Part shown: positions 1 through 63,590 of the stretch, in pieces | Layout: the number at the start of each line of letters is the position of its first letter | Position numbering within the stretch: position 1 is the stretch's first letter | Origin: Acidimicrobiia bacterium | Lineage (GTDB): Bacteria; Actinomycetota; Acidimicrobiia; IMCC26256; JACDBD01 | Direction of reading: 5' to 3' | Length of the DNA stretch: 63,590 bases | NCBI GenBank assembly: GCA_035938395.1 | Contig: DASZGY010000137.1 | Location: 1 to 63,590 of the forward strand | Notes under the pieces: model-generated | Database searches by the model: none | What the model was told of the DNA's origin: nothing | What the model saw: only the letters and a program-made list of their open reading frames with translations | Translations under genes and position numbers: made by a program

Positions 1-146
1 CCGAGAAGGTCGGGGTGCACGACGAGGCCGGCTTCCGGCGGTGTCGTCGGTCGGGCGTGGATGGCGTCGACGGGCGTGCCGTCGCCGGCGACGAGGACGA
101 ACCGTTCGGAGCGTGCTTCGTGCGGTCCGGGAGAGAGGGCGCCCAT

Positions 147-1235
147 CTACACGTAGCGTTCGAGGATCGACGTCTCGGCCAGACGGGAGAGGCCTTCCTT
201 GATCGCCCGGCCGCGGGCCTCACCGACGCCTTCCACCTCGACGAGGTCGGACACGCCGGCGCGCATGATCTTCTGCAGGTTCGAGAACCGCTCGACCACG
301 TGGTCGGCGACGACCTCGGGGATCCTCGGGATCTTGTGCAGCAGCCGGAAGCCGCGCGGCTGGATCGGGGCGTCGAGGCTCACGTCGGCGGGGAGGTGGA
401 GCAACGACGCAACTTCCCGGAGGTCGAGCAGTGACTCGGTGTCGAGGTCGGCGAGCTTGACCATCACGTCGACGAGACCCCAGTCCGGCCCGTCGACGAA
501 GTAGTCCTTGGCGACGAGCCGGCGGTCGTCCTCGACGCCACCCATGGCCTCCTCGAGCTGGAGCAGGACGAGGCGGCCGTCGGCGCCGAGCTCGATCACG
601 TACCCCTCGATCTCCTCGGCGATGCGGCGCACCATCTCGGCCCGCTGCAGCACGGTGGCCACGTCGCGCACGGTCACGAGGTCCTCGACCTCGAGGGCCG
701 ACAGCGAGTTGCTGACCGCGTCGAGCCGCACCCGGTACCGCTCGAGGATCTGGACCGCACGGTCGGCCCGGCCGAGGACGCGTGGGATCGGCTCGAGCGT
801 GCGCTTGAGGCCGCGGCGGTGGACGGCGACCACGGACATGTCCTCGGAGACGGTGATGACGGGGACGTCGATCTGGCGGCCGACCCGCTCGGCGGTGCGG
901 TGGCGCGTGCCCGTCTCGGAGGTCGGGATGTTGGGATCGGGCACGAGGTGCACGTTGGCGCGGGCGACGCGGGACGAGTCCGAGGCGAGGATGATGGCGC
1001 CGTCCATCTTCGCCAGCTCCGACAGCCGCTGCGGCGTGAACTCGGCGTCGAGGAGGAAGCCACCCGAGCACACGTGCAGCACCTCGGGACCGTCGCCGAC
1101 GACGATCATCGCACCCATGCGGGCCTGGAGGATGCGGTCCAGTCCCTCCCGGAGCGGCGTCCCCGGCGCCACCAGGCGCAGGGAGTCGAGCATCGCTTCT
1201 GTCCGTGGTTGCGCGGGCACCGCAGGATCCTCCAA
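147..1235 (-). CDS. disA: DNA integrity scanning diadenylate cyclase DisA
   Basis: DAC motifs KMDGAII and GTRHRTA, C-terminal HhH (VEGVGEARGRAI). Start may be the ATG at 1193. Confidence 0.95.
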   Translation of the reverse strand: MEDPAVPAQPRTEAMLDSLRLVAPGTPLREGLDRILQARMGAMIVVGDGPEVLHVCSGGFLLDAEFTPQRLSELAKMDGAIILASDSSRVARANVHLVPDPNIPTSETGTRHRTAERVGRQIDVPVITVSEDMSVVAVHRRGLKRTLEPIPRVLGRADRAVQILERYRVRLDAVSNSLSALEVEDLVTVRDVATVLQRAEMVRRIAEEIEGYVIELGADGRLVLLQLEEAMGGVEDDRRLVAKDYFVDGPDWGLVDVMVKLADLDTESLLDLREVASLLHLPADVSLDAPIQPRGFRLLHKIPRIPEVVADHVVERFSNLQKIMRAGVSDLVEVEGVGEARGRAIKEGLSRLAETSILERYV

Positions 1236-1313
1236 GGTCTCGAACGGTCACCGCCCGCCCGTTCGAGAGGCCAACGATACCAACAACCGGATCGGAGGGG
1301 TCTGGAACCCCGG

Positions 1314-2060
1314 CTACCCGGGTGGACGCCCCCGCCGGTGTTGCCGGCGGCGGCGCACCTCACCCCCGATGAACACGACGACGCCGAGAACGCCGAGCAC
1401 GACCGCGCCGCCAAGAAGTAGCGCGCGCGTCGTGTCGAACTGCGTGGTCGTCGTGGCCAGGCTCACCTTCTTGCCCGGCTTCGGCTCCACCTGGGTCACG
1501 TCGCCCCCGGGGAACACGAACCGGATCCGCAGCCGGAACGCGTTGTTGATCTCCTGGGCGAGCCGCTGGTCGATCTGGGCGACGTCGACCCGCTGCCCCG
1601 TGAGCTGGGCGACGACGTCGGGGTCGCTGGCCACCCCGGCCGTGAGCCGCGAGAGGTCCGCCTCACCCTTGACCCTGTAGTCGGTGGACAGCAGGCCCCG
1701 ACTTCGCTCGAGCGTCACGCCTCGAAGGGGTCCGTCCTTGCCGCTGAGCTCGGCGACCACGCCCGCGAGCTCACCCGCGTTCGCGAAGTCCTTGCGCAGC
1801 GAGACGGTGGCGCTCCCGTCCGGCGCACGGCGCCACGGGGACACGGTCCAGCCCGCGGCCTGGAGATCACCCAGGCGTACCCGGTCCTCCAGCCTGCCGC
1901 CGCCGGCTTGCGCGTTCTGCACCGCGTCGGCGTCGAGCGCCACCCGGATCCGAACGCTCCCGCCGCCGTTGTCGTGGACGTCGATCGTCAGCGTCGTGTC
2001 GACCTTGCAGCCCGCGAGCAGGAGGCAGGTGGCAACGACGACAAGGAGTAGGCGACGCAT
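1314..2060 (-). CDS. Putative lipoprotein (LppM/DUF3153-like) with C-terminal TM anchor
   Basis: Lipobox LLLAGC after a basic/hydrophobic signal; C-terminal hydrophobic helix followed by an Arg-rich tail. Confidence 0.7.
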   Translation of the reverse strand: MRRLLLVVVATCLLLAGCKVDTTLTIDVHDNGGGSVRIRVALDADAVQNAQAGGGRLEDRVRLGDLQAAGWTVSPWRRAPDGSATVSLRKDFANAGELAGVVAELSGKDGPLRGVTLERSRGLLSTDYRVKGEADLSRLTAGVASDPDVVAQLTGQRVDVAQIDQRLAQEINNAFRLRIRFVFPGGDVTQVEPKPGKKVSLATTTTQFDTTRALLLGGAVVLGVLGVVVFIGGEVRRRRQHRRGRPPG

Positions 2061-2114
2061 CGGGCGCCGAGTCTGACATCAGCCCGCGCGGCGCAGGGCG
2101 CGCCGCGGCCGTCC

Positions 2115-4616
<2,502 letters not shown>

Positions 4617-4842
4617 CTGTCAACCACCTCTCGGGAGCGATTCAGCGTCCGCATCTCCCTGTACCCCATTCGGCACCGGGAACGACTTCGGACGCTGACT
4701 CCTGTTGCTCAGTGTATCGGGCAGGTCCCGGAATTCCGGGCTGTATCCGACGGACCCAGCGCCTGAATCCGTGCAATTGCCTGGATGTTCTTAGACAACC
4801 CCAGCTTGGAGTTTGTTCCCGCCGGACCGTAACGTCGGTCGT

Positions 4843-5820
4843 ATGGACCCGGTCCAGACGCTGGCGATCCCGTCGCTGGCGGGAGATCTGGCCCGGGTCG
4901 AGGACTCACTCCACGAGGCGGTCAGCACGCCCGACCGGTTCCTCGCCGACGTGGCCTCGCACCTGATCGGGGCGGGCGGGAAGCGCATCCGCCCGACGCT
5001 CACGCTGTGCGCGGCGTACGCCGCCGCCGACGGCGTGGGCCCGGCCGGCGCCGACGCCGTCACCGGGGCGGTGGCAATCGAGCTCGTCCACCAGGGTTCG
5101 CTGTACCACGACGACGTCATCGACGAGGCCGAGACGCGCCGCGGCGTGCCCAGCGTCAACGCGCGGTGGAGCAACATCGTGGCCATCCTTGCCGGCGACT
5201 TCCTGCTGGCCCGGGCGTCCGCATTGGCGGCGAGGCTGGGCGGGGACGTCGCCGAGATCCTGGCGAGCACGATCGCCGAGCTGTGCCGGGGCCAGGTGCT
5301 CGAGCTCCAGCACCTCTTCGACGTCGACCGGAGCGAGGAGGGCTACAGCTCGGCGATCGAGGGGAAGACGGCATCGCTGTTCGGGACGTCGTGCCGCGTC
5401 GGGGGGATGGTGTCCGGCGTCGCCGAGCCGACGCTCGACGCGCTCACGCGCTACGGGTTCCACCTCGGCATGTGCTTCCAGATCGTCGACGACGTTCTCG
5501 ACATCACCGCCACCGACGCCGCGCTCGGCAAGCCCGCCGGCCAGGACCTCGTCGAGGGCGTGTACACGTTGCCGGTGATCCACGCGATCGCGTCGAGCCC
5601 GGCGTTACGCGAGCGGCTCGGTCACCCGCTCGACGCCGGGCAGCTCGCCGAGGTACGGCGACTGGCGAGCGCCGACGGCGCGATCGACGCCGCGCTCGGC
5701 AAGGCGCGTGATCACGCCGCCAAGGCCGGCGACGCGCTCGAGGGCGCCGAAGGGCTCGCACCCGACGTGTGCGACGCACTGACCCGCCTGGTGGGCGGGC
5801 TCGTCGACCGCGAGAGCTAG
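4843..5820 (+). CDS. Long-chain trans-polyprenyl diphosphate synthase
   Basis: GGKRIRP, FARM (LYHDDVID) and SARM (QIVDDVLD); small residues before FARM suggest a long-chain product. ATG at 4843 preferred to 4813. Confidence 0.92.
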   Translation: MDPVQTLAIPSLAGDLARVEDSLHEAVSTPDRFLADVASHLIGAGGKRIRPTLTLCAAYAAADGVGPAGADAVTGAVAIELVHQGSLYHDDVIDEAETRRGVPSVNARWSNIVAILAGDFLLARASALAARLGGDVAEILASTIAELCRGQVLELQHLFDVDRSEEGYSSAIEGKTASLFGTSCRVGGMVSGVAEPTLDALTRYGFHLGMCFQIVDDVLDITATDAALGKPAGQDLVEGVYTLPVIHAIASSPALRERLGHPLDAGQLAEVRRLASADGAIDAALGKARDHAAKAGDALEGAEGLAPDVCDALTRLVGGLVDRES

Positions 5821-6659
5821 GCGCTCGCGGCCTGGACGTCGCTCCCGGCGTCGAGGCCGCTCACCCGGTCGAGGAAGTCGAGCACGGTGTCGTTGAAGCC
5901 GTTCGGCGACTCGACCATGAGCCCGTGGGCGGCGCCGCGTAGCTCGACCAGCCGCGCGTACGGGATCATCTCGGCGAGCTCCTCGGCGTCGCCGATGGGA
6001 GTGAGCGCGTCCTGCGAGCCCGTGATCACGAGCGCGGGAACGCGCACGTTGCAGAGCTCGAAACGGAGGTCGTCCGGAGCGTCGAGGATGGCGTGCACCT
6101 GGCCGGCGAACCCGTCGGGGTCGGCGCGCACGAGGATGCGGGCGAGGATGTTCAACCAGATCCCGAAGCGCCGGCGCAGGCGGGGGCCGACGAGCCAGCG
6201 CAACGCCTCGTCGTTGAGGCCGGCCGAGCCGCGCTCCTGCACTGCGTCGGCCCACTCCTGGAGCACCTCCCGGCGCCAGGGATGGTGACGGCACGACGTG
6301 CACGCCAGCACGAGCGATCGCGTGCGCTCGGGGTGCATGACGGCGATGACCTGCGCGATCACGCCGCCCATCGACGCGCCGACGATGTGCGCCGACTCGA
6401 CGCCCTCGGCGTCGAGCACGGCCAGTGCGTCGTCGGCCATCTGCTCGAGCGAGTACGGCCGGGACGTGGGGCCCGTGTGCCCGACGCCGCGGTTGTCGGG
6501 CGCGAAGCAGCGGTAGTGCCGGCCGAACGCCATGCGCTGAAGCGCCCAGCCCCGGGAGTCGGTCCCGAGGCCTTGGATCAGGAGAACCGGCGGGCCGTCT
6601 CGGCGACCCCAGACGTCGTAGAAGATCTCGACGCCGTCGTCGGAGGTGACCTGCTTCAC
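5817..6659 (-). CDS. Alpha/beta-fold hydrolase (enol-lactonase-like)
   Basis: Nucleophile elbow GASMGG, DNRGVG, GSQD acid and C-terminal His (AAHG). Confidence 0.9.
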   Translation of the reverse strand: MKQVTSDDGVEIFYDVWGRRDGPPVLLIQGLGTDSRGWALQRMAFGRHYRCFAPDNRGVGHTGPTSRPYSLEQMADDALAVLDAEGVESAHIVGASMGGVIAQVIAVMHPERTRSLVLACTSCRHHPWRREVLQEWADAVQERGSAGLNDEALRWLVGPRLRRRFGIWLNILARILVRADPDGFAGQVHAILDAPDDLRFELCNVRVPALVITGSQDALTPIGDAEELAEMIPYARLVELRGAAHGLMVESPNGFNDTVLDFLDRVSGLDAGSDVQAASA

Positions 6660-6779
6660 CGCTCCCTCCGCTTGCTCAGCGCGAACGAACGTTCGCGTCA
6701 GTACACCGAGAATCTACCTGACGGCAACGTCGCCGAATAGCTCTCTGTTCCGAAGGGAACTAGTCAATCTTGCCCGGCG

Positions 6780-7475
6780 TCAACCGGAGCTGCGCGCACC
6801 CTCGAGCAGGCGGTTGACGGCGCCACGCGTCCGCTCGGCCAGCTCGGCGCCGGCGAGGGTGTCGCCGGGGACGGCGTCGGTCGCGGTCTCGACCACGGAC
6901 CCGACGATCACGCGCCACGGCCGGATCGGGAGCGGGCCGGGACCGCCGGGGAGCACGGCCGCCGGCACCACCGGGTAGCCGAGGATGGCGGCGAGGAGCT
7001 CGCGCGGCGGGGCGCCGGCCCCGGAACGCAGCCACGTCGACGCGAGTGGGGCGGCCGCCAGGTGCCCGGCCCGCAACAGCGCGGCGACGTCGTCGGCGCG
7101 GTACCCGACGGCGCCGATCTTGCGGAGGATGTCACCCAGGACGGGCGTGTCGGGCGCGCCGATGACTCGCAGCCGGCGACCCACCGCGACGCGGACGGCG
7201 ACGGCGAGCGCGGCGGGCTCGACGAGTCCCAGCCCGCGATTGGCCACGAGGAGCGCGCCGCCGATGCGCGGGAGGCGCTCGGCGTGCTCGACCTCGACGC
7301 GCACACCGAACGCGACCACGAGCCCGGCGAGGTCCATGAGCTGCGCGTCGCCGCCGAAGGCGTCGATGTGGAACTCCCCGTCGAAACGGCGGCGCGCGAA
7401 CGCGAGCGGCGACTCGAGCGCCTGGACGCGGTCGTCCTCGGTGAGGCCGTAGGCGGTATCGGGTGATGCGCTCAC
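6780..7475 (-). CDS. PlsC-like acyltransferase-family protein with degenerate motifs (Rv0502-like)
   Basis: GTG start overlaps the upstream TGA (GTGA); FHIDAFGGD and VEHAERLPRIGGALLVAN segments; HX4D is replaced by NRGLGLVE. Confidence 0.65.
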   Translation of the reverse strand: MSASPDTAYGLTEDDRVQALESPLAFARRRFDGEFHIDAFGGDAQLMDLAGLVVAFGVRVEVEHAERLPRIGGALLVANRGLGLVEPAALAVAVRVAVGRRLRVIGAPDTPVLGDILRKIGAVGYRADDVAALLRAGHLAAAPLASTWLRSGAGAPPRELLAAILGYPVVPAAVLPGGPGPLPIRPWRVIVGSVVETATDAVPGDTLAGAELAERTRGAVNRLLEGARSSG

Positions 7476-8434
7476 GCGACGTCCTCGGCCGGGTGGAGCT
7501 GGCTCACCGTGCCCCACTCGTACAGCTCGGTGCAGATCTCGAGCGTGGACCGCAGCCCCGGGAGCGACAGGACATCGCGCGCGTGCGTGCCGTCGCCGGC
7601 CCGTCCCTGGCGCAGCAGCTCGACGACGTGCGGCGGCACGGGCGCGCCGGCGATCTCGGCGATGCGCCGGGCGGCGTCCCACCCCGGCCCCAGCACCGGG
7701 ATCGGGATGCGCCCACCGAGCCGCGCCGCCTGCCACGGGCTCGCCGCGCCCCGTCCGACCACGTTGACCGGTCCGTCGACGCTGCGCATGACCGCCTCGA
7801 CCATCGCCCGCGCCGCGTCGTCCTGATGCAGGAGCACGAAGGCGGGATCGGCCAGCGCCGGAACCGGCACCAACGGCAGACGCAGGACCCGGCCCAACGG
7901 GCTCGGCACGTGCGAACCGACGACGGGCGCCAACCGGAGGGCCGCCACCGGGATGCCGAGGCGCCGCACGAGCGCGGCCGCCAGGGTCTCGACCTCGAGG
8001 CAGGTCCGTCCGTATGGAGACGTCGGCGCGAGCGGCGCGTCCTCGGCCGGCACCACGGGGCGTCCTCGGCCCCGGCCGTACACCTCGAGACCGCTGCGGA
8101 CCGCGAGCCGCTCGAGCCGGCCCGTCTCCGCCGCCGCCGTGAGCACGTGCACGGTGCACGCCTCGCTCGCCTCGGCCGCCTCCCGTCCGCCGAGACGTGA
8201 GTCGGGCTCGTAGACGCCGTAGTGGATGACGATCTCGGGCGCGAAATCGTGGACGAATTCGGTGATGCGCGCCTGGTCGTCCGGCTCGATGCGGTGAAAC
8301 TCGCTGCGGCGCAGGCGGCGCCGCGGCGGCCAGATGTCGAAGCCGGCGATCTCGCTCGCTTCGTCGCGCTCCTCGAGCAGCTGCGCGACGCGCGTGCCCA
8401 GCTCGCCGCCCATGCCGGTCACCAGGACGCGCAT
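7472..8434 (-). CDS. NAD-dependent epimerase/dehydratase-family protein (Rv0501-like)
   Basis: MRVLVTGMGGELG Rossmann start; ATG overlaps the lysS stop (TGATG). Confidence 0.8.
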   Translation of the reverse strand: MRVLVTGMGGELGTRVAQLLEERDEASEIAGFDIWPPRRRLRRSEFHRIEPDDQARITEFVHDFAPEIVIHYGVYEPDSRLGGREAAEASEACTVHVLTAAAETGRLERLAVRSGLEVYGRGRGRPVVPAEDAPLAPTSPYGRTCLEVETLAAALVRRLGIPVAALRLAPVVGSHVPSPLGRVLRLPLVPVPALADPAFVLLHQDDAARAMVEAVMRSVDGPVNVVGRGAASPWQAARLGGRIPIPVLGPGWDAARRIAEIAGAPVPPHVVELLRQGRAGDGTHARDVLSLPGLRSTLEICTELYEWGTVSQLHPAEDVA

Positions 8435-9918
8435 CAGCTCTCCCCCGCCTCGGGCCGCAGTTGCGGGAACAGGATGACGTCGCGGATCGTGGTCACGCCG
8501 GCGAGCAGCATCACGAGCCGGTCGACGCCGATGCCGAGACCGCCGCACGGGGGCAGCCCGAACTCGAGCGCGCGCACGTAGTCCTCGTCGACGTCCATCG
8601 CCTCCTGTTCGCCGCGGGCGCGCAGCGCAGCCTGCTCTTCCAAGCGCGCCCGTTGGTCGACAGGATCGGTCAGCTCGCTGAACGCGTTCACGAGCTCGCG
8701 GCGAAGCACCACGACCTCGAAGCGCTCGACGAGATACGGGTCGTCCCGATGCGTCCGGGCGAGCGGCGAGACCTCCCGCGGATAGTCGCAGACGATGATC
8801 GGGCCGACGAGGTTGGGCTCGACCGTCTTCTCGTAGATCTCCATGACGAGCATCCCCGGCCCCCAGCCCGGCTGGTGGGGCACGTCGAGGTCGTCGCAGA
8901 TGCGCTCCAGCTTCTCGGCCGGCATCGAAGGATGGACGTCGACGCCGGCGTGCTCACGGATCAACGACAGCATCGGCCGGCGTGGCCACGGCGGGGTCAC
9001 GTCGACCGCAGCGTCGCCTGTCCCGACCCGTGTGGTCCCTACCGACGTGTGCGCCGCGTGCGCGACGAGCTGCTCGGTCAGGTCCATCATGTCGGTGTAG
9101 TCGGCGAACGCCTCGTAGGCCTCGAGCATCGTGAACTCGGGGTTGTAGCGAGTGCCCAGCCCCTCGTTGCGGAACACCCGTCCGATCTCGAACACCTTCT
9201 CGTATCCGCCGACGAGTAGGCGCTTGAGGGGAAGTTCGAGCGCGATCCGAAGTGTGAGATCGAGATCGAGCGCGTTGTGGTGCGTGAAGAAGGGCTTGGC
9301 CGTCGCGCCGCCGATGACCTCATTGAGGACCGGGGTCTCCACCTCGACGAACCCTCGCTCCTTGAGAAACGATCGGAGGGCGTCGATGGCGGTGACGCGC
9401 ACCTCGAACACGCGCCGGGCTTCCTCGTTCACGATGAGGTCGACGTAGCGCTGGCGGAACCGGGTGTCGACGTCGGCGAGGCCGTGCCACTTGTCCGGCA
9501 GTGGTCGCAATGCCTTGGCGAGGAGCTCGAACCCCGTGACCTTGACCGAGAGCTCGCCCTTCTTCGTCTTCATGACGGTGCCCTCGGCGCCGACCCAGTC
9601 GCCGAGGTCGAGGTCGTCGAAGGCGGCGTGGCGTTCGTCGCCGATCACCGCCAGAGACACGAACAGTTGGACGGTTCCAGTGCCGTCTCGCAGGGTGGCG
9701 AACGTGAGCTTGCCCTGACGTCGGATCAGCATCAGCCGTCCTGCCACCCGCACGGTGTCGTCGACCTCGGCTCCGGCGTCGATGGCTCCGTACGCCGCGT
9801 GCAGCTCGGCCGTCGTGTGGGTCCGGTCGAAGCGCACCGGGTAGGGATCGCGCCCCTGCGCGCGCTCGGCCTCGACCTTGGCGAGGCGGCGCGCCCGCTC
9901 GTCCTGGAGTTCGCTCAA
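8434..9918 (-). CDS. lysS: Lysine--tRNA ligase (class II)
   Basis: YPVRFDRTH, FRNEG motif 2, GGLGIGVDRL motif 3. Confidence 0.97.
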   Translation of the reverse strand: MSELQDERARRLAKVEAERAQGRDPYPVRFDRTHTTAELHAAYGAIDAGAEVDDTVRVAGRLMLIRRQGKLTFATLRDGTGTVQLFVSLAVIGDERHAAFDDLDLGDWVGAEGTVMKTKKGELSVKVTGFELLAKALRPLPDKWHGLADVDTRFRQRYVDLIVNEEARRVFEVRVTAIDALRSFLKERGFVEVETPVLNEVIGGATAKPFFTHHNALDLDLTLRIALELPLKRLLVGGYEKVFEIGRVFRNEGLGTRYNPEFTMLEAYEAFADYTDMMDLTEQLVAHAAHTSVGTTRVGTGDAAVDVTPPWPRRPMLSLIREHAGVDVHPSMPAEKLERICDDLDVPHQPGWGPGMLVMEIYEKTVEPNLVGPIIVCDYPREVSPLARTHRDDPYLVERFEVVVLRRELVNAFSELTDPVDQRARLEEQAALRARGEQEAMDVDEDYVRALEFGLPPCGGLGIGVDRLVMLLAGVTTIRDVILFPQLRPEAGES

Positions 9919-10679
9919 CGGTTCCTCTCGAACACGATCCGCAGCCCGTGGAGGGTGAGCCAGGGCTCATTGTGCTGGATCGTGCGGGAGAACGGGACGA
10001 TGAGCTCGGCGAGCCCGCCGGTGGCCACCACCGTGCAGTCTCCCAGCTCGGCCTGGAACCGCTCGACGAGCGCGTCGATCTGCCCGGTGAAGCCGTAGAC
10101 GGCACCCGACTGCACCGATTCCATCGTCGACTTGCCGATCACGTTCTTCGGCGGCACGAGCTCGACGCGCCGGAGGGCGGCGGCATGGGCGAACAATGCG
10201 TCCATCGAGATCTCGATGCCGGGGAAGATCGCGCCGCCGAGGTACTCGCCCTTCTCGCTGATCGCCTCGATGGTGTTGGCGGTGCCGAAGTCGACGACGA
10301 TCGACGGGCCGCCGTACAGGTCGTACGCGGCCACCGCGTTGGCGATGCGGTCGGGCCCGACCTCCTTGGGGTTGTCGTACAGGATCGGCATGCCGCTGCG
10401 GACACCCGGCTCGACGACCATTGCGTCGAACCCGAAGTAGCGGCGGGTCATGAGCCGCAGCGCCGCCGTCACCCGCGGCACGCCGGACGCGATCGCCACG
10501 CCCGTCACCTGGGCGTCGAACGAGAAGCCGTGGAAGCCGAGGAACTGCTGGATCATCAACGCCAGCTCGTCCTCGGTGCGGTCGGCGACGGTCGCGATGC
10601 GCCAGTGGTCGGCCAGCTCGCTGTCGTCGAACAGGCCGATGACAGTCTGGGTGTTGCCGGCGTCGATCGCGAGCAGCAC
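9915..10679 (-). CDS. coaX: Type III pantothenate kinase
   Basis: MLLAIDAGNT, VGPDR, VVDFGTA. Confidence 0.96.
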   Translation of the reverse strand: MLLAIDAGNTQTVIGLFDDSELADHWRIATVADRTEDELALMIQQFLGFHGFSFDAQVTGVAIASGVPRVTAALRLMTRRYFGFDAMVVEPGVRSGMPILYDNPKEVGPDRIANAVAAYDLYGGPSIVVDFGTANTIEAISEKGEYLGGAIFPGIEISMDALFAHAAALRRVELVPPKNVIGKSTMESVQSGAVYGFTGQIDALVERFQAELGDCTVVATGGLAELIVPFSRTIQHNEPWLTLHGLRIVFERNR

Positions 10680-10682
10680 CGG

Positions 10683-11543
10683 TCAGCCCTCGCCCTCGAC
10701 GTCGAGGCCGAGGTCGAGCGCCGGCGCCGACTGCGTGATCGCGCTCGTCGAGATCAGGTCCGGGCCGGCGGCCGCGTACTCGGCGACCGTCTCGAGCGTG
10801 ACGCGGCCGGAGACCTCGACAAGGACACCGGGGCGACTGCTCGTGCGCACGAGCGCCACGCACTTCTTGACCTGCGCGGCCGTCATGTTGTCGAGCATCA
10901 CGATGCCGGCCCCGGCTTCGACTGCTTCCGCCACCTGCTCGGGCCGTTCGCACTCGACCTCGACGGTGCGGCCCGGCCAGCGGTCGCTCGCCGCCTGCAC
11001 CGACTTCTCGATGCCGAGCGCGACGAGGTGGTTGTCCTTGATCAGGAGCGCGTCCGACAGGGACGCCCGGTGGTTGTGCCCGCCGCCGGCGCGCACCGCC
11101 GCCTTCTCGAGCGCCCGCAGCCCGGGCAGCGTCTTGCGGGTGTCGAGGACCCGCACCCCGCCCCCGGCGGCCTGGACGAACGCGCGGGTCAGCGTTGCGA
11201 CACCCGCCAGGTGACAGAGGAAGTTGAGCGCGGTGCGCTCGCCGCTCAGGATCGATCGCATCCGCCCGAAGACCCGGCCGAGCTCGTGGCCGGCCGCGAC
11301 CGGGTCGCCGTCCTGAACCCGCCACGTCACGGTGACGTCGGGATCGAGCTGCCGGTACACCTCGTCCACCGCCTGCGTCCCCGCCAGGACGCCTTGCTCA
11401 CGGGCGACGAAGTGGCCGGTGGCGAGGGCGGCGTCGGGGATGATCGCCTGCGACGTGAGATCGCCGAGCACGCCCAGGTCCTCGTCGAGGGCGACGGCGA
11501 CGGCCTCGCGCAGCGGACCGACGGCCGCGTCGGCGTCCGTCAC
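10683..11543 (-). CDS. nadC: Nicotinate-nucleotide diphosphorylase (QAPRTase)
   Basis: DEDLG, DTRKTLPGLR, HRASLSD, LIKDNH, MLDNM; GTG start with an AGGAGG RBS. Confidence 0.95.
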   Translation of the reverse strand: MTDADAAVGPLREAVAVALDEDLGVLGDLTSQAIIPDAALATGHFVAREQGVLAGTQAVDEVYRQLDPDVTVTWRVQDGDPVAAGHELGRVFGRMRSILSGERTALNFLCHLAGVATLTRAFVQAAGGGVRVLDTRKTLPGLRALEKAAVRAGGGHNHRASLSDALLIKDNHLVALGIEKSVQAASDRWPGRTVEVECERPEQVAEAVEAGAGIVMLDNMTAAQVKKCVALVRTSSRPGVLVEVSGRVTLETVAEYAAAGPDLISTSAITQSAPALDLGLDVEGEG

Positions 11544-11550
11544 CGCTCCT

Positions 11551-11668
11551 CCTCTTGCGCCGTCGCAAGCTCCGGCTCTGCTCTGCTGAGTCGCTCTCGC
11601 AGGCTCCCGCTCCTGCGACTGCAGTCGGCCAAGCCGCCGCCGTCGCGGGTGACGGTCAGCAAAGCCGC
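11551..11668. repeat. Cluster of REP-like GC-rich hairpin units between nadB and nadC
   Basis: CGCCGTCGCAAGCTCCGGCT (20 bp) is identical to 56241-56260; hairpin TCGCAGG-ctcccgct-CCTGCGA; GCAAAGCCGCCGTC is also shared with the 56.27 kb copy. Confidence 0.6.
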
Positions 11669-11670
11669 CG

Positions 11671-13254
11671 TCACCGCGCTGCCGGCTCCTGTGCGGGGAG
11701 GGGCACGAAGAGGCGCTGCGTCGCTGCGCCGAACACGAACCGGCCGAGGAACTCGGACGACGGCTCGGGGAAGTCGAGGCGGGTGTGCGTGCCACGCGAC
11801 TCGGTGCGCGCTCGTGCCGCGTCGACGAGCGCGGTGCTGACCGTGACCAGGTTGCGGACTTCGGGGTCGTCCGCGCCGGCCATGGTCGCGAGCTGCGCGG
11901 CGGCGCGCTCGAGGCTGGCGGCGTCGCGGAGTACGCCTGCCTCTCGGGTCATGAGCCGCTGGAGCTCCTCCCGCGCGACGACTGTGTCTCCGTCACGCGG
12001 CGTCGCCGGTGACGTGTCGGCGCCGTACGACTCGACGCCGCGGAGCACGCCGTTCTCGTCGGGCTCGTCCTTCCCGCGTGCGATGGCGTCGATGGCGCGA
12101 CGCGCGAACACCAGCCCGTCGAGCAACGAATTCGACGCCAGCCGATTCGCGCCGTGCACGCCCGAGCAGGCGGCTTCGCCACATGCCCACAGCCCGGGGA
12201 GGACCGTCGCGCCGTCGAGGTCGGTGCAGACGCCGCCGCAGAGGTAATGGGCGGCGGGGGCGACGGGGAGCCAGTCGTGGCTCGGGTCGAGGCCGACGGC
12301 GCGGGACGCGCGCCAGATCGTCGGGAAGCGCGCCTCGAAGCCGTCGATCGACGTCGCGTCCAGCCAGAGGTGGTCGGTTCCCTGCTCCTGGAGCCGCCGC
12401 GTGAGCGCCCGGGCCACGATGTCGCGCGGCGCGAGGTCGCCGAGCGGGTGCTCGTCGGCCATGAACGCGCGCCCGTGTCGGTCGCGCAGGACCGCGCCTT
12501 CGCCCCGCAGCGCCTCGGAGAGCAGTGGTCGCGGCATCGCCGGGTGGTGGAGCGCGGTCGGATGGAACTGCATGAACTCGACGTCGGCGACGGCCACGCC
12601 GGCGCGGAGGGCCATGGCGATGCCGTCGCCGGTCGAAAGGGCCGGGTTGGTCGTCACGGCGAAGCACTGCCCGGCGCCCCCGGTGGCGACGATCGTGTGG
12701 CGGGCCCGGACCTCGGTCCTCTTCCCGTCCGGCGCCCGCGCCGTCACGCCCGTCGCCCGTCCCGCTTCCACGAGGAAGTCGAGCGCCAGCCAGCCCGCGC
12801 GCACTTCCGCGGTCGTCGCCTCGACGGCGGCGACGAGCGCCCGCTCGATCTCGGCTCCGGTGGCGTCACCACCGGCGTGCAGCACGCGGGCGGCCGAATG
12901 ACCCCCTTCGCGCGCCAGAGCGAGCCCGGCCGCCTCGGCGTCGCCGGTCTGGTCGAAGACCGCGCCCATGGCGATGAGCTCACGGACGCGCTCGGGGCCT
13001 TCGGTGACGAGGACCCGCACCGCGTCCGGGTCGCAGAGACCGGCGCCGGCCGCGATGGTGTCGGAGAGGTGCAGCTCGGGCGAATCGTCGGGACGGCCGT
13101 CGAGGGCGGCGGCGACACCACCCTGCGCATAGCGCGTCGCCGACTGGGCGAGCTCGCCTTTGGTGAGGACGATCACCGACCAGCCGGCGCGCGCGGCGTG
13201 AACGGCTCCCGACAAGCCGGCGATCCCACTGCCGAGCACCAGCAGGTCGAACAT
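11671..13254 (-). CDS. nadB: L-aspartate oxidase
   Basis: GSGIAG, AQGGVAAA, QFHPT, PAAHYLCGG, HGANRLASNSL, ESRGTH. Confidence 0.95.
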   Translation of the reverse strand: MFDLLVLGSGIAGLSGAVHAARAGWSVIVLTKGELAQSATRYAQGGVAAALDGRPDDSPELHLSDTIAAGAGLCDPDAVRVLVTEGPERVRELIAMGAVFDQTGDAEAAGLALAREGGHSAARVLHAGGDATGAEIERALVAAVEATTAEVRAGWLALDFLVEAGRATGVTARAPDGKRTEVRARHTIVATGGAGQCFAVTTNPALSTGDGIAMALRAGVAVADVEFMQFHPTALHHPAMPRPLLSEALRGEGAVLRDRHGRAFMADEHPLGDLAPRDIVARALTRRLQEQGTDHLWLDATSIDGFEARFPTIWRASRAVGLDPSHDWLPVAPAAHYLCGGVCTDLDGATVLPGLWACGEAACSGVHGANRLASNSLLDGLVFARRAIDAIARGKDEPDENGVLRGVESYGADTSPATPRDGDTVVAREELQRLMTREAGVLRDAASLERAAAQLATMAGADDPEVRNLVTVSTALVDAARARTESRGTHTRLDFPEPSSEFLGRFVFGAATQRLFVPLPAQEPAAR

Positions 13255-13280
13255 CAGTCCAGCCTACCGACCGGTAGTTG

Positions 13281-13670
13281 TCACGGAGCGAGCTCGTGCA
13301 ACTCTCGGTCGAGCTCCTGGAACTCCCGGTCGGTCGGACGGTTGCGCGAGTCGACGTGCACGATCTTCGGCGAATACGACTCGAGCTCGGCCTCGTCGTA
13401 CTGCGCGTACGTGATCACGATGACGCGGTCGCCCGTATGCACGAGCCGGGCCGCAGCGCCGTTGAGGATGACGTCGCCGGGACCGCCTCGCATGGCGTAG
13501 GTCTCGAAGCGGGCGCCGTTGTCGAGGTCGAGCACGTGCACCTGCTCGTGCTCGAGCACGTCGGCGAGATCCATGAGCTTCGGGTCGAGCGTGATCGAGC
13601 CCACGTAGTCGAGGTCGGCGCCCGTGACCGTGGCCCGGTGGATCTTGGACTTCATCATCGTTCGGCGCAT
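13281..13670 (-). CDS. panD: Aspartate 1-decarboxylase
   Basis: [16 protein letters not shown] autocleavage site, LNGAAAR. Confidence 0.97.
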
Positions 13671-14575
13671 CAGCTCGTGCTCTCCTGTTCGGCGATTGGG
13701 ATGACGCCGAGGTCGGTCGCGACCTCGGCGCCGGCGATCTGCATCGTGACGTTGTCGATCAGGCGTGCCTTGCCGACCGGGCTCGCCACCGCGACGACGA
13801 CCTCGCCGTCGATGGTGGCCAACGGCGCGAGGTCGGACGCCCGCCGGACCTCGGCGTACTCGAGCTCGAGGCCGTGGCGCACGGCTTCCGACTCCACGAC
13901 GGCGCGGACGCTCAGGGGGTTGCGTTCGCCGGCCTCGACGGCGCCGGCGGCGGCGCGCAGCGAGGTGAAGATGCCGGTGGCGCGCCGGCGCTCGTCGGCC
14001 GACAGGTAGGCGTTCCGGCTCGACATCGCGACGCCGTCAGGCTCCCGGACGAGCGGGCAGCCGACGACCTCGACGGGCAGGTCGAGGTCGGCGGCCATGC
14101 GCCGCACGACGGCGAGCTGCTGGAAGTCCTTGCGCCCGAAGTAGGCGGTGGACGGCCCGACGATCGAGAACAGCTTGGCGACGACGGTCGTGACCCCGTC
14201 GAAGTGGGTCGGACGGGCGGCGCCGCACAACCCCTCGGTGAGCCCGGCGACATGGACGGTAGTGACGGTGGGCTCGGGGTACATCTCGGGGACGCTCGGG
14301 ACGAAGAGCACGTCGACGCCCTCCGCCTCGGCGGCGACGGTGTCGGCGGCGAGGTCGCGCGGGTAGCCGGCGAGGTCCTCGTTCTCCGCGAACTGCAGCG
14401 GGTTTACGAAGATCGTGGTGACGAGGAGATCGTGGTTGGCGCGCGCGGCGCGCATCAGCGACCGGTGGCCTTCGTGGAAGAAGCCCATGGTCGGCACGAG
14501 CCCGACGGTCTCGCCCGCCCGACGGGCGGCGTCGCACCGGTCCCGCAGCTCGGTGATGCGCTCGACGACGATCAT
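13670..14575 (-). CDS. panC: Pantoate--beta-alanine ligase
   Basis: [40 protein letters not shown]. Confidence 0.97.
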
Positions 14576-15408
14576 GCGAGCGTCTCTTTGCGCGCGGCCT
14601 CGGCCGGGCGGCGCGGGGCGAGCCGCCGTGCCTCGCGCACCAGCGCCTCGTACGCGTCACGTTCGTCGTCCGGCAGGGCATCGACGTGGCGGACCAGCGT
14701 CTCGTCGTCGCCGCGCGCGACGGGGCCGGTGAGCGCGCCGGCGGGACCGAGCTCGTCGACGTTGTCGACCGTCCCCCGAACGAGTGGAAGGAACGCTTCG
14801 AACGGGACGCCTGCGTGCGCGGCCAGTCGCTCGACTTGGCCGAGCAGCGCCACGAGGTGGTTCGACGCCACGCACGCGGCCGCGTGGTACCGAACACGAT
14901 CGGCGGCGTCGACGCGGAACGGCCGCATGCCCAGCGTGAGCGCGATCTTCTCGACCCGCCGTGACCCGTCGATCGCGCACCAGGCGCCCGCGAGCCTGTG
15001 CCGCCCGACGTCGGCCGACGGCAGCGACTGGAGTGGATGCAGTGAGCCGACCTCGACGTCCGGGCGTGCGAGCAGGACGCCATCGAGCTCGTGCAGCGTC
15101 GACGCACCCGAGAGATGGACGACGAGTGTGCCGGGGCGAAGCGCCGGCGCGAGCTCGGCGGCGGCGCGGGCGATGACGGCGTCAGGAGTGGCGACGATCA
15201 CGACGTCGGCCTCCCGGCCCGCGTCGGCGACCTCGACCGCCGGCGCGGCGAGCCGCGCCGCGACGGCCCGCGTCGAGGAAGCGTCCGCCGTCCTCCCCGC
15301 GACCGCGACCGGCCGCCAACCGCGTGCGGCGAGCGCGAGGGAGACGGCAGTGCCGGCTCGGCCGGGTCCCACGAGCGCGAATGCCCGGGACGGACTGGTT
15401 GCGTCCAC
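14572..15408 (-). CDS. Rossmann-like/DUF2520 oxidoreductase (possible PanG-type ketopantoate reductase)
   Basis: VGPGRAG, HLSGA, HPLQS, YHAAACVASN, LTGPVARGD; coupled to panC. Confidence 0.85.
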   Translation of the reverse strand: MDATSPSRAFALVGPGRAGTAVSLALAARGWRPVAVAGRTADASSTRAVAARLAAPAVEVADAGREADVVIVATPDAVIARAAAELAPALRPGTLVVHLSGASTLHELDGVLLARPDVEVGSLHPLQSLPSADVGRHRLAGAWCAIDGSRRVEKIALTLGMRPFRVDAADRVRYHAAACVASNHLVALLGQVERLAAHAGVPFEAFLPLVRGTVDNVDELGPAGALTGPVARGDDETLVRHVDALPDDERDAYEALVREARRLAPRRPAEAARKETLA

Positions 15409-15450
15409 GTTGCGCAGCCTTTCGTTCCGGTCCCGTCGCCGGGTACCGGA

Positions 15451-16197
15451 CTACTGGGTCTGTGGCAGCGCCAACTGTACTTCGGTGGGGCGGACCCCCG
15501 CGTCGCCGGCCGGCAACCACGGGGCGAGCATCGGGTCGAGATCGGCGAGCGGCACCATCACGAACGCCCGCTCGTAGAGGCGGGGGTGGGGAACGACCAG
15601 GTCGGGCTCGTCGACCTCCTCGTCGCCGACGAGGAGGACGTCGACGTCGAGGGGGCGGGGGCCCCACCGCTCGCCGGGAACCCGCCCCGCCTCGTCCTCC
15701 AGCCGCTTGGCCAGCTCGAGCAGCTCGCGAGGTGTGCGATCCGTTTCCAAGGCGGCGACTGCGTTGAGGTATTCCGGCTGCTCGGGCCCGCCGACCGGGT
15801 CCGTCTCGTAGACGGGCGACACCGCGACGACCGTGACGCCGTCGGCGGCGGCGAGCCCGTCGACCGCGGCTTGCAGGGCGGCGGCGCGGTCGCCCACGTT
15901 GGACCCGAGGCCGAAGTGCGCGCGCCGCAGAGGAGGACGGCCACCGGCGCCGATCCCGTACCGGCGCGCGAAGCTATCGACGTCGAAGTGGGCGAGATCG
16001 TCACGGACGCGAAGGCGCAGATCCTCGGCGGCGGCGATGTCGGTCCCGACCGGGATGGCGCGCACGATCGTTCCCTGCTCGCGGTCACGGATGCGCACGA
16101 CCACCGAGCCGGTGTTCTGACCGTCGTGGTTCACGCTCGCGTTGCGACCCTCCTCGAGCGACTCGATCGCGACGACGAACCGGTCCCCGGCGCGCAC
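15451..16197 (-). CDS. folK: HPPK FolK with an ~88-aa N-terminal extension
   Basis: GLGSNVGD, YLNAV, WGPRPLDVD, PHPRLYERAFV; the frame is open from a GTG 3 nt after the folB stop. Confidence 0.85.
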   Translation of the reverse strand: MRAGDRFVVAIESLEEGRNASVNHDGQNTGSVVVRIRDREQGTIVRAIPVGTDIAAAEDLRLRVRDDLAHFDVDSFARRYGIGAGGRPPLRRAHFGLGSNVGDRAAALQAAVDGLAAADGVTVVAVSPVYETDPVGGPEQPEYLNAVAALETDRTPRELLELAKRLEDEAGRVPGERWGPRPLDVDVLLVGDEEVDEPDLVVPHPRLYERAFVMVPLADLDPMLAPWLPAGDAGVRPTEVQLALPQTQ

Positions 16198-16199
16198 GG

Positions 16200-16550
16200 C
16201 TACCGCTCGATGCGCACGGCGACGTGATCGACCATCGCCCGCACCGGCGGGTGCAGCTTCCGGACCGTCACGGTGGCTGCCTTCACGCGGGGGTCGGCAC
16301 CGCACACCTCGGCGATGCGCGTCGCCAGCCGCTCGAGCAGTTGGTACCGCTCGGACTTCACGACCCGGCTGACCGCCTCGGAGACGGCCGAGTAGTCGAC
16401 GGTGTCGTCGAGATGGTCGCTCTCCCCCGCCGCGGCCAGGTCGACGTCGAGCTCCACGTCGACCTCGAACGGTTGCGGACGGCCCTGCTCCTCGGGGAGC
16501 ACGCCGTGGACACCGAGCTCACGAAGACCGGCGATGAGGATCTTGTCCAT
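16200..16550 (-). CDS. folB: Dihydroneopterin aldolase
   Basis: HGVLPEE, QPFEVDV, TVDYS, LLERLA, VRKLHPP. Confidence 0.95.
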   Translation of the reverse strand: MDKILIAGLRELGVHGVLPEEQGRPQPFEVDVELDVDLAAAGESDHLDDTVDYSAVSEAVSRVVKSERYQLLERLATRIAEVCGADPRVKAATVTVRKLHPPVRAMVDHVAVRIER

Positions 16551-16587
16551 CGTGCTTACTTACCCGATCGACGCGACCGCCGTGCGG

Positions 16588-17262
16588 TCAAGCCTTCGCC
16601 TTCTTGCCACGAACGGACGCGGCCTTCTTCGCCTTGCCCGACGTCCCGGGCTTCGCTCCCTTCGACGCCGATCGTGCCTTGGCCGCTCCCGTCGTCGCCG
16701 TCGCAGACTCCTGCTCCTGCGGCTGCGGAAGCCGCTCGGGCGCCGGACGCGGGTACCGGAACAGCCCCTCGTTCACCGTCACGGCGACGATCTCCCGGCC
16801 GACCGAACCGAGCTGGCGACCCGTCAGCTTCTCCAGCACCACGATGGCGTGCGGTCCCTCGTGCACGAGCCCGGAATAGAGGAGAAAGCCGGCGACGACG
16901 CCGAGGAGGCGGTCGCCGAACTCCTCGTGGTGCATCAGGACCCGCTCCGACGGGTTGTCGAGCCACCCGGCGAGCGTCGTGTACACGTCCTGCAGCCGTT
17001 CGGCGAGCTCGTCGTGCCGGCCCAACGGCACGTGCTCGTACGCCAGCCCGGCCTCCTCGTAGGCGTGAAGGTTGTGCGGCGAATCCAGGAGCGACAACAC
17101 ATGCGTGAACCCGTGCCCCGCGAGCCACAACAGCTCCTCCTGACGGCGCACCTTCCGGTGATTGCGGGCGAACCCGCCAGGGCGCTCGGACGCCGCCAGC
17201 CGGCCAGTGATTACCCACGTGAAGTAGCGGGGCTCGAGGCCCTGCGCCCACCGCCCTTTCAC
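16588..17262 (-). CDS. Hypothetical protein resembling the dual-specificity phosphatase fold, with no catalytic Cys
   Basis: WVITGRLAASERPG and VLSLL segments resemble CDC14-like DSPs; the P-loop position reads HHEEFGDR; Lys/Ala-rich tail; GTGA coupling to folP. Confidence 0.6.
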   Translation of the reverse strand: MKGRWAQGLEPRYFTWVITGRLAASERPGGFARNHRKVRRQEELLWLAGHGFTHVLSLLDSPHNLHAYEEAGLAYEHVPLGRHDELAERLQDVYTTLAGWLDNPSERVLMHHEEFGDRLLGVVAGFLLYSGLVHEGPHAIVVLEKLTGRQLGSVGREIVAVTVNEGLFRYPRPAPERLPQPQEQESATATTGAAKARSASKGAKPGTSGKAKKAASVRGKKAKA

Positions 17263-18122
17263 GCCGCACTCGCATCCGCCGAGTGCAGCGCGTCCAGCAG
17301 CCGAACGACGCGAACGGCCGCGAGCACGTCGTGCACGCGCACGATCGACGCGCCGCGCTCGACCGCCCAGACGACGGTCGCGAGCGTCCCCTCCTCGCGC
17401 TGGTCGACGGGAAGGTCACCCGAGGCAGCGCCTGCGCGCGCCAGCACCTTCCCGACGAAGGTCTTGCGCGACGTGCCGACCAGCACCGGCACCCCGACCC
17501 GCTCGGCGAGCGCCGGGAGGCCGGCGAGCAGACGGAGATTGTGCTCCACCGTCTTGCCGAACCCGATGCCAGGGTCGGCGGCCAGCGCGCCCTCGGCGAC
17601 GCCCGCCGCTCGTGCGACCTCGATCCGGTCGGCGAGGAAGTCGCCGACCTGGGCGACGACGTCGTCGTAGCGCGGGTCGGCCTGCATCGTGCGCGGCTCG
17701 CCCTGCATGTGCATGGCGACGTAGCCGGCACCGGCTGCCGCCGTGACGCCGAGGATCTCGGGGTCGCTGCGGCCCGCGGAAACGTCGTTGACGACGGTGG
17801 CGCCGGCGTCGAGCGCGGCCCGGGCGACCGCCGCCTTCGTGGTGTCGACGCTCAGCGGAACGGTCGTGGCCGCCGCGAGATGCTCGACGACGGGGACGAC
17901 CCGGCGGAGCTCCTCGTCGGCCGGCACGGGCTCGGCGCCGGGGCGGGTCGACTCGCCGCCCACGTCGAGGACGTCGGCTCCGTGTTCGGCGAGCTCCATC
18001 CCGTGCGCGACGGCGGCGTCGGGATCGAGGAACCGGCCGCCGTCCGAGAACGAATCGGGTGTGACGTTGACGATCCCCATGACCGCAACCCGCGCGCCGC
18101 ACACTCGATCCCACTCGAACAT
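17259..18122 (-). CDS. folP: Dihydropteroate synthase
   Basis: MGIVNVTPDSFSDGG, DVGGESTRPG, DPGIGFGK, GTSRK, VRVHDV. Start at 18122 or 18080. Confidence 0.96.
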   Translation of the reverse strand: MFEWDRVCGARVAVMGIVNVTPDSFSDGGRFLDPDAAVAHGMELAEHGADVLDVGGESTRPGAEPVPADEELRRVVPVVEHLAAATTVPLSVDTTKAAVARAALDAGATVVNDVSAGRSDPEILGVTAAAGAGYVAMHMQGEPRTMQADPRYDDVVAQVGDFLADRIEVARAAGVAEGALAADPGIGFGKTVEHNLRLLAGLPALAERVGVPVLVGTSRKTFVGKVLARAGAASGDLPVDQREEGTLATVVWAVERGASIVRVHDVLAAVRVVRLLDALHSADASAA

Positions 18123-18200
18123 CTGTCCGAAGAGTACCGGCGGTTCTCGATCCTTGCGCCGGGGCCTATATGTCCCCTTGCGCACGCATCGTGCGGTCCC

Positions 18201-18817
18201 TCAGGCCCTCCGGCCGGTCTGCCCGATGAAGCTCATGGCCTCGGCCCGGGTGGCGGGATTGTCCCTGAACATGCCGCGTACGGCCGACGTGACGGTCAGC
18301 GACCCCGGCTTCTTCACCCCGCGCATCGTCATGCACAGGTGCTCGGCCTCGATGACCACGAACACGTGCGGGGTGAGGATGTCGACGAGCGCGTCGGCGA
18401 TCTCGGTGGTGAGCCGCTCCTGGACCTGCGGCCGCTTGGCAAACCCGTCGACCATGCGCGCCAGCTTCGACAGACCCGCGATCCGCCCGTCCTTGTCGGG
18501 GATGTACGCGACGTGCGCGCGCCCGTTGAACGGGACGAGGTGGTGTTCGCAGTAGCTGGTGATCGGGATGTCGCGAACCATCACCATCTCGTCGTGGTCG
18601 GCCTCGAACGTGGTGATGACGTGGTGACGCGGGTCCTCGCGCAACCCGCTGAAGATCTCCTCGTACATGTCTGCGATGCGGCGCGGCGTGAACTGGAGAC
18701 CGTCCCGGTCCGGGTCCTCGCCGATCGCCTCGAGGATCTCCCGTACGGCGCGCTCGATGCGCGGCTTGTCGAACTCCCTCGGCTCCTCGTCGGAGGGAAC
18801 GGCGCGGATGCCGTCGC

Positions 18818-18821
<4 letters not shown>
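18201..18821 (-). CDS. folE: GTP cyclohydrolase I
   Basis: [30 protein letters not shown]; GTG overlaps the ftsH stop. Confidence 0.97.
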
Positions 18822-20716
<1,895 letters not shown>

Positions 20717-20756
20717 TCCCGACGGGAACGCGGGCCAGGGTACTGCCCTCGTGACA

Positions 20757-21347
20757 TCACCCGGTCAGCGCGCCGGTGTACTCGTAGACCGCGGGCAGGT
20801 TGCGGTAGCGCTCGCCGACGTCGAGCCCGTAGCCGACGACGAAGTCGGGTGGGATCCGGAACCCGACATAGCGCAAGTCGAGGTCGTTGCGCTGGAGCCC
20901 TTCCTTCAGGAGCAGCGCGCACACCTCGAGCGACGCGGGGCCGCGCGCCGCCAGGTTCTTCCGCAGGTACGCCAGCGTGAGGCCGGAGTCGACGATGTCC
21001 TCGACGATCAGGACGTGGCGGCCGGTGAGGTCGATCTCGAGGTCCTTCTCGATGCGGACGACACCGCTCGTGCGGGTGGCGGACCCGTAGGACGACACCG
21101 CCATGAAGTCGAACTCGACCGGCAGGTCGATGGAGCGGGAGAGGTCGCTCATGAACACGAACGCGCCCTTGAGCACCCCGACGAGCAGAGGAGGGTGGCC
21201 GGCGTAGTCGGAGGTGATCTCCTTGCCGAGCTCGGCGACGCGCTGCTGGAGCTCTTCGGCGCCGACCACTACCCGCCCGAGATGCGCGTCCTCCACCGGC
21301 TCCCCTGTCCTGCCTCGCCCCGTGAGCTCGCTCGTCACGCTACTCAA
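20757..21347 (-). CDS. hpt: Hypoxanthine phosphoribosyltransferase
   Basis: VLKGAF, VEDIVDSGLT PRPP motif, FVVGYGLD. Confidence 0.96.
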   Translation of the reverse strand: MSSVTSELTGRGRTGEPVEDAHLGRVVVGAEELQQRVAELGKEITSDYAGHPPLLVGVLKGAFVFMSDLSRSIDLPVEFDFMAVSSYGSATRTSGVVRIEKDLEIDLTGRHVLIVEDIVDSGLTLAYLRKNLAARGPASLEVCALLLKEGLQRNDLDLRYVGFRIPPDFVVGYGLDVGERYRNLPAVYEYTGALTG

Positions 21348-21359
21348 TTGGTGCCGTCG

Positions 21360-22256
21360 CTAGCCGAGTACCCCGGCGTGCAACACGCCCGCGCTGCGCC
21401 GGACCCGCCGGCCGCCGGCGAGATCGACCGCCCGCCGCTCGCCGCGCGCGACGGCGAGCACGGCCTCGACCTCGTCGAGCGCGGGTGGGGGCGGGCCCAG
21501 CCAGCATCGGACCGCGCGCCGGGCGAGTGGGTCGGGGAGCGCGACGAGGTCGCGCCCGCGGGCCTCGCCCTCGCCCGGCCAGGCGCCACGCGCGAGCGCG
21601 TCGAGGAAGTCGGACTCGGCTCGCAGCACGTCGGCCTGGCGGGTGAGCAGCGGTGTCAGATCACGGCCCGCGCCTTGTTCCAGGAGCGGGAGCACCTCGT
21701 GGCGGATCCAGTTGCGCCGGAAGGAGAGGTCGTCGTTCGACGGGTCCTCCCACGGCACGAGCCGGCGGCGGGCGCATTCGGCGCGCACGTCTTCCCGCCG
21801 CGCGCCGAGGAGCGGTCGCACCACTCGTCCCCGTCGGGCCGGCATGCCTGCCAGCCCGGCCGAGCCGCTCCCGCGCAGGAAGTTGAGCAAGACCGTCTCG
21901 GCCTGATCGTCGGCGGTATGCGCCACGAGCACCGCCGTCGCGCTGTGCGCCGCGCGCGCGGCCTCGAGGGCGTCGTATCGCGCGGTGCGCGCCCGGGCTT
22001 CGAGGTTGGGTCCCCCGGCGACGGTCACCCGGCGGGCATCGAACCCCGCGCGCAAACGCGCCGCGACTTCGGCCACGACGCCCGCCTCGCGCTCGCTGCC
22101 GGGGCGCAGGCCATGGTCGACGTGCACCGCGATCGGCGCGAGTTCGTTGTCGACCGCGAGGGCCAGGAGCGCGAGAGAGTCGGCGCCCCCCGAGCATCCG
22201 ACGACGACCGGCGCCGTAACCTCGTGCGGCACCTCGAGTTGCACCGGGGCCGGCAC
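21360..22256 (-). CDS. tilS: tRNA(Ile)-lysidine synthetase (short form)
   Basis: SGGADS PP-loop, HVDHGLR, HTADDQAET, RNWIR. Confidence 0.93.
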   Translation of the reverse strand: MPAPVQLEVPHEVTAPVVVGCSGGADSLALLALAVDNELAPIAVHVDHGLRPGSEREAGVVAEVAARLRAGFDARRVTVAGGPNLEARARTARYDALEAARAAHSATAVLVAHTADDQAETVLLNFLRGSGSAGLAGMPARRGRVVRPLLGARREDVRAECARRRLVPWEDPSNDDLSFRRNWIRHEVLPLLEQGAGRDLTPLLTRQADVLRAESDFLDALARGAWPGEGEARGRDLVALPDPLARRAVRCWLGPPPPALDEVEAVLAVARGERRAVDLAGGRRVRRSAGVLHAGVLG

Positions 22257-22265
22257 CGAGTGTCC

Positions 22266-23057
22266 TCAGGGTGCGGCGGTCGAGCCGCCCGGCCCGGCGC
22301 GGGCGTCGAGGAGCACACCTTGGCGGAGCAAGGCGAGGAGCTCGTTGGTGCCCTTGAGACCGAGCTTCCGTCCGATGCGGCGAAGGCTCGCGTACACGTT
22401 GCTGCGGCTGATGCCGAGTTGCTGCGCGACGGCGGTGACAGGCGTGCGGGTGGCGAGCGCCTCGAGGAGCTTCCGCTGCTTCGGGGTGAGCTCCCCCACC
22501 CGCTCGCGCGCAGCACGGATGCGGGGCGCGGGACTGGGCGACGTCGGCGAATGCTCGAGGCGGGTGATGCGCACTCGCGGCTCGGCCGGCGCGCCGTCGG
22601 GAAGCGCGCCCGTCTTCTCGTAGCGCGCGAGCGCCTCGAGCGACTCGGCTTGCACCTTCCGGCGCAGCTCCCGCTCGGACGGCGCCGACGGCGACAACGT
22701 CTGATCCAGGAGCTCGACGAGCGCCCGAGGATCGAACGGCTTCGTGATGTACTGCAGCGCGCCTTGGATCCCGCCCCGGAGCCGCGCTTCGGGCTCGTCG
22801 GCCGCGGTCACCATGAACACCGGGATCTCCGACAGGTCGCGCCGGCTCCCCGCCTTGAGCTCCTCGAGAACTGCCCAACCGTCGGTCCCGGGCATGCGCA
22901 CGTCGAGGAACAACGCGTCGGGAGGTTCGTGACGAACGCTCGCAAGCGCTTCGTCGCCGTCGGCGGCCGTGACGACGCGATGCCCCGCCTGCTCCAGATT
23001 GATGCGGACGAGCTCGCGAATGTCAGGTTCGTCGTCGACGACGAGAACGAGGGCCAT
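22266..23057 (-). CDS. Orphan response regulator (REC + LuxR-like HTH)
   Basis: VVDDE, LDVRMP, ITKPF; C-terminal LTPKQRKLL...LGISRSNVYASLRRIGRKLG. Confidence 0.85.
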   Translation of the reverse strand: MALVLVVDDEPDIRELVRINLEQAGHRVVTAADGDEALASVRHEPPDALFLDVRMPGTDGWAVLEELKAGSRRDLSEIPVFMVTAADEPEARLRGGIQGALQYITKPFDPRALVELLDQTLSPSAPSERELRRKVQAESLEALARYEKTGALPDGAPAEPRVRITRLEHSPTSPSPAPRIRAARERVGELTPKQRKLLEALATRTPVTAVAQQLGISRSNVYASLRRIGRKLGLKGTNELLALLRQGVLLDARAGPGGSTAAP

Positions 23058-23082
23058 TGACGGCCACGTTATCCGTAGATGT

Positions 23083-24165
23083 TCACGCTACGCGGGCGAG
23101 CCACTCCGTCGGCCGCGCGAGCTCGTCCATCGTCGGGAGCGACTCCGGACCGCGCCAGGCGGCATCGATCGCGCGCGGGCCGCCGACACGTACGACCTCG
23201 GCGACGAACGCCTCCCCGACCTCGTACTGGCGGAGCTTCGACTCGAAGCCGAGCAGCTTGTACAGGATGCCCGCGACACCCCGACTGCGACGGCGCGCCT
23301 GGAGCACGCGCGCCATGCGTTCCTGGCCCGCGATGTGCGCCCGGCCGAGCTCGTTCATCACGCTGTTGCCATGACCTTCGAGCAGCGACATCAGCGCCTG
23401 CACCTGGGCGAGCACACCGCGCTGCTCGCTTGACGCGACGAGCGCCACGAGCCCGCCGTCGTCGAGCGGGTTACGCCCCTTCCGGAGCTCGTCGGCGGCG
23501 CGCATCATCGCCTGCACGAGCCGACCGGGATCCGGGTCCACGATCGCCAGCGCCTGTTCGACAAGCGACAGGAAGTATCCCTTCAGCCACGGCACGGCGG
23601 TGAACTGCGCGCGGTGCGTCACCTCGTGGATCGCGATCCAGAGACGGAAGTCGCGCGGCCGGAACGCGTACCGCTTCTCGAGGGCGAGGATGTTGGCACC
23701 GACGTAGTAGACGGCGCCGTTGGCGTTCGACGCCGCGGACTGGTCGGGATCGTCGGGGACGAGGAGGTCGTACTGGCCGAGCACGCGCTGGGCCATGAAC
23801 CCGAGCAGCACGCCCATCTCGGTGCCCGCCACGCGCCGCCCGATGGGAGCGACCGGGCTGCGCGCCACGCGTTCGGCGACGCGCGCCGTGAGAGGGTGGA
23901 GCATGCGGCGCATCGACCCGACGTTGGCGTGCACCCACTGCGCGCGGTCGAGCACGCACGCCGATGCCGTTCCGGGAGCGTGCAGGCCGGTGAAGTCTCC
24001 GACCAGCTGCTCGGCTTGCGTCGTGACCGCCGAGAAGTCCGAGTCGAGCGACCCTCCGAGGTAGGACGCCGCGATCGGCTCGCGGCCCGCGAACCGGCGG
24101 GCGACGCGCTCGGCAAGCTCCCAGTCGACGGGCTCGGGGGGCGCGGCCGTCTGGGTCTGGGTCAC
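23083..24165 (-). CDS. Zinc-dependent metalloprotease (DUF2342 family)
   Basis: HEVTH zincin motif, MSLLEGHG, KLRQYEVG; GTG overlaps the upstream TGA. Confidence 0.88.
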   Translation of the reverse strand: MTQTQTAAPPEPVDWELAERVARRFAGREPIAASYLGGSLDSDFSAVTTQAEQLVGDFTGLHAPGTASACVLDRAQWVHANVGSMRRMLHPLTARVAERVARSPVAPIGRRVAGTEMGVLLGFMAQRVLGQYDLLVPDDPDQSAASNANGAVYYVGANILALEKRYAFRPRDFRLWIAIHEVTHRAQFTAVPWLKGYFLSLVEQALAIVDPDPGRLVQAMMRAADELRKGRNPLDDGGLVALVASSEQRGVLAQVQALMSLLEGHGNSVMNELGRAHIAGQERMARVLQARRRSRGVAGILYKLLGFESKLRQYEVGEAFVAEVVRVGGPRAIDAAWRGPESLPTMDELARPTEWLARVA

Positions 24166-24392
24166 TTGTTGACCGGGCGTCCGCGGTACTTGGGTCGGAG
24201 CACCCTGACGTAGTACCCGACACCGAGGGCGAGGAGAAACAGGATCGCGCCGATCATGAGCAGCGGGCCGACCCAGTAGAACCACTTGTAGCGATCGTTG
24301 GCGAGCACCGGTCCCGCGCCCGCCGGCGCGGCGCTGAGGGCGATCGCGGCGACCATCGTGAGCGGAATCGCAGCGAGGCGGATGATCTTCAC
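24162..24392 (-). CDS. Small membrane protein (76 aa), unknown function
   Basis: Signal-like N-terminus ending APAGA, one TM (WFYWVGPLL...GYY), basic tail LRPKYRGR; stop overlaps the next start. Confidence 0.7.
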   Translation of the reverse strand: MKIIRLAAIPLTMVAAIALSAAPAGAGPVLANDRYKWFYWVGPLLMIGAILFLLALGVGYYVRVLRPKYRGRPVNK

Positions 24393-24463
24393 AGGCGGTG
24401 GCTCCTGGCGTACTCGGACGTCACCGTCATCGTAGAGCCGGCAGCGTGTCCCGCTCGGGTCGG

Positions 24464-24715
24464 TCAGACGACCTCGGGGCCGCCGCGCTCTTCCTCCGTG
24501 ACGCCGATCGCCTGTGCGATCCGGCGCTTGAGCTCGGGAGGAACCTCGTCGCGACATTTCGAGGCGACGACCTGGCGCAGCTCGATCTCGAAATCGAAGC
24601 CGTGCGCACAGGGGGGGCACTCGTCGAGATGCCGGGCGATCGCGCGCCGCCGCCACACCGTCAGCTCCCCGTCGAGATACTGGTAGATGCGAACGATCGC
24701 TTCGTCGCAGTCCAT
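24464..24715 (-). CDS. rshA: Zinc-binding anti-sigma factor RshA/RsrA
   Basis: ZAS motif HLDECPPC, YLDGEL; directly downstream of the ECF sigma gene. Confidence 0.88.
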   Translation of the reverse strand: MDCDEAIVRIYQYLDGELTVWRRRAIARHLDECPPCAHGFDFEIELRQVVASKCRDEVPPELKRRIAQAIGVTEEERGGPEVV

Positions 24716-24724
24716 CTCTTCCCG

Positions 24725-25306
24725 CTATCCCCCCGCTGGGTCGGCTGCCGGGTGGAGGCCTCGCTCCCCCGCAAATTCCCACAACGCCTTCTGGAGCTGC
24801 CTTCTTCCGCGATGCAGGCGACTCATGACCGTCCCGATCGGGACGTCCATGATCTCTGCGATCTCCTTGTACGAGAAGCCCTCGACGTCGGCGAGGAGCA
24901 CCGCCATGCGGAACTGCTCGGGGAGGGCTTCCAGCGCGTCCTTCACCATCTCGTCCGGGATCGCGTCCAGCACCTCGGCCTCGGGTGTGCGGTCCGCGTT
25001 CGCCGCTTCGAGCCCGCCCAGCCGCCGGTAGAGGTAGAAGTCCTCGGTGTCGTCGAGGTCGACCTCGTCCGGGCGGCGCTTCTTGGCCCGGTACGTGTTG
25101 ATGAACGTGTTCGTGAGGATCTTGTAGAGCCACGCCTTGAGGTTCGTGCCCTCGCGGAAGCCGCCGAAGCCCCGGTACGCGCGGAGATACGTCTCCTGGA
25201 CGAGATCTTCGGCGTCGGCGGGATTGCGGGTCATGCGCAGCGCGGCCGAATACAGGGCCGACATGTACGGCATCGCGAGCTCGGCGAACTCCGCCTGGTC
25301 GGCCAT
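24725..25306 (-). CDS. sigH: ECF sigma factor SigH/SigR
   Basis: [38 protein letters not shown]. Confidence 0.9.
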
Positions 25307-25359
25307 GCCGCCAGGGTACCGCCGGGCGTCAAATCGACCCGGAGCGGGCCTGTCGGCGA

Positions 25360-25533
25360 GCTCGGCGTGACCTTCCAGATCGCGCCGCTCCCGCCGCCGA
25401 CGTCGGTCGAGATGTACAGGTTGCCGTCCGGGCCTTCGACCGCGCTGCGCAGCCGGACGCCGTTCGCCAGGATCGGCGTCGCGAGGGACACGTCGCCGTT
25501 CCCCTCGAGGAACATGACGCGCAGTCGCGCTCC
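25360..25533 (-). pseudogene. C-terminal remnant of a PQQ-dependent sugar (glucose/sorbosone) dehydrogenase
   Basis: Translates to GARLRVMFL...[20 protein letters not shown]...AIWKVTP, resembling the last propeller blade of this family; high GC3; no RBS or proper stop. Confidence 0.65.
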
Positions 25534-25563
25534 CGGGGAGGACGGATCCTGATCCTCCCCGGG
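25532..25563 (-). terminator. 11-bp perfect stem-loop downstream of rpf
   Basis: CCCGGGGAGGA/TCCTCCCCGGG inverted repeat with a 10-nt loop, 17 nt after the stop. Confidence 0.6.
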
Positions 25564-25579
25564 CTGCGCCGATCGCCGC

Positions 25580-26151
<572 letters not shown>

Positions 26152-26268
26152 GCGGCTCGGCAGTGTACGGCGGGCTGGAAATCCCCCGGACGGCCCGGAT
26201 AGCCTCATCGCCGCAAATCGGACAAACGGCGCGGGGTCCTGCCGCGCCCGCCGGGCGAGAGGGGAACC

Positions 26269-26793
26269 GTGACTCGGCGCCAGCGACGGCAGCAACGCCA
26301 TCGACGCCAGGCCACCCGTGCTGTGGCGGCGGGGGTAGTGGCCGCCGTGCTCGGCACCGTCGGCGCCCTCGGGGGCATGGCCGCCGCGTCAGACGCGCCC
26401 CAGCGGCCGCACGCCCTCCGCCGCGCACCCGTCGCGATCGAGCCTTCTCTGCTGTCCGCCAGCGCAACGGTGCAGGCGCGGGCCCAACTGCGGTACTCGG
26501 TCGCGGTCCTCGAGCAGTCCGCCGCGCAGCAGGCGGTTCAACAGGTATCCCAGGATTCGATCTGGGACCGGATCGCCGCCTGTGAGACGCAAGGCAACTG
26601 GTCGATGCGGGGACCGTCGTTCTCGGGGGGCGTCGGCTTCGCGAACAGCACGTGGTCGAGCTTCGGCGGCACCGAGTTCGCCGCCAACGCCGGCGACGCG
26701 ACACGTGAGCAGCAGATCGTCGTGGCCGAGCGCGTGCGCGCCCGAGTCGGGATGGGCGCATGGGGGTGCGCCAAGCGGCTCGGCCTCAGCTAG
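26269..26793 (+). CDS. Second Rpf-like transglycosylase (secreted, divergent)
   Basis: WDRIAACETQGNW...GGVGF..STW..FGG...ATREQQI..AE; N-terminal signal/TM. Confidence 0.85.
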   Translation: MTRRQRRQQRHRRQATRAVAAGVVAAVLGTVGALGGMAAASDAPQRPHALRRAPVAIEPSLLSASATVQARAQLRYSVAVLEQSAAQQAVQQVSQDSIWDRIAACETQGNWSMRGPSFSGGVGFANSTWSSFGGTEFAANAGDATREQQIVVAERVRARVGMGAWGCAKRLGLS

Positions 26794-27863
26794 CTCTTCG
26801 CCGCCGGCAGCTTCATCAACAGGCGCTCGAGGAGGAGAGTCTCGTTCGGGTTGAACTCGAACGCGTCGCGCGCCTCTCGGCACGCGTCGATGGCCTCCAT
26901 GCACGCTCGCGGTGTGAGCTCGAGCACGGGCCGGTCCGTATTGAGGAGCGGCGCGTCCTTGCCGGCGAGCGCGTCGCGGTAGACCGACTCGAGCGCGGTG
27001 ATGCCCTCGAGCAGGAGGTCGGTCCGGGCGCGTCGGTGCTGGCGCTTGTGACGCTCGGCCTGCCGCTTGAGCAGCGCGGTCCGCGACCGCTCGGGATACC
27101 CGGCGCGCTCGAGCTCGGCGCTCAGCTCGTCCACCTCGACCGCGTGCTGCCCGTCGAGACTGGCCACGGCGACCTGCAGCGCTTCGGTCACCTGGTCGAC
27201 GCCGCGCATCGCCGACCCGCCGGTCCCGTCGAGTTGCGCGGCGACGGTCACGAACGCGCGTCGCACGTCGCCGAGGACGCCGAGCATCGCCCGCCCGCGG
27301 TCGAGCCGGCCGCCTGCCAGCCGGGCCGCGAGCCCGGCCGACTCGGGATCGGCGCGCTCGTGGACGAGCGCGTCGCGCAGCGCCGCCTCGGGGAGCGGGG
27401 CAAGGTCGATGCGCTGGCACCTCGAGCGCACGGTCTCGAGCAGCTCGTCCGGCGACGAGGTGACCAGCATGATCGTGCTGCGAGCAGGGGGCTCTTCGAT
27501 GGTCTTGAGGAGCTTGTTGGACGCCTGCTCGTTCAGCCGGTCGGCTTCGAACACGGCGACGACCTTGCGTTCGGCCTCGATCGGGGCCCGGTGCGCCTCG
27601 CGGATGACGGCCTCGGCCTGGGCGACCAGGATCTGATTGCCCTCGGGCTCGAACTCGACCACGTCGGGATGCATGCCACGCAGCACGAGGTCCTGCACGC
27701 GCTGGTCGTGGTCGGGCGCCACGACCTCGGCCGCGAAGCAGCGGGCGGCGTCCTCCAGTCCCGACCCTCGCGGCCCGACCAGGAGATAGGCGTGCACGGG
27801 ACGCTCGGAGGCGCGCTGCAGCAGCCCGACGGCGCGCTCCTGACCGACGACCCGATCCCACAT
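26790..27863 (-). CDS. holB: DNA polymerase III subunit delta'
   Basis: WDRVVGQ, HAYLLVGP, HPD, ASNKLLKTIEEPP, TVRSRCQ; follows tmk. Confidence 0.9.
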   Translation of the reverse strand: MWDRVVGQERAVGLLQRASERPVHAYLLVGPRGSGLEDAARCFAAEVVAPDHDQRVQDLVLRGMHPDVVEFEPEGNQILVAQAEAVIREAHRAPIEAERKVVAVFEADRLNEQASNKLLKTIEEPPARSTIMLVTSSPDELLETVRSRCQRIDLAPLPEAALRDALVHERADPESAGLAARLAGGRLDRGRAMLGVLGDVRRAFVTVAAQLDGTGGSAMRGVDQVTEALQVAVASLDGQHAVEVDELSAELERAGYPERSRTALLKRQAERHKRQHRRARTDLLLEGITALESVYRDALAGKDAPLLNTDRPVLELTPRACMEAIDACREARDAFEFNPNETLLLERLLMKLPAAKS

Positions 27864-27958
27864 GGTCGTCAATCTACGGCTCAGCTCCAGCCCTGCCCTC
27901 GTGGTGCCGATACACCAGGGGCGGGCCGGAATCACACGAGGCAGGGGAGGGCGGCGTT

Positions 27959-29245
27959 TTGCCGCCTCGAGAGAAAGAATCGAGAGCACTCCGGGACACC
28001 CCGGGACTGGCTCCGATGCTGGCGGCGGCTCTTCTCGCCCGAACCGGTGCGACGATGGTCGGCCTCAGCATGGGCTTCGTCGCCTACGAGCAGACCGCCT
28101 CCGCCTTCACGCTCGCGGTCGTCGCGGCGTCGTTCGGCGTCGCGTTCGCCGCGTCCAGCCTGATCGCCGGCCATGTGCTGATGCGCATCGGGCTGCGAGC
28201 GATGCTCGTCGGCGCGCTCGCCTCGCAATTCGCGGGTGCGCTGGCCCTCGCCAGTGTGACGAGCACGGCCGGCGCCGACGTGACGTGGCTGATCATCTTC
28301 AGCGGCGTGGCCGGCCTCGCGTCCGCGCTCATCTTCGTGGGATCGCAGATGCTGCTCCACGGGGTTACGCCTGGCGACCATCTCCAGCGCGTCGTGTCAC
28401 TCGATTCCGCGACGATGAGCGTGTCGCGCATCGCCGGCCCCGCGCTGGGCGGGATCCTGCTCGCGGTGATCGGCATCCCGCCGGTGTTCCTGATTGCCGC
28501 GTTCTCCTACCTGCCGCTGCTGGGTGTCGTCTCGGTGCTCGCGGCCCGCGTGAACGATCCGCCACCGGCCCATCGACCTCGCCTCCGCGAAGCAGCGCGG
28601 TTCTTCGGGCAGCTCCGGATCCTGCGCTGGGCGATCCTGACGGCTGCGCTCGCCGAGCTGATCGCGCTCCCGCTCGTGCAGATGATGCCGGCCGTCACCG
28701 AGTCCCTCAACCGGGACGCCGCCGACCGCCTCGGGATCCTGGTGGCGTGCGTCGCGGTGGGTTCGGTCGGGCAGATCCTGGTGATCGAGCGACTGAGAGC
28801 GCGGCACGACACGCGCGTGATCGTCGGCGTCGTGTACGTGGCCGCAGGAGCGCTCCTCCTCGGGCTCGCCCTGGACGAGGAGCTGTTCGTCGCGGGCGCT
28901 CTGCTCATGGCGTTCGGCCTGACCGTCTCGATCGGTCGGACGATGCTGCTGACGTCGGTGCACGTCGCCTCCCCCGACTCCCACCGGGCCCATGTCCTCT
29001 CGCTCTACATCTTCGTCACTGCTGCTGCGACGCCCATCGGCGCGCTGCTCTGGGGCGTGGTGGCCGATCGGCTGAACATCGACGCAACGCTCGGGGGCGC
29101 AGGCGTGCTGCTGATGTTCGGTATCGGCGCCGGTCTGATCTCGATCCTTCGGCGGGACGCCGACGCGCCTCCGGACGCGGTCTCAGACGCGGCGGACAGC
29201 GCCACGAGCCCGCTGCCGGCGGCGGTAAGGACGCCGGGTCACTAG
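27959..29245 (+). CDS. MFS transporter
   Basis: About 12 hydrophobic helices; RIAGPALGG motif. Start may be the ATG at 28016. Confidence 0.85.
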   Translation: MPPREKESRALRDTPGLAPMLAAALLARTGATMVGLSMGFVAYEQTASAFTLAVVAASFGVAFAASSLIAGHVLMRIGLRAMLVGALASQFAGALALASVTSTAGADVTWLIIFSGVAGLASALIFVGSQMLLHGVTPGDHLQRVVSLDSATMSVSRIAGPALGGILLAVIGIPPVFLIAAFSYLPLLGVVSVLAARVNDPPPAHRPRLREAARFFGQLRILRWAILTAALAELIALPLVQMMPAVTESLNRDAADRLGILVACVAVGSVGQILVIERLRARHDTRVIVGVVYVAAGALLLGLALDEELFVAGALLMAFGLTVSIGRTMLLTSVHVASPDSHRAHVLSLYIFVTAAATPIGALLWGVVADRLNIDATLGGAGVLLMFGIGAGLISILRRDADAPPDAVSDAADSATSPLPAAVRTPGH

Positions 29246-29847
29246 ACCTCGAGCCGCGCTTCCACGAGCTCCCAGACCCGCGCGCCGACGATCTGCTCGT
29301 CGGCGCGGCCGTCGAGGACGACCCAGCCCCGATCCGCGGCCAGCGTCCGGTACGCGTCGCGAACTGCGGCATGGAACTCGGCACCGGCCCGCTCGAGCCG
29401 ATCCCCCGGCGTCGCGCGGCGTGACGTCGCGATCGCCTCGTCGACGTCGAGCACCACGACGAGGTCGGGCTCCAGGCCGCCGGTCGCCCAGCGATTCAGC
29501 TTCTCCACCTTCTCCACGCCGAGCCCGCGCCCGACTCCCTGGTACGCGAGCGAGGAAGGGACGTACCGGTCGCTCACGACGTCGGCCCGGCGCGCGAGCG
29601 CGGGACGGATGACGTCGGCGACCTCCTGCGCCCGGTCGGCGGCGAGGAGCAGTGCCTCGGTCGTCGGGTCGATGGGCCCGTCACCGTCCAGTAGGAGCGC
29701 CCGGATGGCCGCGCCGGTCTGGGTCGCGCCGGGCTCGAACGTCTCTACCACGTCACGATCCCGGGAACGCAACCGGTCGGCGAGCAGCCGAGCCTGGGTG
29801 CTCTTGCCGCTGGCGTCTCCTCCTTCGAGGACGATGAAGAGCCCCAC
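29242..29847 (-). CDS. tmk: Thymidylate kinase
   Basis: EGGDASGKST, FEPG, DRAQ, SDRYVPSSLAYQG. Confidence 0.96.
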   Translation of the reverse strand: MGLFIVLEGGDASGKSTQARLLADRLRSRDRDVVETFEPGATQTGAAIRALLLDGDGPIDPTTEALLLAADRAQEVADVIRPALARRADVVSDRYVPSSLAYQGVGRGLGVEKVEKLNRWATGGLEPDLVVVLDVDEAIATSRRATPGDRLERAGAEFHAAVRDAYRTLAADRGWVVLDGRADEQIVGARVWELVEARLEV

Positions 29848-31266
29848 CTACGCCCCCGGCTCGGGCGCGACGCCCGATGCGACGCGCCCCCGTTCGCGCT
29901 TGCGCGCGCGCTGCACTGCGCGCCATGAGACGAAGCCGGCGAAGAAGGCGATCAGCCCGCCACCCCACAACGCGATCCGAACCCCGGGAAGCGCGTACGT
30001 CGCCCCGCCGATCTCGATGGCCTGGTCGGTGAAGAGGGCACTGGACACCGCGTCCCACATGTCCGCCCACAGCGGCGAGATCGTCAGCGAGATCAGCAGG
30101 CACAACCGGATCACCGTGTAGAGCGCGGCGAACGTGCGGCCACGCAGCTCGTCCCGGACGTTCTCCTGGAGCACCGTGAAGCCGGTCACGTACGAGGTCC
30201 CGGCGCAGGCGCCGACGACCGCCGTCAGCAGCACGGCCAACAGAGTGCTCGACGTCGCGGCCGTCGCGATGAGGGCGAGACCGGTGGCCATGACCGCGAA
30301 CTGGAAGACCGTTTCGCGCGACAGCCGTCGTTGCACGACCAGCAGTGAGACGACGCCTATGGCCGCGCCGAACCCGAGCGCGGTCATCAGCAAGCCGAAC
30401 GCCGCGCTCCCGCCTCCCAACACTTGATCGGCGAAGACGGGCCCAAGTGGGATCATCGCGCCACCTCCGATGATCCCGACGCCGATGCCGATAATCACGG
30501 CGCGCACGAGACGGTCGTGACGGATGAAGCCGATGCCCTCGGAGATGTCGCGGAGGGTCGCGGTCCAGTCGACCCGCTCGCCCTGCCGACGAGTCGTCCG
30601 CGGGATCGGCAACCGGAAGATGATCAACGCGGACACGAGGAACGTCAGCCCGTCGACCCACAGCGCGAGGAACTCCCGATCGACGTTCAGGGAGGCGAAT
30701 GCGCTGAAGCCGCTGAGCCACACCGCGAGGTACGACAGCAGTGCGAACGCGAGTGACGCCACAGGAAACGTCCCGAACGCGGCGAAGAGACCGAGCGAGT
30801 TCGCCGACGTGAGCTGCTTCGTGTCGACAAGGTTGGGAATCGACGCGTCCTTCGCCGGACCCCACAACAACGAGAGGATCTCCAGCAAGAACGACACGAC
30901 GACGAGCCCCATCAGGCTGTCGACGAACGGGAGCACGGCGAGGAGCCCGGCTCGGCCGAAGTCGCACGCGACCATGACGCGCCGGCGGTCGAAACGGTCG
31001 ACGATGACACCGCCGACCGTTGCGAGGAAGAAGCCGGGCACGACCCGAGCGACCATCACGAGGCTGACGGCGGCCCCGGACCCGCCCGAGACTCGCGCCG
31101 CGATGGCGAGGATCGCGATGATCCCGATCCAGTCGCCCAGGCTGGAGACCACCTGAGCGATCCACAACTTGAAGAACGAGCGAGTGCCGAAGACGCGCCA
31201 GAAGGCCGGCGGCAGGCCGGTCTCCTCGGGAGAGGCGGGGATGAACGGTGCCGGCTTCTCCGCCAT
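29848..31266 (-). CDS. MFS transporter (tmk-associated)
   Basis: FFKLWIAQVVSSLGDW, DRFDRRRVM motif A, GRTFA; its stop abuts the tmk start in frame. Confidence 0.9.
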   Translation of the reverse strand: MAEKPAPFIPASPEETGLPPAFWRVFGTRSFFKLWIAQVVSSLGDWIGIIAILAIAARVSGGSGAAVSLVMVARVVPGFFLATVGGVIVDRFDRRRVMVACDFGRAGLLAVLPFVDSLMGLVVVSFLLEILSLLWGPAKDASIPNLVDTKQLTSANSLGLFAAFGTFPVASLAFALLSYLAVWLSGFSAFASLNVDREFLALWVDGLTFLVSALIIFRLPIPRTTRRQGERVDWTATLRDISEGIGFIRHDRLVRAVIIGIGVGIIGGGAMIPLGPVFADQVLGGGSAAFGLLMTALGFGAAIGVVSLLVVQRRLSRETVFQFAVMATGLALIATAATSSTLLAVLLTAVVGACAGTSYVTGFTVLQENVRDELRGRTFAALYTVIRLCLLISLTISPLWADMWDAVSSALFTDQAIEIGGATYALPGVRIALWGGGLIAFFAGFVSWRAVQRARKRERGRVASGVAPEPGA

Positions 31267-31315
31267 CGCGAGGGTCAGGTTATGTGGAGCGCCGCCGGCC
31301 CCGACAGACGAGCGA

Positions 31316-34156
31316 CTACGCCCGTTCGGGTGCGACGGGCGCGTCCTTGCGGCCGTTTCCGTCGTCGGGCGCGACGGCGGGGGCCTCCATGGAGGCCACG
31401 ACCTCGGCCGCGGTGGCGGGCGGCTTCTTGGCCCGCTTCCCGTCGCGGCCGGCGCGCTTGCGCCCGCCCGCCACCTTCTTCTTGGTGCCGGTGGTCTTCT
31501 TCTTGGTCCCGGTCGACTTCTTCTTCGTCGTCTTCCGGGCGCGCTTGGCGGGCCCGCGGGACTCCCGCTCGCGCAGCAGCTCGACGGCCTCTTCGAGGTT
31601 CACGGACTTCGGGTCGGTGCCGCGCGGGATCGTGGCGTTCAACGACCCGTCCGTCACGTAGGGCCCGTAACGGCCGTCGAGCACGCGCACGGGAGCGCCG
31701 GTGTCGGGATGCTCGCCCAGCTCGGCGATGGGGGGCTTGGTCCGCCGGCGGTGCTGTTTGGGCTGGGCGAACAGGGCCTCGGCCCGCTCGACCGTCACCG
31801 TGAAGATCTCGTCCTCGGTCTCGAGGCTGCGGCTCTCCTTGCCCTTCTTCAGGTAGGGGCCGTAGCGACCGTTGTGGGCGGTGATCTCGTGGCCCTCGGC
31901 GTCGGCGCCCACCTCTCGGGGCAGGCGCAGCAGCTTGAGCGCGTCCTCGAACGTGATCGTGTCGAGGCTCATGGACGAGAGCAGCGACGCGGTCTTCGGC
32001 TTCTCCTCGCCGTCGACGAGCTCGCCCAGCTGCACGTACGGCCCGTAGCGACCGTCGCGGGCGATCACCTCGAGCCCCGTCTCCGGGTCCTTGCCGAGCA
32101 CCTGCGGGCCCTCGGCGGCGCGGGCGAGCAGCTCGACGGCGAGGTCGACGGTGAGCTCGTCCGGCGGGATGTCGTCGGCGAGCGACGCGCGCTCGTCGTC
32201 GCGTTCGAGGTACGGGCCGAACTTGCCGACCCGCACGTTGATCGTGCGGCCCTCATCGTCCTTCCCGATCTCGACCGTGTTGACCTCGCGCGGGTCGATC
32301 TCGGCGAGATGCTCCTCGCCGACGAGCTCTTTGAGCCCGCGCTGGCCGTTCCCGAAGTAGAAGTCGTTGAGCCAGTTCTCGGAGTCGCCTTCGCCGTTGG
32401 CGATGAGGTCGAGCGCCTCTTCCATCGTGGCGGTGAAGTCGTAGTCGACGAGGTGCGGAAAGTACCGCTCCATGAGCTGGAGCTTGGCGAACGCCGTCCA
32501 CGACGGCACCAACGCGCTGCCCTTCTTCCACACGTAACCGCGTTCGTGTGTGATCGTCTGGATGACCGACGCGTACGTGGATGGACGGCCGATGCCGCGT
32601 TCCTCCAGCTCCTTCACGAGGCTCGCCTCCGTGTAGCGAGCCGGAGGCTGGGTGCTGTGCCCGGCGGCGGCGAGCGTCTCGCAACTGACGGCGTCACCTT
32701 CGGCGAGGGGCGGCATCGGCGACTCCGCGTCCTCACGCTCGGCCGCGGGATCGTCCGCGCCCTCGACGTACGCGCGCCGGAACCCTAGGAACTCGTACGT
32801 CTTGCCCGATGCGGCGAACACCGCGGTCTCGCCCGCGGTCGACGTCGCCGACAACCGGATCGACACGCGCCGGGCACGCGCGTCCGTCATCTGGGACGCC
32901 AGCGTGCGCATCCACACCAGTTGATAGAGACGACGTTCGTCCGCGCCGAGCTCGCCACGCACCTCGTCGGGACTCCGCATGTGCTCGCCGGCGGGGCGGA
33001 TCGCCTCGTGCGCCTCCTGCGCGTTCTTCACCTTGCCCTGGTACGTGCGCGGGGCGTCGGGCAGGTACGCATCGCCGTACAGGTTGCGGATCTGCTCGCG
33101 CGCGCCGTTGATCGCCTGGTCGGACAGGTTCGTCGAGTCGGTGCGTACGTACGTGACGTATCCGCGCTCGTACAGGCCCTGGGCCACGCGCATGGTGCGC
33201 CCGGCCGAAAAGCGCAGCTTCCGGCCCGCTTCTTGCTGGAGTGTCGAAGTCGTGAACGGCGCCTTCGGTCGCTCGGTGAACGCCTTCGATTCGACGGAAG
33301 CCACCCGGTACTGGACGTCGCGCAGTCGCTCGACCAGCGCCTCGGCCTCGCCCTGCTGCAGGTGGACGACGGGGTCGCCCCCGCGGGCGTCGGCGGCGAC
33401 CTGCCCGGTGGCGGCGTCGAAGTCTCGGCCGCTGGCCACCTTGCTCCCGTCGAGCTCGACGAGCGTGGCCGGGAAGCCGTCGGCGGAGCCGCGATCACCC
33501 TTGTCGGTTCCGCCGACAGCGGGTTGGAAGGTGCCCTCGAGGTCCCAGTACTCGGCGGCCCGAAAGGCCATGCGGGCGCGCTCGCGCTCGACGACGAGAC
33601 GCGTGGCGACGCTCTGGACCCGGCCGGCCGACAGCCGGGGCATCATCTTCTTCCAGAGGACGGGAGACATCTCGTAGCCGACGAGCCGATCGAGCACCCG
33701 GCGACCCTCCTGCGCCTCGACCAGCTTCATGTCGAGCTCGCGCCAGTTCTGGATCGCTTCCTGGATGGCCGTGCGCGTGATCTCGTGGAAGACCATCCGC
33801 CGCACCGGCACGTCAGGTCCGAGGACCTCGAGGACATGCCACGAGATCGCCTCGCCCTCGCGGTCCTCGTCGGTGGCGAGATAGAGCTCGCTCGCACCCT
33901 TGAGCGCGTCCTTCAGCTCCTTGACGACGTCCTTCTTCTTCTTGGGGATGACGTAGATCGGTTGGAAGTGGTTCTCGACGTCGATCCCCAGGCGGCCGGC
34001 GTCCGTGCCCTTCCACTTCTTGGGGACTTCACTCGCGTTGCTGGGCAGATCACGAATGTGCCCGACGCTCGACTCCACCACGTAGTCCGCGCCGAGGTAG
34101 CCCGCGATGGTGCGGGCCTTCGCCGGAGACTCGACGATCACGAGTGGCTTGGGCAC
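31316..34156 (-). CDS. topA: DNA topoisomerase I
   Basis: LVIVESPAKA, ATDEDREGE, SAGRVQS, YVTYVRTD; actinobacterial C-terminal repeats (GRYGPY) and Lys-rich tail. Confidence 0.98.
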   Translation of the reverse strand: MPKPLVIVESPAKARTIAGYLGADYVVESSVGHIRDLPSNASEVPKKWKGTDAGRLGIDVENHFQPIYVIPKKKKDVVKELKDALKGASELYLATDEDREGEAISWHVLEVLGPDVPVRRMVFHEITRTAIQEAIQNWRELDMKLVEAQEGRRVLDRLVGYEMSPVLWKKMMPRLSAGRVQSVATRLVVERERARMAFRAAEYWDLEGTFQPAVGGTDKGDRGSADGFPATLVELDGSKVASGRDFDAATGQVAADARGGDPVVHLQQGEAEALVERLRDVQYRVASVESKAFTERPKAPFTTSTLQQEAGRKLRFSAGRTMRVAQGLYERGYVTYVRTDSTNLSDQAINGAREQIRNLYGDAYLPDAPRTYQGKVKNAQEAHEAIRPAGEHMRSPDEVRGELGADERRLYQLVWMRTLASQMTDARARRVSIRLSATSTAGETAVFAASGKTYEFLGFRRAYVEGADDPAAEREDAESPMPPLAEGDAVSCETLAAAGHSTQPPARYTEASLVKELEERGIGRPSTYASVIQTITHERGYVWKKGSALVPSWTAFAKLQLMERYFPHLVDYDFTATMEEALDLIANGEGDSENWLNDFYFGNGQRGLKELVGEEHLAEIDPREVNTVEIGKDDEGRTINVRVGKFGPYLERDDERASLADDIPPDELTVDLAVELLARAAEGPQVLGKDPETGLEVIARDGRYGPYVQLGELVDGEEKPKTASLLSSMSLDTITFEDALKLLRLPREVGADAEGHEITAHNGRYGPYLKKGKESRSLETEDEIFTVTVERAEALFAQPKQHRRRTKPPIAELGEHPDTGAPVRVLDGRYGPYVTDGSLNATIPRGTDPKSVNLEEAVELLRERESRGPAKRARKTTKKKSTGTKKKTTGTKKKVAGGRKRAGRDGKRAKKPPATAAEVVASMEAPAVAPDDGNGRKDAPVAPERA

Positions 34157-34309
34157 GTGCGGAATCCTCGTGTGAATGGGTAGGAGCGGGCCAACCGGGG
34201 GAAGTCGGCGTCACCGTGGTGCCACGAACCGGGTGCCCGTGTCAAACATTCCCTGCGGTGAACGCCCTGCATCCCTGCTCCCGGTGGGTCTTGTCTATCG
34301 TGTCAACCC

Positions 34310-35005
34310 ATGCACTTGGCGGCACTGAGCCTGAACCCCAGAGACATCCTGGATTCGTTCGGCCCGTGGGCGACGGTCGGGCTCATTCTCATCATCTTTG
34401 CCGAGACCGGGTTGCTCATCGGGTTCTTCCTCCCCGGTGACTCGCTGCTGTTCACCGGCGGCATCCTGGCGTCACAGGGCAACCTCAACATCGCGGTGAT
34501 CGCGATCGGCTGCTTCTTCGCCGCGGTCATCGGTGACCAGGTCGGGTACACGATCGGTCACCGCGCGGGACCGCCGCTCTTCCGTCGTCCCGACTCGCGG
34601 ATCTTCAAGCAGAGGTACGTCGATCGCACCAAGGAGTTCTTCGACAAGCACGGGCCGAAGACCATTCTTCTCGCACGGTTCGTGCCGGTCGTGCGCACGT
34701 TCGCGCCAGTGCTCGCGGGCGTGGGCAAGATGAACCGCCGCACGTTCACGACCTACAACGTCATCGGCGGATTCGTCTGGGCAGTCGGCGTGACGGTGGC
34801 GGGGTACATCCTCGGTTCTGCCATCGGCAGCGACATCGACAAGTACCTCCTGCCGATCATCGCCGTCATCGTCGTGCTCTCGATCCTTCCTCCCCTGATC
34901 GAAATGCGGCGGGAGCGCCGCCGCACCCGCGCGGCTGCGGCGGTGTCCGCCGCCGACGCCGAATCCCAGGCCGCCGACCTGCGCGAGGCCGTCACCGAGG
35001 ACTAG
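34310..35005 (+). CDS. DedA/VTT-family membrane protein
   Basis: FAETGLLIGFFLPGDSLLF, GDQVGY, ARFVPVVRTF. Confidence 0.93.
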   Translation: MHLAALSLNPRDILDSFGPWATVGLILIIFAETGLLIGFFLPGDSLLFTGGILASQGNLNIAVIAIGCFFAAVIGDQVGYTIGHRAGPPLFRRPDSRIFKQRYVDRTKEFFDKHGPKTILLARFVPVVRTFAPVLAGVGKMNRRTFTTYNVIGGFVWAVGVTVAGYILGSAIGSDIDKYLLPIIAVIVVLSILPPLIEMRRERRRTRAAAAVSAADAESQAADLREAVTED

Positions 35006-35027
35006 CTCCCGGGCCTCGGCGCCGTCC

Positions 35028-35110
35028 CGTCAAGCAGGCGTCAGGGTCGAGAAGGGCGAGGTTAGGAAGGCGTCAGGCCGTTTGCCGGGTGGGCCGCGCG
35101 GGCGTATCAC
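35028..35110 (+). promoter_or_regulatory. Four-repeat array A (putative KdpE boxes) plus -10-like element
   Basis: CGTCAAG 35028, CGTCAGG 35039, GGTTAGG 35060, CGTCAGG 35071; TATCAC at 35105. Confidence 0.65.
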
Positions 35111-35116
35111 AGGGGT

Positions 35117-35920
35117 ATGCGAAGGGATCGACTCCCCGAGGGACCCGACGACCGACTGGTCGTCGCCGGTCTGGGCCTTGCGGCGCTCGGTCCTCTCGTC
35201 GTAGCGAGCCTGCTCGTCACGGTGCGCGACCACATGGCGAGGTCCAACGCCGCCCTCGTGTTCGTCATCGTGGTGGTGCTCGCCGCCGCGCTCGGCGGAC
35301 GATGGGCCGGCTTCACGGCCGCCGTCATCTCGGCCATGTCGTACGACTTCTTCCTCACCCGGCCGTACGGATCTCTGAAGATCGACGAAGTCGAGGACAT
35401 CGTCGCCACCGTGCTGCTCCTCGCAGTCGGGCTGATCGTCGGCGAGGTCGTCGTGTGGGCACATCGCGGCCACCGGCAGAAGAAGCGCGGGCAGGACGAG
35501 ATCACCCGCTTGCACCGTGTCGCGGAACAGGTCGCGGCGGGCGCCTCTGCGCAAGACGTGTTGGAGTCCGTGCGCGCCGAGCTGACCGACCTCCTGTCAC
35601 TCCGCGCGTGCACGTTCGAGCAGCCGCCGTTCGGCACGCCGCTGCCGCGGCTCGGGCGCAACGGGTCCATCGACATCCCGCGCCGGCGGATCGTTCGCGG
35701 CGAGTTCACGCTCCCGGCCGAGGGTGTCGAGATCCCGGTTCTCGGCCGCGGCCGGCAGGTGGGACGCCTCGTGCTCGAGCCGGAGCCCGACGTCGGAGTG
35801 TCGCTCGAGGAACGCATCGTCGCCATCGCGATCTCGGACCAGCTCGGCGCGGCGGTGGCGGCCGAGTTGGACGCGCCCAAGACGAACGGCGATCGCGAGA
35901 ACGACCCGTTCCTGAGCTGA
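35117..35920 (+). CDS. DUF4118 (KdpD transmembrane-like) protein with a GAF-like tail and no kinase domain
   Basis: Four TMs with YDFFLTRPYGSL resembling the KdpD sensor loop; no H-box or HATPase. Confidence 0.75.
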   Translation: MRRDRLPEGPDDRLVVAGLGLAALGPLVVASLLVTVRDHMARSNAALVFVIVVVLAAALGGRWAGFTAAVISAMSYDFFLTRPYGSLKIDEVEDIVATVLLLAVGLIVGEVVVWAHRGHRQKKRGQDEITRLHRVAEQVAAGASAQDVLESVRAELTDLLSLRACTFEQPPFGTPLPRLGRNGSIDIPRRRIVRGEFTLPAEGVEIPVLGRGRQVGRLVLEPEPDVGVSLEERIVAIAISDQLGAAVAAELDAPKTNGDRENDPFLS

Positions 35921-35943
35921 CCCGGCCCTGCTGGGAGACTCGC

Positions 35944-38298
35944 CTACGCGCTGATCTCGTATACGGGGTTCATGATCGCGAGGCGGCCGTGATGGTCCAC
36001 GACCATGCCTTCGACCGTCAGTCGTGTCCCGATCTGGATGCCGGCGATGGTCCGCCGCCCGAGGAACAGCACTGAGATGCCACCCGTGTCGTCGACGAGC
36101 GTGCACTCGAGGGCGCACGTTCCCGACATCGACTGAACGCGTAGCGCGCTGACCGTGCCCGTCACGCGGACACGCTGACGCCACTCCACGTCGGCGATGA
36201 CGACGCTCGCCGTCCCCAGCTTCGCGGCGACAGCGCTCCGACCGCCGTTCCCGGCGGCGCGCGGTGCAGGTGACTTCGGCTTGCGAACCCCAGCTTCGCT
36301 GCGTCCATCCGGAGCGTGAAACTCGTTGAGCGTCGGGCCGACGCCACCCTCGTCCTCGCCGAGATTGAAGGGCACCGTCGTCACGGTCACGTGCTGCATC
36401 CTCGAGATATCGCGCGCCAGCGTCTCGGCGGTCTGGTCGTGGAGGATGCGGCGCCAGAACCCGCCGTACCGGCGGTCCGGTAGGACGACGCACACCTCGG
36501 TTTGGCCGTCGGCCAGGGCATGCGCGACGGTCGTCATCGCGCTTCGGCTCAGGCGACGATCAGGACTGTCCACCAGCTCGAGCGCGATGCTCGCGAGCCC
36601 GTGCTCGCGCCACGACTCGGCCAGCTCGTCGCCGCGCTGTTGATCGACGACGAAGTGCACGGCTCGCAGGTCGTCCGGGTGCAGCGACCGCCCGAACTGG
36701 AGGGCTCGAGCGGCCGCCAGGTCGAGGCGGTCGATGAACACGAGAACGGCGAGCCGCCGCATGATCGGGGCCCGCACCGCGGCCGGGACGTTGACGTCCA
36801 ATTTGCTTCCCTCCCGTTCGTACTGGCGAGCAAGGCGTACGAGGAACACCACCATCACCGGGACGAGCACCACGACGAGCCATGCGCCGTGGGCGAACTT
36901 CGTGACGGCGATGACCGCGTCGACGATCAGCGACATCACCGCACCGGTGCCGTTCACGAAGAGCCCGAACCGCCAGCCCGGCTCCTTCTGGGTGATGTGA
37001 TGCTTGGCCATGCCGGCCTGGGACAGCGTGAACGACGTGAACACGCCGATCGCATAGAGCGGGATCAGGCGATCGACCTTGGCCCCGGTGAGCAGGAGCA
37101 AGACGATCGACGCCACGGTCAAGAAGATGATCCCGTTCGAGAACACGAGGCGGTGTCCCCGCTTCGTGAGCTGCCGGGGCATGAAGTTGTCGCCGGCGTG
37201 GAACGACGCCAGACGGGGAAAGTCGGCGAAGCTCGTGTTGGCGGCGAGGACGAGGATCAGCATCGTGCCCGCCTGCAGAGCGAAGTACAGCAGCCGGCCC
37301 AACGGGCTGCCGCCGTACACGAGGTCTCCGATTTGCGAGATCACGGTCGGAGTGCCCTGAGCGTACGGCGCGACGTGCATGTGCGAGGCGAGCACCGACA
37401 GCCCGAGGAACATCGCGCCGAGGAGCGTGCCCATGATGACGAGCGTTGTGCGGGCGTTCTTCCACGCCGGCTTCTTGAAGGCGGGGACGCCGTTCGAGAT
37501 CGCCTCGACCCCGGTGACTGCGGCACCCCCGGACGCGAAGGCGTGGAGCACCACGAACAGTGTCGCCCCGAGCAGGATGCCGTTGCCCTGCTGGCCGAAG
37601 TGAACCACGCCCGCGGCGTTGTGGGACGCCTCGGGAAGCCCTCCGTTCATGAGCTGGTACAGGCCCCAGCCCAGAAGCACGAGCATGTTGACGATGAAGA
37701 AGTACGTCGGAACGGCGAAGACGCGCCCGGACTCGCGGACGCCCCGGAGGTTGCCGAACGCGATGAGGATGACGAAAGAGATCGAGATCGGCACGGCGAA
37801 AGGCGTCAGCATCGGGAACGCCGACGCCACGGCCGCCGTGCCGGCCGCGACCGATACCGACACCGTGAGCACATAGTCGGTGAGGAGCGCGACCCCCGCG
37901 ACCTGCGCGGGCAACAACCCGAAGTTGTCTCTCGTCACCATGTAGGCGCCGCCGGCCGTCGGATACGCCTTGATCGTCTGTCGGTACGAGAGGATCAGGA
38001 AGCCGAGCACCACCAACATCGCGACTGTGATCGGGACGACGAGCGCGAAGGCGGCGATCCCAACGGCGGGAACGAGGACGCGGAGGATCTCCTCGGTCGC
38101 ATACGCCGACGAAGACAAGTTGTCCGACGCGAAGACAGCGAGGGCGGTCGGCTTTCCGAGCCGCTCGTGATCGAGCTGCTCGGTGTGCAGAGGTGGGCCG
38201 AGGAGCTTCCGCTTGACGCGGTAGCCGACGCTGTCGCGAGGGAGCTCGGTCGACGGCTGGAGCGGCAGCGGTCGCGGCTCGGCCTTGTCGGTCAACAC
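35944..38298 (-). CDS. KimA/YdaO-like APC permease fused to a C-terminal OB-fold
   Basis: SDNLSSSAYATEE, TDYVLTVSVS, TGVEAISNG, NTSFADFPRL; cytoplasmic domain (LHDQTA); last ~85 aa OB-like (FLGRR.I.G...NPVY). Confidence 0.88.
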   Translation of the reverse strand: MLTDKAEPRPLPLQPSTELPRDSVGYRVKRKLLGPPLHTEQLDHERLGKPTALAVFASDNLSSSAYATEEILRVLVPAVGIAAFALVVPITVAMLVVLGFLILSYRQTIKAYPTAGGAYMVTRDNFGLLPAQVAGVALLTDYVLTVSVSVAAGTAAVASAFPMLTPFAVPISISFVILIAFGNLRGVRESGRVFAVPTYFFIVNMLVLLGWGLYQLMNGGLPEASHNAAGVVHFGQQGNGILLGATLFVVLHAFASGGAAVTGVEAISNGVPAFKKPAWKNARTTLVIMGTLLGAMFLGLSVLASHMHVAPYAQGTPTVISQIGDLVYGGSPLGRLLYFALQAGTMLILVLAANTSFADFPRLASFHAGDNFMPRQLTKRGHRLVFSNGIIFLTVASIVLLLLTGAKVDRLIPLYAIGVFTSFTLSQAGMAKHHITQKEPGWRFGLFVNGTGAVMSLIVDAVIAVTKFAHGAWLVVVLVPVMVVFLVRLARQYEREGSKLDVNVPAAVRAPIMRRLAVLVFIDRLDLAAARALQFGRSLHPDDLRAVHFVVDQQRGDELAESWREHGLASIALELVDSPDRRLSRSAMTTVAHALADGQTEVCVVLPDRRYGGFWRRILHDQTAETLARDISRMQHVTVTTVPFNLGEDEGGVGPTLNEFHAPDGRSEAGVRKPKSPAPRAAGNGGRSAVAAKLGTASVVIADVEWRQRVRVTGTVSALRVQSMSGTCALECTLVDDTGGISVLFLGRRTIAGIQIGTRLTVEGMVVDHHGRLAIMNPVYEISA

Positions 38299-38379
38299 GC
38301 CAGTGGCCTCCCGGTCACGGGCCCGCTGTCGGAAGCGGCGCGGGCGTCACCATGGTCACGTAGCGAACCCTCGAAAACG

Positions 38380-38429
38380 CGTTAAGGACGCGTCAAGACC
38401 GCCGAGCCGGGCGTCAGGATCCCGCTAGA
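38380..38429 (+). promoter_or_regulatory. Four-repeat array B (putative KdpE boxes), inverted relative to the adjacent APC gene
   Basis: CGTTAAG 38380, CGTCAAG 38391, CGTCAGG 38412, degenerate CGCTAGA 38423. Confidence 0.55.
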
Positions 38430-38445
38430 TTCCGCTGTTCCACCC

Positions 38446-39120
38446 TCAGGGTTCGAAGCGGTCCCCCATGCCGGGCTCGGTGATGAAGTAACGCGGGTGG
38501 GCGGGCTCGGGCTCCAGCTTGCGGCGGACCTGGGCCATGAACACCCGCAGATAGTTGGTCTCGTCGTGGTACTGGGGTCCCCAGACCTCTTGCAGCAGCT
38601 GCGTCTGCGCGACGAGGCGGCCGCGGTTGCGGACGAGGACCTCCACGAGGTGCCACTCGGTAGGGGTGAGCCGCACCTCTTCGCCGTTGCGCTGGACCTT
38701 CTTGGCGGCGAGATCGATCGTGAAGTCGGCGGTATCGATTACCGCGTCCTCTTCTGCCGGCGCCGTACGACGCAACGCAGCGCGCAAGCGGGCGAGGAGC
38801 TCGTCCATTCCGAACGGCTTCGTGACAAAGTCGTCGGCGCCGGCGTCGAGCGCGGCGACCTTGTCGTCCTCGGCGTCGCGCACGGACAGGACGACGATCG
38901 GAACCTGCGTCCAGCCCCGTAGTCCTCGAATGACGTCCACGCCGTCGATCCCCGGCAAGCCGAGGTCGAGGACGACGACGTCGGGGTGCTTGCGCGCCGC
39001 AAGCTCGAGGGCCCGCTCGCCGTCTTGCGCGACCTCGACGTCGTACCCGCGGGCGCGCAAGTTGATCGAGAGTGCTCGCCGGATCTGCGGCTCGTCGTCG
39101 ACGACGAGCACCCGGCTCAT
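38446..39120 (-). CDS. kdpE: Response regulator KdpE
   Basis: VDDEPQIRRAL, LDLGLP, TKPFGMDELLAR, NYLRVFMAQVRRKLE; ATGA overlap with kdpD. Confidence 0.9.
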   Translation of the reverse strand: MSRVLVVDDEPQIRRALSINLRARGYDVEVAQDGERALELAARKHPDVVVLDLGLPGIDGVDVIRGLRGWTQVPIVVLSVRDAEDDKVAALDAGADDFVTKPFGMDELLARLRAALRRTAPAEEDAVIDTADFTIDLAAKKVQRNGEEVRLTPTEWHLVEVLVRNRGRLVAQTQLLQEVWGPQYHDETNYLRVFMAQVRRKLEPEPAHPRYFITEPGMGDRFEP

Positions 39121-41612
39121 GCCGAGGCTTCGAGACTGACGACAACGGTGAGGCCGCCGCCCGGCGTGTCCTCGACGGTGATCTCACCGCCCATAGCGTC
39201 GACGAAGCCGCGCGCGACCGCCAGGCCGAGACCGGTGCCACCGTCGTTCGACTGATCGCCGAGCCGTTGAAATGGCTGGAACATGCGGTCGCGTTGATCG
39301 GGAGGAATGCCCGGGCCGCGGTCGACGACGCGAAGGTCGACCCGGTCGCCGACGGCGCACGCATCGACCCGGACGGGGTGGTCGGGCGGAGACCACGAGA
39401 GCGCGTTGCCGACGATGTTGGCGACGGCTCGCTCGAGGAGGGCGGCGTCGGCGTGAACGCGCGGCATCGTCTCCTCGACGCTCACTTCAACCGTCTGCGC
39501 CCGTTCGCCGAGCCCTTTGATCGCCGCCGGTACGACCTCCTCGAGGCCGACGTCCCGCATGACCAGTTGGAGAGCGCCGCTCTGGAGTCGGCTCATGTCG
39601 AGCAGGTTGCCGACGAGCGTGTTCAGCCGATCGGACTCCTCGTCGATCGTGGCGAGCAGCTCGTGCGTCGCCTGGGGCGTCCAGTCGACGTCCTGCTGGA
39701 GCAGGCTGGTCGCCGCGGCCTTGATCGACGAGAGCGGTGTGCGCAGATCGTGGGACACCGCGGCAAGGAGGGCGGCCCGCAGGTCGTTGGCTTCCGCCAG
39801 TCCCGCGGCCACCGCCGCCTCGGCCCGCAGCTGCCGGCGCTCGAGCGCGAGCGCGAGCTGGCCGGTGAACGCCTGGAGGAGCGCGAGGTCCTCGGCCGCG
39901 AGCCCCGGCCCGACCACGACCAGCTCCATCTCTGCGTCGATGGGGATGCTGAGGTCGCCCTCTTCCGGGCTCTGCGGAACCGGTGCCCCGGTCGACGTCT
40001 CGACAACCCAGCCGTCTCCGCTGCGTTGCAAGACGGCGATCCCTCCGAGGCCGAAGGCGGTGCGCAGCGTGCTGATGAGCAGCGGCAGCGGATCCTCTTC
40101 GACCATGAGCTGGCCGCCGAGCCGCGCGAGGGTCTCGGCTTCGGCACGCGCCCGAGACGCTTCGGCCGAACGCCGCGCCGCGAAGTGCACGAATCCGCTC
40201 ACGACCCCTGCCACCAGCAGGAACACGACGAGCGCGATGACATCCTTCCCCGCGTGGATCGCAAACTCGTGGAGGGGCGCAATGAAGTAGAAGTTCGCGA
40301 GAAGGAACGCGGCCACACTCGCTCCGAGCGCGGGCCATACCCCACCGACGGCGGCGATCGTGACGACGGCGAGGAGGTAGAGAAGCAACGTGGCGGGCAG
40401 ATCGAGGCCGTCCCGCATGGTGGCCATGACGAGGGTGAGCAACGGGAGGAGGACCACGCCCAGCAGCGCCCCGGCCACCTGACGGCGCACCGGGAGTGTT
40501 CGCCGTCCGCGAGGCCGGCGAAACGGGGCTTCTGGCGCGGGCTCCTCACTCGAGATCACGTGGACGTCGATGGAGCCGGACGCGCGGATCACACGGTTGA
40601 TCACGGAGCCGCGGGTGAGCTCGACCCAGCGCGACCGGCGGCTGGCACCGAGGACGAGCTGCGTGGCGTTCTCGGCGCGCGCGAACTCGATCAAAGCCTT
40701 GCCGACATCGTCACCGACGATCTCGTGGTACGTGCCTCCGAGCTCAGTCAGCAGTGCTCGATGCTCGTCGAGCAGCTGCTTCGGAGGGCCCGTGAGCCCG
40801 TCGTTCGAGCGCACGTGCACGCCGAACAGCTCGGCGTGAGCGCGCATCGCCATCCGTGCCGCACGCCGGATGAGCGCTTCCCCGCCCGGTGCTCCGGTGA
40901 TCGCCACGACCGTGCGCTCGCGCGTCTCCCATGGCCCCCGGATCCCGTGGTCGTCCATGTAGTCCTGTAATGACTCGTCGACCTTGTCGGCCACCCAGAG
41001 CAGGGCGAGCTCCCGGAGCGCGGCGAGGTTGCCGGGTCGGAAGTAGTTGGCGAGCGACGCGTCGATCCGCTCCGGCGGGTAGATGTTGCCGTGCGCCATG
41101 CGACGGCGGAGCGCCTCCGGGGTCATGTCGACGAGCTCGACCTGCTCGGCGGCCCGGACGATCGCGTCCGGAATGGTCTCGTGCTGCTTGACTCCCGTGA
41201 TCCGCTCGACGACGTCGTTGACCGACTCGAGGTGCTGCATGTTCAGCGTCGTCACGACGTCGATCCCCGCGTCGAGCAGCTCGTTGACGTCCTGCCACCG
41301 CTTCTCGTTCCGCGAGCCCGGGACATTCGTGTGGGCGATCTCGTCCACCAGAACGGCCTGCGGCTTCCGGGCGAGGACGGCATCGACGTCCATCTCCTCG
41401 AACTGCTTCCCGCGGTACTCGATCTTCTTCCGGGGCACGACCTCGAGATCCCGAATCTGCGCCTCTGTGTTGGCGCGACCGTGGGTTTCGACGTAGCCGA
41501 CGACGATGTCCTTGCCGCGGTGCCTCCCGCGCCAGCCTTCGTTGAGCATGGCGAAGGTCTTGCCGACGCCGGGCGCAGCGCCCAGATACACACGCAGCCT
41601 TCCACGAGCCAT
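39117..41612 (-). CDS. kdpD: Sensor histidine kinase KdpD
   Basis: GAAPGVGKT N-domain, DEIAHTN, Usp domain, four TMs, GAF, SHDLRTPL H-box, GTGLGL G-box. Confidence 0.96.
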   Translation of the reverse strand: MARGRLRVYLGAAPGVGKTFAMLNEGWRGRHRGKDIVVGYVETHGRANTEAQIRDLEVVPRKKIEYRGKQFEEMDVDAVLARKPQAVLVDEIAHTNVPGSRNEKRWQDVNELLDAGIDVVTTLNMQHLESVNDVVERITGVKQHETIPDAIVRAAEQVELVDMTPEALRRRMAHGNIYPPERIDASLANYFRPGNLAALRELALLWVADKVDESLQDYMDDHGIRGPWETRERTVVAITGAPGGEALIRRAARMAMRAHAELFGVHVRSNDGLTGPPKQLLDEHRALLTELGGTYHEIVGDDVGKALIEFARAENATQLVLGASRRSRWVELTRGSVINRVIRASGSIDVHVISSEEPAPEAPFRRPRGRRTLPVRRQVAGALLGVVLLPLLTLVMATMRDGLDLPATLLLYLLAVVTIAAVGGVWPALGASVAAFLLANFYFIAPLHEFAIHAGKDVIALVVFLLVAGVVSGFVHFAARRSAEASRARAEAETLARLGGQLMVEEDPLPLLISTLRTAFGLGGIAVLQRSGDGWVVETSTGAPVPQSPEEGDLSIPIDAEMELVVVGPGLAAEDLALLQAFTGQLALALERRQLRAEAAVAAGLAEANDLRAALLAAVSHDLRTPLSSIKAAATSLLQQDVDWTPQATHELLATIDEESDRLNTLVGNLLDMSRLQSGALQLVMRDVGLEEVVPAAIKGLGERAQTVEVSVEETMPRVHADAALLERAVANIVGNALSWSPPDHPVRVDACAVGDRVDLRVVDRGPGIPPDQRDRMFQPFQRLGDQSNDGGTGLGLAVARGFVDAMGGEITVEDTPGGGLTVVVSLEASA

Positions 41613-41633
41613 GGTGAAAGCCTACGACGCCCG

Positions 41634-42317
41634 TTACTCGGCAGCGTCGAAGCGATAGCCGAGACCGGCCTCGGTCGTGAAGTATCGAGGCCGGGACTGT
41701 TCCGGCTCGAGCTTCCGTCGGAGCCGGGCGATGTACTCGCGCAGGTTTCCCGTTTCGTCTTGGTACTCGGGACCCCAGACCTCCTGGAGGAGTTGGTGCT
41801 GGGGAACGAGCTTGCCGCGGTTGCGCACCAAGACCTCGACGAGTTGCCATTCCGTCGGGGTCAACCGCACCTCCTCGCCGTTGCGGGTGACGCGCTTGGC
41901 GGCGAGGTCGATCGTGAAGTCACCGGTTTCGATCGCCGCCTCGTCGGCGACGGGGATCACTCGCCGGAGCGCGGCCCGGAGCCTCGCCAAGAGCTCGTCC
42001 ATCCCGAACGGCTTGGTGACGTAGTCGTCGGCGCCGGCGTCGAGGGCGGCGACCTTGTCGGCCTCTGTGTCACGGACGGACAGGACGATGATCGGGACCC
42101 GGCTCCAGCCTCGGATGCCTTCGATGACCTCGACGCCTCCGATGCCGGGGAGGCCGAGATCGACGACGACGACATCGGGACGGTGGCGGACCGCCAGGTC
42201 GAGGGCTTCTTCGCCCGTCTCGGCGAGGTCGACGTCGAACCCGCGAGCCCGGAGGTTGATCCCGACTGTGCGCCGGATCTGAGTCTCGTCGTCGACGACG
42301 AGGACCCGGCTGGTCAT
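41634..42317 (-). CDS. Second KdpE-like response regulator
   Basis: Close paralogue of 38446-39120 (shared KVAALDAGADD.VTKPFGMDELLARLRAALRR). Confidence 0.88.
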   Translation of the reverse strand: MTSRVLVVDDETQIRRTVGINLRARGFDVDLAETGEEALDLAVRHRPDVVVVDLGLPGIGGVEVIEGIRGWSRVPIIVLSVRDTEADKVAALDAGADDYVTKPFGMDELLARLRAALRRVIPVADEAAIETGDFTIDLAAKRVTRNGEEVRLTPTEWQLVEVLVRNRGKLVPQHQLLQEVWGPEYQDETGNLREYIARLRRKLEPEQSRPRYFTTEAGLGYRFDAAE

Positions 42318-42353
42318 GATGCCTGACCACGCGCCATAGCGCTTCCTAGGTGC

Positions 42354-43151
42354 TCACGATTTCTGCTGGTCCAGGGCGAGATTGAGGTCCAGGACGTTGA
42401 CGGTCTTCTCGCCGAGGATCCCGAGATCCCGTCCCGAGGTGTGGTCGTCGATCAACGCGCGCACGCGCGCCACCGGAAGGCCGCGCTCGGTCGCGACGCG
42501 CTTCGCCTGGAGCCGTGCGTTGGCCACCGAGATGTCCGGGTCGAGGCCGGACGCCGACGCGGTCACGGCGTCGACGGGGACCTTCGTGGCGCGCCCGAGG
42601 CCGTTCAGCTCCCGGTACGCCAGCGTGCGCTGCGGCACCGTGTTCGTGTCGCAAACGTACGACCCGTCGTCGTTCTTCTTGTACTTGGTGTCGGCGGTCG
42701 GGCTCACGACCACCTTGCCGTCCTTGTCGTCCGGAACGCAGTACGGATCGTCAGGGCTCGCGAACGGGTTGGTCTTGGACGAGTTCCCGTTGAGATCGAC
42801 CGTGTTGAAGCCCGGGATGAAGCCGACGAGGGCAGGATTGGAGGGCCCGAGGTTCGAGCCCACGCTGAGGGTCGGGTCGTACCCGGCGGATGTCTTCCCG
42901 TCCACGCCGGACGCAGCAGAAGGCCGTGACTGGAAGTACTTCTTGATCGCGTTGCCGTCCTTGTCGACGAACGCCTGCCCGATCAGGCTCGAGCCGACAT
43001 CCTTCCCCTTGCGCTGCACGAAGGAGCCGTTGGCCTTGTCCTGCAAGCCCGGGATCTGGGCAACGCCCGTCACGAGGAGCCCGTAGCCGATGCCGAGCAC
43101 CAGCGTGAAGACGATCATCGACAGGACGGCGGGGATGAATTGGCGTCGCAT
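42354..43151 (-). CDS. kdpC: K+-transporting ATPase subunit C
   Basis: KANGS, GSSLIGQ, FQSRPS, VTASASGLDPDIS, VNVLDLNLALD; ~60-aa internal insertion. Confidence 0.95.
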   Translation of the reverse strand: MRRQFIPAVLSMIVFTLVLGIGYGLLVTGVAQIPGLQDKANGSFVQRKGKDVGSSLIGQAFVDKDGNAIKKYFQSRPSAASGVDGKTSAGYDPTLSVGSNLGPSNPALVGFIPGFNTVDLNGNSSKTNPFASPDDPYCVPDDKDGKVVVSPTADTKYKKNDDGSYVCDTNTVPQRTLAYRELNGLGRATKVPVDAVTASASGLDPDISVANARLQAKRVATERGLPVARVRALIDDHTSGRDLGILGEKTVNVLDLNLALDQQKS

Positions 43152-45215
43152 CTACGAGACTCCCAATGCCGAGATGACGATGTCGATGAGCTTGATGCCG
43201 ATGAAGGGCGCGATCACGCCGCCGGCGCCGTAGATCAGCAGGTTGCGCCGCAAGAGATGAGAAGCAGACGTCGGAATGAACTTCACACCCCGCAACGCCA
43301 GGGGGATCAGCATCACGATGATGATGGCGTTGAAGATGACTGCGGACAGGATGGCGGAACGCGGTGTCTGGAGCTGCATGACGTTCAGACGATCGAGAAC
43401 GCTCAGACTGGCGAAGCCGGCGAACATCGCCGGGATGATGGCGAAGTACTTGGCGACGTCGTTGGCGATCGAGAACGTGGTCAATGATCCGCGCGTGATC
43501 AGCAGCTGCTTGCCGATCTCCACGATGTCGATGAGCTTCGTCGGGTCCGACTCCAGGTCGACCATGTTCCCGGCTTCCTTGGCCGCCTGAGTACCGGTGT
43601 TCATTGCCACGGCGACGTCGGCCTGCGCGAGCGCAGGGGCGTCGTTGGTGCCGTCACCCGTCATTGCAACGAGTCTCCCGCCCCGTTGCTCGCTCTTGAT
43701 CAGCTCCATCTTGTCTTCGGGCGTCGCTTCGGCGAGATAGTCGTCGACACCCGCTTCCTTGGCGATGAAGGCTGCAGTGCGGGGGTTGTCGCCGGTGATC
43801 ATGACCGTGCGGATGCCCATGCGCCGCAGGTCGGCGAAACGATCGGCGATGCCGGGCTTGACGATGTCCTTGAGGTAGACGACACCCAACGCGCGCGGAG
43901 GGTGGGGGGAACCCTCCGCCGCGCCGGCCTCGGCGACCACGAGCGGCGTTCCGCCCTGCGCCGCAATCGAGTCGACCGTGTCGCCGAGTTCTGGGGGGAC
44001 GACGCCGCCCTGTTCCTCCACCCAGCGGCGAACCGCGTCGGCCGCGCCCTTGCGGACCGATCGTCCGTCCATATCCACACCGCTCATGCGCGTCTGCGCC
44101 GTGAAGGGAACGAGATCGGCGCCGATGAGCTCGCGCTCGCGCAGTCCGTAGCGCTCTTTCGCGAACACGACGATCGACCGTCCTTCGGGCGTCTCGTCCG
44201 CGAGGCTCGAGAGCTGCGCCGCGTCGGCGAACTCCTGCTCGGTCACGCCGTTGGCGGGGATGAACGCGTCAGCCTCGCGGTTCCCGAACGTGATCGTGCC
44301 CGTCTTGTCGAGCAGGAGAGTGGCGCAGTCCCCCGCTGCTTCGACGGCGCGACCACTCATGGCGAGCACGTTGCGGCGCACGAGCCGGTCCATCCCGGCA
44401 ATGCCGATGGCCGAGAGCAACGCGCCGATCGTCGTGGGAATGAGACAGACCAGCAGCGCAACGAGGATGACGACGGTCTGCTCGGCGTTGGCGAACATCG
44501 CGAACGGCTGGAGCGTCACAGTCGCGAGAAGGAAGATGATGGTGAGTCCCGCGAGGAGGATGTTGAGCGCGATCTCGTTCGGGGTCTTCTTGCGCTCGGA
44601 CCCCTCGACGAGAGCGATCATCCGATCCAGGAAGGTCTCCCCCGCGCGAGCCGTGATTCGCACCACGATCTCGTCGGACAGGACCCGAGTGCCCCCGGTG
44701 ACGGCCGAGCGGTCACCACCTGATTCGCGGATGACCGGCGCAGACTCACCGGTGATGGCGGACTCGTCGACGCTCGCGATGCCCTCGATCACCTCGCCGT
44801 CGGACGGGATGATCTCCCCCGCGCTCACGACGCACTCGTCGCCGACGTCGAGCGCGGTGCTCGGGACCTCGTCGATCGTGCCGTCCGGGTGGCGTCGACG
44901 AGCGAGTGTCTCTGAGCGCGTCTTCCGCAGCGTGTCGGCCTGCGCCTTTCCTCGGCCTTCGGCGACGGCCTCGGCGAAGTTCGCGAACAGCACCGTGAAC
45001 CACAGGAACAAGGCGACCAGGCCCACAAAGACGTTCTCGTTCGTCGAAGACGAGCCGAAGTCCTTGAAGAACAGGATCGTCGTCAGCACGGAGCCCACTC
45101 CGACGACGAACATCACCGGGTTGCGCATCAGCGTCCGCGGATTGAGCTTGATGAAGCTGTCGACGATTGCTCGCCGAAGCATCTTCGGCTCCACGAAGTT
45201 GGAGTCACGCGCCAT
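43152..45215 (-). CDS. kdpB: K+-transporting ATPase subunit B
   Basis: TGES, DKTGT phosphorylation motif, [22 protein letters not shown]. Confidence 0.98.
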
Positions 45216-45232
45216 GTGCCGATGCTCCTCGA

Positions 45233-46951
45233 TCAGATCCCGAGCTGCTCGACGATGGGGCCGAGCGCGAGGACGGGTAGGAAGGTCAGGGCGGCGACGA
45301 TCAGCACGACGCCGATGACGAGCACGACGAAGAGCGGTGTGTGTGTCGGGAACGTGCCTGCCGATGGCGGGACCCGGCGCTTGCGCACGAGCACGCCCGC
45401 GAGCGCAAGGGTCGGGATGATGAGGAAGAACCGGCCTACCAGCATGGTCACGGCCAGCGCTGTGTTCATCCAGGCCGTGTTCGCAGTGATGCCCGCGAAC
45501 GCCGAGCCGTTGTTGTTCCCTGCCGATGTGAACGCGTAGATGAGCTCCGTGAACCCGTGCGATCCCGGATTCAGGAGCGACACGTCACTCACGGATCTCA
45601 CGAACGTCGAGATGGCGATGAAGATCAGCACGACCGCGGGCATCACGAGGATGTAGATCGCGACGAGCTTCACCTCGGCGGCCTGGATCTTCTTGCCCAA
45701 GTACTCGGGAGTGCGCCCGACCATGAGACCGGCGATGAAGACAGAGAGGATGGCGAGTATCAGCAGCCCGTTCAGACCGACGCCGACGCCGCCCGGGCTG
45801 ACCTCCCCGAGCTTCATGTGCACGAGCGGGATCATGCCGCCGGCGGGCGTGAAGCTGTCGTGCATCGCGTTGACCGAACCGTTGGAGGTGCCGGTCGTAG
45901 ACGCGGCCCACAATCCGGACGCGCTCGGGCCGTACCGGACCTCCTTCCCTTCGGCGTTGCCGCCCGGTGAGCTCGCACTGACCGTCTGCGTGACGCCCAC
46001 ACCACGTGCGTCGAGCTTCGGGTTGCCGCCGACCTCGAGAAAGATCGTGAGGAGGCTGGCAGTAAGCCAGATCACGAACATGATCGAGAACACGGCGTAG
46101 CCCTGCCGCTTGTCCTTGACCATCCGTCCGAACGTGAAGGCCAGCGCGAACGGGATGATGAGGATGGAGTAGATCTCGAGGAAGTCGCTGAACTTGGTCG
46201 GGTTCGAGAACGGGTGCGCCGAGTTCACGTTGAAGAAGTCGCCGCCGTTGGTGCCGATCATCTTGATCGATTCCATGCTGGCGTTGGGGCCCCCCGGGAC
46301 CTTCTGGGTGGCGCCGGCGACGGTGTGCACCTGGGTGAAGCCATGGGTGTTCTGGATCACGCCGGTCGCCACGAGCACGATCGCGAACACGAACGCGATC
46401 GGAACCAGGATGCGGATCGTCGTACGCACGAGATCGACCCAGAAGTTGCCGATCGTGCGCTGACCGGCGCGCGACAGGCCCCGGATCAGCGCCGCCATCA
46501 CCGCCATGCCCGCTGCCGCAGACACGAACTGCTGGACGGTGAGACCCGTCATCTGGGTGAGATGGCTCAGAGTGCTCTCACCGGCGTAGCTCTGCCAGTT
46601 CGTGTTGGTCACGAAGCTGACCGCCGTGTTCAACGACAGCGCCGGCGCGACGTTGGCCATGTCGGTCGGGTTGAACGGCAGGCCGCTCTGGATGCGCTGG
46701 ATCAGGTACAGCAGCACGATGCCGACGACGCTGAACGCGAGCACTGACAGCGCGTAGACGTTCCACCGCTGCTCGCGTTCCGGATCGATCCGGCAGGCGC
46801 GGTAGATGAGCCGCTCGACCGGCCCGAAGACGCGGTCGAGGCGCGAAGGCCCGCCCTCGTACACGTTGGCCATGTACCGCCCGAGCAGCGGCGCGGTCGC
46901 GCCGATAAGGACGATGAGGGCAATCAGTTGCGCCCAGCCGGCAGCCGTCAT
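45233..46951 (-). CDS. kdpA: K+-transporting ATPase subunit A
   Basis: [42 protein letters not shown]. Confidence 0.98.
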
Positions 46952-47040
46952 CAGAACCGTTCCGGGAACAGCAGGGCTGCCACCAGGTACAGGCCGAGCA
47001 GGATCGCCAGGACGAGGCCGGCGATGTTCTCGCCCCTCAC
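46951..47040 (-). CDS. kdpF: K+-transporting ATPase subunit F (29 aa)
   Basis: [29 protein letters not shown]; TGATG overlap with kdpA; not in the ORF track. Confidence 0.92.
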
Positions 47041-47201
47041 CGCGCTACCCCGACCGGCTCACGTTCCGTGTCGCCCTCGGGCGGGGGCGGAGCGAGCTCG
47101 TCGGCGTCGTCAGGTCCGATGATCCTCGCGCAGCCGCGCACGAACGCCACGCACAGCGCGAAGAACGCGACGATCAGGAGCAGTACCCACACATCAGCCA
47201 T
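47037..47201 (-). CDS. Small membrane peptide upstream of kdpF (54 aa)
   Basis: [27 protein letters not shown]...; GAGGAG RBS; GTGA overlap with kdpF. Confidence 0.75.
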
Positions 47202-47232
47202 GACTCTCCTCGGGTTCGCTCGTGCAGCCTCG

Positions 47233-47317
47233 ATGTATACGCGGCGATCGCCGCCGTGAGAAGGGGGCCTGATGCCTTGTTGACGCCCGGCCCGGCAGCC
47301 TTGACGGACCACAAACG
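47233..47317 (-). promoter_or_regulatory. Four-repeat array C (putative KdpE boxes) plus -10-like element for the kdp operon
   Basis: Minus strand: CGTTTGT 47317, CGTCAAG 47306, CGTCAAC 47285, CATCAGG 47274; TATACAT from 47239. Confidence 0.7.
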
Positions 47318-47338
47318 ACGCCCGCCCGAGGGAGCCCG

Positions 47339-47422
47339 TCTCAACAGGGCGTCAAGATCTGCGAACGACCTGTTAACGGGTTGTCAACTGCGCTTCCGTA
47401 CGGGACAACGCGCGCTACTGAT
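47339..47422 (+). promoter_or_regulatory. Four-repeat array D (putative KdpE boxes) plus -10-like element for the divergent small ORFs
   Basis: TCTCAAC 47339, CGTCAAG 47350, TGTTAAC 47371, TGTCAAC 47382; TACTGAT at 47416. Confidence 0.65.
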
Positions 47423-47474
47423 GTAGGGACCTACTACGTCGACGCTCGAGGAGGGCGACACGAGGAGCGCGGAA

Positions 47475-47711
47475 ATGAAGAAGTCGAAGACCGTGCAAGT
47501 CCGTTGGGGGCTGCTCCGCCCTGGGGCGACCGTCATCGGCGAAAACGGAAACGACCAGGAGCACAAGGTAGTGACCGTCGAGCACCGGGGGTCGACGGTG
47601 AGCGTGCTGTTCTGGGACGGAAGCCGCGAGCACCACAGCGAAGACGACTACGCCCGGGTGCGTCTGTCCGAATCCACACGACAGCGGGAACGCGAGCGTC
47701 ATGCAAGCTGA
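47475..47711 (+). CDS. Hypothetical protein (78 aa, beta-rich)
   Basis: GAGGAG RBS, protein-like composition, overlaps the next ORF by 11 nt. Confidence 0.6.
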   Translation: MKKSKTVQVRWGLLRPGATVIGENGNDQEHKVVTVEHRGSTVSVLFWDGSREHHSEDDYARVRLSESTRQRERERHAS

Positions 47712-48033
47712 CGACTCGGTCGAGCGCGCCATCGTGCAACTGCTCCTGACCAAGAACCCCGACGAGATCGAGACGCTGGCAGATGACCTCGGCGCGATGG
47801 GTGACCGCCGGGCGGTCGGTCCGCTTGCCTCCCGACTCGCCGACAGTCGAGTCCACGATGATCCCGATCTCGAGGAGGCCGTCTGTTCGTCGCTTGTCCG
47901 CCTGGGTGCGATGGATCGGCGCGGCAACCTCAACTACGCGTTCGTGGATCCGTCGAGACTCGACCCTCGGAGCAGCGATGCAGTTCGCCGGCTGAGCTCG
48001 GCCATTCCGAGACGGTTCTTTCCCGCGAGCTAA
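47701..48033 (+). CDS. Small HEAT/PBS-repeat-like protein (110 aa)
   Basis: LADDLGAMGDRRAVGPLASRL...VCSSLVRLG resembles a HEAT-repeat pattern. Confidence 0.7.
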   Translation: MQADDSVERAIVQLLLTKNPDEIETLADDLGAMGDRRAVGPLASRLADSRVHDDPDLEEAVCSSLVRLGAMDRRGNLNYAFVDPSRLDPRSSDAVRRLSSAIPRRFFPAS

Positions 48034-48037
48034 GCGC

Positions 48038-50395
<2,358 letters not shown>

Positions 50396-50469
50396 CTGGT
50401 GTACGGGCTCCTTCCCCCCGGGCCCCTCTGGGGCCGCTGCCGTCCGGCCGGCGCTCGCCGGCGGGCAGA

Positions 50470-52341
50470 TTACTGCGAGTCCCCGTCCCGGCTCGCCTCG
50501 TGCAGGTGATACGGGATGGAGGTGACCACCGTCCCCTTGCGGAACAGCAGCCGGCCCTTGAGCAGCAGCGCTGTCTGGTTGTGGAGCAGGTGGCCCCACC
50601 AGTGGTCGACCACGAACTCGGGGATCAGCACGGTGACGATGTCGTTATCCCAGCGTGCGTCGATCTCGTCGATGTAGCGAAGGATCGGCCTCGTGACCTC
50701 CCGGTAGGGGTCGTAGACGATCTCCAGCGGGACGTCGATGTTGCGTTCGGCCCAGGCCCGCTCGATGTTCTCCTGTTGCTCCTCGTCCGACACGACGGTG
50801 ACGGCGATGACGCGAGTCGGGTTCAGGGACTTCGCGTACGCGAGGGCGTCGAGCACCCCCCGGTGCATGCCTCCGACCAGGACGACGACGGTGTGGTTCA
50901 TCGCCGGAGGCCGGTAGTCGGGCGGGACGATCAGCTGTCTCCGCACCCGCTCGTAGTGGCGGTGGATGCCCCTGAAGAGCACGACGATCGCCGGGATCAC
51001 GATGATCGGCACCCACGCGCCGCTCGTGAACTTCGTGATCGCGACGATCAGCGTGACGATGCCGGTGGCCACGGCGCCGACCGCGTTGATCACCGTGTTG
51101 CGCTTCCACGCGGGCTCTCGCAGCCGGAGGTGGTGGATCACCATGCCGGTCTGCGACAACGTGAACGACGTGAACACGCCGACCGCATAGAGCGGGATCA
51201 GCGCGTTGGTGATCCCGCCGAACGCGATGATGAGCAGGGCGGCCATCCCCGAGAGCACGAGGATGCCGTTCGAGAACACCAGCCGATCGCCGCGGTTGGC
51301 AAGCTGCCGGGGGAGATAGCCGTCCCGGGCGATGATCGACGAGAGCCTCGGGAAGTCCGCGTAGGCGGTGTTGGCGGCGAGCGTGAGGATCGCAGCCGTC
51401 GCGAACTGCAGGAGCACGAAGACGGGGCCGTTTCCGAACACAACCAGGCCCAGCTGCGAGATGACCGTCTTCTCGTGGCTCGGGTAGGGGTGCAGCTGGT
51501 GGGCGAGCAGCGCGGTCCCGAAGAAGAGCGTGCCGAGGATCGTCCCCATCGCGACGAGCGTGGTGGCGGCGTTCCTCGACTCGGGTCTCTTGAACGCGGG
51601 AACACCGTTGCTGATCGCCTCGACGCCGGTCAGCGCCACCGCGCCCGACGAGAACCCCTTCAGGATCAGGAACAACCCCAGGGTCCCGCCGAATTCACGG
51701 GTGCCGGCGAACGCGTGCCGGTCGAACGGCACCTGGTCGATGTGGCCGAAGTAGCTGCGGAACAGGCCGATGCCGACCAGCGCGGCCAGCACAACGACGT
51801 AGATGTAGGTCGGCGCCGCGAACAACCGCCCGGATTCCTTGATGCCCCGCAGGTTGGCGATGGCGATGAACGCGATCAGCGCAAGGCCGAGCTCGACGCG
51901 ATGCGTCGCGAGTCCCTGGAACGCGGGGATCGAGACGATGGCAGCGACGCCGGCCGAGATCGACACCGCGACGGTCAGGATGTAGTCGACAAGCAAGGAT
52001 CCGCCCGCGATGAGCGAGGGAGTCTCGCCGAGGTTCTCGCGGCTGACGATGTAGCTCCCGCCGCCGCTCGGATAGGCGAAGATCGTCTGCCGGTACGACG
52101 TGCACACGATCGCCAGGAGGATCGCGACCGCGATCCCGATCGGCACGAGCGTGTCGAGTCCGAGCGCCAGGCTCGACGCGCCCACGGCGGTGACGAACAG
52201 GATCTCCTCGGTCGCGTACGCCGTCGACGAGATCGCGTCGGAGGAGAACACCGCGAGCCCGATCGTCTTCGGTATGCGCTGGTGCTCTTGCTCGACGGTC
52301 GCCAGTGGCCGCCCGACCAGCAGTCGCTTGAGGATCGCCAC
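50470..52341 (-). CDS. KimA/YdaO-like APC permease (second copy, no OB-fold)
   Basis: SDAISSTAYATEE, VDYILTVAVS, TGVEAISNG, NTAYADFPRL, LLHNQTA. Confidence 0.92.
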   Translation of the reverse strand: MAILKRLLVGRPLATVEQEHQRIPKTIGLAVFSSDAISSTAYATEEILFVTAVGASSLALGLDTLVPIGIAVAILLAIVCTSYRQTIFAYPSGGGSYIVSRENLGETPSLIAGGSLLVDYILTVAVSISAGVAAIVSIPAFQGLATHRVELGLALIAFIAIANLRGIKESGRLFAAPTYIYVVVLAALVGIGLFRSYFGHIDQVPFDRHAFAGTREFGGTLGLFLILKGFSSGAVALTGVEAISNGVPAFKRPESRNAATTLVAMGTILGTLFFGTALLAHQLHPYPSHEKTVISQLGLVVFGNGPVFVLLQFATAAILTLAANTAYADFPRLSSIIARDGYLPRQLANRGDRLVFSNGILVLSGMAALLIIAFGGITNALIPLYAVGVFTSFTLSQTGMVIHHLRLREPAWKRNTVINAVGAVATGIVTLIVAITKFTSGAWVPIIVIPAIVVLFRGIHRHYERVRRQLIVPPDYRPPAMNHTVVVLVGGMHRGVLDALAYAKSLNPTRVIAVTVVSDEEQQENIERAWAERNIDVPLEIVYDPYREVTRPILRYIDEIDARWDNDIVTVLIPEFVVDHWWGHLLHNQTALLLKGRLLFRKGTVVTSIPYHLHEASRDGDSQ

Positions 52342-52487
52342 CCCGCCCCCGGGGATTCGATGACGCCGGAATCTGACGAGGGCCGACCCTCCGGTCAGCC
52401 CGCTCGGGCCAGCATGCCATGCCGCTGCTTCGCTGATCGTGCTGCCGCGTCATAACATCCAGCCGTCCGAGCTGCCTGGAGGGCGCG

Positions 52488-53147
52488 GTGCACGTGGTGG
52501 TCGTCGGCTGCGGCCGGGTCGGGAGCGAGCTCGCCGGCACGCTCGAGAAGTCCGGCCACACGGTCGCCGTGATCGACAAGAACGCGAACGCGTTCCGACG
52601 GCTCCCCGCCGGGTACGCCGGACACCGGGTCGTCGGCTTCGGGTTCGACCGCGACACCCTCGAGGAGGCCGGCATCGACCGCGCCGGCGCGCTGGCCGCC
52701 GTGACCAACGGCGACAACTCCAACATCCTCGTCGCCCGCATCGCCCGGGAGTCCTTCGGGATCGAGCGGGTCGTCGCCCGCATCTACGACCCCCGCCGGG
52801 CGGTGATCTACCAGCGTTTGGGCATCCCGACGGTCGCCACCGTGTCGTGGACGACCGACCAGGTGTTGAGGCGGCTCCTCCCCGGCGAGCAGCCCCACGA
52901 CTGGATCGACCCGAGTGCCCGGGTGAGCCTCGTCGAGCGAGTGCTGCCGTCCAACTGGGGCGGCAAGAAGCTCGCGTCGCTGAACGAGCCCGGGCGCTTC
53001 CTGCTGACGGCGGTGACGAGGTTGGGCGAGGCGCAGATCGCGGGCCCCAAGCTCGTCGGTCAGGAAGGCGACATGCTCCACTTTGTCGTCGACGTCAACG
53101 CCATGGACGCCCTGCGCGAGCGCCTCGAGCACGGACCGGAGGCGTAG
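52488..53147 (+). CDS. trkA: TrkA/CeoB-family RCK protein
   Basis: VVVGCGRVG, GFGFDR, DNSNIL, IYQRLGIPTVATVSWT. Confidence 0.9.
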   Translation: MHVVVVGCGRVGSELAGTLEKSGHTVAVIDKNANAFRRLPAGYAGHRVVGFGFDRDTLEEAGIDRAGALAAVTNGDNSNILVARIARESFGIERVVARIYDPRRAVIYQRLGIPTVATVSWTTDQVLRRLLPGEQPHDWIDPSARVSLVERVLPSNWGGKKLASLNEPGRFLLTAVTRLGEAQIAGPKLVGQEGDMLHFVVDVNAMDALRERLEHGPEA

Positions 53148-53149
53148 CG

Positions 53150-53815
53150 ATGCGGGTCGCGATCGCCGGCGCGGGGAACGTCGGTCTCTTCATCGCCAAC
53201 GATCTGCGCGCCGCCGGGCACGAAGTGCAACTCATCGAGCAGAACCCGGCCGTGGTCGAACGCGCGGTCGCCGACGAAGGCGTCGAATGGTTCATTGCCG
53301 ACGCGTGCGAGGTGTCGTCCCTGAAGGAGGCCGGCCTCGAGCGCTGCGACGTCGTGGTGGCCGCCACCGGCGACGACGAGGACAACCTCGTGATCTCGCT
53401 CCTCGCCAAGCAGGAGTTCGCGGTCCCACGGGTGATCGCCCGGGTCAACCACCCGAAGAACGAGTGGATGTTCAACGAGAACTGGGGCGTCGACCTCTCG
53501 GTGTCGACCCCCCACCTCATCACCGCACTCGTGGAGGAGGCGGTGAGCGTGGGCCGTCTCGTGCGCATCCTCCAGTTCGAGCGCGGGCTCGCCCGTCTCG
53601 TCGAGGTGACGCTCGCCGAGAACGCGCCGGTGGTCGATCGCGCGCTCAAGGACGTCGACATGCCCCGCGATGCCACCGTCGTCGCCGTCGTCCGCGGCGA
53701 GCACGTCGTGATGCCCCGTGGCGACACCGTCTTCGAGATCGGCGATGAGGTGCTGGCGATGGTGACGCCGGACTCCGAGGAGAACGTCCGCGGCATCCTG
53801 ACCGGCGAGGAGTGA
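53150..53815 (+). CDS. trkA: TrkA/CeoC-family RCK protein
   Basis: IAGAGNVG, ADACE, TGDDEDNLV, ARVNHPKNEW; RCK_C domain. Confidence 0.9.
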   Translation: MRVAIAGAGNVGLFIANDLRAAGHEVQLIEQNPAVVERAVADEGVEWFIADACEVSSLKEAGLERCDVVVAATGDDEDNLVISLLAKQEFAVPRVIARVNHPKNEWMFNENWGVDLSVSTPHLITALVEEAVSVGRLVRILQFERGLARLVEVTLAENAPVVDRALKDVDMPRDATVVAVVRGEHVVMPRGDTVFEIGDEVLAMVTPDSEENVRGILTGEE

Positions 53816-53833
53816 CGAGCCCCCGCGGGAGGC

Positions 53834-54187
53834 TCAGCCGAGGAGCTGGTACTCGGGGTTGTACACGAGGTAGCGGTTGCCGTCCTTGCCGGCGACCCCG
53901 GCGAGCATGACGCGCCGCCCCGGAGACATGCCCGGGATCTTGCGCCGGCCGAGGAACACCCCGACCACACTGCCCCGACCGTCGCTCACGGTGACCTCGA
54001 CGGCCGGAGCGCCGGCGCGGGGCACGATGCGCACGGCGCGGATCTCCCCCGCCACCCGCGTCGGCGTGCGGGGCGTGATCCGGTCCATCGGCGTCACGCC
54101 GAGCCGGTCGCAGTAGGCGCCGAGCGCCTCACGATCGAGCTCGTCGACGGGCTTGGTCAGCCGCTTCATCGTCTTGCCCAGGGCCAC
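53834..54187 (-). CDS. Stand-alone OB-fold protein (Rv2694c-like)
   Basis: VAGEIRAV...VSDGRGSV..VFLGRRKIPG...NPEY; AGGAGG RBS before the GTG. Confidence 0.85.
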   Translation of the reverse strand: MALGKTMKRLTKPVDELDREALGAYCDRLGVTPMDRITPRTPTRVAGEIRAVRIVPRAGAPAVEVTVSDGRGSVVGVFLGRRKIPGMSPGRRVMLAGVAGKDGNRYLVYNPEYQLLG

Positions 54188-54251
54188 GCCGGCCTCCTTC
54201 TGGCTTCCTGGCTTGCATCGTAGAGCTTCGGGCGTGGCATCCTGTCGCCCC

Positions 54252-54950
54252 ATGACCACCCCGACGCGGACGTCGCGCGCGCCCTCTGGCGGCGCGTCGG
54301 GGTCGAAGCCCCCCGGTTCGCAGCGCTCGCGCACGATGCAGCTCGTCGTGGTCGCGGTCGCGGCTGGGCTCGTCGTGCTCGCCGCCGTCATCTTCTTCTT
54401 CGTGCGCAGCGACGGCGGCTCGAGCCCGAGCAAGAAGTCCGTCTCCGCCAACGTCAAGCTGACCCTCGCCGGGATCCAGAACGCGAACGCCGGCGCGCCC
54501 GCCACCCTCGGGGGCGACGCCGCCAACCAGATCATGGCGGTGGTCGGCCAGTACGTGGACAAGGGCCTGATCGCGCCGGTCAAGACGGGCAAGCCCCCCA
54601 CGGATGTGTCGGCCTTGTTCGACGCCGGCACCCAGGCCGCGATCCAGGGGCCTGACAAGGACGTGTTGTTCGAGAACGGCCAGCCCAAGCTCACCGGCGA
54701 CTTCAAGCCGGCAGCGGAGCCGGTGGTGATCACCGCGCTCTCTGACGGCAACGGTCAGTTCGTGCTGGCGACGGCGGCGTTCAAGTACAGCGCCAACGAG
54801 GGCGTGGACGGCGGCCCGCTCAACACGGCGCGCACGATCGCGCTGACCTTCACTCCCGACAACGGGTGGAAGATCACCGGCTACGACGTGACGCTCACGC
54901 GACAGGGTGCCCAGGTCGAAGGCTCGACCACGGGGACGGCCAAGAAATGA
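54252..54950 (+). CDS. Membrane-anchored extracytoplasmic hypothetical protein
   Basis: One N-terminal TM; ATGA coupling to the LCP gene. Confidence 0.7.
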   Translation: MTTPTRTSRAPSGGASGSKPPGSQRSRTMQLVVVAVAAGLVVLAAVIFFFVRSDGGSSPSKKSVSANVKLTLAGIQNANAGAPATLGGDAANQIMAVVGQYVDKGLIAPVKTGKPPTDVSALFDAGTQAAIQGPDKDVLFENGQPKLTGDFKPAAEPVVITALSDGNGQFVLATAAFKYSANEGVDGGPLNTARTIALTFTPDNGWKITGYDVTLTRQGAQVEGSTTGTAKK

Positions 54951-55861
54951 CCGCGCGCCCGCGTACCGTCCTGCTGACCCTCGTCGGGCCACCGCTCTGC
55001 GGCGTGCTGCTGGCGTGCATGGTGATGGCGGCCTGGGTCGGGGTCGGGTTGCCGCTGGCAAAGGGCGAGACGTGGTTCACGGTCCAGAAGATGCCACCGG
55101 TGGCCGGAGCGAGCTTCACGAGCGGCCAGCCCGACGGAGTGCAGTTCTTCCTCGTCGTCGGGAACGACTCGCGCGACCCGAACGGCGTGGGTCTCGGTGA
55201 CGCCATCCACGTCATCGGGGTGAACCCGCAAGCGAAGGCGGCGACGATCATCGACATCCCGCGCGACACCGACGTGGGCGGTGGCAAGGTCAACTCGGTG
55301 CTGGCTCAAGGCGGGCTCGGTCAGTTCACGCAGACGATCAGCCGCTTCGTCGGGGTCCCGATCAAGTTCTCGATGACGACGAACTTCGCTGGGTTTACCG
55401 ACATGATGGACGAGTTCGGCGGCATCGACATCAACGTCCAGCAGCCCATGCACGATGTGAACTCGGCGACCGACTTCGACCCGGGCCCGCAGAAGCTGAA
55501 CGGTCCCGGGGCGCTGGCGTTCGCGCGCGACCGTCACAGCTTCGCCGCGGGCGACATCAAGCGCACCGAGAACCAGGGCTACCTGATCATCACCGCGCTG
55601 CAGAACCTCCAGCAGCGCGCGGTCGGCGCCGGCGGCGTCCTCAATCTCATCGGCAACGTCGGTCGCCACGTGCAGATGGAGAACGTCAGCTTCCAGGACC
55701 TGTACCGGCTGGGACGGCTCGTGCTCACGATCGACCCCGCCAACATCAAGAACGTCGTCATCCCGACCGGTGGGGGCAGCGGCACGAACCTCACGCCGGG
55801 CGCGGGGATCGACTCGCTGTTCGCCGACTTCCGCGACGACGGCGTCCTCCAGTCCCACTAG
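54947..55861 (+). CDS. LytR-CpsA-Psr (LCP) family protein
   Basis: IPRDT, KVN, FGGIDI, ALAFARDRH, DIKRTENQ. Confidence 0.9.
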   Translation: MTARPRTVLLTLVGPPLCGVLLACMVMAAWVGVGLPLAKGETWFTVQKMPPVAGASFTSGQPDGVQFFLVVGNDSRDPNGVGLGDAIHVIGVNPQAKAATIIDIPRDTDVGGGKVNSVLAQGGLGQFTQTISRFVGVPIKFSMTTNFAGFTDMMDEFGGIDINVQQPMHDVNSATDFDPGPQKLNGPGALAFARDRHSFAAGDIKRTENQGYLIITALQNLQQRAVGAGGVLNLIGNVGRHVQMENVSFQDLYRLGRLVLTIDPANIKNVVIPTGGGSGTNLTPGAGIDSLFADFRDDGVLQSH

Positions 55862-56301
55862 GGCGGCTGCCCGCAGCCGAGCAGACACTCGGGACGCACC
55901 TCGGCGCGGGCGGTGCCGCGCGCCGGCCCGCCCAGGCGGCCGAGCCCATGGGTCGCGACCTCCACCTCGACCGTCGCGACCCGACCGGTGCACTCGCAGC
56001 GGACCAGCCGGGCGTCGTTGGCCGTAGCGGTGTCAGCCGCGGCGCTGTTGGCGGCGCGCTCGCCGCGTCCGAGCGCCAGCATGTCGGCGGCCGCGAGCGC
56101 GGCGGCGTCCGCGGCCGCGTCGGCCCGGGCCCGGGCGACGAGCGCGCCCCCGAGCCGCGCCGCGCCGAGCGCCAAGACCGCGGCGAGCACGACAACCGCC
56201 ATGAGTACGACCGCCATCGAGCCTCGTTCGCGTCTTCTTTCGCCGTCGCAAGCTCCGGCTTTGCGACGCCGGTCGGCAAAGCCGCCGTCGCCTCGTCTCA
56301 C
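55858..56301 (-). CDS. TadE/TadG-like pseudopilin (Rv3654c-like)
   Basis: ERGS prepilin-like site, ARADAAADAAALAAA, two Cys pairs; GTG overlaps the tadE stop (alternative ATG at 56217). Confidence 0.8.
   Translation of the reverse strand: MRRGDGGFADRRRKAGACDGERRRERGSMAVVLMAVVVLAAVLALGAARLGGALVARARADAAADAAALAAADMLALGRGERAANSAAADTATANDARLVRCECTGRVATVEVEVATHGLGRLGGPARGTARAEVRPECLLGCGQPP
56241..56290. repeat. REP-like hairpin copy within the pseudopilin 5' region
   Basis: GTCGCAAGC-tccg-GCTTTGCGAC hairpin; shares 20 bp and 14 bp blocks with 11551-11668. Confidence 0.6.
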
Positions 56302-56654
56302 TTCTCGACCCGCATCGAGACGCGCGAGTGGAGGGTCGGATCGGGGAACAACGGCCCGACGAGCGGCAGATCGGTCACGGACCGGTACGACACTTCGACC
56401 GTGATGGGCTCGCCGACGACGGGCCGGTCCCCGACGTTGACCTCGGCGCCGCGCAGCGTGCGACGCGCGGCGCGGACCGCACGGCCGGAATCGGGGTCGA
56501 CGCTGGCGGCGCGTGCGGCCTCGCGGGCAGCGTGCACCACGGCGACCTGATCGCGCACGACGAACGCGACTTGCAACACGATCAGCGCCGCCATCAGGAC
56601 GAGCGGCATCAGGACCGCGAACTCGACCGTCGCTTGCCCGGCCTCGCGCTTCAG
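56298..56654 (-). CDS. TadE-like pseudopilin
   Basis: GQATVEFA, AAREAARAAS; probable CTG start overlapping the flp stop. Confidence 0.85.
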   Translation of the reverse strand: MKREAGQATVEFAVLMPLVLMAALIVLQVAFVVRDQVAVVHAAREAARAASVDPDSGRAVRAARRTLRGAEVNVGDRPVVGEPITVEVSYRSVTDLPLVGPLFPDPTLHSRVSMRVEK

Positions 56655-56824
56655 GGGAGCACCTTCCCCACGACCTCGTCGAAGAGCTTGCCGATGGCGT
56701 GGCTCTTCGTCGCCCACGCGATGAGCAGGGCGCCGATCGCGGCCGCGCCCAGGATGACGAGCGCGTACTCGGCCGTGGTCTGTCCGACCTCGGCCCGGAC
56801 GGCGCGTACAAATCGACGGAGCAT
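56651..56824 (-). CDS. Flp-type pilin (57 aa)
   Basis: MLRRFVRAVRAEVG|QTTAEYALVIL with Glu+5/Tyr+6; not in the ORF track. Confidence 0.88.
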   Translation of the reverse strand: MLRRFVRAVRAEVGQTTAEYALVILGAAAIGALLIAWATKSHAIGKLFDEVVGKVLP

Positions 56825-56861
56825 TGGTTCCTCCTCAGGATCTGGGTCGACGGGGGAAGCG

Positions 56862-57533
56862 CTAGATGCGCGAGAGCCCGGCCAGCAGCGTCGGGATCAC
56901 GGTGAGCAACCCGAACGCGGGCAGGACGACGAACACGAGGGGGAACAGCAGCCGCACGGGCACACGGCGGGCCTGCGTTTCGGCGTGACGGCGCAGCTCG
57001 GCGCGGTGCTCGGCCGCCAACCGGGCGAGTGCCGGGCCTACCGGCGCTCCGAGCCGGTCGGAGGCGAGGAGCGCGTCCGCGAGCGGCCGCAACGGCGGGG
57101 CGCGCTCGGCCACGTCGTCGAGCGCTTCGGCGAACGTGGCGCCGAGCGCGCACGCGTCCTGCACGCCGGTGAGCCGCGCCGCCATCCCGGGAGGTGCCCA
57201 CCGGGCCGCCACGTCGACGGCCAAGTACGGCGTGCAGCCGGCGCCGACGGCCACTCCGAGGAGGTCGAGGGTCACGGGAAGCTCGGCGCCGAGGACGGCG
57301 GCGTCGCTGCGGGTGCGATACCGGGCTCTCGCGCCCGCCAGGACACGTCCGGCGGCACTCCTCGACAACGGGTCGACCACCCGCCCGAGCAGCGTCGGCG
57401 CCGTACGCGCCGGCGCGGCGCGCACGGGGCGCAGCGGGCGCACTCGCAGGTCGACGCGCTGCCGTCGGGCGCGCATCGCCAGCGGCGTCGCCGCCAGCGT
57501 GCCCCACGCGAGCCCCAGCGCGAGCACAAGCAT
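56862..57533 (-). CDS. tadC: TadC-like platform protein (T2SS F domain)
   Basis: LPVTLDLLGVAVGAG, RLGAPVGPAL, VRLLFPLVFVVLPAF. Confidence 0.85.
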   Translation of the reverse strand: MLVLALGLAWGTLAATPLAMRARRQRVDLRVRPLRPVRAAPARTAPTLLGRVVDPLSRSAAGRVLAGARARYRTRSDAAVLGAELPVTLDLLGVAVGAGCTPYLAVDVAARWAPPGMAARLTGVQDACALGATFAEALDDVAERAPPLRPLADALLASDRLGAPVGPALARLAAEHRAELRRHAETQARRVPVRLLFPLVFVVLPAFGLLTVIPTLLAGLSRI

Positions 57534-57546
57534 CACGGCGAGTCGT

Positions 57547-58419
57547 TCACCGCGCCTCCACCGAGGCGAGAATGCGCCGCATCCACAGCGCGGCGAGCGC
57601 TTCGAGGAGCAGGCCGACGACCAGGCAGACCCGGCCGGGGCCCGTCCCGACCAGCACGCCGACCGACCCCGGGTCGACCAGCGCCGAGAACACGAGGTAC
57701 GCGAGCGGTGACGCCCCCACCACCATCGCCGACAGCCGAGCCTGCGCCGACAGCGACTTCGCCTCGGCGGCGGAGCCGATCCGATCGCGCAGCGACGCGG
57801 CGAGGCCGTCGAGCGCGTGCGCGCTTCGGCCGCCGAGCGTCTCGGCCACGGCGAGCGCGCCCGCGACGGCGCGCACGTCGGCGATGTCGCGTTCGACGGG
57901 CCACGCCGCCAGCGCGTCCGCCAGGCCGACCCCGAGGTCGGCGCGTGCCTGGACTCGCCGCAGATCCCCGGCGAGCGGGCCGCCCCCTTCGGCGAGCGCG
58001 GCGACGCCGTGTCCGACCGTCCCACCGCCACGCAGGTGGGCGGCGATCTGCTCGAGAGCGAGCGGAAGGGCGCCCGCGTAGCGCCGGTGGGCGCGCGTGC
58101 GCAGCACCCACAGAGTGGCGGGAGCGGCGGCGATGGTGAACAGCAGCGCCGGCAGGACAAGCCCCGGCGACATCGCCGCTGAGACCAGCCCGGCCGCCCC
58201 GACGGCTCCGGCCCACAGCTCGACCGCCGGCTCCGGGTCGAGTGCGAGGTCGGCATCGGCAAGCGCGCGCGCCACGAGCGGGCGCAGCCGCGCGGGGAGC
58301 CGCCAGCGCCGGCCAGGCCCGAGGGCGCGTGCACGCTCGGTGGTGCCGGCGCGTCGGGCCGCGGCCACGAGCGCCGCGACCGCAATTGGACCCGCCACCG
58401 TCAGGACGATGCTCAGCAT
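57547..58419 (-). CDS. tadB: TadB-like platform protein
   Basis: LPLALEQIAAHLRGG, AETLGG, AQARLSA. Confidence 0.85.
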   Translation of the reverse strand: MLSIVLTVAGPIAVAALVAAARRAGTTERARALGPGRRWRLPARLRPLVARALADADLALDPEPAVELWAGAVGAAGLVSAAMSPGLVLPALLFTIAAAPATLWVLRTRAHRRYAGALPLALEQIAAHLRGGGTVGHGVAALAEGGGPLAGDLRRVQARADLGVGLADALAAWPVERDIADVRAVAGALAVAETLGGRSAHALDGLAASLRDRIGSAAEAKSLSAQARLSAMVVGASPLAYLVFSALVDPGSVGVLVGTGPGRVCLVVGLLLEALAALWMRRILASVEAR

Positions 58420-59681
58420 GCGAACCACCGCCCGTCAGGTGACGGCGTCCCCGCCCTGCGCGGTGCACGCGTGGGCGCGCCCGCGGGCACGAGGTCATGA
58501 CCGCGGCGCTCGAACAGCGGTCGCACGTCGAGCACGTCGGCACCGGTGGCGAGCTCCCCGATCGCGTCGACGCGCCGCGCACCAGCCGTCGAGCGGGTGA
58601 CGTGCACGACGGCGTCGATCGCGGCGCCGATCTGCGACCGCACCGCGACGAGCGGAAGGCCCGCGCCCGCCATCAGCACGAGCGTCTCGAGGCGAGGCAG
58701 CACGTCGACGGGCCCGTTGGCGTGAACGGTCGAGAGCGACCCGTCGTGCCCGGTGTTGAGCGCCTGGAGCATGTCGAGCGCCTCGCCGCCGCGCACCTCG
58801 CCGACGACGATGCGGTCGGGACGCATCCGCAGCGCGGTGCGCACCAGGTCGCGCACGCTCACGGCGCCCGCGCCTTCTGCGTTGGGCGGCCGGGCCTCGA
58901 GCCGCACGACGTGCGGCTGCAGCAGCCGCAGCTCGGCGGTCTCTTCGATGGTGACGACGCGCTCACCGGCGGGGATCGCCGCCGACAATGCGTTGAGCAG
59001 GGTGGTCTTGCCCGCGCTCGTGCCTCCGGAGATCAGCAGGTTCCACCCAGCCGCGACGGTCCAACGCAGGAATGCGCCGGGCGCGCCGGCGGCGCCGAAG
59101 GCGTCGAGATCGACGGGTCGGGCCCGGAAGCGACGGATCGTGACGCACGGCCCGTCGAGCGCGAGCGGCGGGATCAGCGCGTGCAGCCGCGACCCGTCGG
59201 CGAGCCGTGCATCGACCATCGGCGACGCGCGGTCGAGGCGAAGCCCGAGCGGCGCGACGACGCGTTCGACGAGCCGCACGATGCCGGCAGCATCGAGATC
59301 GAGGTCCACCGCTTCGAGCCGGCCGGCGCGCTCGACGAAGGCGCGCCCGGGCCCGTTGAGCATGACCTCGCTGACCTCCGGGTCGGCGAGCAGCGGCTCG
59401 AGCGGGCCCAGGCCGGACACTTCGTCGGTCAGGTCGCGCAGCAGATCCTCGAACCGAGCCGGCGTCAGGAGCGGCGCCTCGTCGCGCAGCAGCTCGGCGA
59501 GCCGGGTGCGGACCGCCAGCGAACGCCCGCCCCGGTCGTGCTCGTCGAGGTGATCGAGCGGATCGAGGCCGCCGGCGGCGACAAGCCGACGATGCACACG
59601 CTGCTTGAGCGCGGCGTCGCCGCCCGAGGGATGTGGTGAGGAAGCCATGGGCCGGATCGATGGAAGCGACGCGGCCGTCAT
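58413..59681 (-). CDS. tadA: TadA/CpaF pilus assembly ATPase
   Basis: GGTSAGKTT, TIEETAEL, RMRPDRIVVGEVRG, NTGHDGSLSTVHAN. Confidence 0.95.
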   Translation of the reverse strand: MTAASLPSIRPMASSPHPSGGDAALKQRVHRRLVAAGGLDPLDHLDEHDRGGRSLAVRTRLAELLRDEAPLLTPARFEDLLRDLTDEVSGLGPLEPLLADPEVSEVMLNGPGRAFVERAGRLEAVDLDLDAAGIVRLVERVVAPLGLRLDRASPMVDARLADGSRLHALIPPLALDGPCVTIRRFRARPVDLDAFGAAGAPGAFLRWTVAAGWNLLISGGTSAGKTTLLNALSAAIPAGERVVTIEETAELRLLQPHVVRLEARPPNAEGAGAVSVRDLVRTALRMRPDRIVVGEVRGGEALDMLQALNTGHDGSLSTVHANGPVDVLPRLETLVLMAGAGLPLVAVRSQIGAAIDAVVHVTRSTAGARRVDAIGELATGADVLDVRPLFERRGHDLVPAGAPTRAPRRAGTPSPDGRWFAC

Positions 59682-60385
59682 GCGGCCCGCCCCCGACGGT
59701 CCCCGAGCAGGCCGAGCCGGCCGAGCGCCTCGTGCACGGGACGGGCCAGCACGTCGGGCAGGCGCGTCGGCAGCAGCCCGGCGTCAACAGCACGCGCGAT
59801 CGCGGCGCGCACCGGGACCTCGGCGAGCACAGGCCGGTCGAGCACTCCGGCGACGTCGCGGCGGCCGATGGCGCGCCCGGGCTCGGCGACGTGCACGACG
59901 CCCGACGCGTGGGCGAGGGGCGCGGCCCGCACTGCGCGCCGGAGCGTGAGATAGCAGCCCCGGACGACGACGAGCGACGCGTCGGCGACCTCGAGCACCG
60001 CGCGCGCTGCGGGGGTCTGCGCCAGACCGAGGTCGACGACGGTCGGGACGAGACCGTCGCGCAACGCGACCGCGAGCGCGGCGCCGGCCTCGGCCGCCGG
60101 GACGGGGGCCAGCGGCCGGGCCGGCGTGCCGCGAGGGATGAGCGCCACACCCGCCGCGGCCTCGACGGTCAGGCGCTCGAGCGCGTCCGTCGGCGCCTCG
60201 GGGCCGGCGCCGAGCCAATCCACGAGCCCGGTCGGCGGTTCGGACGCCAGGCCGAACAGGGCGGGCTGGTCGCCGTCGAGGTCCGCGAGCCGGGCGCCGC
60301 CGCGCCGGCCCAGCACCAGCGCGCACGCGGCGGCCAGCACCGACGTGCCCGAGCCGCCTTTGGGTGACCACAATGCGAGGAGCAC
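59678..60385 (-). CDS. Ssd/CpaE-like MinD-type ATPase
   Basis: SPKGGSGTS deviant Walker A, DLD, VVDL; GTG start after a purine-rich RBS; no N-terminal receiver-like domain. Confidence 0.8.
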   Translation of the reverse strand: MLLALWSPKGGSGTSVLAAACALVLGRRGGARLADLDGDQPALFGLASEPPTGLVDWLGAGPEAPTDALERLTVEAAAGVALIPRGTPARPLAPVPAAEAGAALAVALRDGLVPTVVDLGLAQTPAARAVLEVADASLVVVRGCYLTLRRAVRAAPLAHASGVVHVAEPGRAIGRRDVAGVLDRPVLAEVPVRAAIARAVDAGLLPTRLPDVLARPVHEALGRLGLLGDRRGRAA

Positions 60386-60462
60386 CGCTGCGTCCTCTCC
60401 TTCCTCTGCGCGCGCGTCTCGGCGCGTGCGCGACGGGGCAGGGGGAGGCGGCGGGGGAACGC

Positions 60463-60523
60463 AAAAGCTCCCCGACTCGGGGGAGCGTGCGACGAACGTA
60501 GGGATCCATGAGCGGGATGTCAA
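60463..60523 (-). promoter_or_regulatory. Sigma-A-type promoter of the tad operon, followed at once by a hairpin and T-run
   Basis: TTGACA (60523-60518), 17 bp, TACGTT (60500-60495); GCTCCCC/GGGGAGC stem (60486-60467) then TTTT. Confidence 0.75.
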
Positions 60524-60567
60524 GAGGCGCGTAGGCTCCGCGGGGCGGCGGCGACCAGGGAGTCACA

Positions 60568-61374
60568 GTGAGCGAGGCCGTGAACACCGCAGCTTTCTTC
60601 GACCTCGACAAGACGATCATCGCCAAGAGCTCGGTGCTCGCCTTCGGTCGGTCGTTCTACCGCGAGGGCCTGCTGTCGCGGCGGTCGATCGTGAAGAGCC
60701 TGTACGCGCAGGTCGTGTTCATGCTCGTGGGCGCGGACGCCGAGAAGATGGAGAAGCTCCGGGTGGCGATGTCGGCGATGACGCGGGGTTGGAACCGCGA
60801 CCAAGTGGCGTCGATCGTGCGCGACGCGCTCACCGACGTGATCGAACCGATCATCTACGCCGAGGCGCTCGAGCTGTTCGACGACCACCACGCCGCCGGA
60901 CGCAAGGTCGTGATCGTGTCGTCGGCGCCGCTCGAGGTTGTGCAGCCACTGTCGGAGTTCCTCGGCGCCGACGAGGCCATCGGCACCCGCGCCGCTATCG
61001 ACCGCGAGGGCAACTACACCGGCGAGCTCGAGTTCTACGCCTACGGCGCGAACAAGGCCGAGGCTGTGCGTGAGCTCGCCGCCCGCGCGCACGTCGATCT
61101 GTCGCAGTCGTACGCGTACAGCGACTCGGTCACCGACCTGCCGATGCTCGAGCTGGTCGGCCATCCCGTCGCCGTCAACCCGGACAAGGAGCTGGCCCGG
61201 GTGGCACGCGAGCGCGACTGGGAGATTCGCGACTTCGAGCATCCGGTGCGGCTACGCGACCGCATGCCGGTACCGCCGACCGGTCCGACGATCGCGGTCG
61301 GTGGCGCGCTGGCCGCCGCCGGCGCCGGGGTCGCGGTCTGGTGGTGGCTGCGCCGCCGCAGCGATGCCGCCTGA
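60568..61374 (+). CDS. HAD-IB hydrolase (Rv3661-like)
   Basis: FFDLDKT, VSS, YSDSVTDLPML; divergent from ssd/tad as in other actinobacteria. Confidence 0.92.
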   Translation: MSEAVNTAAFFDLDKTIIAKSSVLAFGRSFYREGLLSRRSIVKSLYAQVVFMLVGADAEKMEKLRVAMSAMTRGWNRDQVASIVRDALTDVIEPIIYAEALELFDDHHAAGRKVVIVSSAPLEVVQPLSEFLGADEAIGTRAAIDREGNYTGELEFYAYGANKAEAVRELAARAHVDLSQSYAYSDSVTDLPMLELVGHPVAVNPDKELARVARERDWEIRDFEHPVRLRDRMPVPPTGPTIAVGGALAAAGAGVAVWWWLRRRSDAA

Positions 61375-62362
61375 CGACACCGGCCGGGCGGACCTCCCTC
61401 GCGTCCGGCTCGCCCAACTCCCCACGCCGTTGGAGCCGATGGACCGGTTCTCCGAGTGGCTCGGCGGGCCACGGGTGCTCGTGAAGCGCGACGACCTCAC
61501 CGGGCTGGCGCTCGGCGGCAACAAGGCCCGCAAGCTCGAGTTCCTGTGCGGCGAGGCGCAGGCGGGCGGCTGCGACGTGCTCGTCACCGGCGGGGGCGCG
61601 CAGAGCAACCACGCCCGCATGACCGCGGCGGCGGCCAACCGACTCGGGTTCGACTGCCACCTCGCGGTCGGCGGGAAGGAGCCGGGCCTCTACAGCGGCA
61701 ACCTGCTGCTCGACCGCGTGCTCGGCGCCACGCTGCACTTCACGGGAGCGGACTCCTACTACGACGTCGAGTCGGCGATCGACGAGGTTGCGGCTCAGCT
61801 GGCGGCCGACGGCAGGCGTCCGTTCGCGATGCCGATCGGCGGCGCGTCCGTCACCGGCGCGGCGGCGTTCGCGTGGGCGGCCGACGAGCTGTTCGCGCAG
61901 GTCGACGACGGCGGGCACGGGAGCGTCGATTGGATCGTGGTGGCCGACGGCTCGGGAGGGACGCACGCCGGCCTGCTCGCGGGACTAGGTGGGCGCGCCC
62001 GCGTGCTCGGCGTAGACGTGGGGACGCGCCCGGACCTCGACGACGTGATCCCCCGACTCGCCGGCGAGGCGGCGGCACGCGCCGGGCGGAATGCGCCGGA
62101 TGCGGAGCTCGCCCTCGACCACTCACGCTTCGGTGACGGGTACGGCGCGGTCACCGACGGCGCGCTCGAGGCGATCGAACGCGTGGCCGGCCTCGAGGGC
62201 ATCGTCCTCGACCCCGTCTACACGGGCAAGGCCGTGGCGGGGCTCATCGCCGCGGCACGTGAAGGCCGCCTCGGCGCCGGCGACACCGTCGTGTTCTGGC
62301 ACACCGGCGGGACCGTCGCGCTGTTCGCCCACCGCTACGCCGAGCTGTTCTCCGGCCGCTAG
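61364..62362 (+). CDS. D-cysteine desulfhydrase-like PLP enzyme
   Basis: PTPL, KRDDL, GGNKARKLE, QSNH; LDPVYTGK and HTGG rather than the ACC-deaminase Glu/Leu pair. Confidence 0.88.
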   Translation: MPPDDTGRADLPRVRLAQLPTPLEPMDRFSEWLGGPRVLVKRDDLTGLALGGNKARKLEFLCGEAQAGGCDVLVTGGGAQSNHARMTAAAANRLGFDCHLAVGGKEPGLYSGNLLLDRVLGATLHFTGADSYYDVESAIDEVAAQLAADGRRPFAMPIGGASVTGAAAFAWAADELFAQVDDGGHGSVDWIVVADGSGGTHAGLLAGLGGRARVLGVDVGTRPDLDDVIPRLAGEAAARAGRNAPDAELALDHSRFGDGYGAVTDGALEAIERVAGLEGIVLDPVYTGKAVAGLIAAAREGRLGAGDTVVFWHTGGTVALFAHRYAELFSGR

Positions 62363-62457
62363 GCATTTCGCGTCGGGACGCGAACGTGCCCGGGCGGTGC
62401 CCGGGCACGATACGGAAGCCCTTGCCGCCGGCAATCGAGCCGGCGGTGGGCCGGCGG

Positions 62458-62532
62458 TCAGACCTCGCGGACCTTGCGGGCTACCGCGATTCCGATCGCC
62501 ACGAGAATCAGCAAGACGAGCAGCTTCTTCAC
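62458..62532 (-). CDS. 24-aa membrane micropeptide resembling the DLW-39 family N-terminus
   Basis: MKKLLVLLILVAIGIAVARKVREV; AGGAG RBS 7 nt before the GTG. Confidence 0.6.
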   Translation of the reverse strand: MKKLLVLLILVAIGIAVARKVREV

Positions 62533-62593
62533 AAGAAATCTCCTGGTCGACGGGCGCTGCCCAGATGGTAGCGAGACTGGTAGACCCGCGCCC

Positions 62594-62684
62594 GGAGGTG
62601 AACGGGGTCTGGTGGCCCCCCTCGTCTTCAAAACGAGTGGGACGGGTGATCCCCGTCCGGTGGGTTCGATTCCTGCCACCTCCG
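62594..62684 (+). tRNA. selC: tRNA-Sec(TCA)
   Basis: Anticodon loop CTTCAAA, 6-bp D-stem with TGGT loop, long variable arm GGACGGG/CCCGTCC, TTCGATT T-loop; CCA not encoded. Confidence 0.93.
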
Positions 62685-62715
62685 CGGATCAGCGGCCACC
62701 AAGAGGAGCCAGACC

Positions 62716-63390
62716 ATGGGCAGGGCGATCAGCGAGGTCCTTCCGTTCGCGATCGGCGTGGCGATCAGCCCGGTGCCGATCATCGCGGTGATCCTCGTCC
62801 TCTTCTCGGCCCGCGCCCGCGTGAACGGTCCGGTGTTCGCGCTCGGCTGGATCGTCGGTGTTGCGGTCATCAGCACCGTCGTCTATCTCGTCGCCGACGC
62901 CGGCGACGTCTCGAGCGGCGGCGGCGCGTCCGACACGTCGTACTGGGTCAAGCTCGTTCTCGGGATCGCGCTCGTGCTCTTCGCGGTGCGGGACTGGCGC
63001 AAACGCCCCGCCCCCGGCGAGACGCCCGAAGCGCCGAAGTGGATGTCGGCCATCGACACGCTCACGCCCGCCAAGGCCGGTGGGCTCGGGGTGCTACTGA
63101 GCGCGGCGAACCCGAAGAACCTCGCGCTCGCCCTCGGCGCCGGCGCGAGCCTCGCCCAGGCGGGCGTGTCGGGTGGAGAAGCGGCGGTAGCGCTGATCGT
63201 GTTCGTGGTCCTCGCGAGCTTCACGATCGCGGTGCCCGTCGTCTTCTCGCTCGGCGGCGGCGAGCGCGCCGTCCACGTCCTCGACGGGTGGCGGGCATGG
63301 CTGGCGGCGCACAACACAGCGGTCATGGCCGTGCTGTTCCTCGTCTTCGGCGCGGTGCTGTTCAGTCAGGGGCTGCGCGGGCTCACGTGA
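62716..63390 (+). CDS. GAP/SfLAP-family (LysE-like) membrane protein
   Basis: AIGVAISPVPII, PKWM, ANPKNL, WLAAHN. Confidence 0.85.
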   Translation: MGRAISEVLPFAIGVAISPVPIIAVILVLFSARARVNGPVFALGWIVGVAVISTVVYLVADAGDVSSGGGASDTSYWVKLVLGIALVLFAVRDWRKRPAPGETPEAPKWMSAIDTLTPAKAGGLGVLLSAANPKNLALALGAGASLAQAGVSGGEAAVALIVFVVLASFTIAVPVVFSLGGGERAVHVLDGWRAWLAAHNTAVMAVLFLVFGAVLFSQGLRGLT

Positions 63391-63391
63391 G

Positions 63392-63590
63392 CTACTGGCG
63401 CGCCATCGCGACCTGGAGGCGCTGCTCGGGTGTGATCAGGTGGTCGTGGCCGTCGTCGCCGACGTCGAGCTGCACCCAGCTGACGGTGCCGGTGAAGTTG
63501 CTGCTCTCGGTCGTGTAGTCGTCGCTGACGCTCGATCCGGTGTCCAAGCCGAGGTCGCACGTCTCGTCGGCCGAATACGCCATCGGGACC
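63392..63590 (-). CDS. C-terminal fragment of an arylsulfatase-like protein (runs off the window)
   Basis: SADETCDLG.DTGSSVSDDY...FTG.V.WVQLD...AMARQ resembles actinobacterial AtsA/AtsD C-termini. Confidence 0.7.
   Translation of the reverse strand, partial: VPMAYSADETCDLGLDTGSSVSDDYTTESSNFTGTVSWVQLDVGDDGHDHLITPEQRLQVAMARQ

Follow-up and report, generated by a model that had tools for sequence, protein, structure and literature searches.

The window analysed here (63,590 nt, contig DASZGY010000137.1) comes from an Acidimicrobiia bacterium genome of 3.03 Mb in 157 contigs, and contains a kdp operon, a kimA gene, a DUF4118-only gene, two small ORFs and, in the intergenic regions, four repeat arrays, A to D (Table 1). 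The kimA product matches Bacillus subtilis KimA (PDB 6S3K; E 3.4e-125, residues 26-645 versus 3-604) and is predicted to be a KimA-type (KUP/APC-type) K+/H+ symporter. The DUF4118-only protein consists of a KdpD-type four-helix membrane module and a C-terminal segment; against the KdpD model only positions 397-542 were aligned, and neither a HisKA nor a HATPase domain was found in its 267 residues. No Pfam match was obtained for orf78; its homologues form 65 clusters sharing 59-86% identity, not counting its own entry and a 46-aa fragment. Three KdpE-like regulators are encoded in the genome, two of them (KdpE1 and RR2) in the window, alongside at least five further OmpR-family regulators. Array A points toward the DUF4118-only gene, array C toward kdp and array D toward orf78, the last two being back-to-back with a 21-nt gap. 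Array B sits between the stop codon of kdpE (38446-38448) and the start of kimA (38298), inverted relative to kimA.

Table 1. Genes, repeat arrays and putative promoters of the locus (positions in the window)
Feature	Position	Strand	Description
Array A	35028..35077	+	Heptamers at 35028, 35039, 35060, 35071: CGTCAAG, CGTCAGG, GGTTAGG, CGTCAGG
Putative DUF4118-only gene promoter	35082..35110	+	-35 TTGCCG (35082-35087), 17 nt, -10 TATCAC (35105-35110)
DUF4118-only gene	35117..35920	+	267 aa; Pfam DUF4118, E 1e-23
kimA	35944..38298	-	KimA-type K+ importer, 784 aa; Pfam AA_permease_2; C-terminal extension of ~140 aa
Putative kimA promoter	38357..38386	-	TTAACG (38385-38380), 17 nt, TACGTG (38362-38357)
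Array B	38380..38429	+	Heptamers at 38380, 38391, 38412, 38423: CGTTAAG, CGTCAAG, CGTCAGG, CGCTAGA
KdpE1	38446..39120	-	224 aa; E 1.4e-68 to E. coli KdpE (4KNY); translationally coupled to kdpD
KdpD sensor kinase	39117..41612	-	831 aa; Pfam KdpD, Usp, DUF4118, HisKA, HATPase_c
RR2	41634..42317	-	Second KdpE paralogue, 227 aa; 74% identical to KdpE1
kdp operon	42354..47201	-	54-aa membrane ORF 47201-47037, kdpF 47040-46951, kdpA 46951-45233, kdpB 45215-43152, kdpC 43151-42354
Putative kdp promoter	47234..47262	-	-35 TTCTCA (47262-47257), 17 nt, -10 TATACA (47239-47234)
Array C	47268..47317	-	Heptamers at 47317, 47306, 47285, 47274: CGTTTGT, CGTCAAG, CGTCAAC, CATCAGG
Array D	47339..47388	+	Heptamers at 47339, 47350, 47371, 47382: TCTCAAC, CGTCAAG, TGTTAAC, TGTCAAC
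Putative orf78 promoter	47394..47421	+	TTCCGT (47394-47399), 16 nt, TACTGA (47416-47421)
orf78	47475..47711	+	78 aa; soluble, no known family
orf110	47701..48033	+	Soluble, no known family; overlaps orf78

The preliminary description of this DNA had reported four 7-mers at offsets 0/11/32/43 in each of the four intergenic regions, and all 16 heptamers are present at the positions it gave; its consensus YGTYARS stood in part, being exact in 11 heptamers and carrying one or two mismatches in the other five, and CGTcAAG(A) is the better notation. Weakest overall are the first heptamers of arrays C and D, and the heptamer type is TGTyAAC in array D versus CGTCArG in arrays A and B. In all four arrays the half-sites form direct-repeat pairs at 0/11 and 32/43 with an 11-bp period. 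Exact YGTYARS-N4-YGTYARS pairs occur four times in the 3.03 Mb (both strands), three of them within these intergenic regions and the fourth, at C20:4058, inside a long ORF and probably coding.

The sites themselves were the original source of the consensus, five of the 16 heptamers are degenerate, and the reverse complement of CGTCAA is TTGACG, all of which would suit an origin of the repeats as chance or compositional matches, or as stacked -35-like TTGACG hexamers, with no dedicated regulator. This origin is contradicted by a scan of the whole genome in which heptamer scores were summed at 0/11/32/43 using an independent matrix, trained solely on the kdp promoters of six other genomes and the Mycobacterium smegmatis KdpE footprint. 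Array B ranks first (32.2 bits), followed by a second kdp operon's promoter, located on a different contig (C59:18003, minus strand; 28.6 bits), array D, array A and array C; the next independent match reaches 19.9 bits. In the spacing control, six matches above 23 bits were obtained at 0/11/32/43 versus none or one at each of 27 other spacings, and the signal was lost when the period was moved to 9, 10, 12 or 13 bp. A second matrix of 64 columns, built from 51 non-redundant arrays of relatives, matches the same five promoters only (20-43 bits; next match 14 bits), with arrays B, A and D first, second and third, respectively. The 0/11/32/43 register is moreover kept across dozens of genomes although the spacers diverge, the arrays are conserved at kimA orthologues, and the heptamers of arrays A, C and D stand in the wrong orientation for the -35 boxes of their genes. 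The arrays are thus far above chance and do not occur at background frequency, and an origin with no regulator is extremely improbable. Since the assembly is in 157 contigs, more operator sites could be absent from the search.

The arrays resemble characterized KdpE sites. In M. smegmatis, the minimal KdpE site CCGTAAAGAAACCATCAAGGCC was defined by EMSA and footprinting; KdpE requires CGTAAAG-N4-CATCAAG, an 18-bp probe with the first heptamer truncated being unbound, and that study describes one 22-bp 'A-rich' site, not termed a direct repeat, with kdpFABC as the only named target (PMC5401905). Array C has the counterpart CGTCAAC-N4-CATCAGG with the same 11-bp period, and both sites comprise two heptamers 5' of kdpF in an actinobacterial host, control in M. 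smegmatis being exerted under K+ limitation through KdpDE; unlike that single site, two pairs 32 bp apart are found here, in an operator that is repeated at three other promoters. In Escherichia coli, the KdpE half-sites TTTATA/TTTACA follow one another at 11 bp and the footprint spans -72 to -50 (PMC3264566); genomic SELEX assigned KdpE a single target (PMC5934670), in contrast with the operator described here, present at no fewer than five promoters. The reverse complements of the E. coli half-sites, TGTAAAA and TATAAAA, fit yGTnAAr with the same period. On the opposite strand of the E. coli sequence, the pattern begins ~72 nt 5' of the inferred TSS; there the array runs counter to the gene, and its distal pair alone is a good match, the proximal one (TTTTGCG/CTTTGCA) being degenerate. 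Direct repeats in tandem at 11-bp intervals, occupied by two dimers, are also typical of PhoB pho boxes, actinobacterial PhoP units and the a1-b1-a2-b2 sites of GlnR, which lie next to or over the -35 of activator-dependent promoters with a poor -35. Those arrays are usually contiguous (0/11/22/33), whereas a fixed 14-nt spacer separates the pairs here, and the core is GTnAA here versus GTTCA for PhoP and GTnAC/GAAAC for GlnR.

Arrays of this type are not restricted to the window: the 0/11/32/43 arrangement occurs 5' of kdp in many Actinobacteria and in other phyla, ~25 kdp loci carrying it in addition to array C and C59:18003, and at least 17 actinobacterial loci have kdp promoters with arrays pointing toward the gene (loci of relatives are given as L numbers). 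Orthologues of array C are the kdp-promoter arrays of L001-L012, L023, L068 and L074, as well as the M. smegmatis KdpE site. The proposal that the arrays are paired KdpE dimer sites is accordingly backed by the known KdpE boxes, by the kdp-promoter arrays elsewhere and by the kdp-trained matrix, and the best overall explanation, a quite probable one, is that each array is an operator for phosphorylated KdpE.

Clues to the paralogue that may bind come from the regulators themselves. E. coli KdpE binds as a head-to-tail dimer (PDB 4KNY/4KFC), and the equivalents of its DNA-contacting R193 and R200 are kept in KdpE1, RR2 and KdpE3. KdpE1, coupled to kdpD and with a canonical recognition helix (NYLRVFMAQVRRKLE), is the likeliest partner of KdpD and the likeliest binder. 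The recognition helix of RR2 has diverged (GNLREYIARLRRKLE), with GNLREYIARLRR where the KdpE proteins of all relatives have NYLRVFMAQVRR; together with the other OmpR-family regulators of the genome and the distinct heptamer type of array D, this could indicate that the arrays are real OmpR/PhoB-type operators of which some or all are bound by a non-canonical regulator, RR2 or another family member, in a separate KdpE-box-like regulon. Such an arrangement is unlikely, given that a matrix trained on kdp promoters alone recovers all arrays, that the motif matches footprinted KdpE sites, that both arginines are conserved in all three paralogues, and that kimA and orf78 arrays are present in relatives whose examined kdp locus has only one KdpE-like gene.

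If the arrays are KdpE operators, the promoters beside them bear on the direction of control. As previously described, a TA-initiated -10-like element follows arrays A, C and D, at 27, 28 and 27 nt, respectively, from the end of the last heptamer (TATCAC at 35105, TATACA at 47239-47234 on the minus strand and TACTGA at 47416); the earlier figure of 28-29 nt is the same observation under a slightly different counting convention. These elements lack the usual final T and were assigned on position alone. No such element was found in the reading direction of array B itself. Gene-directed arrays have a weak -35 (TTC/TTG) 4-5 nt past the last repeat and the TA-start -10 at 27-29 nt; of the 13 non-redundant arrays in this orientation, at least 10 have TA 27-29 nt past the fourth heptamer. 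Inverted arrays at kdp in other phyla have the -10 at 10 nt past the proximal heptamer. Consensus sigma-70 promoters were found at none of these promoters, as expected for activator-dependent ones, and the layout of arrays A, C and D, with a fixed distance from operator to -10 and a poor -35, is on sequence grounds that of an activator-dependent promoter.

The extended regulon put forward in the preliminary description (DUF4118 gene, KimA permease and small ORFs) gains support from the conservation of each predicted member. For the DUF4118-only gene, orthologous arrays are found in L081-L084, and L081-L083 share its promoter geometry, with the -10, 5-6 nt and then ATG or GTG; the window gene has its ATG (35117) 6 nt past the putative -10, so its mRNA is probably leaderless. 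Homologues adjoin kdp operons or form part of them in L001, L003, L004, L006, L011, L162-L166 and contig C59, and in L006, L011 and L162-L166 the gene is the first of the kdp operon, behind the array. In the loci of relatives orf78 is always divergent from kdp, as is the orf110 homologue in L012; back-to-back arrays for kdp and orf78 occur in L162 and L164, array D is kept in L162, L164 and L167, including its unusual first heptamer (yCTCAAC), and TACTGG or TACTGA occupies the -10 position of orf78 in L164, L166 and L167. For kimA, about 50 of 80 Acidimicrobiia orthologues have an array, nearly always inverted relative to the gene, also at loci lacking any kdp gene within 4 kb.

The effect of array B on kimA is less easily read. 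Between kdpE and kimA neither a sigma-70 consensus promoter nor a terminator was found, and the putative kimA promoter overlaps the array, TTAACG being the reverse complement of its first heptamer; TACGTG is kept in L081-L084, and GACCAT, five nt beyond it, is an alternative -10 candidate. The coincidence of this heptamer with a near-consensus -35 (TTAACG, 17 nt, TACGTG), kept in the same four loci, may indicate that array B is a repressor site, where phosphorylated KdpE on the kimA -35 would shut the symporter off during Kdp induction and possibly also block kdpE read-through, gene-directed arrays activating and the inverted one repressing. How far the best -10 candidate lies from the array varies by clade (10, 17 and 21 nt), which does not fit a single fixed activation geometry well and is tolerated by occlusion but usually not by activation. 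A precedent exists in B. subtilis, where phosphorylated PhoP represses tagAB and tagDEF from opposite-strand boxes. Nevertheless, the inverted orientation is activating at kdp in E. coli and other phyla, with the -10 exactly 10 nt past the proximal heptamer, and one kimA clade (the L085 group) has precisely this geometry; in L104 a single gene-directed array is followed by the DUF4118 gene and then kimA; and kimA lies directly 3' of kdpE with no terminator, suggesting co-expression. Repression at array B is thus a tenable but somewhat doubtful variant within the KdpE reading, its likelihood not to be added to those of the other alternatives, and the evidence leans slightly to activation.

Coupling of KimA-type and Kdp importers to K+ status has a parallel in Firmicutes, where a c-di-AMP (ydaO/kimA) riboswitch controls kimA and kdp (bioRxiv 10.1101/2023.07.05.547876; PMC6488665). 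Unlike in Firmicutes, no ydaO-type riboswitch was detected in an Rfam E-value scan of 34000-48500, which gave only three chance-level matches, and regulation here appears to act on transcription, by way of a two-component operator.

In summary, each array would accommodate two KdpE dimers in tandem, one on each pair of CGTcAAG(A) heptamers repeated at 11 bp. Since the two dimer sites start 32 bp apart, all four half-sites would lie on one face of the helix. Under K+ scarcity, KdpE, most likely KdpE1, would be phosphorylated by KdpD, and four protomers would then fill each array. Given the activator-dependent layout of arrays A, C and D, phosphorylated KdpE would switch on three units, namely the kdp operon (54-aa ORF, kdpFABC, RR2 and kdpDE), the DUF4118-only, KdpD-like membrane protein, and orf78-orf110. 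Array B, oriented the other way and with its proximal heptamer over the -35 position, would control the KimA-type K+/H+ symporter. As relatives keep the arrays, KdpE probably controls the pump, a second K+ importer and three poorly known genes; compared with known KdpE control, the new features would be an operator for two KdpE dimers and a KdpE regulon extending over several promoters.

The preliminary description had placed four heptamers, at offsets 0/11/32/43 and with the consensus YGTYARS, at each of four promoters as a candidate KdpE operator, and all 16 heptamers are indeed in place (11 exact, the other 5 with one or two mismatches). These arrays are A (35028, plus strand; DUF4118-only gene), B (38380, plus strand; kimA), C (47317, minus strand; kdp) and D (47339, plus strand; orf78), of which A, C and D point toward their genes (gene-directed) and B points away from its gene (inverted). 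The exact pair YGTYARS-N4-YGTYARS has four copies genome-wide, three of them in these intergenic regions; the sole pair outside the window (C20:4058) lies inside a long, probably coding ORF and was taken as chance. Since the consensus came from these very sites, an independent heptamer matrix was built, trained exclusively on kdp promoters from six further genomes, whose KdpA is 56–77% identical, and on the published M. smegmatis KdpE site, and its scores were summed at 0/11/32/43 on both strands of the whole 157-contig genome. In this spaced scan, which had been proposed together with the arrays, array B ranked first (32.2 bits) and D, A and C third, fourth and fifth, rank 2 (28.6 bits) falling to C59:18003 (minus strand), where a different contig carries the promoter of the genome's second kdp operon, a result that validates the matrix; below rank 5 come a shifted copy of array B and then the next independent match, at 19.9 bits. 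The motif is thus not at background frequency, as 23 bits are exceeded by six matches at 0/11/32/43 versus none or one at each of 27 other spacings. Over the whole genome, a refined matrix of 64 columns, derived from 51 non-redundant arrays of relatives and with the consensus CGTcAAggccgCGTcAAGA-N13-CGTcAAGAAngCGTnAAGA, recovers the same five promoters only (20–43 bits; next match 14 bits). Two further candidates were discarded: C2:14121 (plus strand, 19.9 bits) is lost with the refined matrix and shares bases with a start codon, and 38348 (plus strand) combines the strong first pair of array B, in the 32/43 slots, with two weak heptamers and is not independent.

KdpE is the textbook case of a single-target response regulator. 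In M. smegmatis, footprinting and EMSA revealed a requirement for CCGTAAAGAAACCATCAAGGCC (CGTAAAG-N4-CATCAAG), and a probe with the first heptamer truncated is not bound (PMC5401905). The E. coli half-sites, TTTATA and TTTACA, lie 11 bp apart in a footprint from -72 to -50, and the protein contacts DNA through R193, R200 and T215 (PMC3264566); reverse-complemented, these half-sites read TGTAAAA and TATAAAA (in reverse order) and match the same consensus. Judged at the sequence level, the arrays qualify as KdpE operators on all counts, although they differ from the described ones in several respects. For E. coli and M. smegmatis only a single KdpE dimer site is on record, whereas the present arrays have four half-sites, as for two dimers, with a fixed 14-nt spacer and, unlike the described operators, occur in both orientations. 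They thus provide a clean natural setting in which to ask what operator orientation does to the output of an OmpR/PhoB-family regulator. Genomic SELEX characterized E. coli KdpE as a single-target factor, recovering kdpFABC only (PMC5934670), in contrast to the candidate operator found here at five promoters of one genome. The motif from ChIP-seq of Caulobacter KdpE, TCGAMRACGCSMKC, for which Pkdp was the main target, has no clear relation to the heptamers of these arrays. The KdpE recognition helix did not vary in any simple way with heptamer flavour (GTCAA, GCTAA, GTGAA) across loci.

The equivalents of R193 and R200 are retained in KdpE1 (the regulator coupled to kdpD), in RR2 and in KdpE3 of contig C59, and the recognition helix is canonical in KdpE1 and KdpE3 and diverged in RR2. 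This extra paralogue, located between kdpC and kdpD, has the unusual helix GNLREYIARLRR, at the position of which every KdpE of the relatives examined has NY(L/V)RV...; RR2 is also present in a 96%-identical relative (L081), and the kdp loci of other relatives (L001, L003, L005, L006 and others) contain one KdpE-like gene. The second kdp cluster, on contig C59, holds KdpD, KdpE3 (66% identity to KdpE1) and, with its gene between kdpD and kdpE, a DUF4118-only homologue, together with a divergent 620-aa ORF that matches KdpD residues 4–355 and 423–582 (from the N-terminal sensor part to the DUF4118 region inclusive) and leaves the HisKA/HATPase part unmatched. Either a genuine paralogous operon or contamination from binning could explain this cluster.

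Features of the array-bearing region of the window (contig C137) and of the second kdp cluster (contig C59)
Feature	Contig	Position	Strand	Remark
topA	C137	31316-34156	-	
DedA/VTT	C137	34310-35005	+	
DUF4118-only gene	C137	35117-35920	+	
KimA homologue	C137	35944-38298	-	784 aa
KdpE1	C137	38446-39120	-	
KdpD	C137	39117-41612	-	
RR2	C137	41634-42317	-	second KdpE-like regulator
kdpC, kdpB, kdpA	C137	42354-46951	-	
kdpF	C137	46951-47040	-	
membrane ORF	C137	47037-47201	-	54 aa
orf78	C137	47475-47711	+	
orf110	C137	47701-48033	+	
H+-pyrophosphatase	C137	48038-50599	-	
second KimA-type permease	C137	50407-52332	-	
second kdp cluster	C59	8795-19842		outside the window
kdpA of second cluster	C59	15872-17614	-	own four-heptamer array upstream, at 18003 (-); -10 TACAAG

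The source genome is a fragmented assembly (3.03 Mb, 157 contigs, G+C roughly 70%), and the nearest relatives of its KdpA and KimA are found in Acidimicrobiia MAGs. A membrane ORF of 54–56 aa located 5' of kdpF is conserved here and across actinobacterial kdp operons; the corresponding region of M. smegmatis (MSMEG_5391) was handled as 5'-UTR by its investigators. The second KimA-type permease (42% identity to the first) adjoins the H+-pyrophosphatase, the order PPase/109-aa ORF/AA_permease_2 around it shows the same synteny in relatives, and no KdpE-type array is found at this gene.

The gene-directed arrays share a promoter layout, common to A, C, D, the C59 promoter and actinobacterial kdp promoters, in which heptamer 4 is followed after 4–5 nt by a weak -35 (TTC/TTG) and, 16–17 nt further on, by a hexamer starting with TA. 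Of 13 non-redundant gene-directed arrays, at least 10 have this TA 27–29 nt past heptamer 4, other offsets not being enriched. No consensus sigma-70 promoter is present in the array regions, as expected for activator-dependent promoters. The start codon of the DUF4118-only gene is 6 nt past the putative -10, both here and in L081–L083, so its mRNA is predicted to be leaderless. A SigF-type promoter, as proposed for M. smegmatis PkdpF, was rejected, its fit being loose for array A (GTTT ... GGGCGTAT) and absent for C and D.

Conservation in relatives indicates that the Acidimicrobiia KdpE regulon probably also takes in a KimA-type symporter, a kinase-less KdpD-like membrane protein and a conserved 78-aa protein, and ties three uncharacterised genes to K+ starvation in a testable way. 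The 784-aa permease is clearly homologous to KimA (6S3K, E 3.4e-125), and about 50 of 80 Acidimicrobiia orthologues, in essence the ones of 57% identity or more, have an array 40–190 bp upstream of the kimA match; among these 80, a clade at about 51% identity, adjoining PPase–topA, has none. With two exceptions (L121, L156), the kimA arrays are inverted relative to the gene, and about 14 array-bearing loci have no kdp gene within 4 kb. The homologue of the window also has a C-terminal extension of ~140 aa (residues about 646–784; OB-like according to the preliminary description), which is absent from B. subtilis KimA. In Firmicutes, KimA-type symporters are under the control of a c-di-AMP riboswitch (reviewed in bioRxiv 10.1101/2023.07.05.547876); no riboswitch is detectable in the array-bearing region (34000–48500). 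Homologues of the DUF4118-only gene are located directly upstream of kdpF, behind an array, in L006, L011 and L162–L166, or, in L001 and L003, in divergent orientation to kdp; array A is kept at the orthologous gene in the four closest relatives (L081–L084), and one gene-directed array stands upstream of a DUF4118 gene and the kimA that follows it in L104. The orf78 product, without Pfam match, represents a real, conserved small-protein family (65 homologue clusters), encoded divergently from the kdp operon in every context recovered, with back-to-back arrays in L162 and L164, as also in Nocardia L068, and an array upstream of orf78 in L167.

The four-heptamer register is found 5' of kdpA in many loci of several phyla, and on this comparative evidence a two-dimer array of fixed register is probably the ancestral operator. 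The array points toward kdp in Actinobacteria (L001–L009, L011, L012, L023, Nocardia L068, Actinomadura L074) and away from it in Nitrospira, Planctomycetaceae, Gemmatimonadales, Burkholderiales and Thermomicrobiales loci, the whole operator being flipped between Actinobacteria and the other phyla sampled (L026, L027, L033, L038, L055, L073, L080). In Actinobacteria it lies upstream of the weak -35, and in the other phyla its proximal pair lies over the -35 region. A -10-like hexamer begins exactly 10 nt past the promoter-proximal heptamer of these away-pointing kdp arrays, and the same holds for E. coli. The kdpF–ybfA intergenic region of E. coli MG1655 contains, downstream of the classical KdpE site, a second, degenerate pair (TTTTGCG/CTTTGCA) in the exact 0/11/32/43 register, which ends 10 nt before TACCCT and of which no mention was found in two papers on E. 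coli KdpE (PMC3264566, PMC5934670). The start of the E. coli array lies ~72 nt 5' of the inferred TSS, in agreement with the published footprint, and because of this distance and the 10-nt geometry the classical site would represent the distal pair within a four-site array that has partly decayed.

Regulators of this type may also repress, as exemplified by B. subtilis PhoP. For kimA, repression through array B is argued for by this precedent, by the overlap of a heptamer with the -35 and by the array-to--10 distance, which varies among clades: in the lineage of the window the proximal heptamer coincides with the -35-like TTAACG, which a conserved TACGTG follows after 17 nt, and in other clades the best -10 candidate is 10 or 21 nt past the array. 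Nevertheless, the 10-nt version equals the activating kdp geometry of other phyla, and both the L104 operon and the position of kimA downstream of kdpE, with no terminator found between them, likewise argue for activation, so that activation of kimA through array B is slightly favoured.

Taken jointly, these data allow a more speculative reading, less likely than not, in which KdpE operators are generally two-dimer arrays with an orientation switch in Acidimicrobiia. The 0/11/32/43 operator of four half-sites would be general from Actinobacteria to Nitrospirota, Planctomycetota, Gemmatimonadota and Proteobacteria, with the E. coli site as a decayed form and the whole array flipped in Actinobacteria, and within a single Acidimicrobiia cell both orientations would be served by one KdpE. 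Gene-directed arrays would mediate activation of the Kdp pump, the kinase-less KdpD-like membrane protein and orf78, and the inverted array over the kimA -35 would exert the opposite control on kimA. If true, array orientation would constitute a switch between ATP-driven and proton-coupled K+ uptake.

What the first reader, a model, noticed from the sequence alone, without database searches (positions are those of the whole stretch)
35944..54187. OB-fold as a recurring partner of KimA/Trk potassium uptake (fused and free-standing)
Seen: one KimA-like permease ends in an ~85-aa OB-like domain (FLGRRTIAG...NPVY). A homologous stand-alone protein (FLGRRKIPG...NPEY) sits next to the second permease and the two trkA genes. 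Established: KimA is a c-di-AMP-inhibited K+ importer, and OB-folds often bind nucleic acids or nucleotides. Inference: the fusion points to the OB-fold being a regulatory subunit of these transporters, perhaps sensing a nucleotide or RNA, or feeding back on mRNA. I know of no characterised function for it.
Basis: partly seen in the sequence, partly recalled or inferred. Interest (0 to 1): 0.72.

Follow-up and report, generated by a model that had tools for sequence, protein, structure and literature searches.

The report
OB-fold partner of KimA potassium importers
A small OB-fold protein, fused to the potassium importer KimA in some actinobacteria and encoded next to it and two TrkA regulator genes in others (including the uncharacterised Rv2694c type of mycobacteria), looks like an undescribed subunit of a three-part potassium uptake system.

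Summary
The window, from an Acidimicrobiia genome, holds two KimA-type K+/H+ importers that are 43% identical. One (35944-38298, minus strand) ends in a flexible linker of about 45 residues plus a 90-residue OB domain. The other (50470-52341) lies beside two trkA genes and a free 117-residue OB protein (53834-54187). The two OB domains are homologous (32% identity, E 6e-15).

The pairing is far beyond chance:
- Of 301 Actinomycetota genomes, 109 have the OB protein and 108 of these have KimA.
- Of 113 OB loci, 108 have KimA or TrkA within 10 kb; the other 5 lie at contig ends.
- OB is fused only to KimA, in at least two separate lineages.
- 96 of the 109 OB genomes lack the usual TrkH/KtrB pore, as does this genome.
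- KimA and trkA are rarely neighbours where OB is absent.

M. tuberculosis Rv2694c belongs to the family. It is Thr-phosphorylated in the conserved loop and is co-essential with ceoB and ceoC in TnSeq data.

My best reading is that OB is an accessory subunit of KimA-based uptake and probably links KimA to the TrkA pair. The ligand and mechanism are untested. Sensing of RNA or a nucleotide is neither supported nor excluded. No paper found describes this.

The parts
35944..38298 (-). kimA1::OB, a KimA-type K+/H+ symporter with a C-terminal OB domain (784 aa)
   Evidence: AA_permease_2; full-length match to B. subtilis KimA 6S3K, E 3.4e-125; at least 110 clusters share this architecture.
36859..38223 (-). 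Transmembrane (LeuT-fold) domain of KimA1, residues about 26-480
   Evidence: alignment; D36, Y43, T230, Y377 and R337 equivalents are conserved.
36352..36858 (-). KimA1 cytosolic (PPAT-like) domain, residues about 481-649
   Evidence: alignment to KimA residues 440-604, with H-D-Q-T at the H579-S582 positions. AF2 pLDDT about 94.
36220..36351 (-). Disordered linker, residues about 650-693
   Evidence: AF2 pLDDT below 50 for construct residues 170-213. Composition is rich in Gly, Pro and Ala.
35947..36219 (-). Fused OB domain, residues about 694-784 (FLGRRTIAG...NPVYE)
   Evidence: 32% identity, E 6e-15 to the free OB; profile E 2.1e-39; pLDDT about 96, five strands.
50470..52341 (-). kimA2, the KimA paralogue without OB (623 aa)
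   Evidence: AA_permease_2; 43% identical to KimA1; keeps the K+ site and H-N-Q-T.
52488..53147 (+). trkA1, half-size RCK protein (TrkA_N only), CeoB/CeoC type
   Evidence: TrkA_N E 6e-26; one of only two TrkA_N genes in the genome.
53147..53815 (+). trkA2, half-size RCK protein (TrkA_N + TrkA_C)
   Evidence: TrkA_N E 7.5e-29, TrkA_C E 2.5e-16.
53834..54187 (-). Free-standing OB protein (117 aa): two N-terminal helices plus an OB barrel; Rv2694c-type family
   Evidence: GGAGG site + GTG start; pLDDT 90.7. OB-fold matches; motif shared with the Rv2694c peptide.
48038..50599 (-). H+-translocating pyrophosphatase (start uncertain; the ORF overlaps the kimA2 end). A recurrent neighbour of the module.
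   Evidence: H_PPase E 3.6e-238; conserved next to kimA2 or OB in related loci.
38446..46951 (-). Context of kimA1::OB: a second kdpE-like regulator, kdpD, kdpE, kdpC, kdpB, kdpA
   Evidence: Pfam matches.

Best explanation
The OB domain or protein is a dedicated cytoplasmic accessory subunit of actinobacterial KimA-type K+/H+ importers.

In the fused genes it hangs on the KimA cytosolic domain by a flexible linker of about 45 residues. In the free form a conserved N-terminal helical hairpin, which the fusions lack, most likely replaces that tether by docking non-covalently.

Together with the two half-size TrkA (RCK; CeoB/CeoC-type) proteins it forms a three-gene module. This module takes the place of the usual TrkH/KtrB-based Trk/Ktr system.

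The step I think most likely is that OB acts through protein contacts. It would bridge or modulate the interaction between KimA's cytosolic domain and the RCK pair. Its conserved Gly/Arg loop (LGRRxIxGxxxG), phosphorylated on Thr in M. tuberculosis, would be the functional and regulated surface.

Shown: homology, fold, fusion, neighbourhood, phyletic pattern and absence of TrkH.
Taken from the literature: phosphorylation and co-essentiality of Rv2694c.
Inferred: physical binding, the adaptor role and the role of the loop.
For: 1. Fusions. At least 110 KimA::OB clusters. Nearly all long members among the 150 best family representatives are KimA::OB or C-terminal pieces of it. They include KimA2-type permeases fused to free-type OB domains. 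On the OB tree the KimA1::OB and KimA2::OB fusions form separate starred clades. The 'free' OBs of family f4, which lie just downstream of kimA, nest inside the fused clade. This means at least two fusions plus a fission.

2. Phyletic pattern in 301 genomes. OB occurs in 109, and 108 of these have KimA (Fisher p 1.5e-47). The single exception is a genome that is 59% complete.

3. Neighbourhood.
- 80 of 80 Acidimicrobiia loci keep OB beside the KimA/TrkA genes wherever the contig reaches them.
- Of 113 loci from about 20 families, 108 have KimA or TrkA within 10 kb and 88 have both within 5 kb. The 5 exceptions lie at contig ends.
- The link survives rearrangement: OB upstream of kimA with a gap of about 45 nt (f11); OB between the two trkA genes (L059, L061 and others); kimA followed by OB with no trkA nearby (f4); KimA::OB divergent from trkA-trkA with no free OB (f8, f9).

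4. TrkH/KtrB. It is absent from this genome, whose only TrkA_N genes are this pair. It is absent from 96 of 109 OB genomes but present in 143 of 192 others (p 3e-27).

5. Without OB, only 2 of 28 listed KimA genes lie within 5 kb of trkA.

6. Literature. The Rv2694c phosphopeptide RIPGIDT*GR matches the family loop; Mycobacterium-like loci carry RIPGIDSGR. In TnSeq data ceoB, ceoC, Rv2694c and Rv3200c form one co-essential module.

7. Structure. Both domains fold with high confidence and the linker is disordered (pLDDT below 50), which fits a tethered subunit. Among the best fold matches are OBs that work as protein-protein modules (RPA32, Stn1-Ten1, RMI2).
Against: - No binding or transport data exist.
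- The AF2 model of the KimA cytosolic domain plus OB gives pTM 0.62. That shows no fixed docking of OB on the monomeric cytosolic domain.
- The free OB gene is usually convergent with trkA rather than in its operon. Much of the neighbourhood could be inherited synteny.
- The Fisher tests are not corrected for phylogeny.
- Other genes also recur beside OB. An H+-PPase gene lies directly upstream in 33 of 113 loci. A DUF3159 membrane protein gene lies directly downstream in the Streptomyces-like and Mycobacterium-like loci examined. The partner set may therefore be wider or different.
- By sequence and fold the nearest relatives are nucleic-acid-binding OBs (PF01336, RecG wedge).
- The KimA list was cut at 150 rows, so some counts are lower bounds.
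Confidence: 0.6

Rival explanations
1. OB is a nucleic-acid-binding regulator. It would bind RNA or ssDNA, for example the mRNA of the K+ genes, and link transporter state to expression.
For: The fold class and weak Pfam matches are to nucleic-acid-binding OBs (tRNA_anti-codon 23.4 bits; RecG_wedge in relatives). The best Foldseek matches are ssDNA-binding OBs. The free OB of the window is basic (pI 10.4). The loop has a conserved Arg-Arg pair.
Against: The fused OB has net charge 0, and the family's core charge ranges from about -1 to +5. None of the invariant columns is an aromatic residue. No Rfam RNA lies in the window. A domain tethered to a membrane transporter is an unusual place for an mRNA or DNA binder. 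The Pfam scores are below the gathering cut-off.
Confidence: 0.15
2. OB is a small-ligand sensor. The Gly/Arg loop would bind a phosphate-bearing molecule such as c-di-AMP, ATP/ADP, (p)ppGpp or pyrophosphate, and so gate KimA.
For: The conserved LGRRxIxGxxxG loop is rich in Gly and Arg. KimA is controlled by c-di-AMP in Bacillus. An H+-pyrophosphatase gene is a recurrent immediate neighbour. C-terminal OB (TOBE) domains of ABC transporters are a precedent for ligand-sensing OBs on transporters (own knowledge).
Against: Both KimA paralogues keep R337 and the H-[ND]-Q-T pocket of B. subtilis KimA, so c-di-AMP sensing does not need OB. No TOBE/MOP or other ligand-binding OB appears among the 50 matches listed. 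No match to any c-di-AMP receptor family was found in Pfam or NCBIfam.
Confidence: 0.15
3. The free OB gene is only a passenger in an old synteny block, and its true function lies elsewhere. Candidates are the adjacent H+-PPase, DUF3159 or cell-envelope (LCP) genes. On this view the KimA fusion is a lineage-specific accident.
For: The block LCP-unknown-OB-trkA-trkA-kimA-hppA is kept across Acidimicrobiia. hppA lies directly upstream of OB in 33 of 113 loci. DUF3159 lies directly downstream in two other lineages. OB is usually not co-directional with trkA.
Against: Fusions are to KimA only and arose at least twice. OB is never found without KimA in a reasonably complete genome. OB stays with kimA when trkA and hppA are elsewhere (f4). 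Rv2694c is co-essential with ceoB and ceoC.
Confidence: 0.08

Closest known systems
KimA (YdaO) of Bacillus subtilis, K+/H+ symporter of the KUP family (PDB 6S3K, 8B70, 8B71)
   Same: Both permeases align over their full length, including the swapped cytosolic domain. They keep the K+ site (D36, Y43, T230, Y377), R337 and most of the c-di-AMP pocket.
   Different: B. subtilis KimA has no OB domain, no OB partner and no adjacent trkA genes. Here one paralogue carries a linker plus OB, and the other sits in a trkA-trkA-OB cluster.
M. tuberculosis 'Trk' locus: Rv2690c, ceoB (Rv2691), ceoC (Rv2692), Rv2693c, Rv2694c
   Same: The gene set and order match those in Mycobacterium-like genomes of the survey: KimA-like permease, two half-size TrkA genes, DUF3159, OB. 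The Rv2694c peptide RIPGIDTGR matches the family loop. Rv2694c is co-essential with ceoB and ceoC.
   Different: In mycobacteria OB is free and followed by DUF3159; no fusion is seen there. The Mtb papers read here name no TrkH, Rv2690c or other membrane partner for CeoB/CeoC, and assign Rv2694c no role. That Rv2690c is the KimA-like gene rests on synteny and my own knowledge of the annotation. It was not checked against the Mtb sequence.
TrkAH / KtrAB: RCK-ring-gated K+ uptake systems
   Same: Half-size TrkA_N(+TrkA_C) proteins are encoded next to a K+ uptake membrane protein.
   Different: The pore subunit TrkH/KtrB (PF02386) is absent from this genome and from 88% of OB-bearing genomes. The neighbouring membrane protein is a LeuT-fold symporter with its own cytosolic domain. 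An OB protein is an extra component.
TOBE (transport-associated OB) domains at the C-terminus of ABC-transporter ATPases such as MalK and ModC
   Same: An OB-fold domain is appended to the cytoplasmic end of a transport protein and acts in regulation. This is an analogy from my own knowledge.
   Different: There is no sequence or fold-search match to TOBE/MOP domains. The carrier class differs, and the attachment here is a long disordered linker.
RecG wedge / PF01336 nucleic-acid-binding OB folds, and RPA32 / Stn1-type OBs
   Same: These are the closest by sequence profile (sub-threshold PF01336; PF17191 in relatives) and by fold.
   Different: The E-values are weak (Foldseek 7e-5 to 1e-3, TM 0.5-0.6). 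The family-specific LGRRxIxGxxxG loop stands where many OB folds carry a helix between strands 3 and 4. The genomic context is K+ transport, not DNA metabolism.

Membership tests
KimA subfamily of KUP K+/H+ symporters (both permeases) | Full-length homology to B. subtilis KimA, including the C-terminal cytosolic domain | tested here: met
   residues 26-645 align to 3-604 of 607, E 3.4e-125. KimA2 is 43% identical to KimA1 over 631 columns.
KimA subfamily of KUP K+/H+ symporters (both permeases) | K+-coordinating residues D36, Y43, T230 and Y377 | tested here: met
   Read from the alignments; the residues are named in PMC10284832. All four are conserved in KimA1 and KimA2.
KimA subfamily of KUP K+/H+ symporters (both permeases) | c-di-AMP pocket (R337, H579, N580, Q581, S582) and inhibition by c-di-AMP | tested here: inconclusive
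   R337 is conserved in both. KimA1 has H-D-Q-T and KimA2 has H-N-Q-T. Binding and inhibition cannot be tested here.
KimA subfamily of KUP K+/H+ symporters (both permeases) | K+ transport activity | not testable with these tools
   Needs an uptake or complementation assay.
Nucleic-acid-binding OB fold (Pfam PF01336 tRNA_anti-codon / PF17191 RecG_wedge) | Five-stranded OB beta-barrel | tested here: met
   AF2 pLDDT 90.7, strands 42-116. Foldseek probability 1.00 to RPA32, Stn1, PolC OB, RecG and hSSB1.
Nucleic-acid-binding OB fold (Pfam PF01336 tRNA_anti-codon / PF17191 RecG_wedge) | Score above the Pfam gathering threshold | tested here: not met
   Free OB: 23.4 bits against a cut-off of 27. 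The fused protein shows no OB match at all. Relatives score 18-21 bits.
Nucleic-acid-binding OB fold (Pfam PF01336 tRNA_anti-codon / PF17191 RecG_wedge) | Binds ssDNA or RNA | not testable with these tools
   Indirect signs are mixed: variable charge and no invariant aromatic residues.
Rv2694c-type actinobacterial OB proteins (no curated family exists) | Signature G47, D69, LGRR(80-82), G86, G90, G97, NP(110-111) with a C-terminal NPxYE | tested here: met
   Alignments A1-A3. The window's free and fused OBs both carry it. Profile E-values are 3.6e-60 and 2.1e-39.
Rv2694c-type actinobacterial OB proteins (no curated family exists) | Encoded beside a KimA-like permease and a trkA pair | tested here: met
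Rv2694c-type actinobacterial OB proteins (no curated family exists) | Rv2694c itself is a member | tested here: inconclusive
   Only its published peptide RIPGIDTGR and the near-identical RIPGIDSGR in Mycobacterium-like loci with the same gene order were compared. The full Mtb sequence was not held.
Trk/Ktr system (TrkA + TrkH/KtrB) | RCK protein with a TrkA_N domain | tested here: met
Trk/Ktr system (TrkA + TrkH/KtrB) | TrkH/KtrB-type pore subunit (PF02386) in the genome | tested here: not met
   none in the 96%-complete genome, while the control search found it in 11 of 14 reference genomes.
TOBE / MOP transport-associated OB domains | Sequence or fold similarity to TOBE domains | tested here: not met
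   No Pfam match. None among the 50 PDB fold matches listed.

The most novel reading that the evidence does not exclude
A KimA-type LeuT-fold K+/H+ symporter, the small OB protein and the CeoB/CeoC-type half-size RCK pair form one physical complex. In it OB is the adaptor that docks the RCK ring onto KimA's cytosolic domain. This would be the first RCK-gated KUP/KimA transporter. It would also supply the missing membrane partner (Rv2690c type) and a missing subunit (Rv2694c type, under Ser/Thr-kinase control) of the mycobacterial and streptomycete 'Trk' system.
Probability: 0.3. Interest if true: 0.85.

Novelty: new variant of a known kind. Interest (0 to 1): 0.7.

Why it matters
Potassium uptake in Actinomycetota is usually described as 'Trk' (CeoB/CeoC) plus Kdp. 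Yet most of these genomes, like this one, have no TrkH/KtrB pore for the TrkA proteins.

The data point to a different arrangement: a KimA-type symporter with an OB-fold subunit, in some lineages fused to it, and the RCK pair. If this holds, it has three consequences:
- It names the membrane component of the system and a new regulatory subunit.
- It gives a role to a conserved protein of unknown function (the Rv2694c type), which is already known to be Thr-phosphorylated and co-essential with ceoB and ceoC.
- It offers a natural fusion that can be expressed and tested directly.

It also bears on a published puzzle: an M. tuberculosis mutant lacking both Trk and Kdp still takes up K+ (PMC13163235).

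Tried and rejected
- PDB sequence search with the free OB. The only hit (8FJE, a designed repeat protein) comes from repeated weak matches of a 27-residue helix segment and is spurious. The fused OB gave nothing.
- NCBIfam. No family matched either OB or KimA1; there were only faint RecG hits.
- Rfam scan of the window. It found only a tRNA and tRNA-Sec, with no ydaO-type c-di-AMP riboswitch.
- Promoter and terminator scan around trkA and OB. Nothing was found.
- AF2 of KimA1 residues 481-784, used to look for docking of OB on the cytosolic domain. Both domains are confident, but the linker is disordered and pTM is 0.62, so it says nothing for or against docking. No interface data are returned.
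- TOBE-like classification. Rejected, with no sequence or fold match.
- OB as the c-di-AMP sensor. Made less likely because KimA's own pocket is conserved.
- Longer family members as possible new fusions (200-585 aa). Nearly all those listed carry a KimA piece and are C-terminal pieces of KimA::OB from short contigs. One, P0295, has a receiver domain in front and may be a chimera.
- Weak OB hits (E 1e-6 to 1e-9) in frames of about 700-1100 aa. I took them for RecG-like proteins by frame length alone and excluded them with a 1e-14 cut-off. That cut-off also dropped real divergent OBs next to trkA in G009, G216 and G281.
- My 'FUSED' flag in the tree was wrong for L132, L141, L168 and L170, which merely have long open frames.
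- Papers. None was found on a KimA-OB link or on the function of Rv2690c.

Full report
**What is in the window.** The window has about 70% G+C and comes from a 3.03-Mb, 96%-complete genome. Its closest relatives are Acidimicrobiia metagenome-assembled genomes. I mapped genes by third-position G+C and Pfam.

On the minus strand lie:
- kimA1::OB (35944-38298)
- a second kdpE-like regulator, then kdpD, kdpE, kdpC, kdpB and kdpA (38446-46951)
- an H+-pyrophosphatase (48038-50599)
- kimA2 (50470-52341)

On the plus strand lie trkA1 (52488-53147) and trkA2 (53147-53815). Convergent with trkA2, 18 nt away, is the free OB gene (53834-54187, minus strand). It has a GGAGG site before its GTG start.

KimA1 aligns over residues 26-645 with all of B. 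subtilis KimA (6S3K; E 3.4e-125). KimA2 is 43% identical to KimA1. Reading those alignments against the residues named in PMC10284832, both paralogues keep three features:
- the K+ site (D36, Y43, T230, Y377)
- R337
- the H-x-Q-S/T part of the c-di-AMP pocket (H-D-Q-T in KimA1, H-N-Q-T in KimA2)

KimA1 continues past the KimA homology with a Gly/Pro/Ala-rich stretch and then a 90-residue domain. That domain is 32% identical (E 6e-15) to the free 117-residue protein. AlphaFold2 models the free protein with mean pLDDT 90.7, as two N-terminal helices followed by a five-stranded barrel. Foldseek matches it to OB folds of RPA32, Stn1/Ten1, PolC, the RecG wedge, hSSB1 and the LysRS anticodon domain. 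The E-values are modest (7e-5 to 1e-3) and TM-scores are 0.5-0.6.

Pfam sees only a sub-threshold tRNA_anti-codon match (23.4 bits against a cut-off of 27). NCBIfam has no family for it.

A model of KimA1 residues 481-784 gives a confident cytosolic domain (pLDDT about 94) and a confident OB (about 96). The linker, residues 650-693, is disordered (below 50), and pTM is 0.62. The OB is therefore tethered rather than rigidly built in.

**The fusion is a conserved architecture.** Searching with the OB part of KimA1 among proteins of similar length found 110 clusters (90% identity). Nearly all are about 780 aa, and nearly all carry the permease domain. They come from many independent metagenomes, and those with names are labelled Acidimicrobiia or Acidimicrobiales.

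A profile search of 1.84 billion representatives found 1883 family members at E <= 1e-3 and 928 at E <= 1e-10. Most of the best 150 are free proteins of 100-140 aa. Nearly all the longer ones that I compared with the window's proteins are KimA::OB, or C-terminal pieces of it from short contigs. Four of them (P0256, P0287, P0293, P0326) join a KimA2-like permease to an OB that is closer to the free type.

A maximum-likelihood tree of OB domains places the KimA1::OB fusions in one starred clade (96/92). Nested inside that clade are the 'free' OBs of one Acidimicrobiia family (f4), whose genes lie about 120-170 nt downstream of kimA. The KimA2::OB fusions form a separate starred clade (97/81) among the free Acidimicrobiia OBs. 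So fusion happened at least twice, and fission at least once. Four rows that I had flagged as fused (L132, L141, L168, L170) are only long open frames and do not count.

**Neighbourhood survey.**

*Acidimicrobiia.* In 80 genome loci found with the OB profile, the order LCP, unknown, OB, then trkA2 and trkA1 on the other strand, kimA2, hppA is kept wherever the contig is long enough. The variants are informative:
- In six loci OB lies between the two trkA genes.
- In six others kimA1::OB lies directly upstream of the free OB gene, with a further trkA pair beside it.

*Whole phylum.* In 301 genomes drawn evenly across the phylum, the profile finds strong matches (E < 1e-14) in 109 genomes from about 20 families. 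I fetched 20 kb around all 113 such sites outside the window's own genome and located KimA and TrkA by tblastn. The counts are:

| Measure | Loci (of 113) |
|---|---|
| KimA or TrkA within 5 kb | 102 |
| KimA or TrkA within 10 kb | 108 |
| Both within 5 kb | 88 |
| Neither within 10 kb, all at contig ends | 5 |

The arrangements differ between families:
- **f11:** OB lies directly upstream of kimA (gap about 45 nt), divergent from trkA-trkA.
- **f5, f16, f20:** OB is convergent with trkA-trkA, which is divergent from kimA.
- **f8, f9:** KimA::OB is divergent from trkA-trkA, and there is no free OB.
- **f4:** kimA is followed by OB, with the trkA pair elsewhere in the genome.
- **f24:** in part of this family the kdp genes lie between trkA and OB.
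- **Streptomyces-like and Mycobacterium-like genomes:** a DUF3159 membrane protein gene lies between OB and trkA.

**Phyletic pattern.** Of the 109 genomes with OB, 108 have a KimA homologue; the one exception is 59% complete. Another 38 genomes have KimA without a strong OB match (Fisher p 1.5e-47). TrkH/KtrB (PF02386) is absent from the window's genome, while the same search found it in 11 of 14 control genomes. The two trkA genes of the window are the only TrkA_N genes in that genome.

Across the phylum, 96 of the 109 OB genomes lack TrkH/KtrB, whereas 143 of the 192 others have it (p 3e-27). In genomes without OB, only 2 of 28 listed KimA genes lie within 5 kb of a trkA gene. Three further 'OB-less' genomes (G009, G216, G281) turned out to have a divergent OB right beside the trkA pair.

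These tests are not corrected for shared ancestry, and the KimA table was cut at 150 rows. The numbers are therefore indicative, and some are lower bounds.

**Link to the literature.**
- A phosphoproteome paper lists the Rv2694c peptide RIPGIDT*GR, with phospho-Thr (PMC4322841, also citing Prisic et al. 2010). This is the family's conserved loop, LGRRxIPGxxxGR. Mycobacterium-like genomes of the survey have WLGQRRIPGIDSGR in the OB gene, which sits in the gene order expected for Rv2690c-Rv2694c.
- A TnSeq co-essentiality preprint reports one module made of ceoB, ceoC, Rv2694c and Rv3200c (10.1101/2022.09.27.509804).
- The Mtb potassium papers I read describe 'Trk' as CeoB plus CeoC. They name no TrkH or Rv2690c partner.
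- One of them reports that a mutant lacking Trk and Kdp still takes up K+ (PMC13163235).
- I found no paper linking KimA to an OB fold, and none on the function of Rv2690c.
- Sources name family members only as 'OB-fold nucleic acid binding domain-containing protein', 'RecG-like helicase' or 'RecG wedge domain'.

**How it most likely works.**

*Shown.* OB is homologous in its fused and free forms. It co-occurs with KimA, is fused only to KimA, and marks the cases where KimA and a trkA pair are neighbours in genomes that lack TrkH/KtrB.

*Inferred.*
- OB binds the KimA cytosolic domain.
- The free form's conserved N-terminal helical hairpin is absent from the fusions, where a disordered linker stands in its place. 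It likely provides the attachment that the linker provides in the fusions.
- OB bridges or tunes the contact between KimA and the RCK pair.
- The LGRRxIxGxxxG loop, which contains several of the family's most conserved positions (G80, R81-R82, G86, G90) and is phosphorylated in Mtb, is the working surface.

I put about 0.85 on 'functional partner of KimA-based K+ uptake'. I put about 0.3 on the specific adaptor-to-RCK mechanism. I give 0.6 to the statement as written.

**Rivals.**
- *Nucleic-acid binding.* This fits the fold class. It is not supported by the charge, which varies (the fused OB has net charge 0). It is also not supported by the invariant residues, none of which is aromatic, nor by any RNA element in the window.
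- *Small-ligand sensor.* The Gly/Arg loop makes this plausible. But c-di-AMP sensing can be explained by KimA's own conserved pocket, and no TOBE-like or other ligand-binding OB appears among the listed fold matches.
- *Pure synteny.* Repeated fusion, the phyletic pattern and the TnSeq result argue against it. However, hppA lies directly upstream of OB in 33 of 113 loci, and DUF3159 is also a recurrent neighbour. The partner set may therefore be wider than KimA and TrkA.

**Novelty and verdict.** KimA and TrkA are known. An OB-fold subunit of a KimA system, and a KimA-OB-RCK module standing in for Trk/Ktr, are not described in the papers searched. I file it as a new variant of a known kind. 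Earlier notes of this scan on other genomes reached the same reading. They are not independent evidence, but every claim of theirs that I use was re-derived here.

Noticed in passing
L090:10189-12477; also L101, L114, L145 (related loci): Many actinomycete KimA homologues (open frames of about 760-820 aa) carry a second, tandem copy of the C-terminal cytosolic domain. Residues 479-620 of KimA2 hit twice in a row.
   Followed up: partly
window 48038-52341; 113 phylum loci L087-L199: An H+-pyrophosphatase gene recurs beside the module. It lies directly upstream of the free OB gene on the same strand (gap <= 300 nt) in 33 of 113 loci, and somewhere in the fetched stretch (about 10 kb to each side) in 55. 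In the window kimA2 and hppA are co-directional and their open frames overlap. A proton pump beside a K+/H+ symporter may be a functional pairing.
   Followed up: partly
L091:10164-10970 (+); L197:9103-9978 (-): In Streptomyces-like and Mycobacterium-like genomes the OB gene is followed, at 4 nt or overlapping, by a DUF3159 membrane protein gene, so the two are likely co-transcribed. The window's genome has DUF3159 only on another contig.
   Followed up: partly
window 35117-35920 (+): A 267-aa protein consists only of the KdpD membrane module (DUF4118), with no kinase domains, and is convergent with kimA1::OB. Similar genes recur next to hppA or kdpA in related loci such as L061, L065 and L067.
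   Followed up: no
window 38446-39120 (-): A second KdpE-like response regulator lies downstream of kdpD, between kdpD and kimA1::OB. KimA::OB genes also sit next to kdpD-like genes in other genomes (L116, L180).
   Followed up: no
protein P0295 (327 aa, from the representative library): It has a receiver domain (residues 13-121), then the last 80 residues of a KimA cytosolic domain, then an OB domain. It is either an assembly or gene-call chimera, or a response regulator that has captured the KimA tail.
   Followed up: no
window 54153-54950 (+) and 54866-55861 (+): A 265-aa protein with a hydrophobic N-terminal stretch (a likely membrane anchor) and no family match, and an LCP-family transferase, are conserved divergently from the free OB gene in most of the Acidimicrobiia loci examined. 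The annotated starts of OB and the unknown gene overlap by about 35 nt.
   Followed up: no
L034, L048, L050, L074 (record titles): Contigs carrying the typical Acidimicrobiia OB-trkA-kimA cluster are labelled Bifidobacteriaceae or Gemmatimonadales in their records. These are probably mis-binned or mislabelled MAGs.
   Followed up: no
G009:C1:1015418-1015693; G216:C1:95951-96247; G281:C53:8440-8739: Divergent OB copies (profile E 1e-7 to 1e-10) sit right beside trkA pairs in genomes that I had counted as OB-less. The family is therefore wider than the strict cut-off shows.
   Followed up: partly
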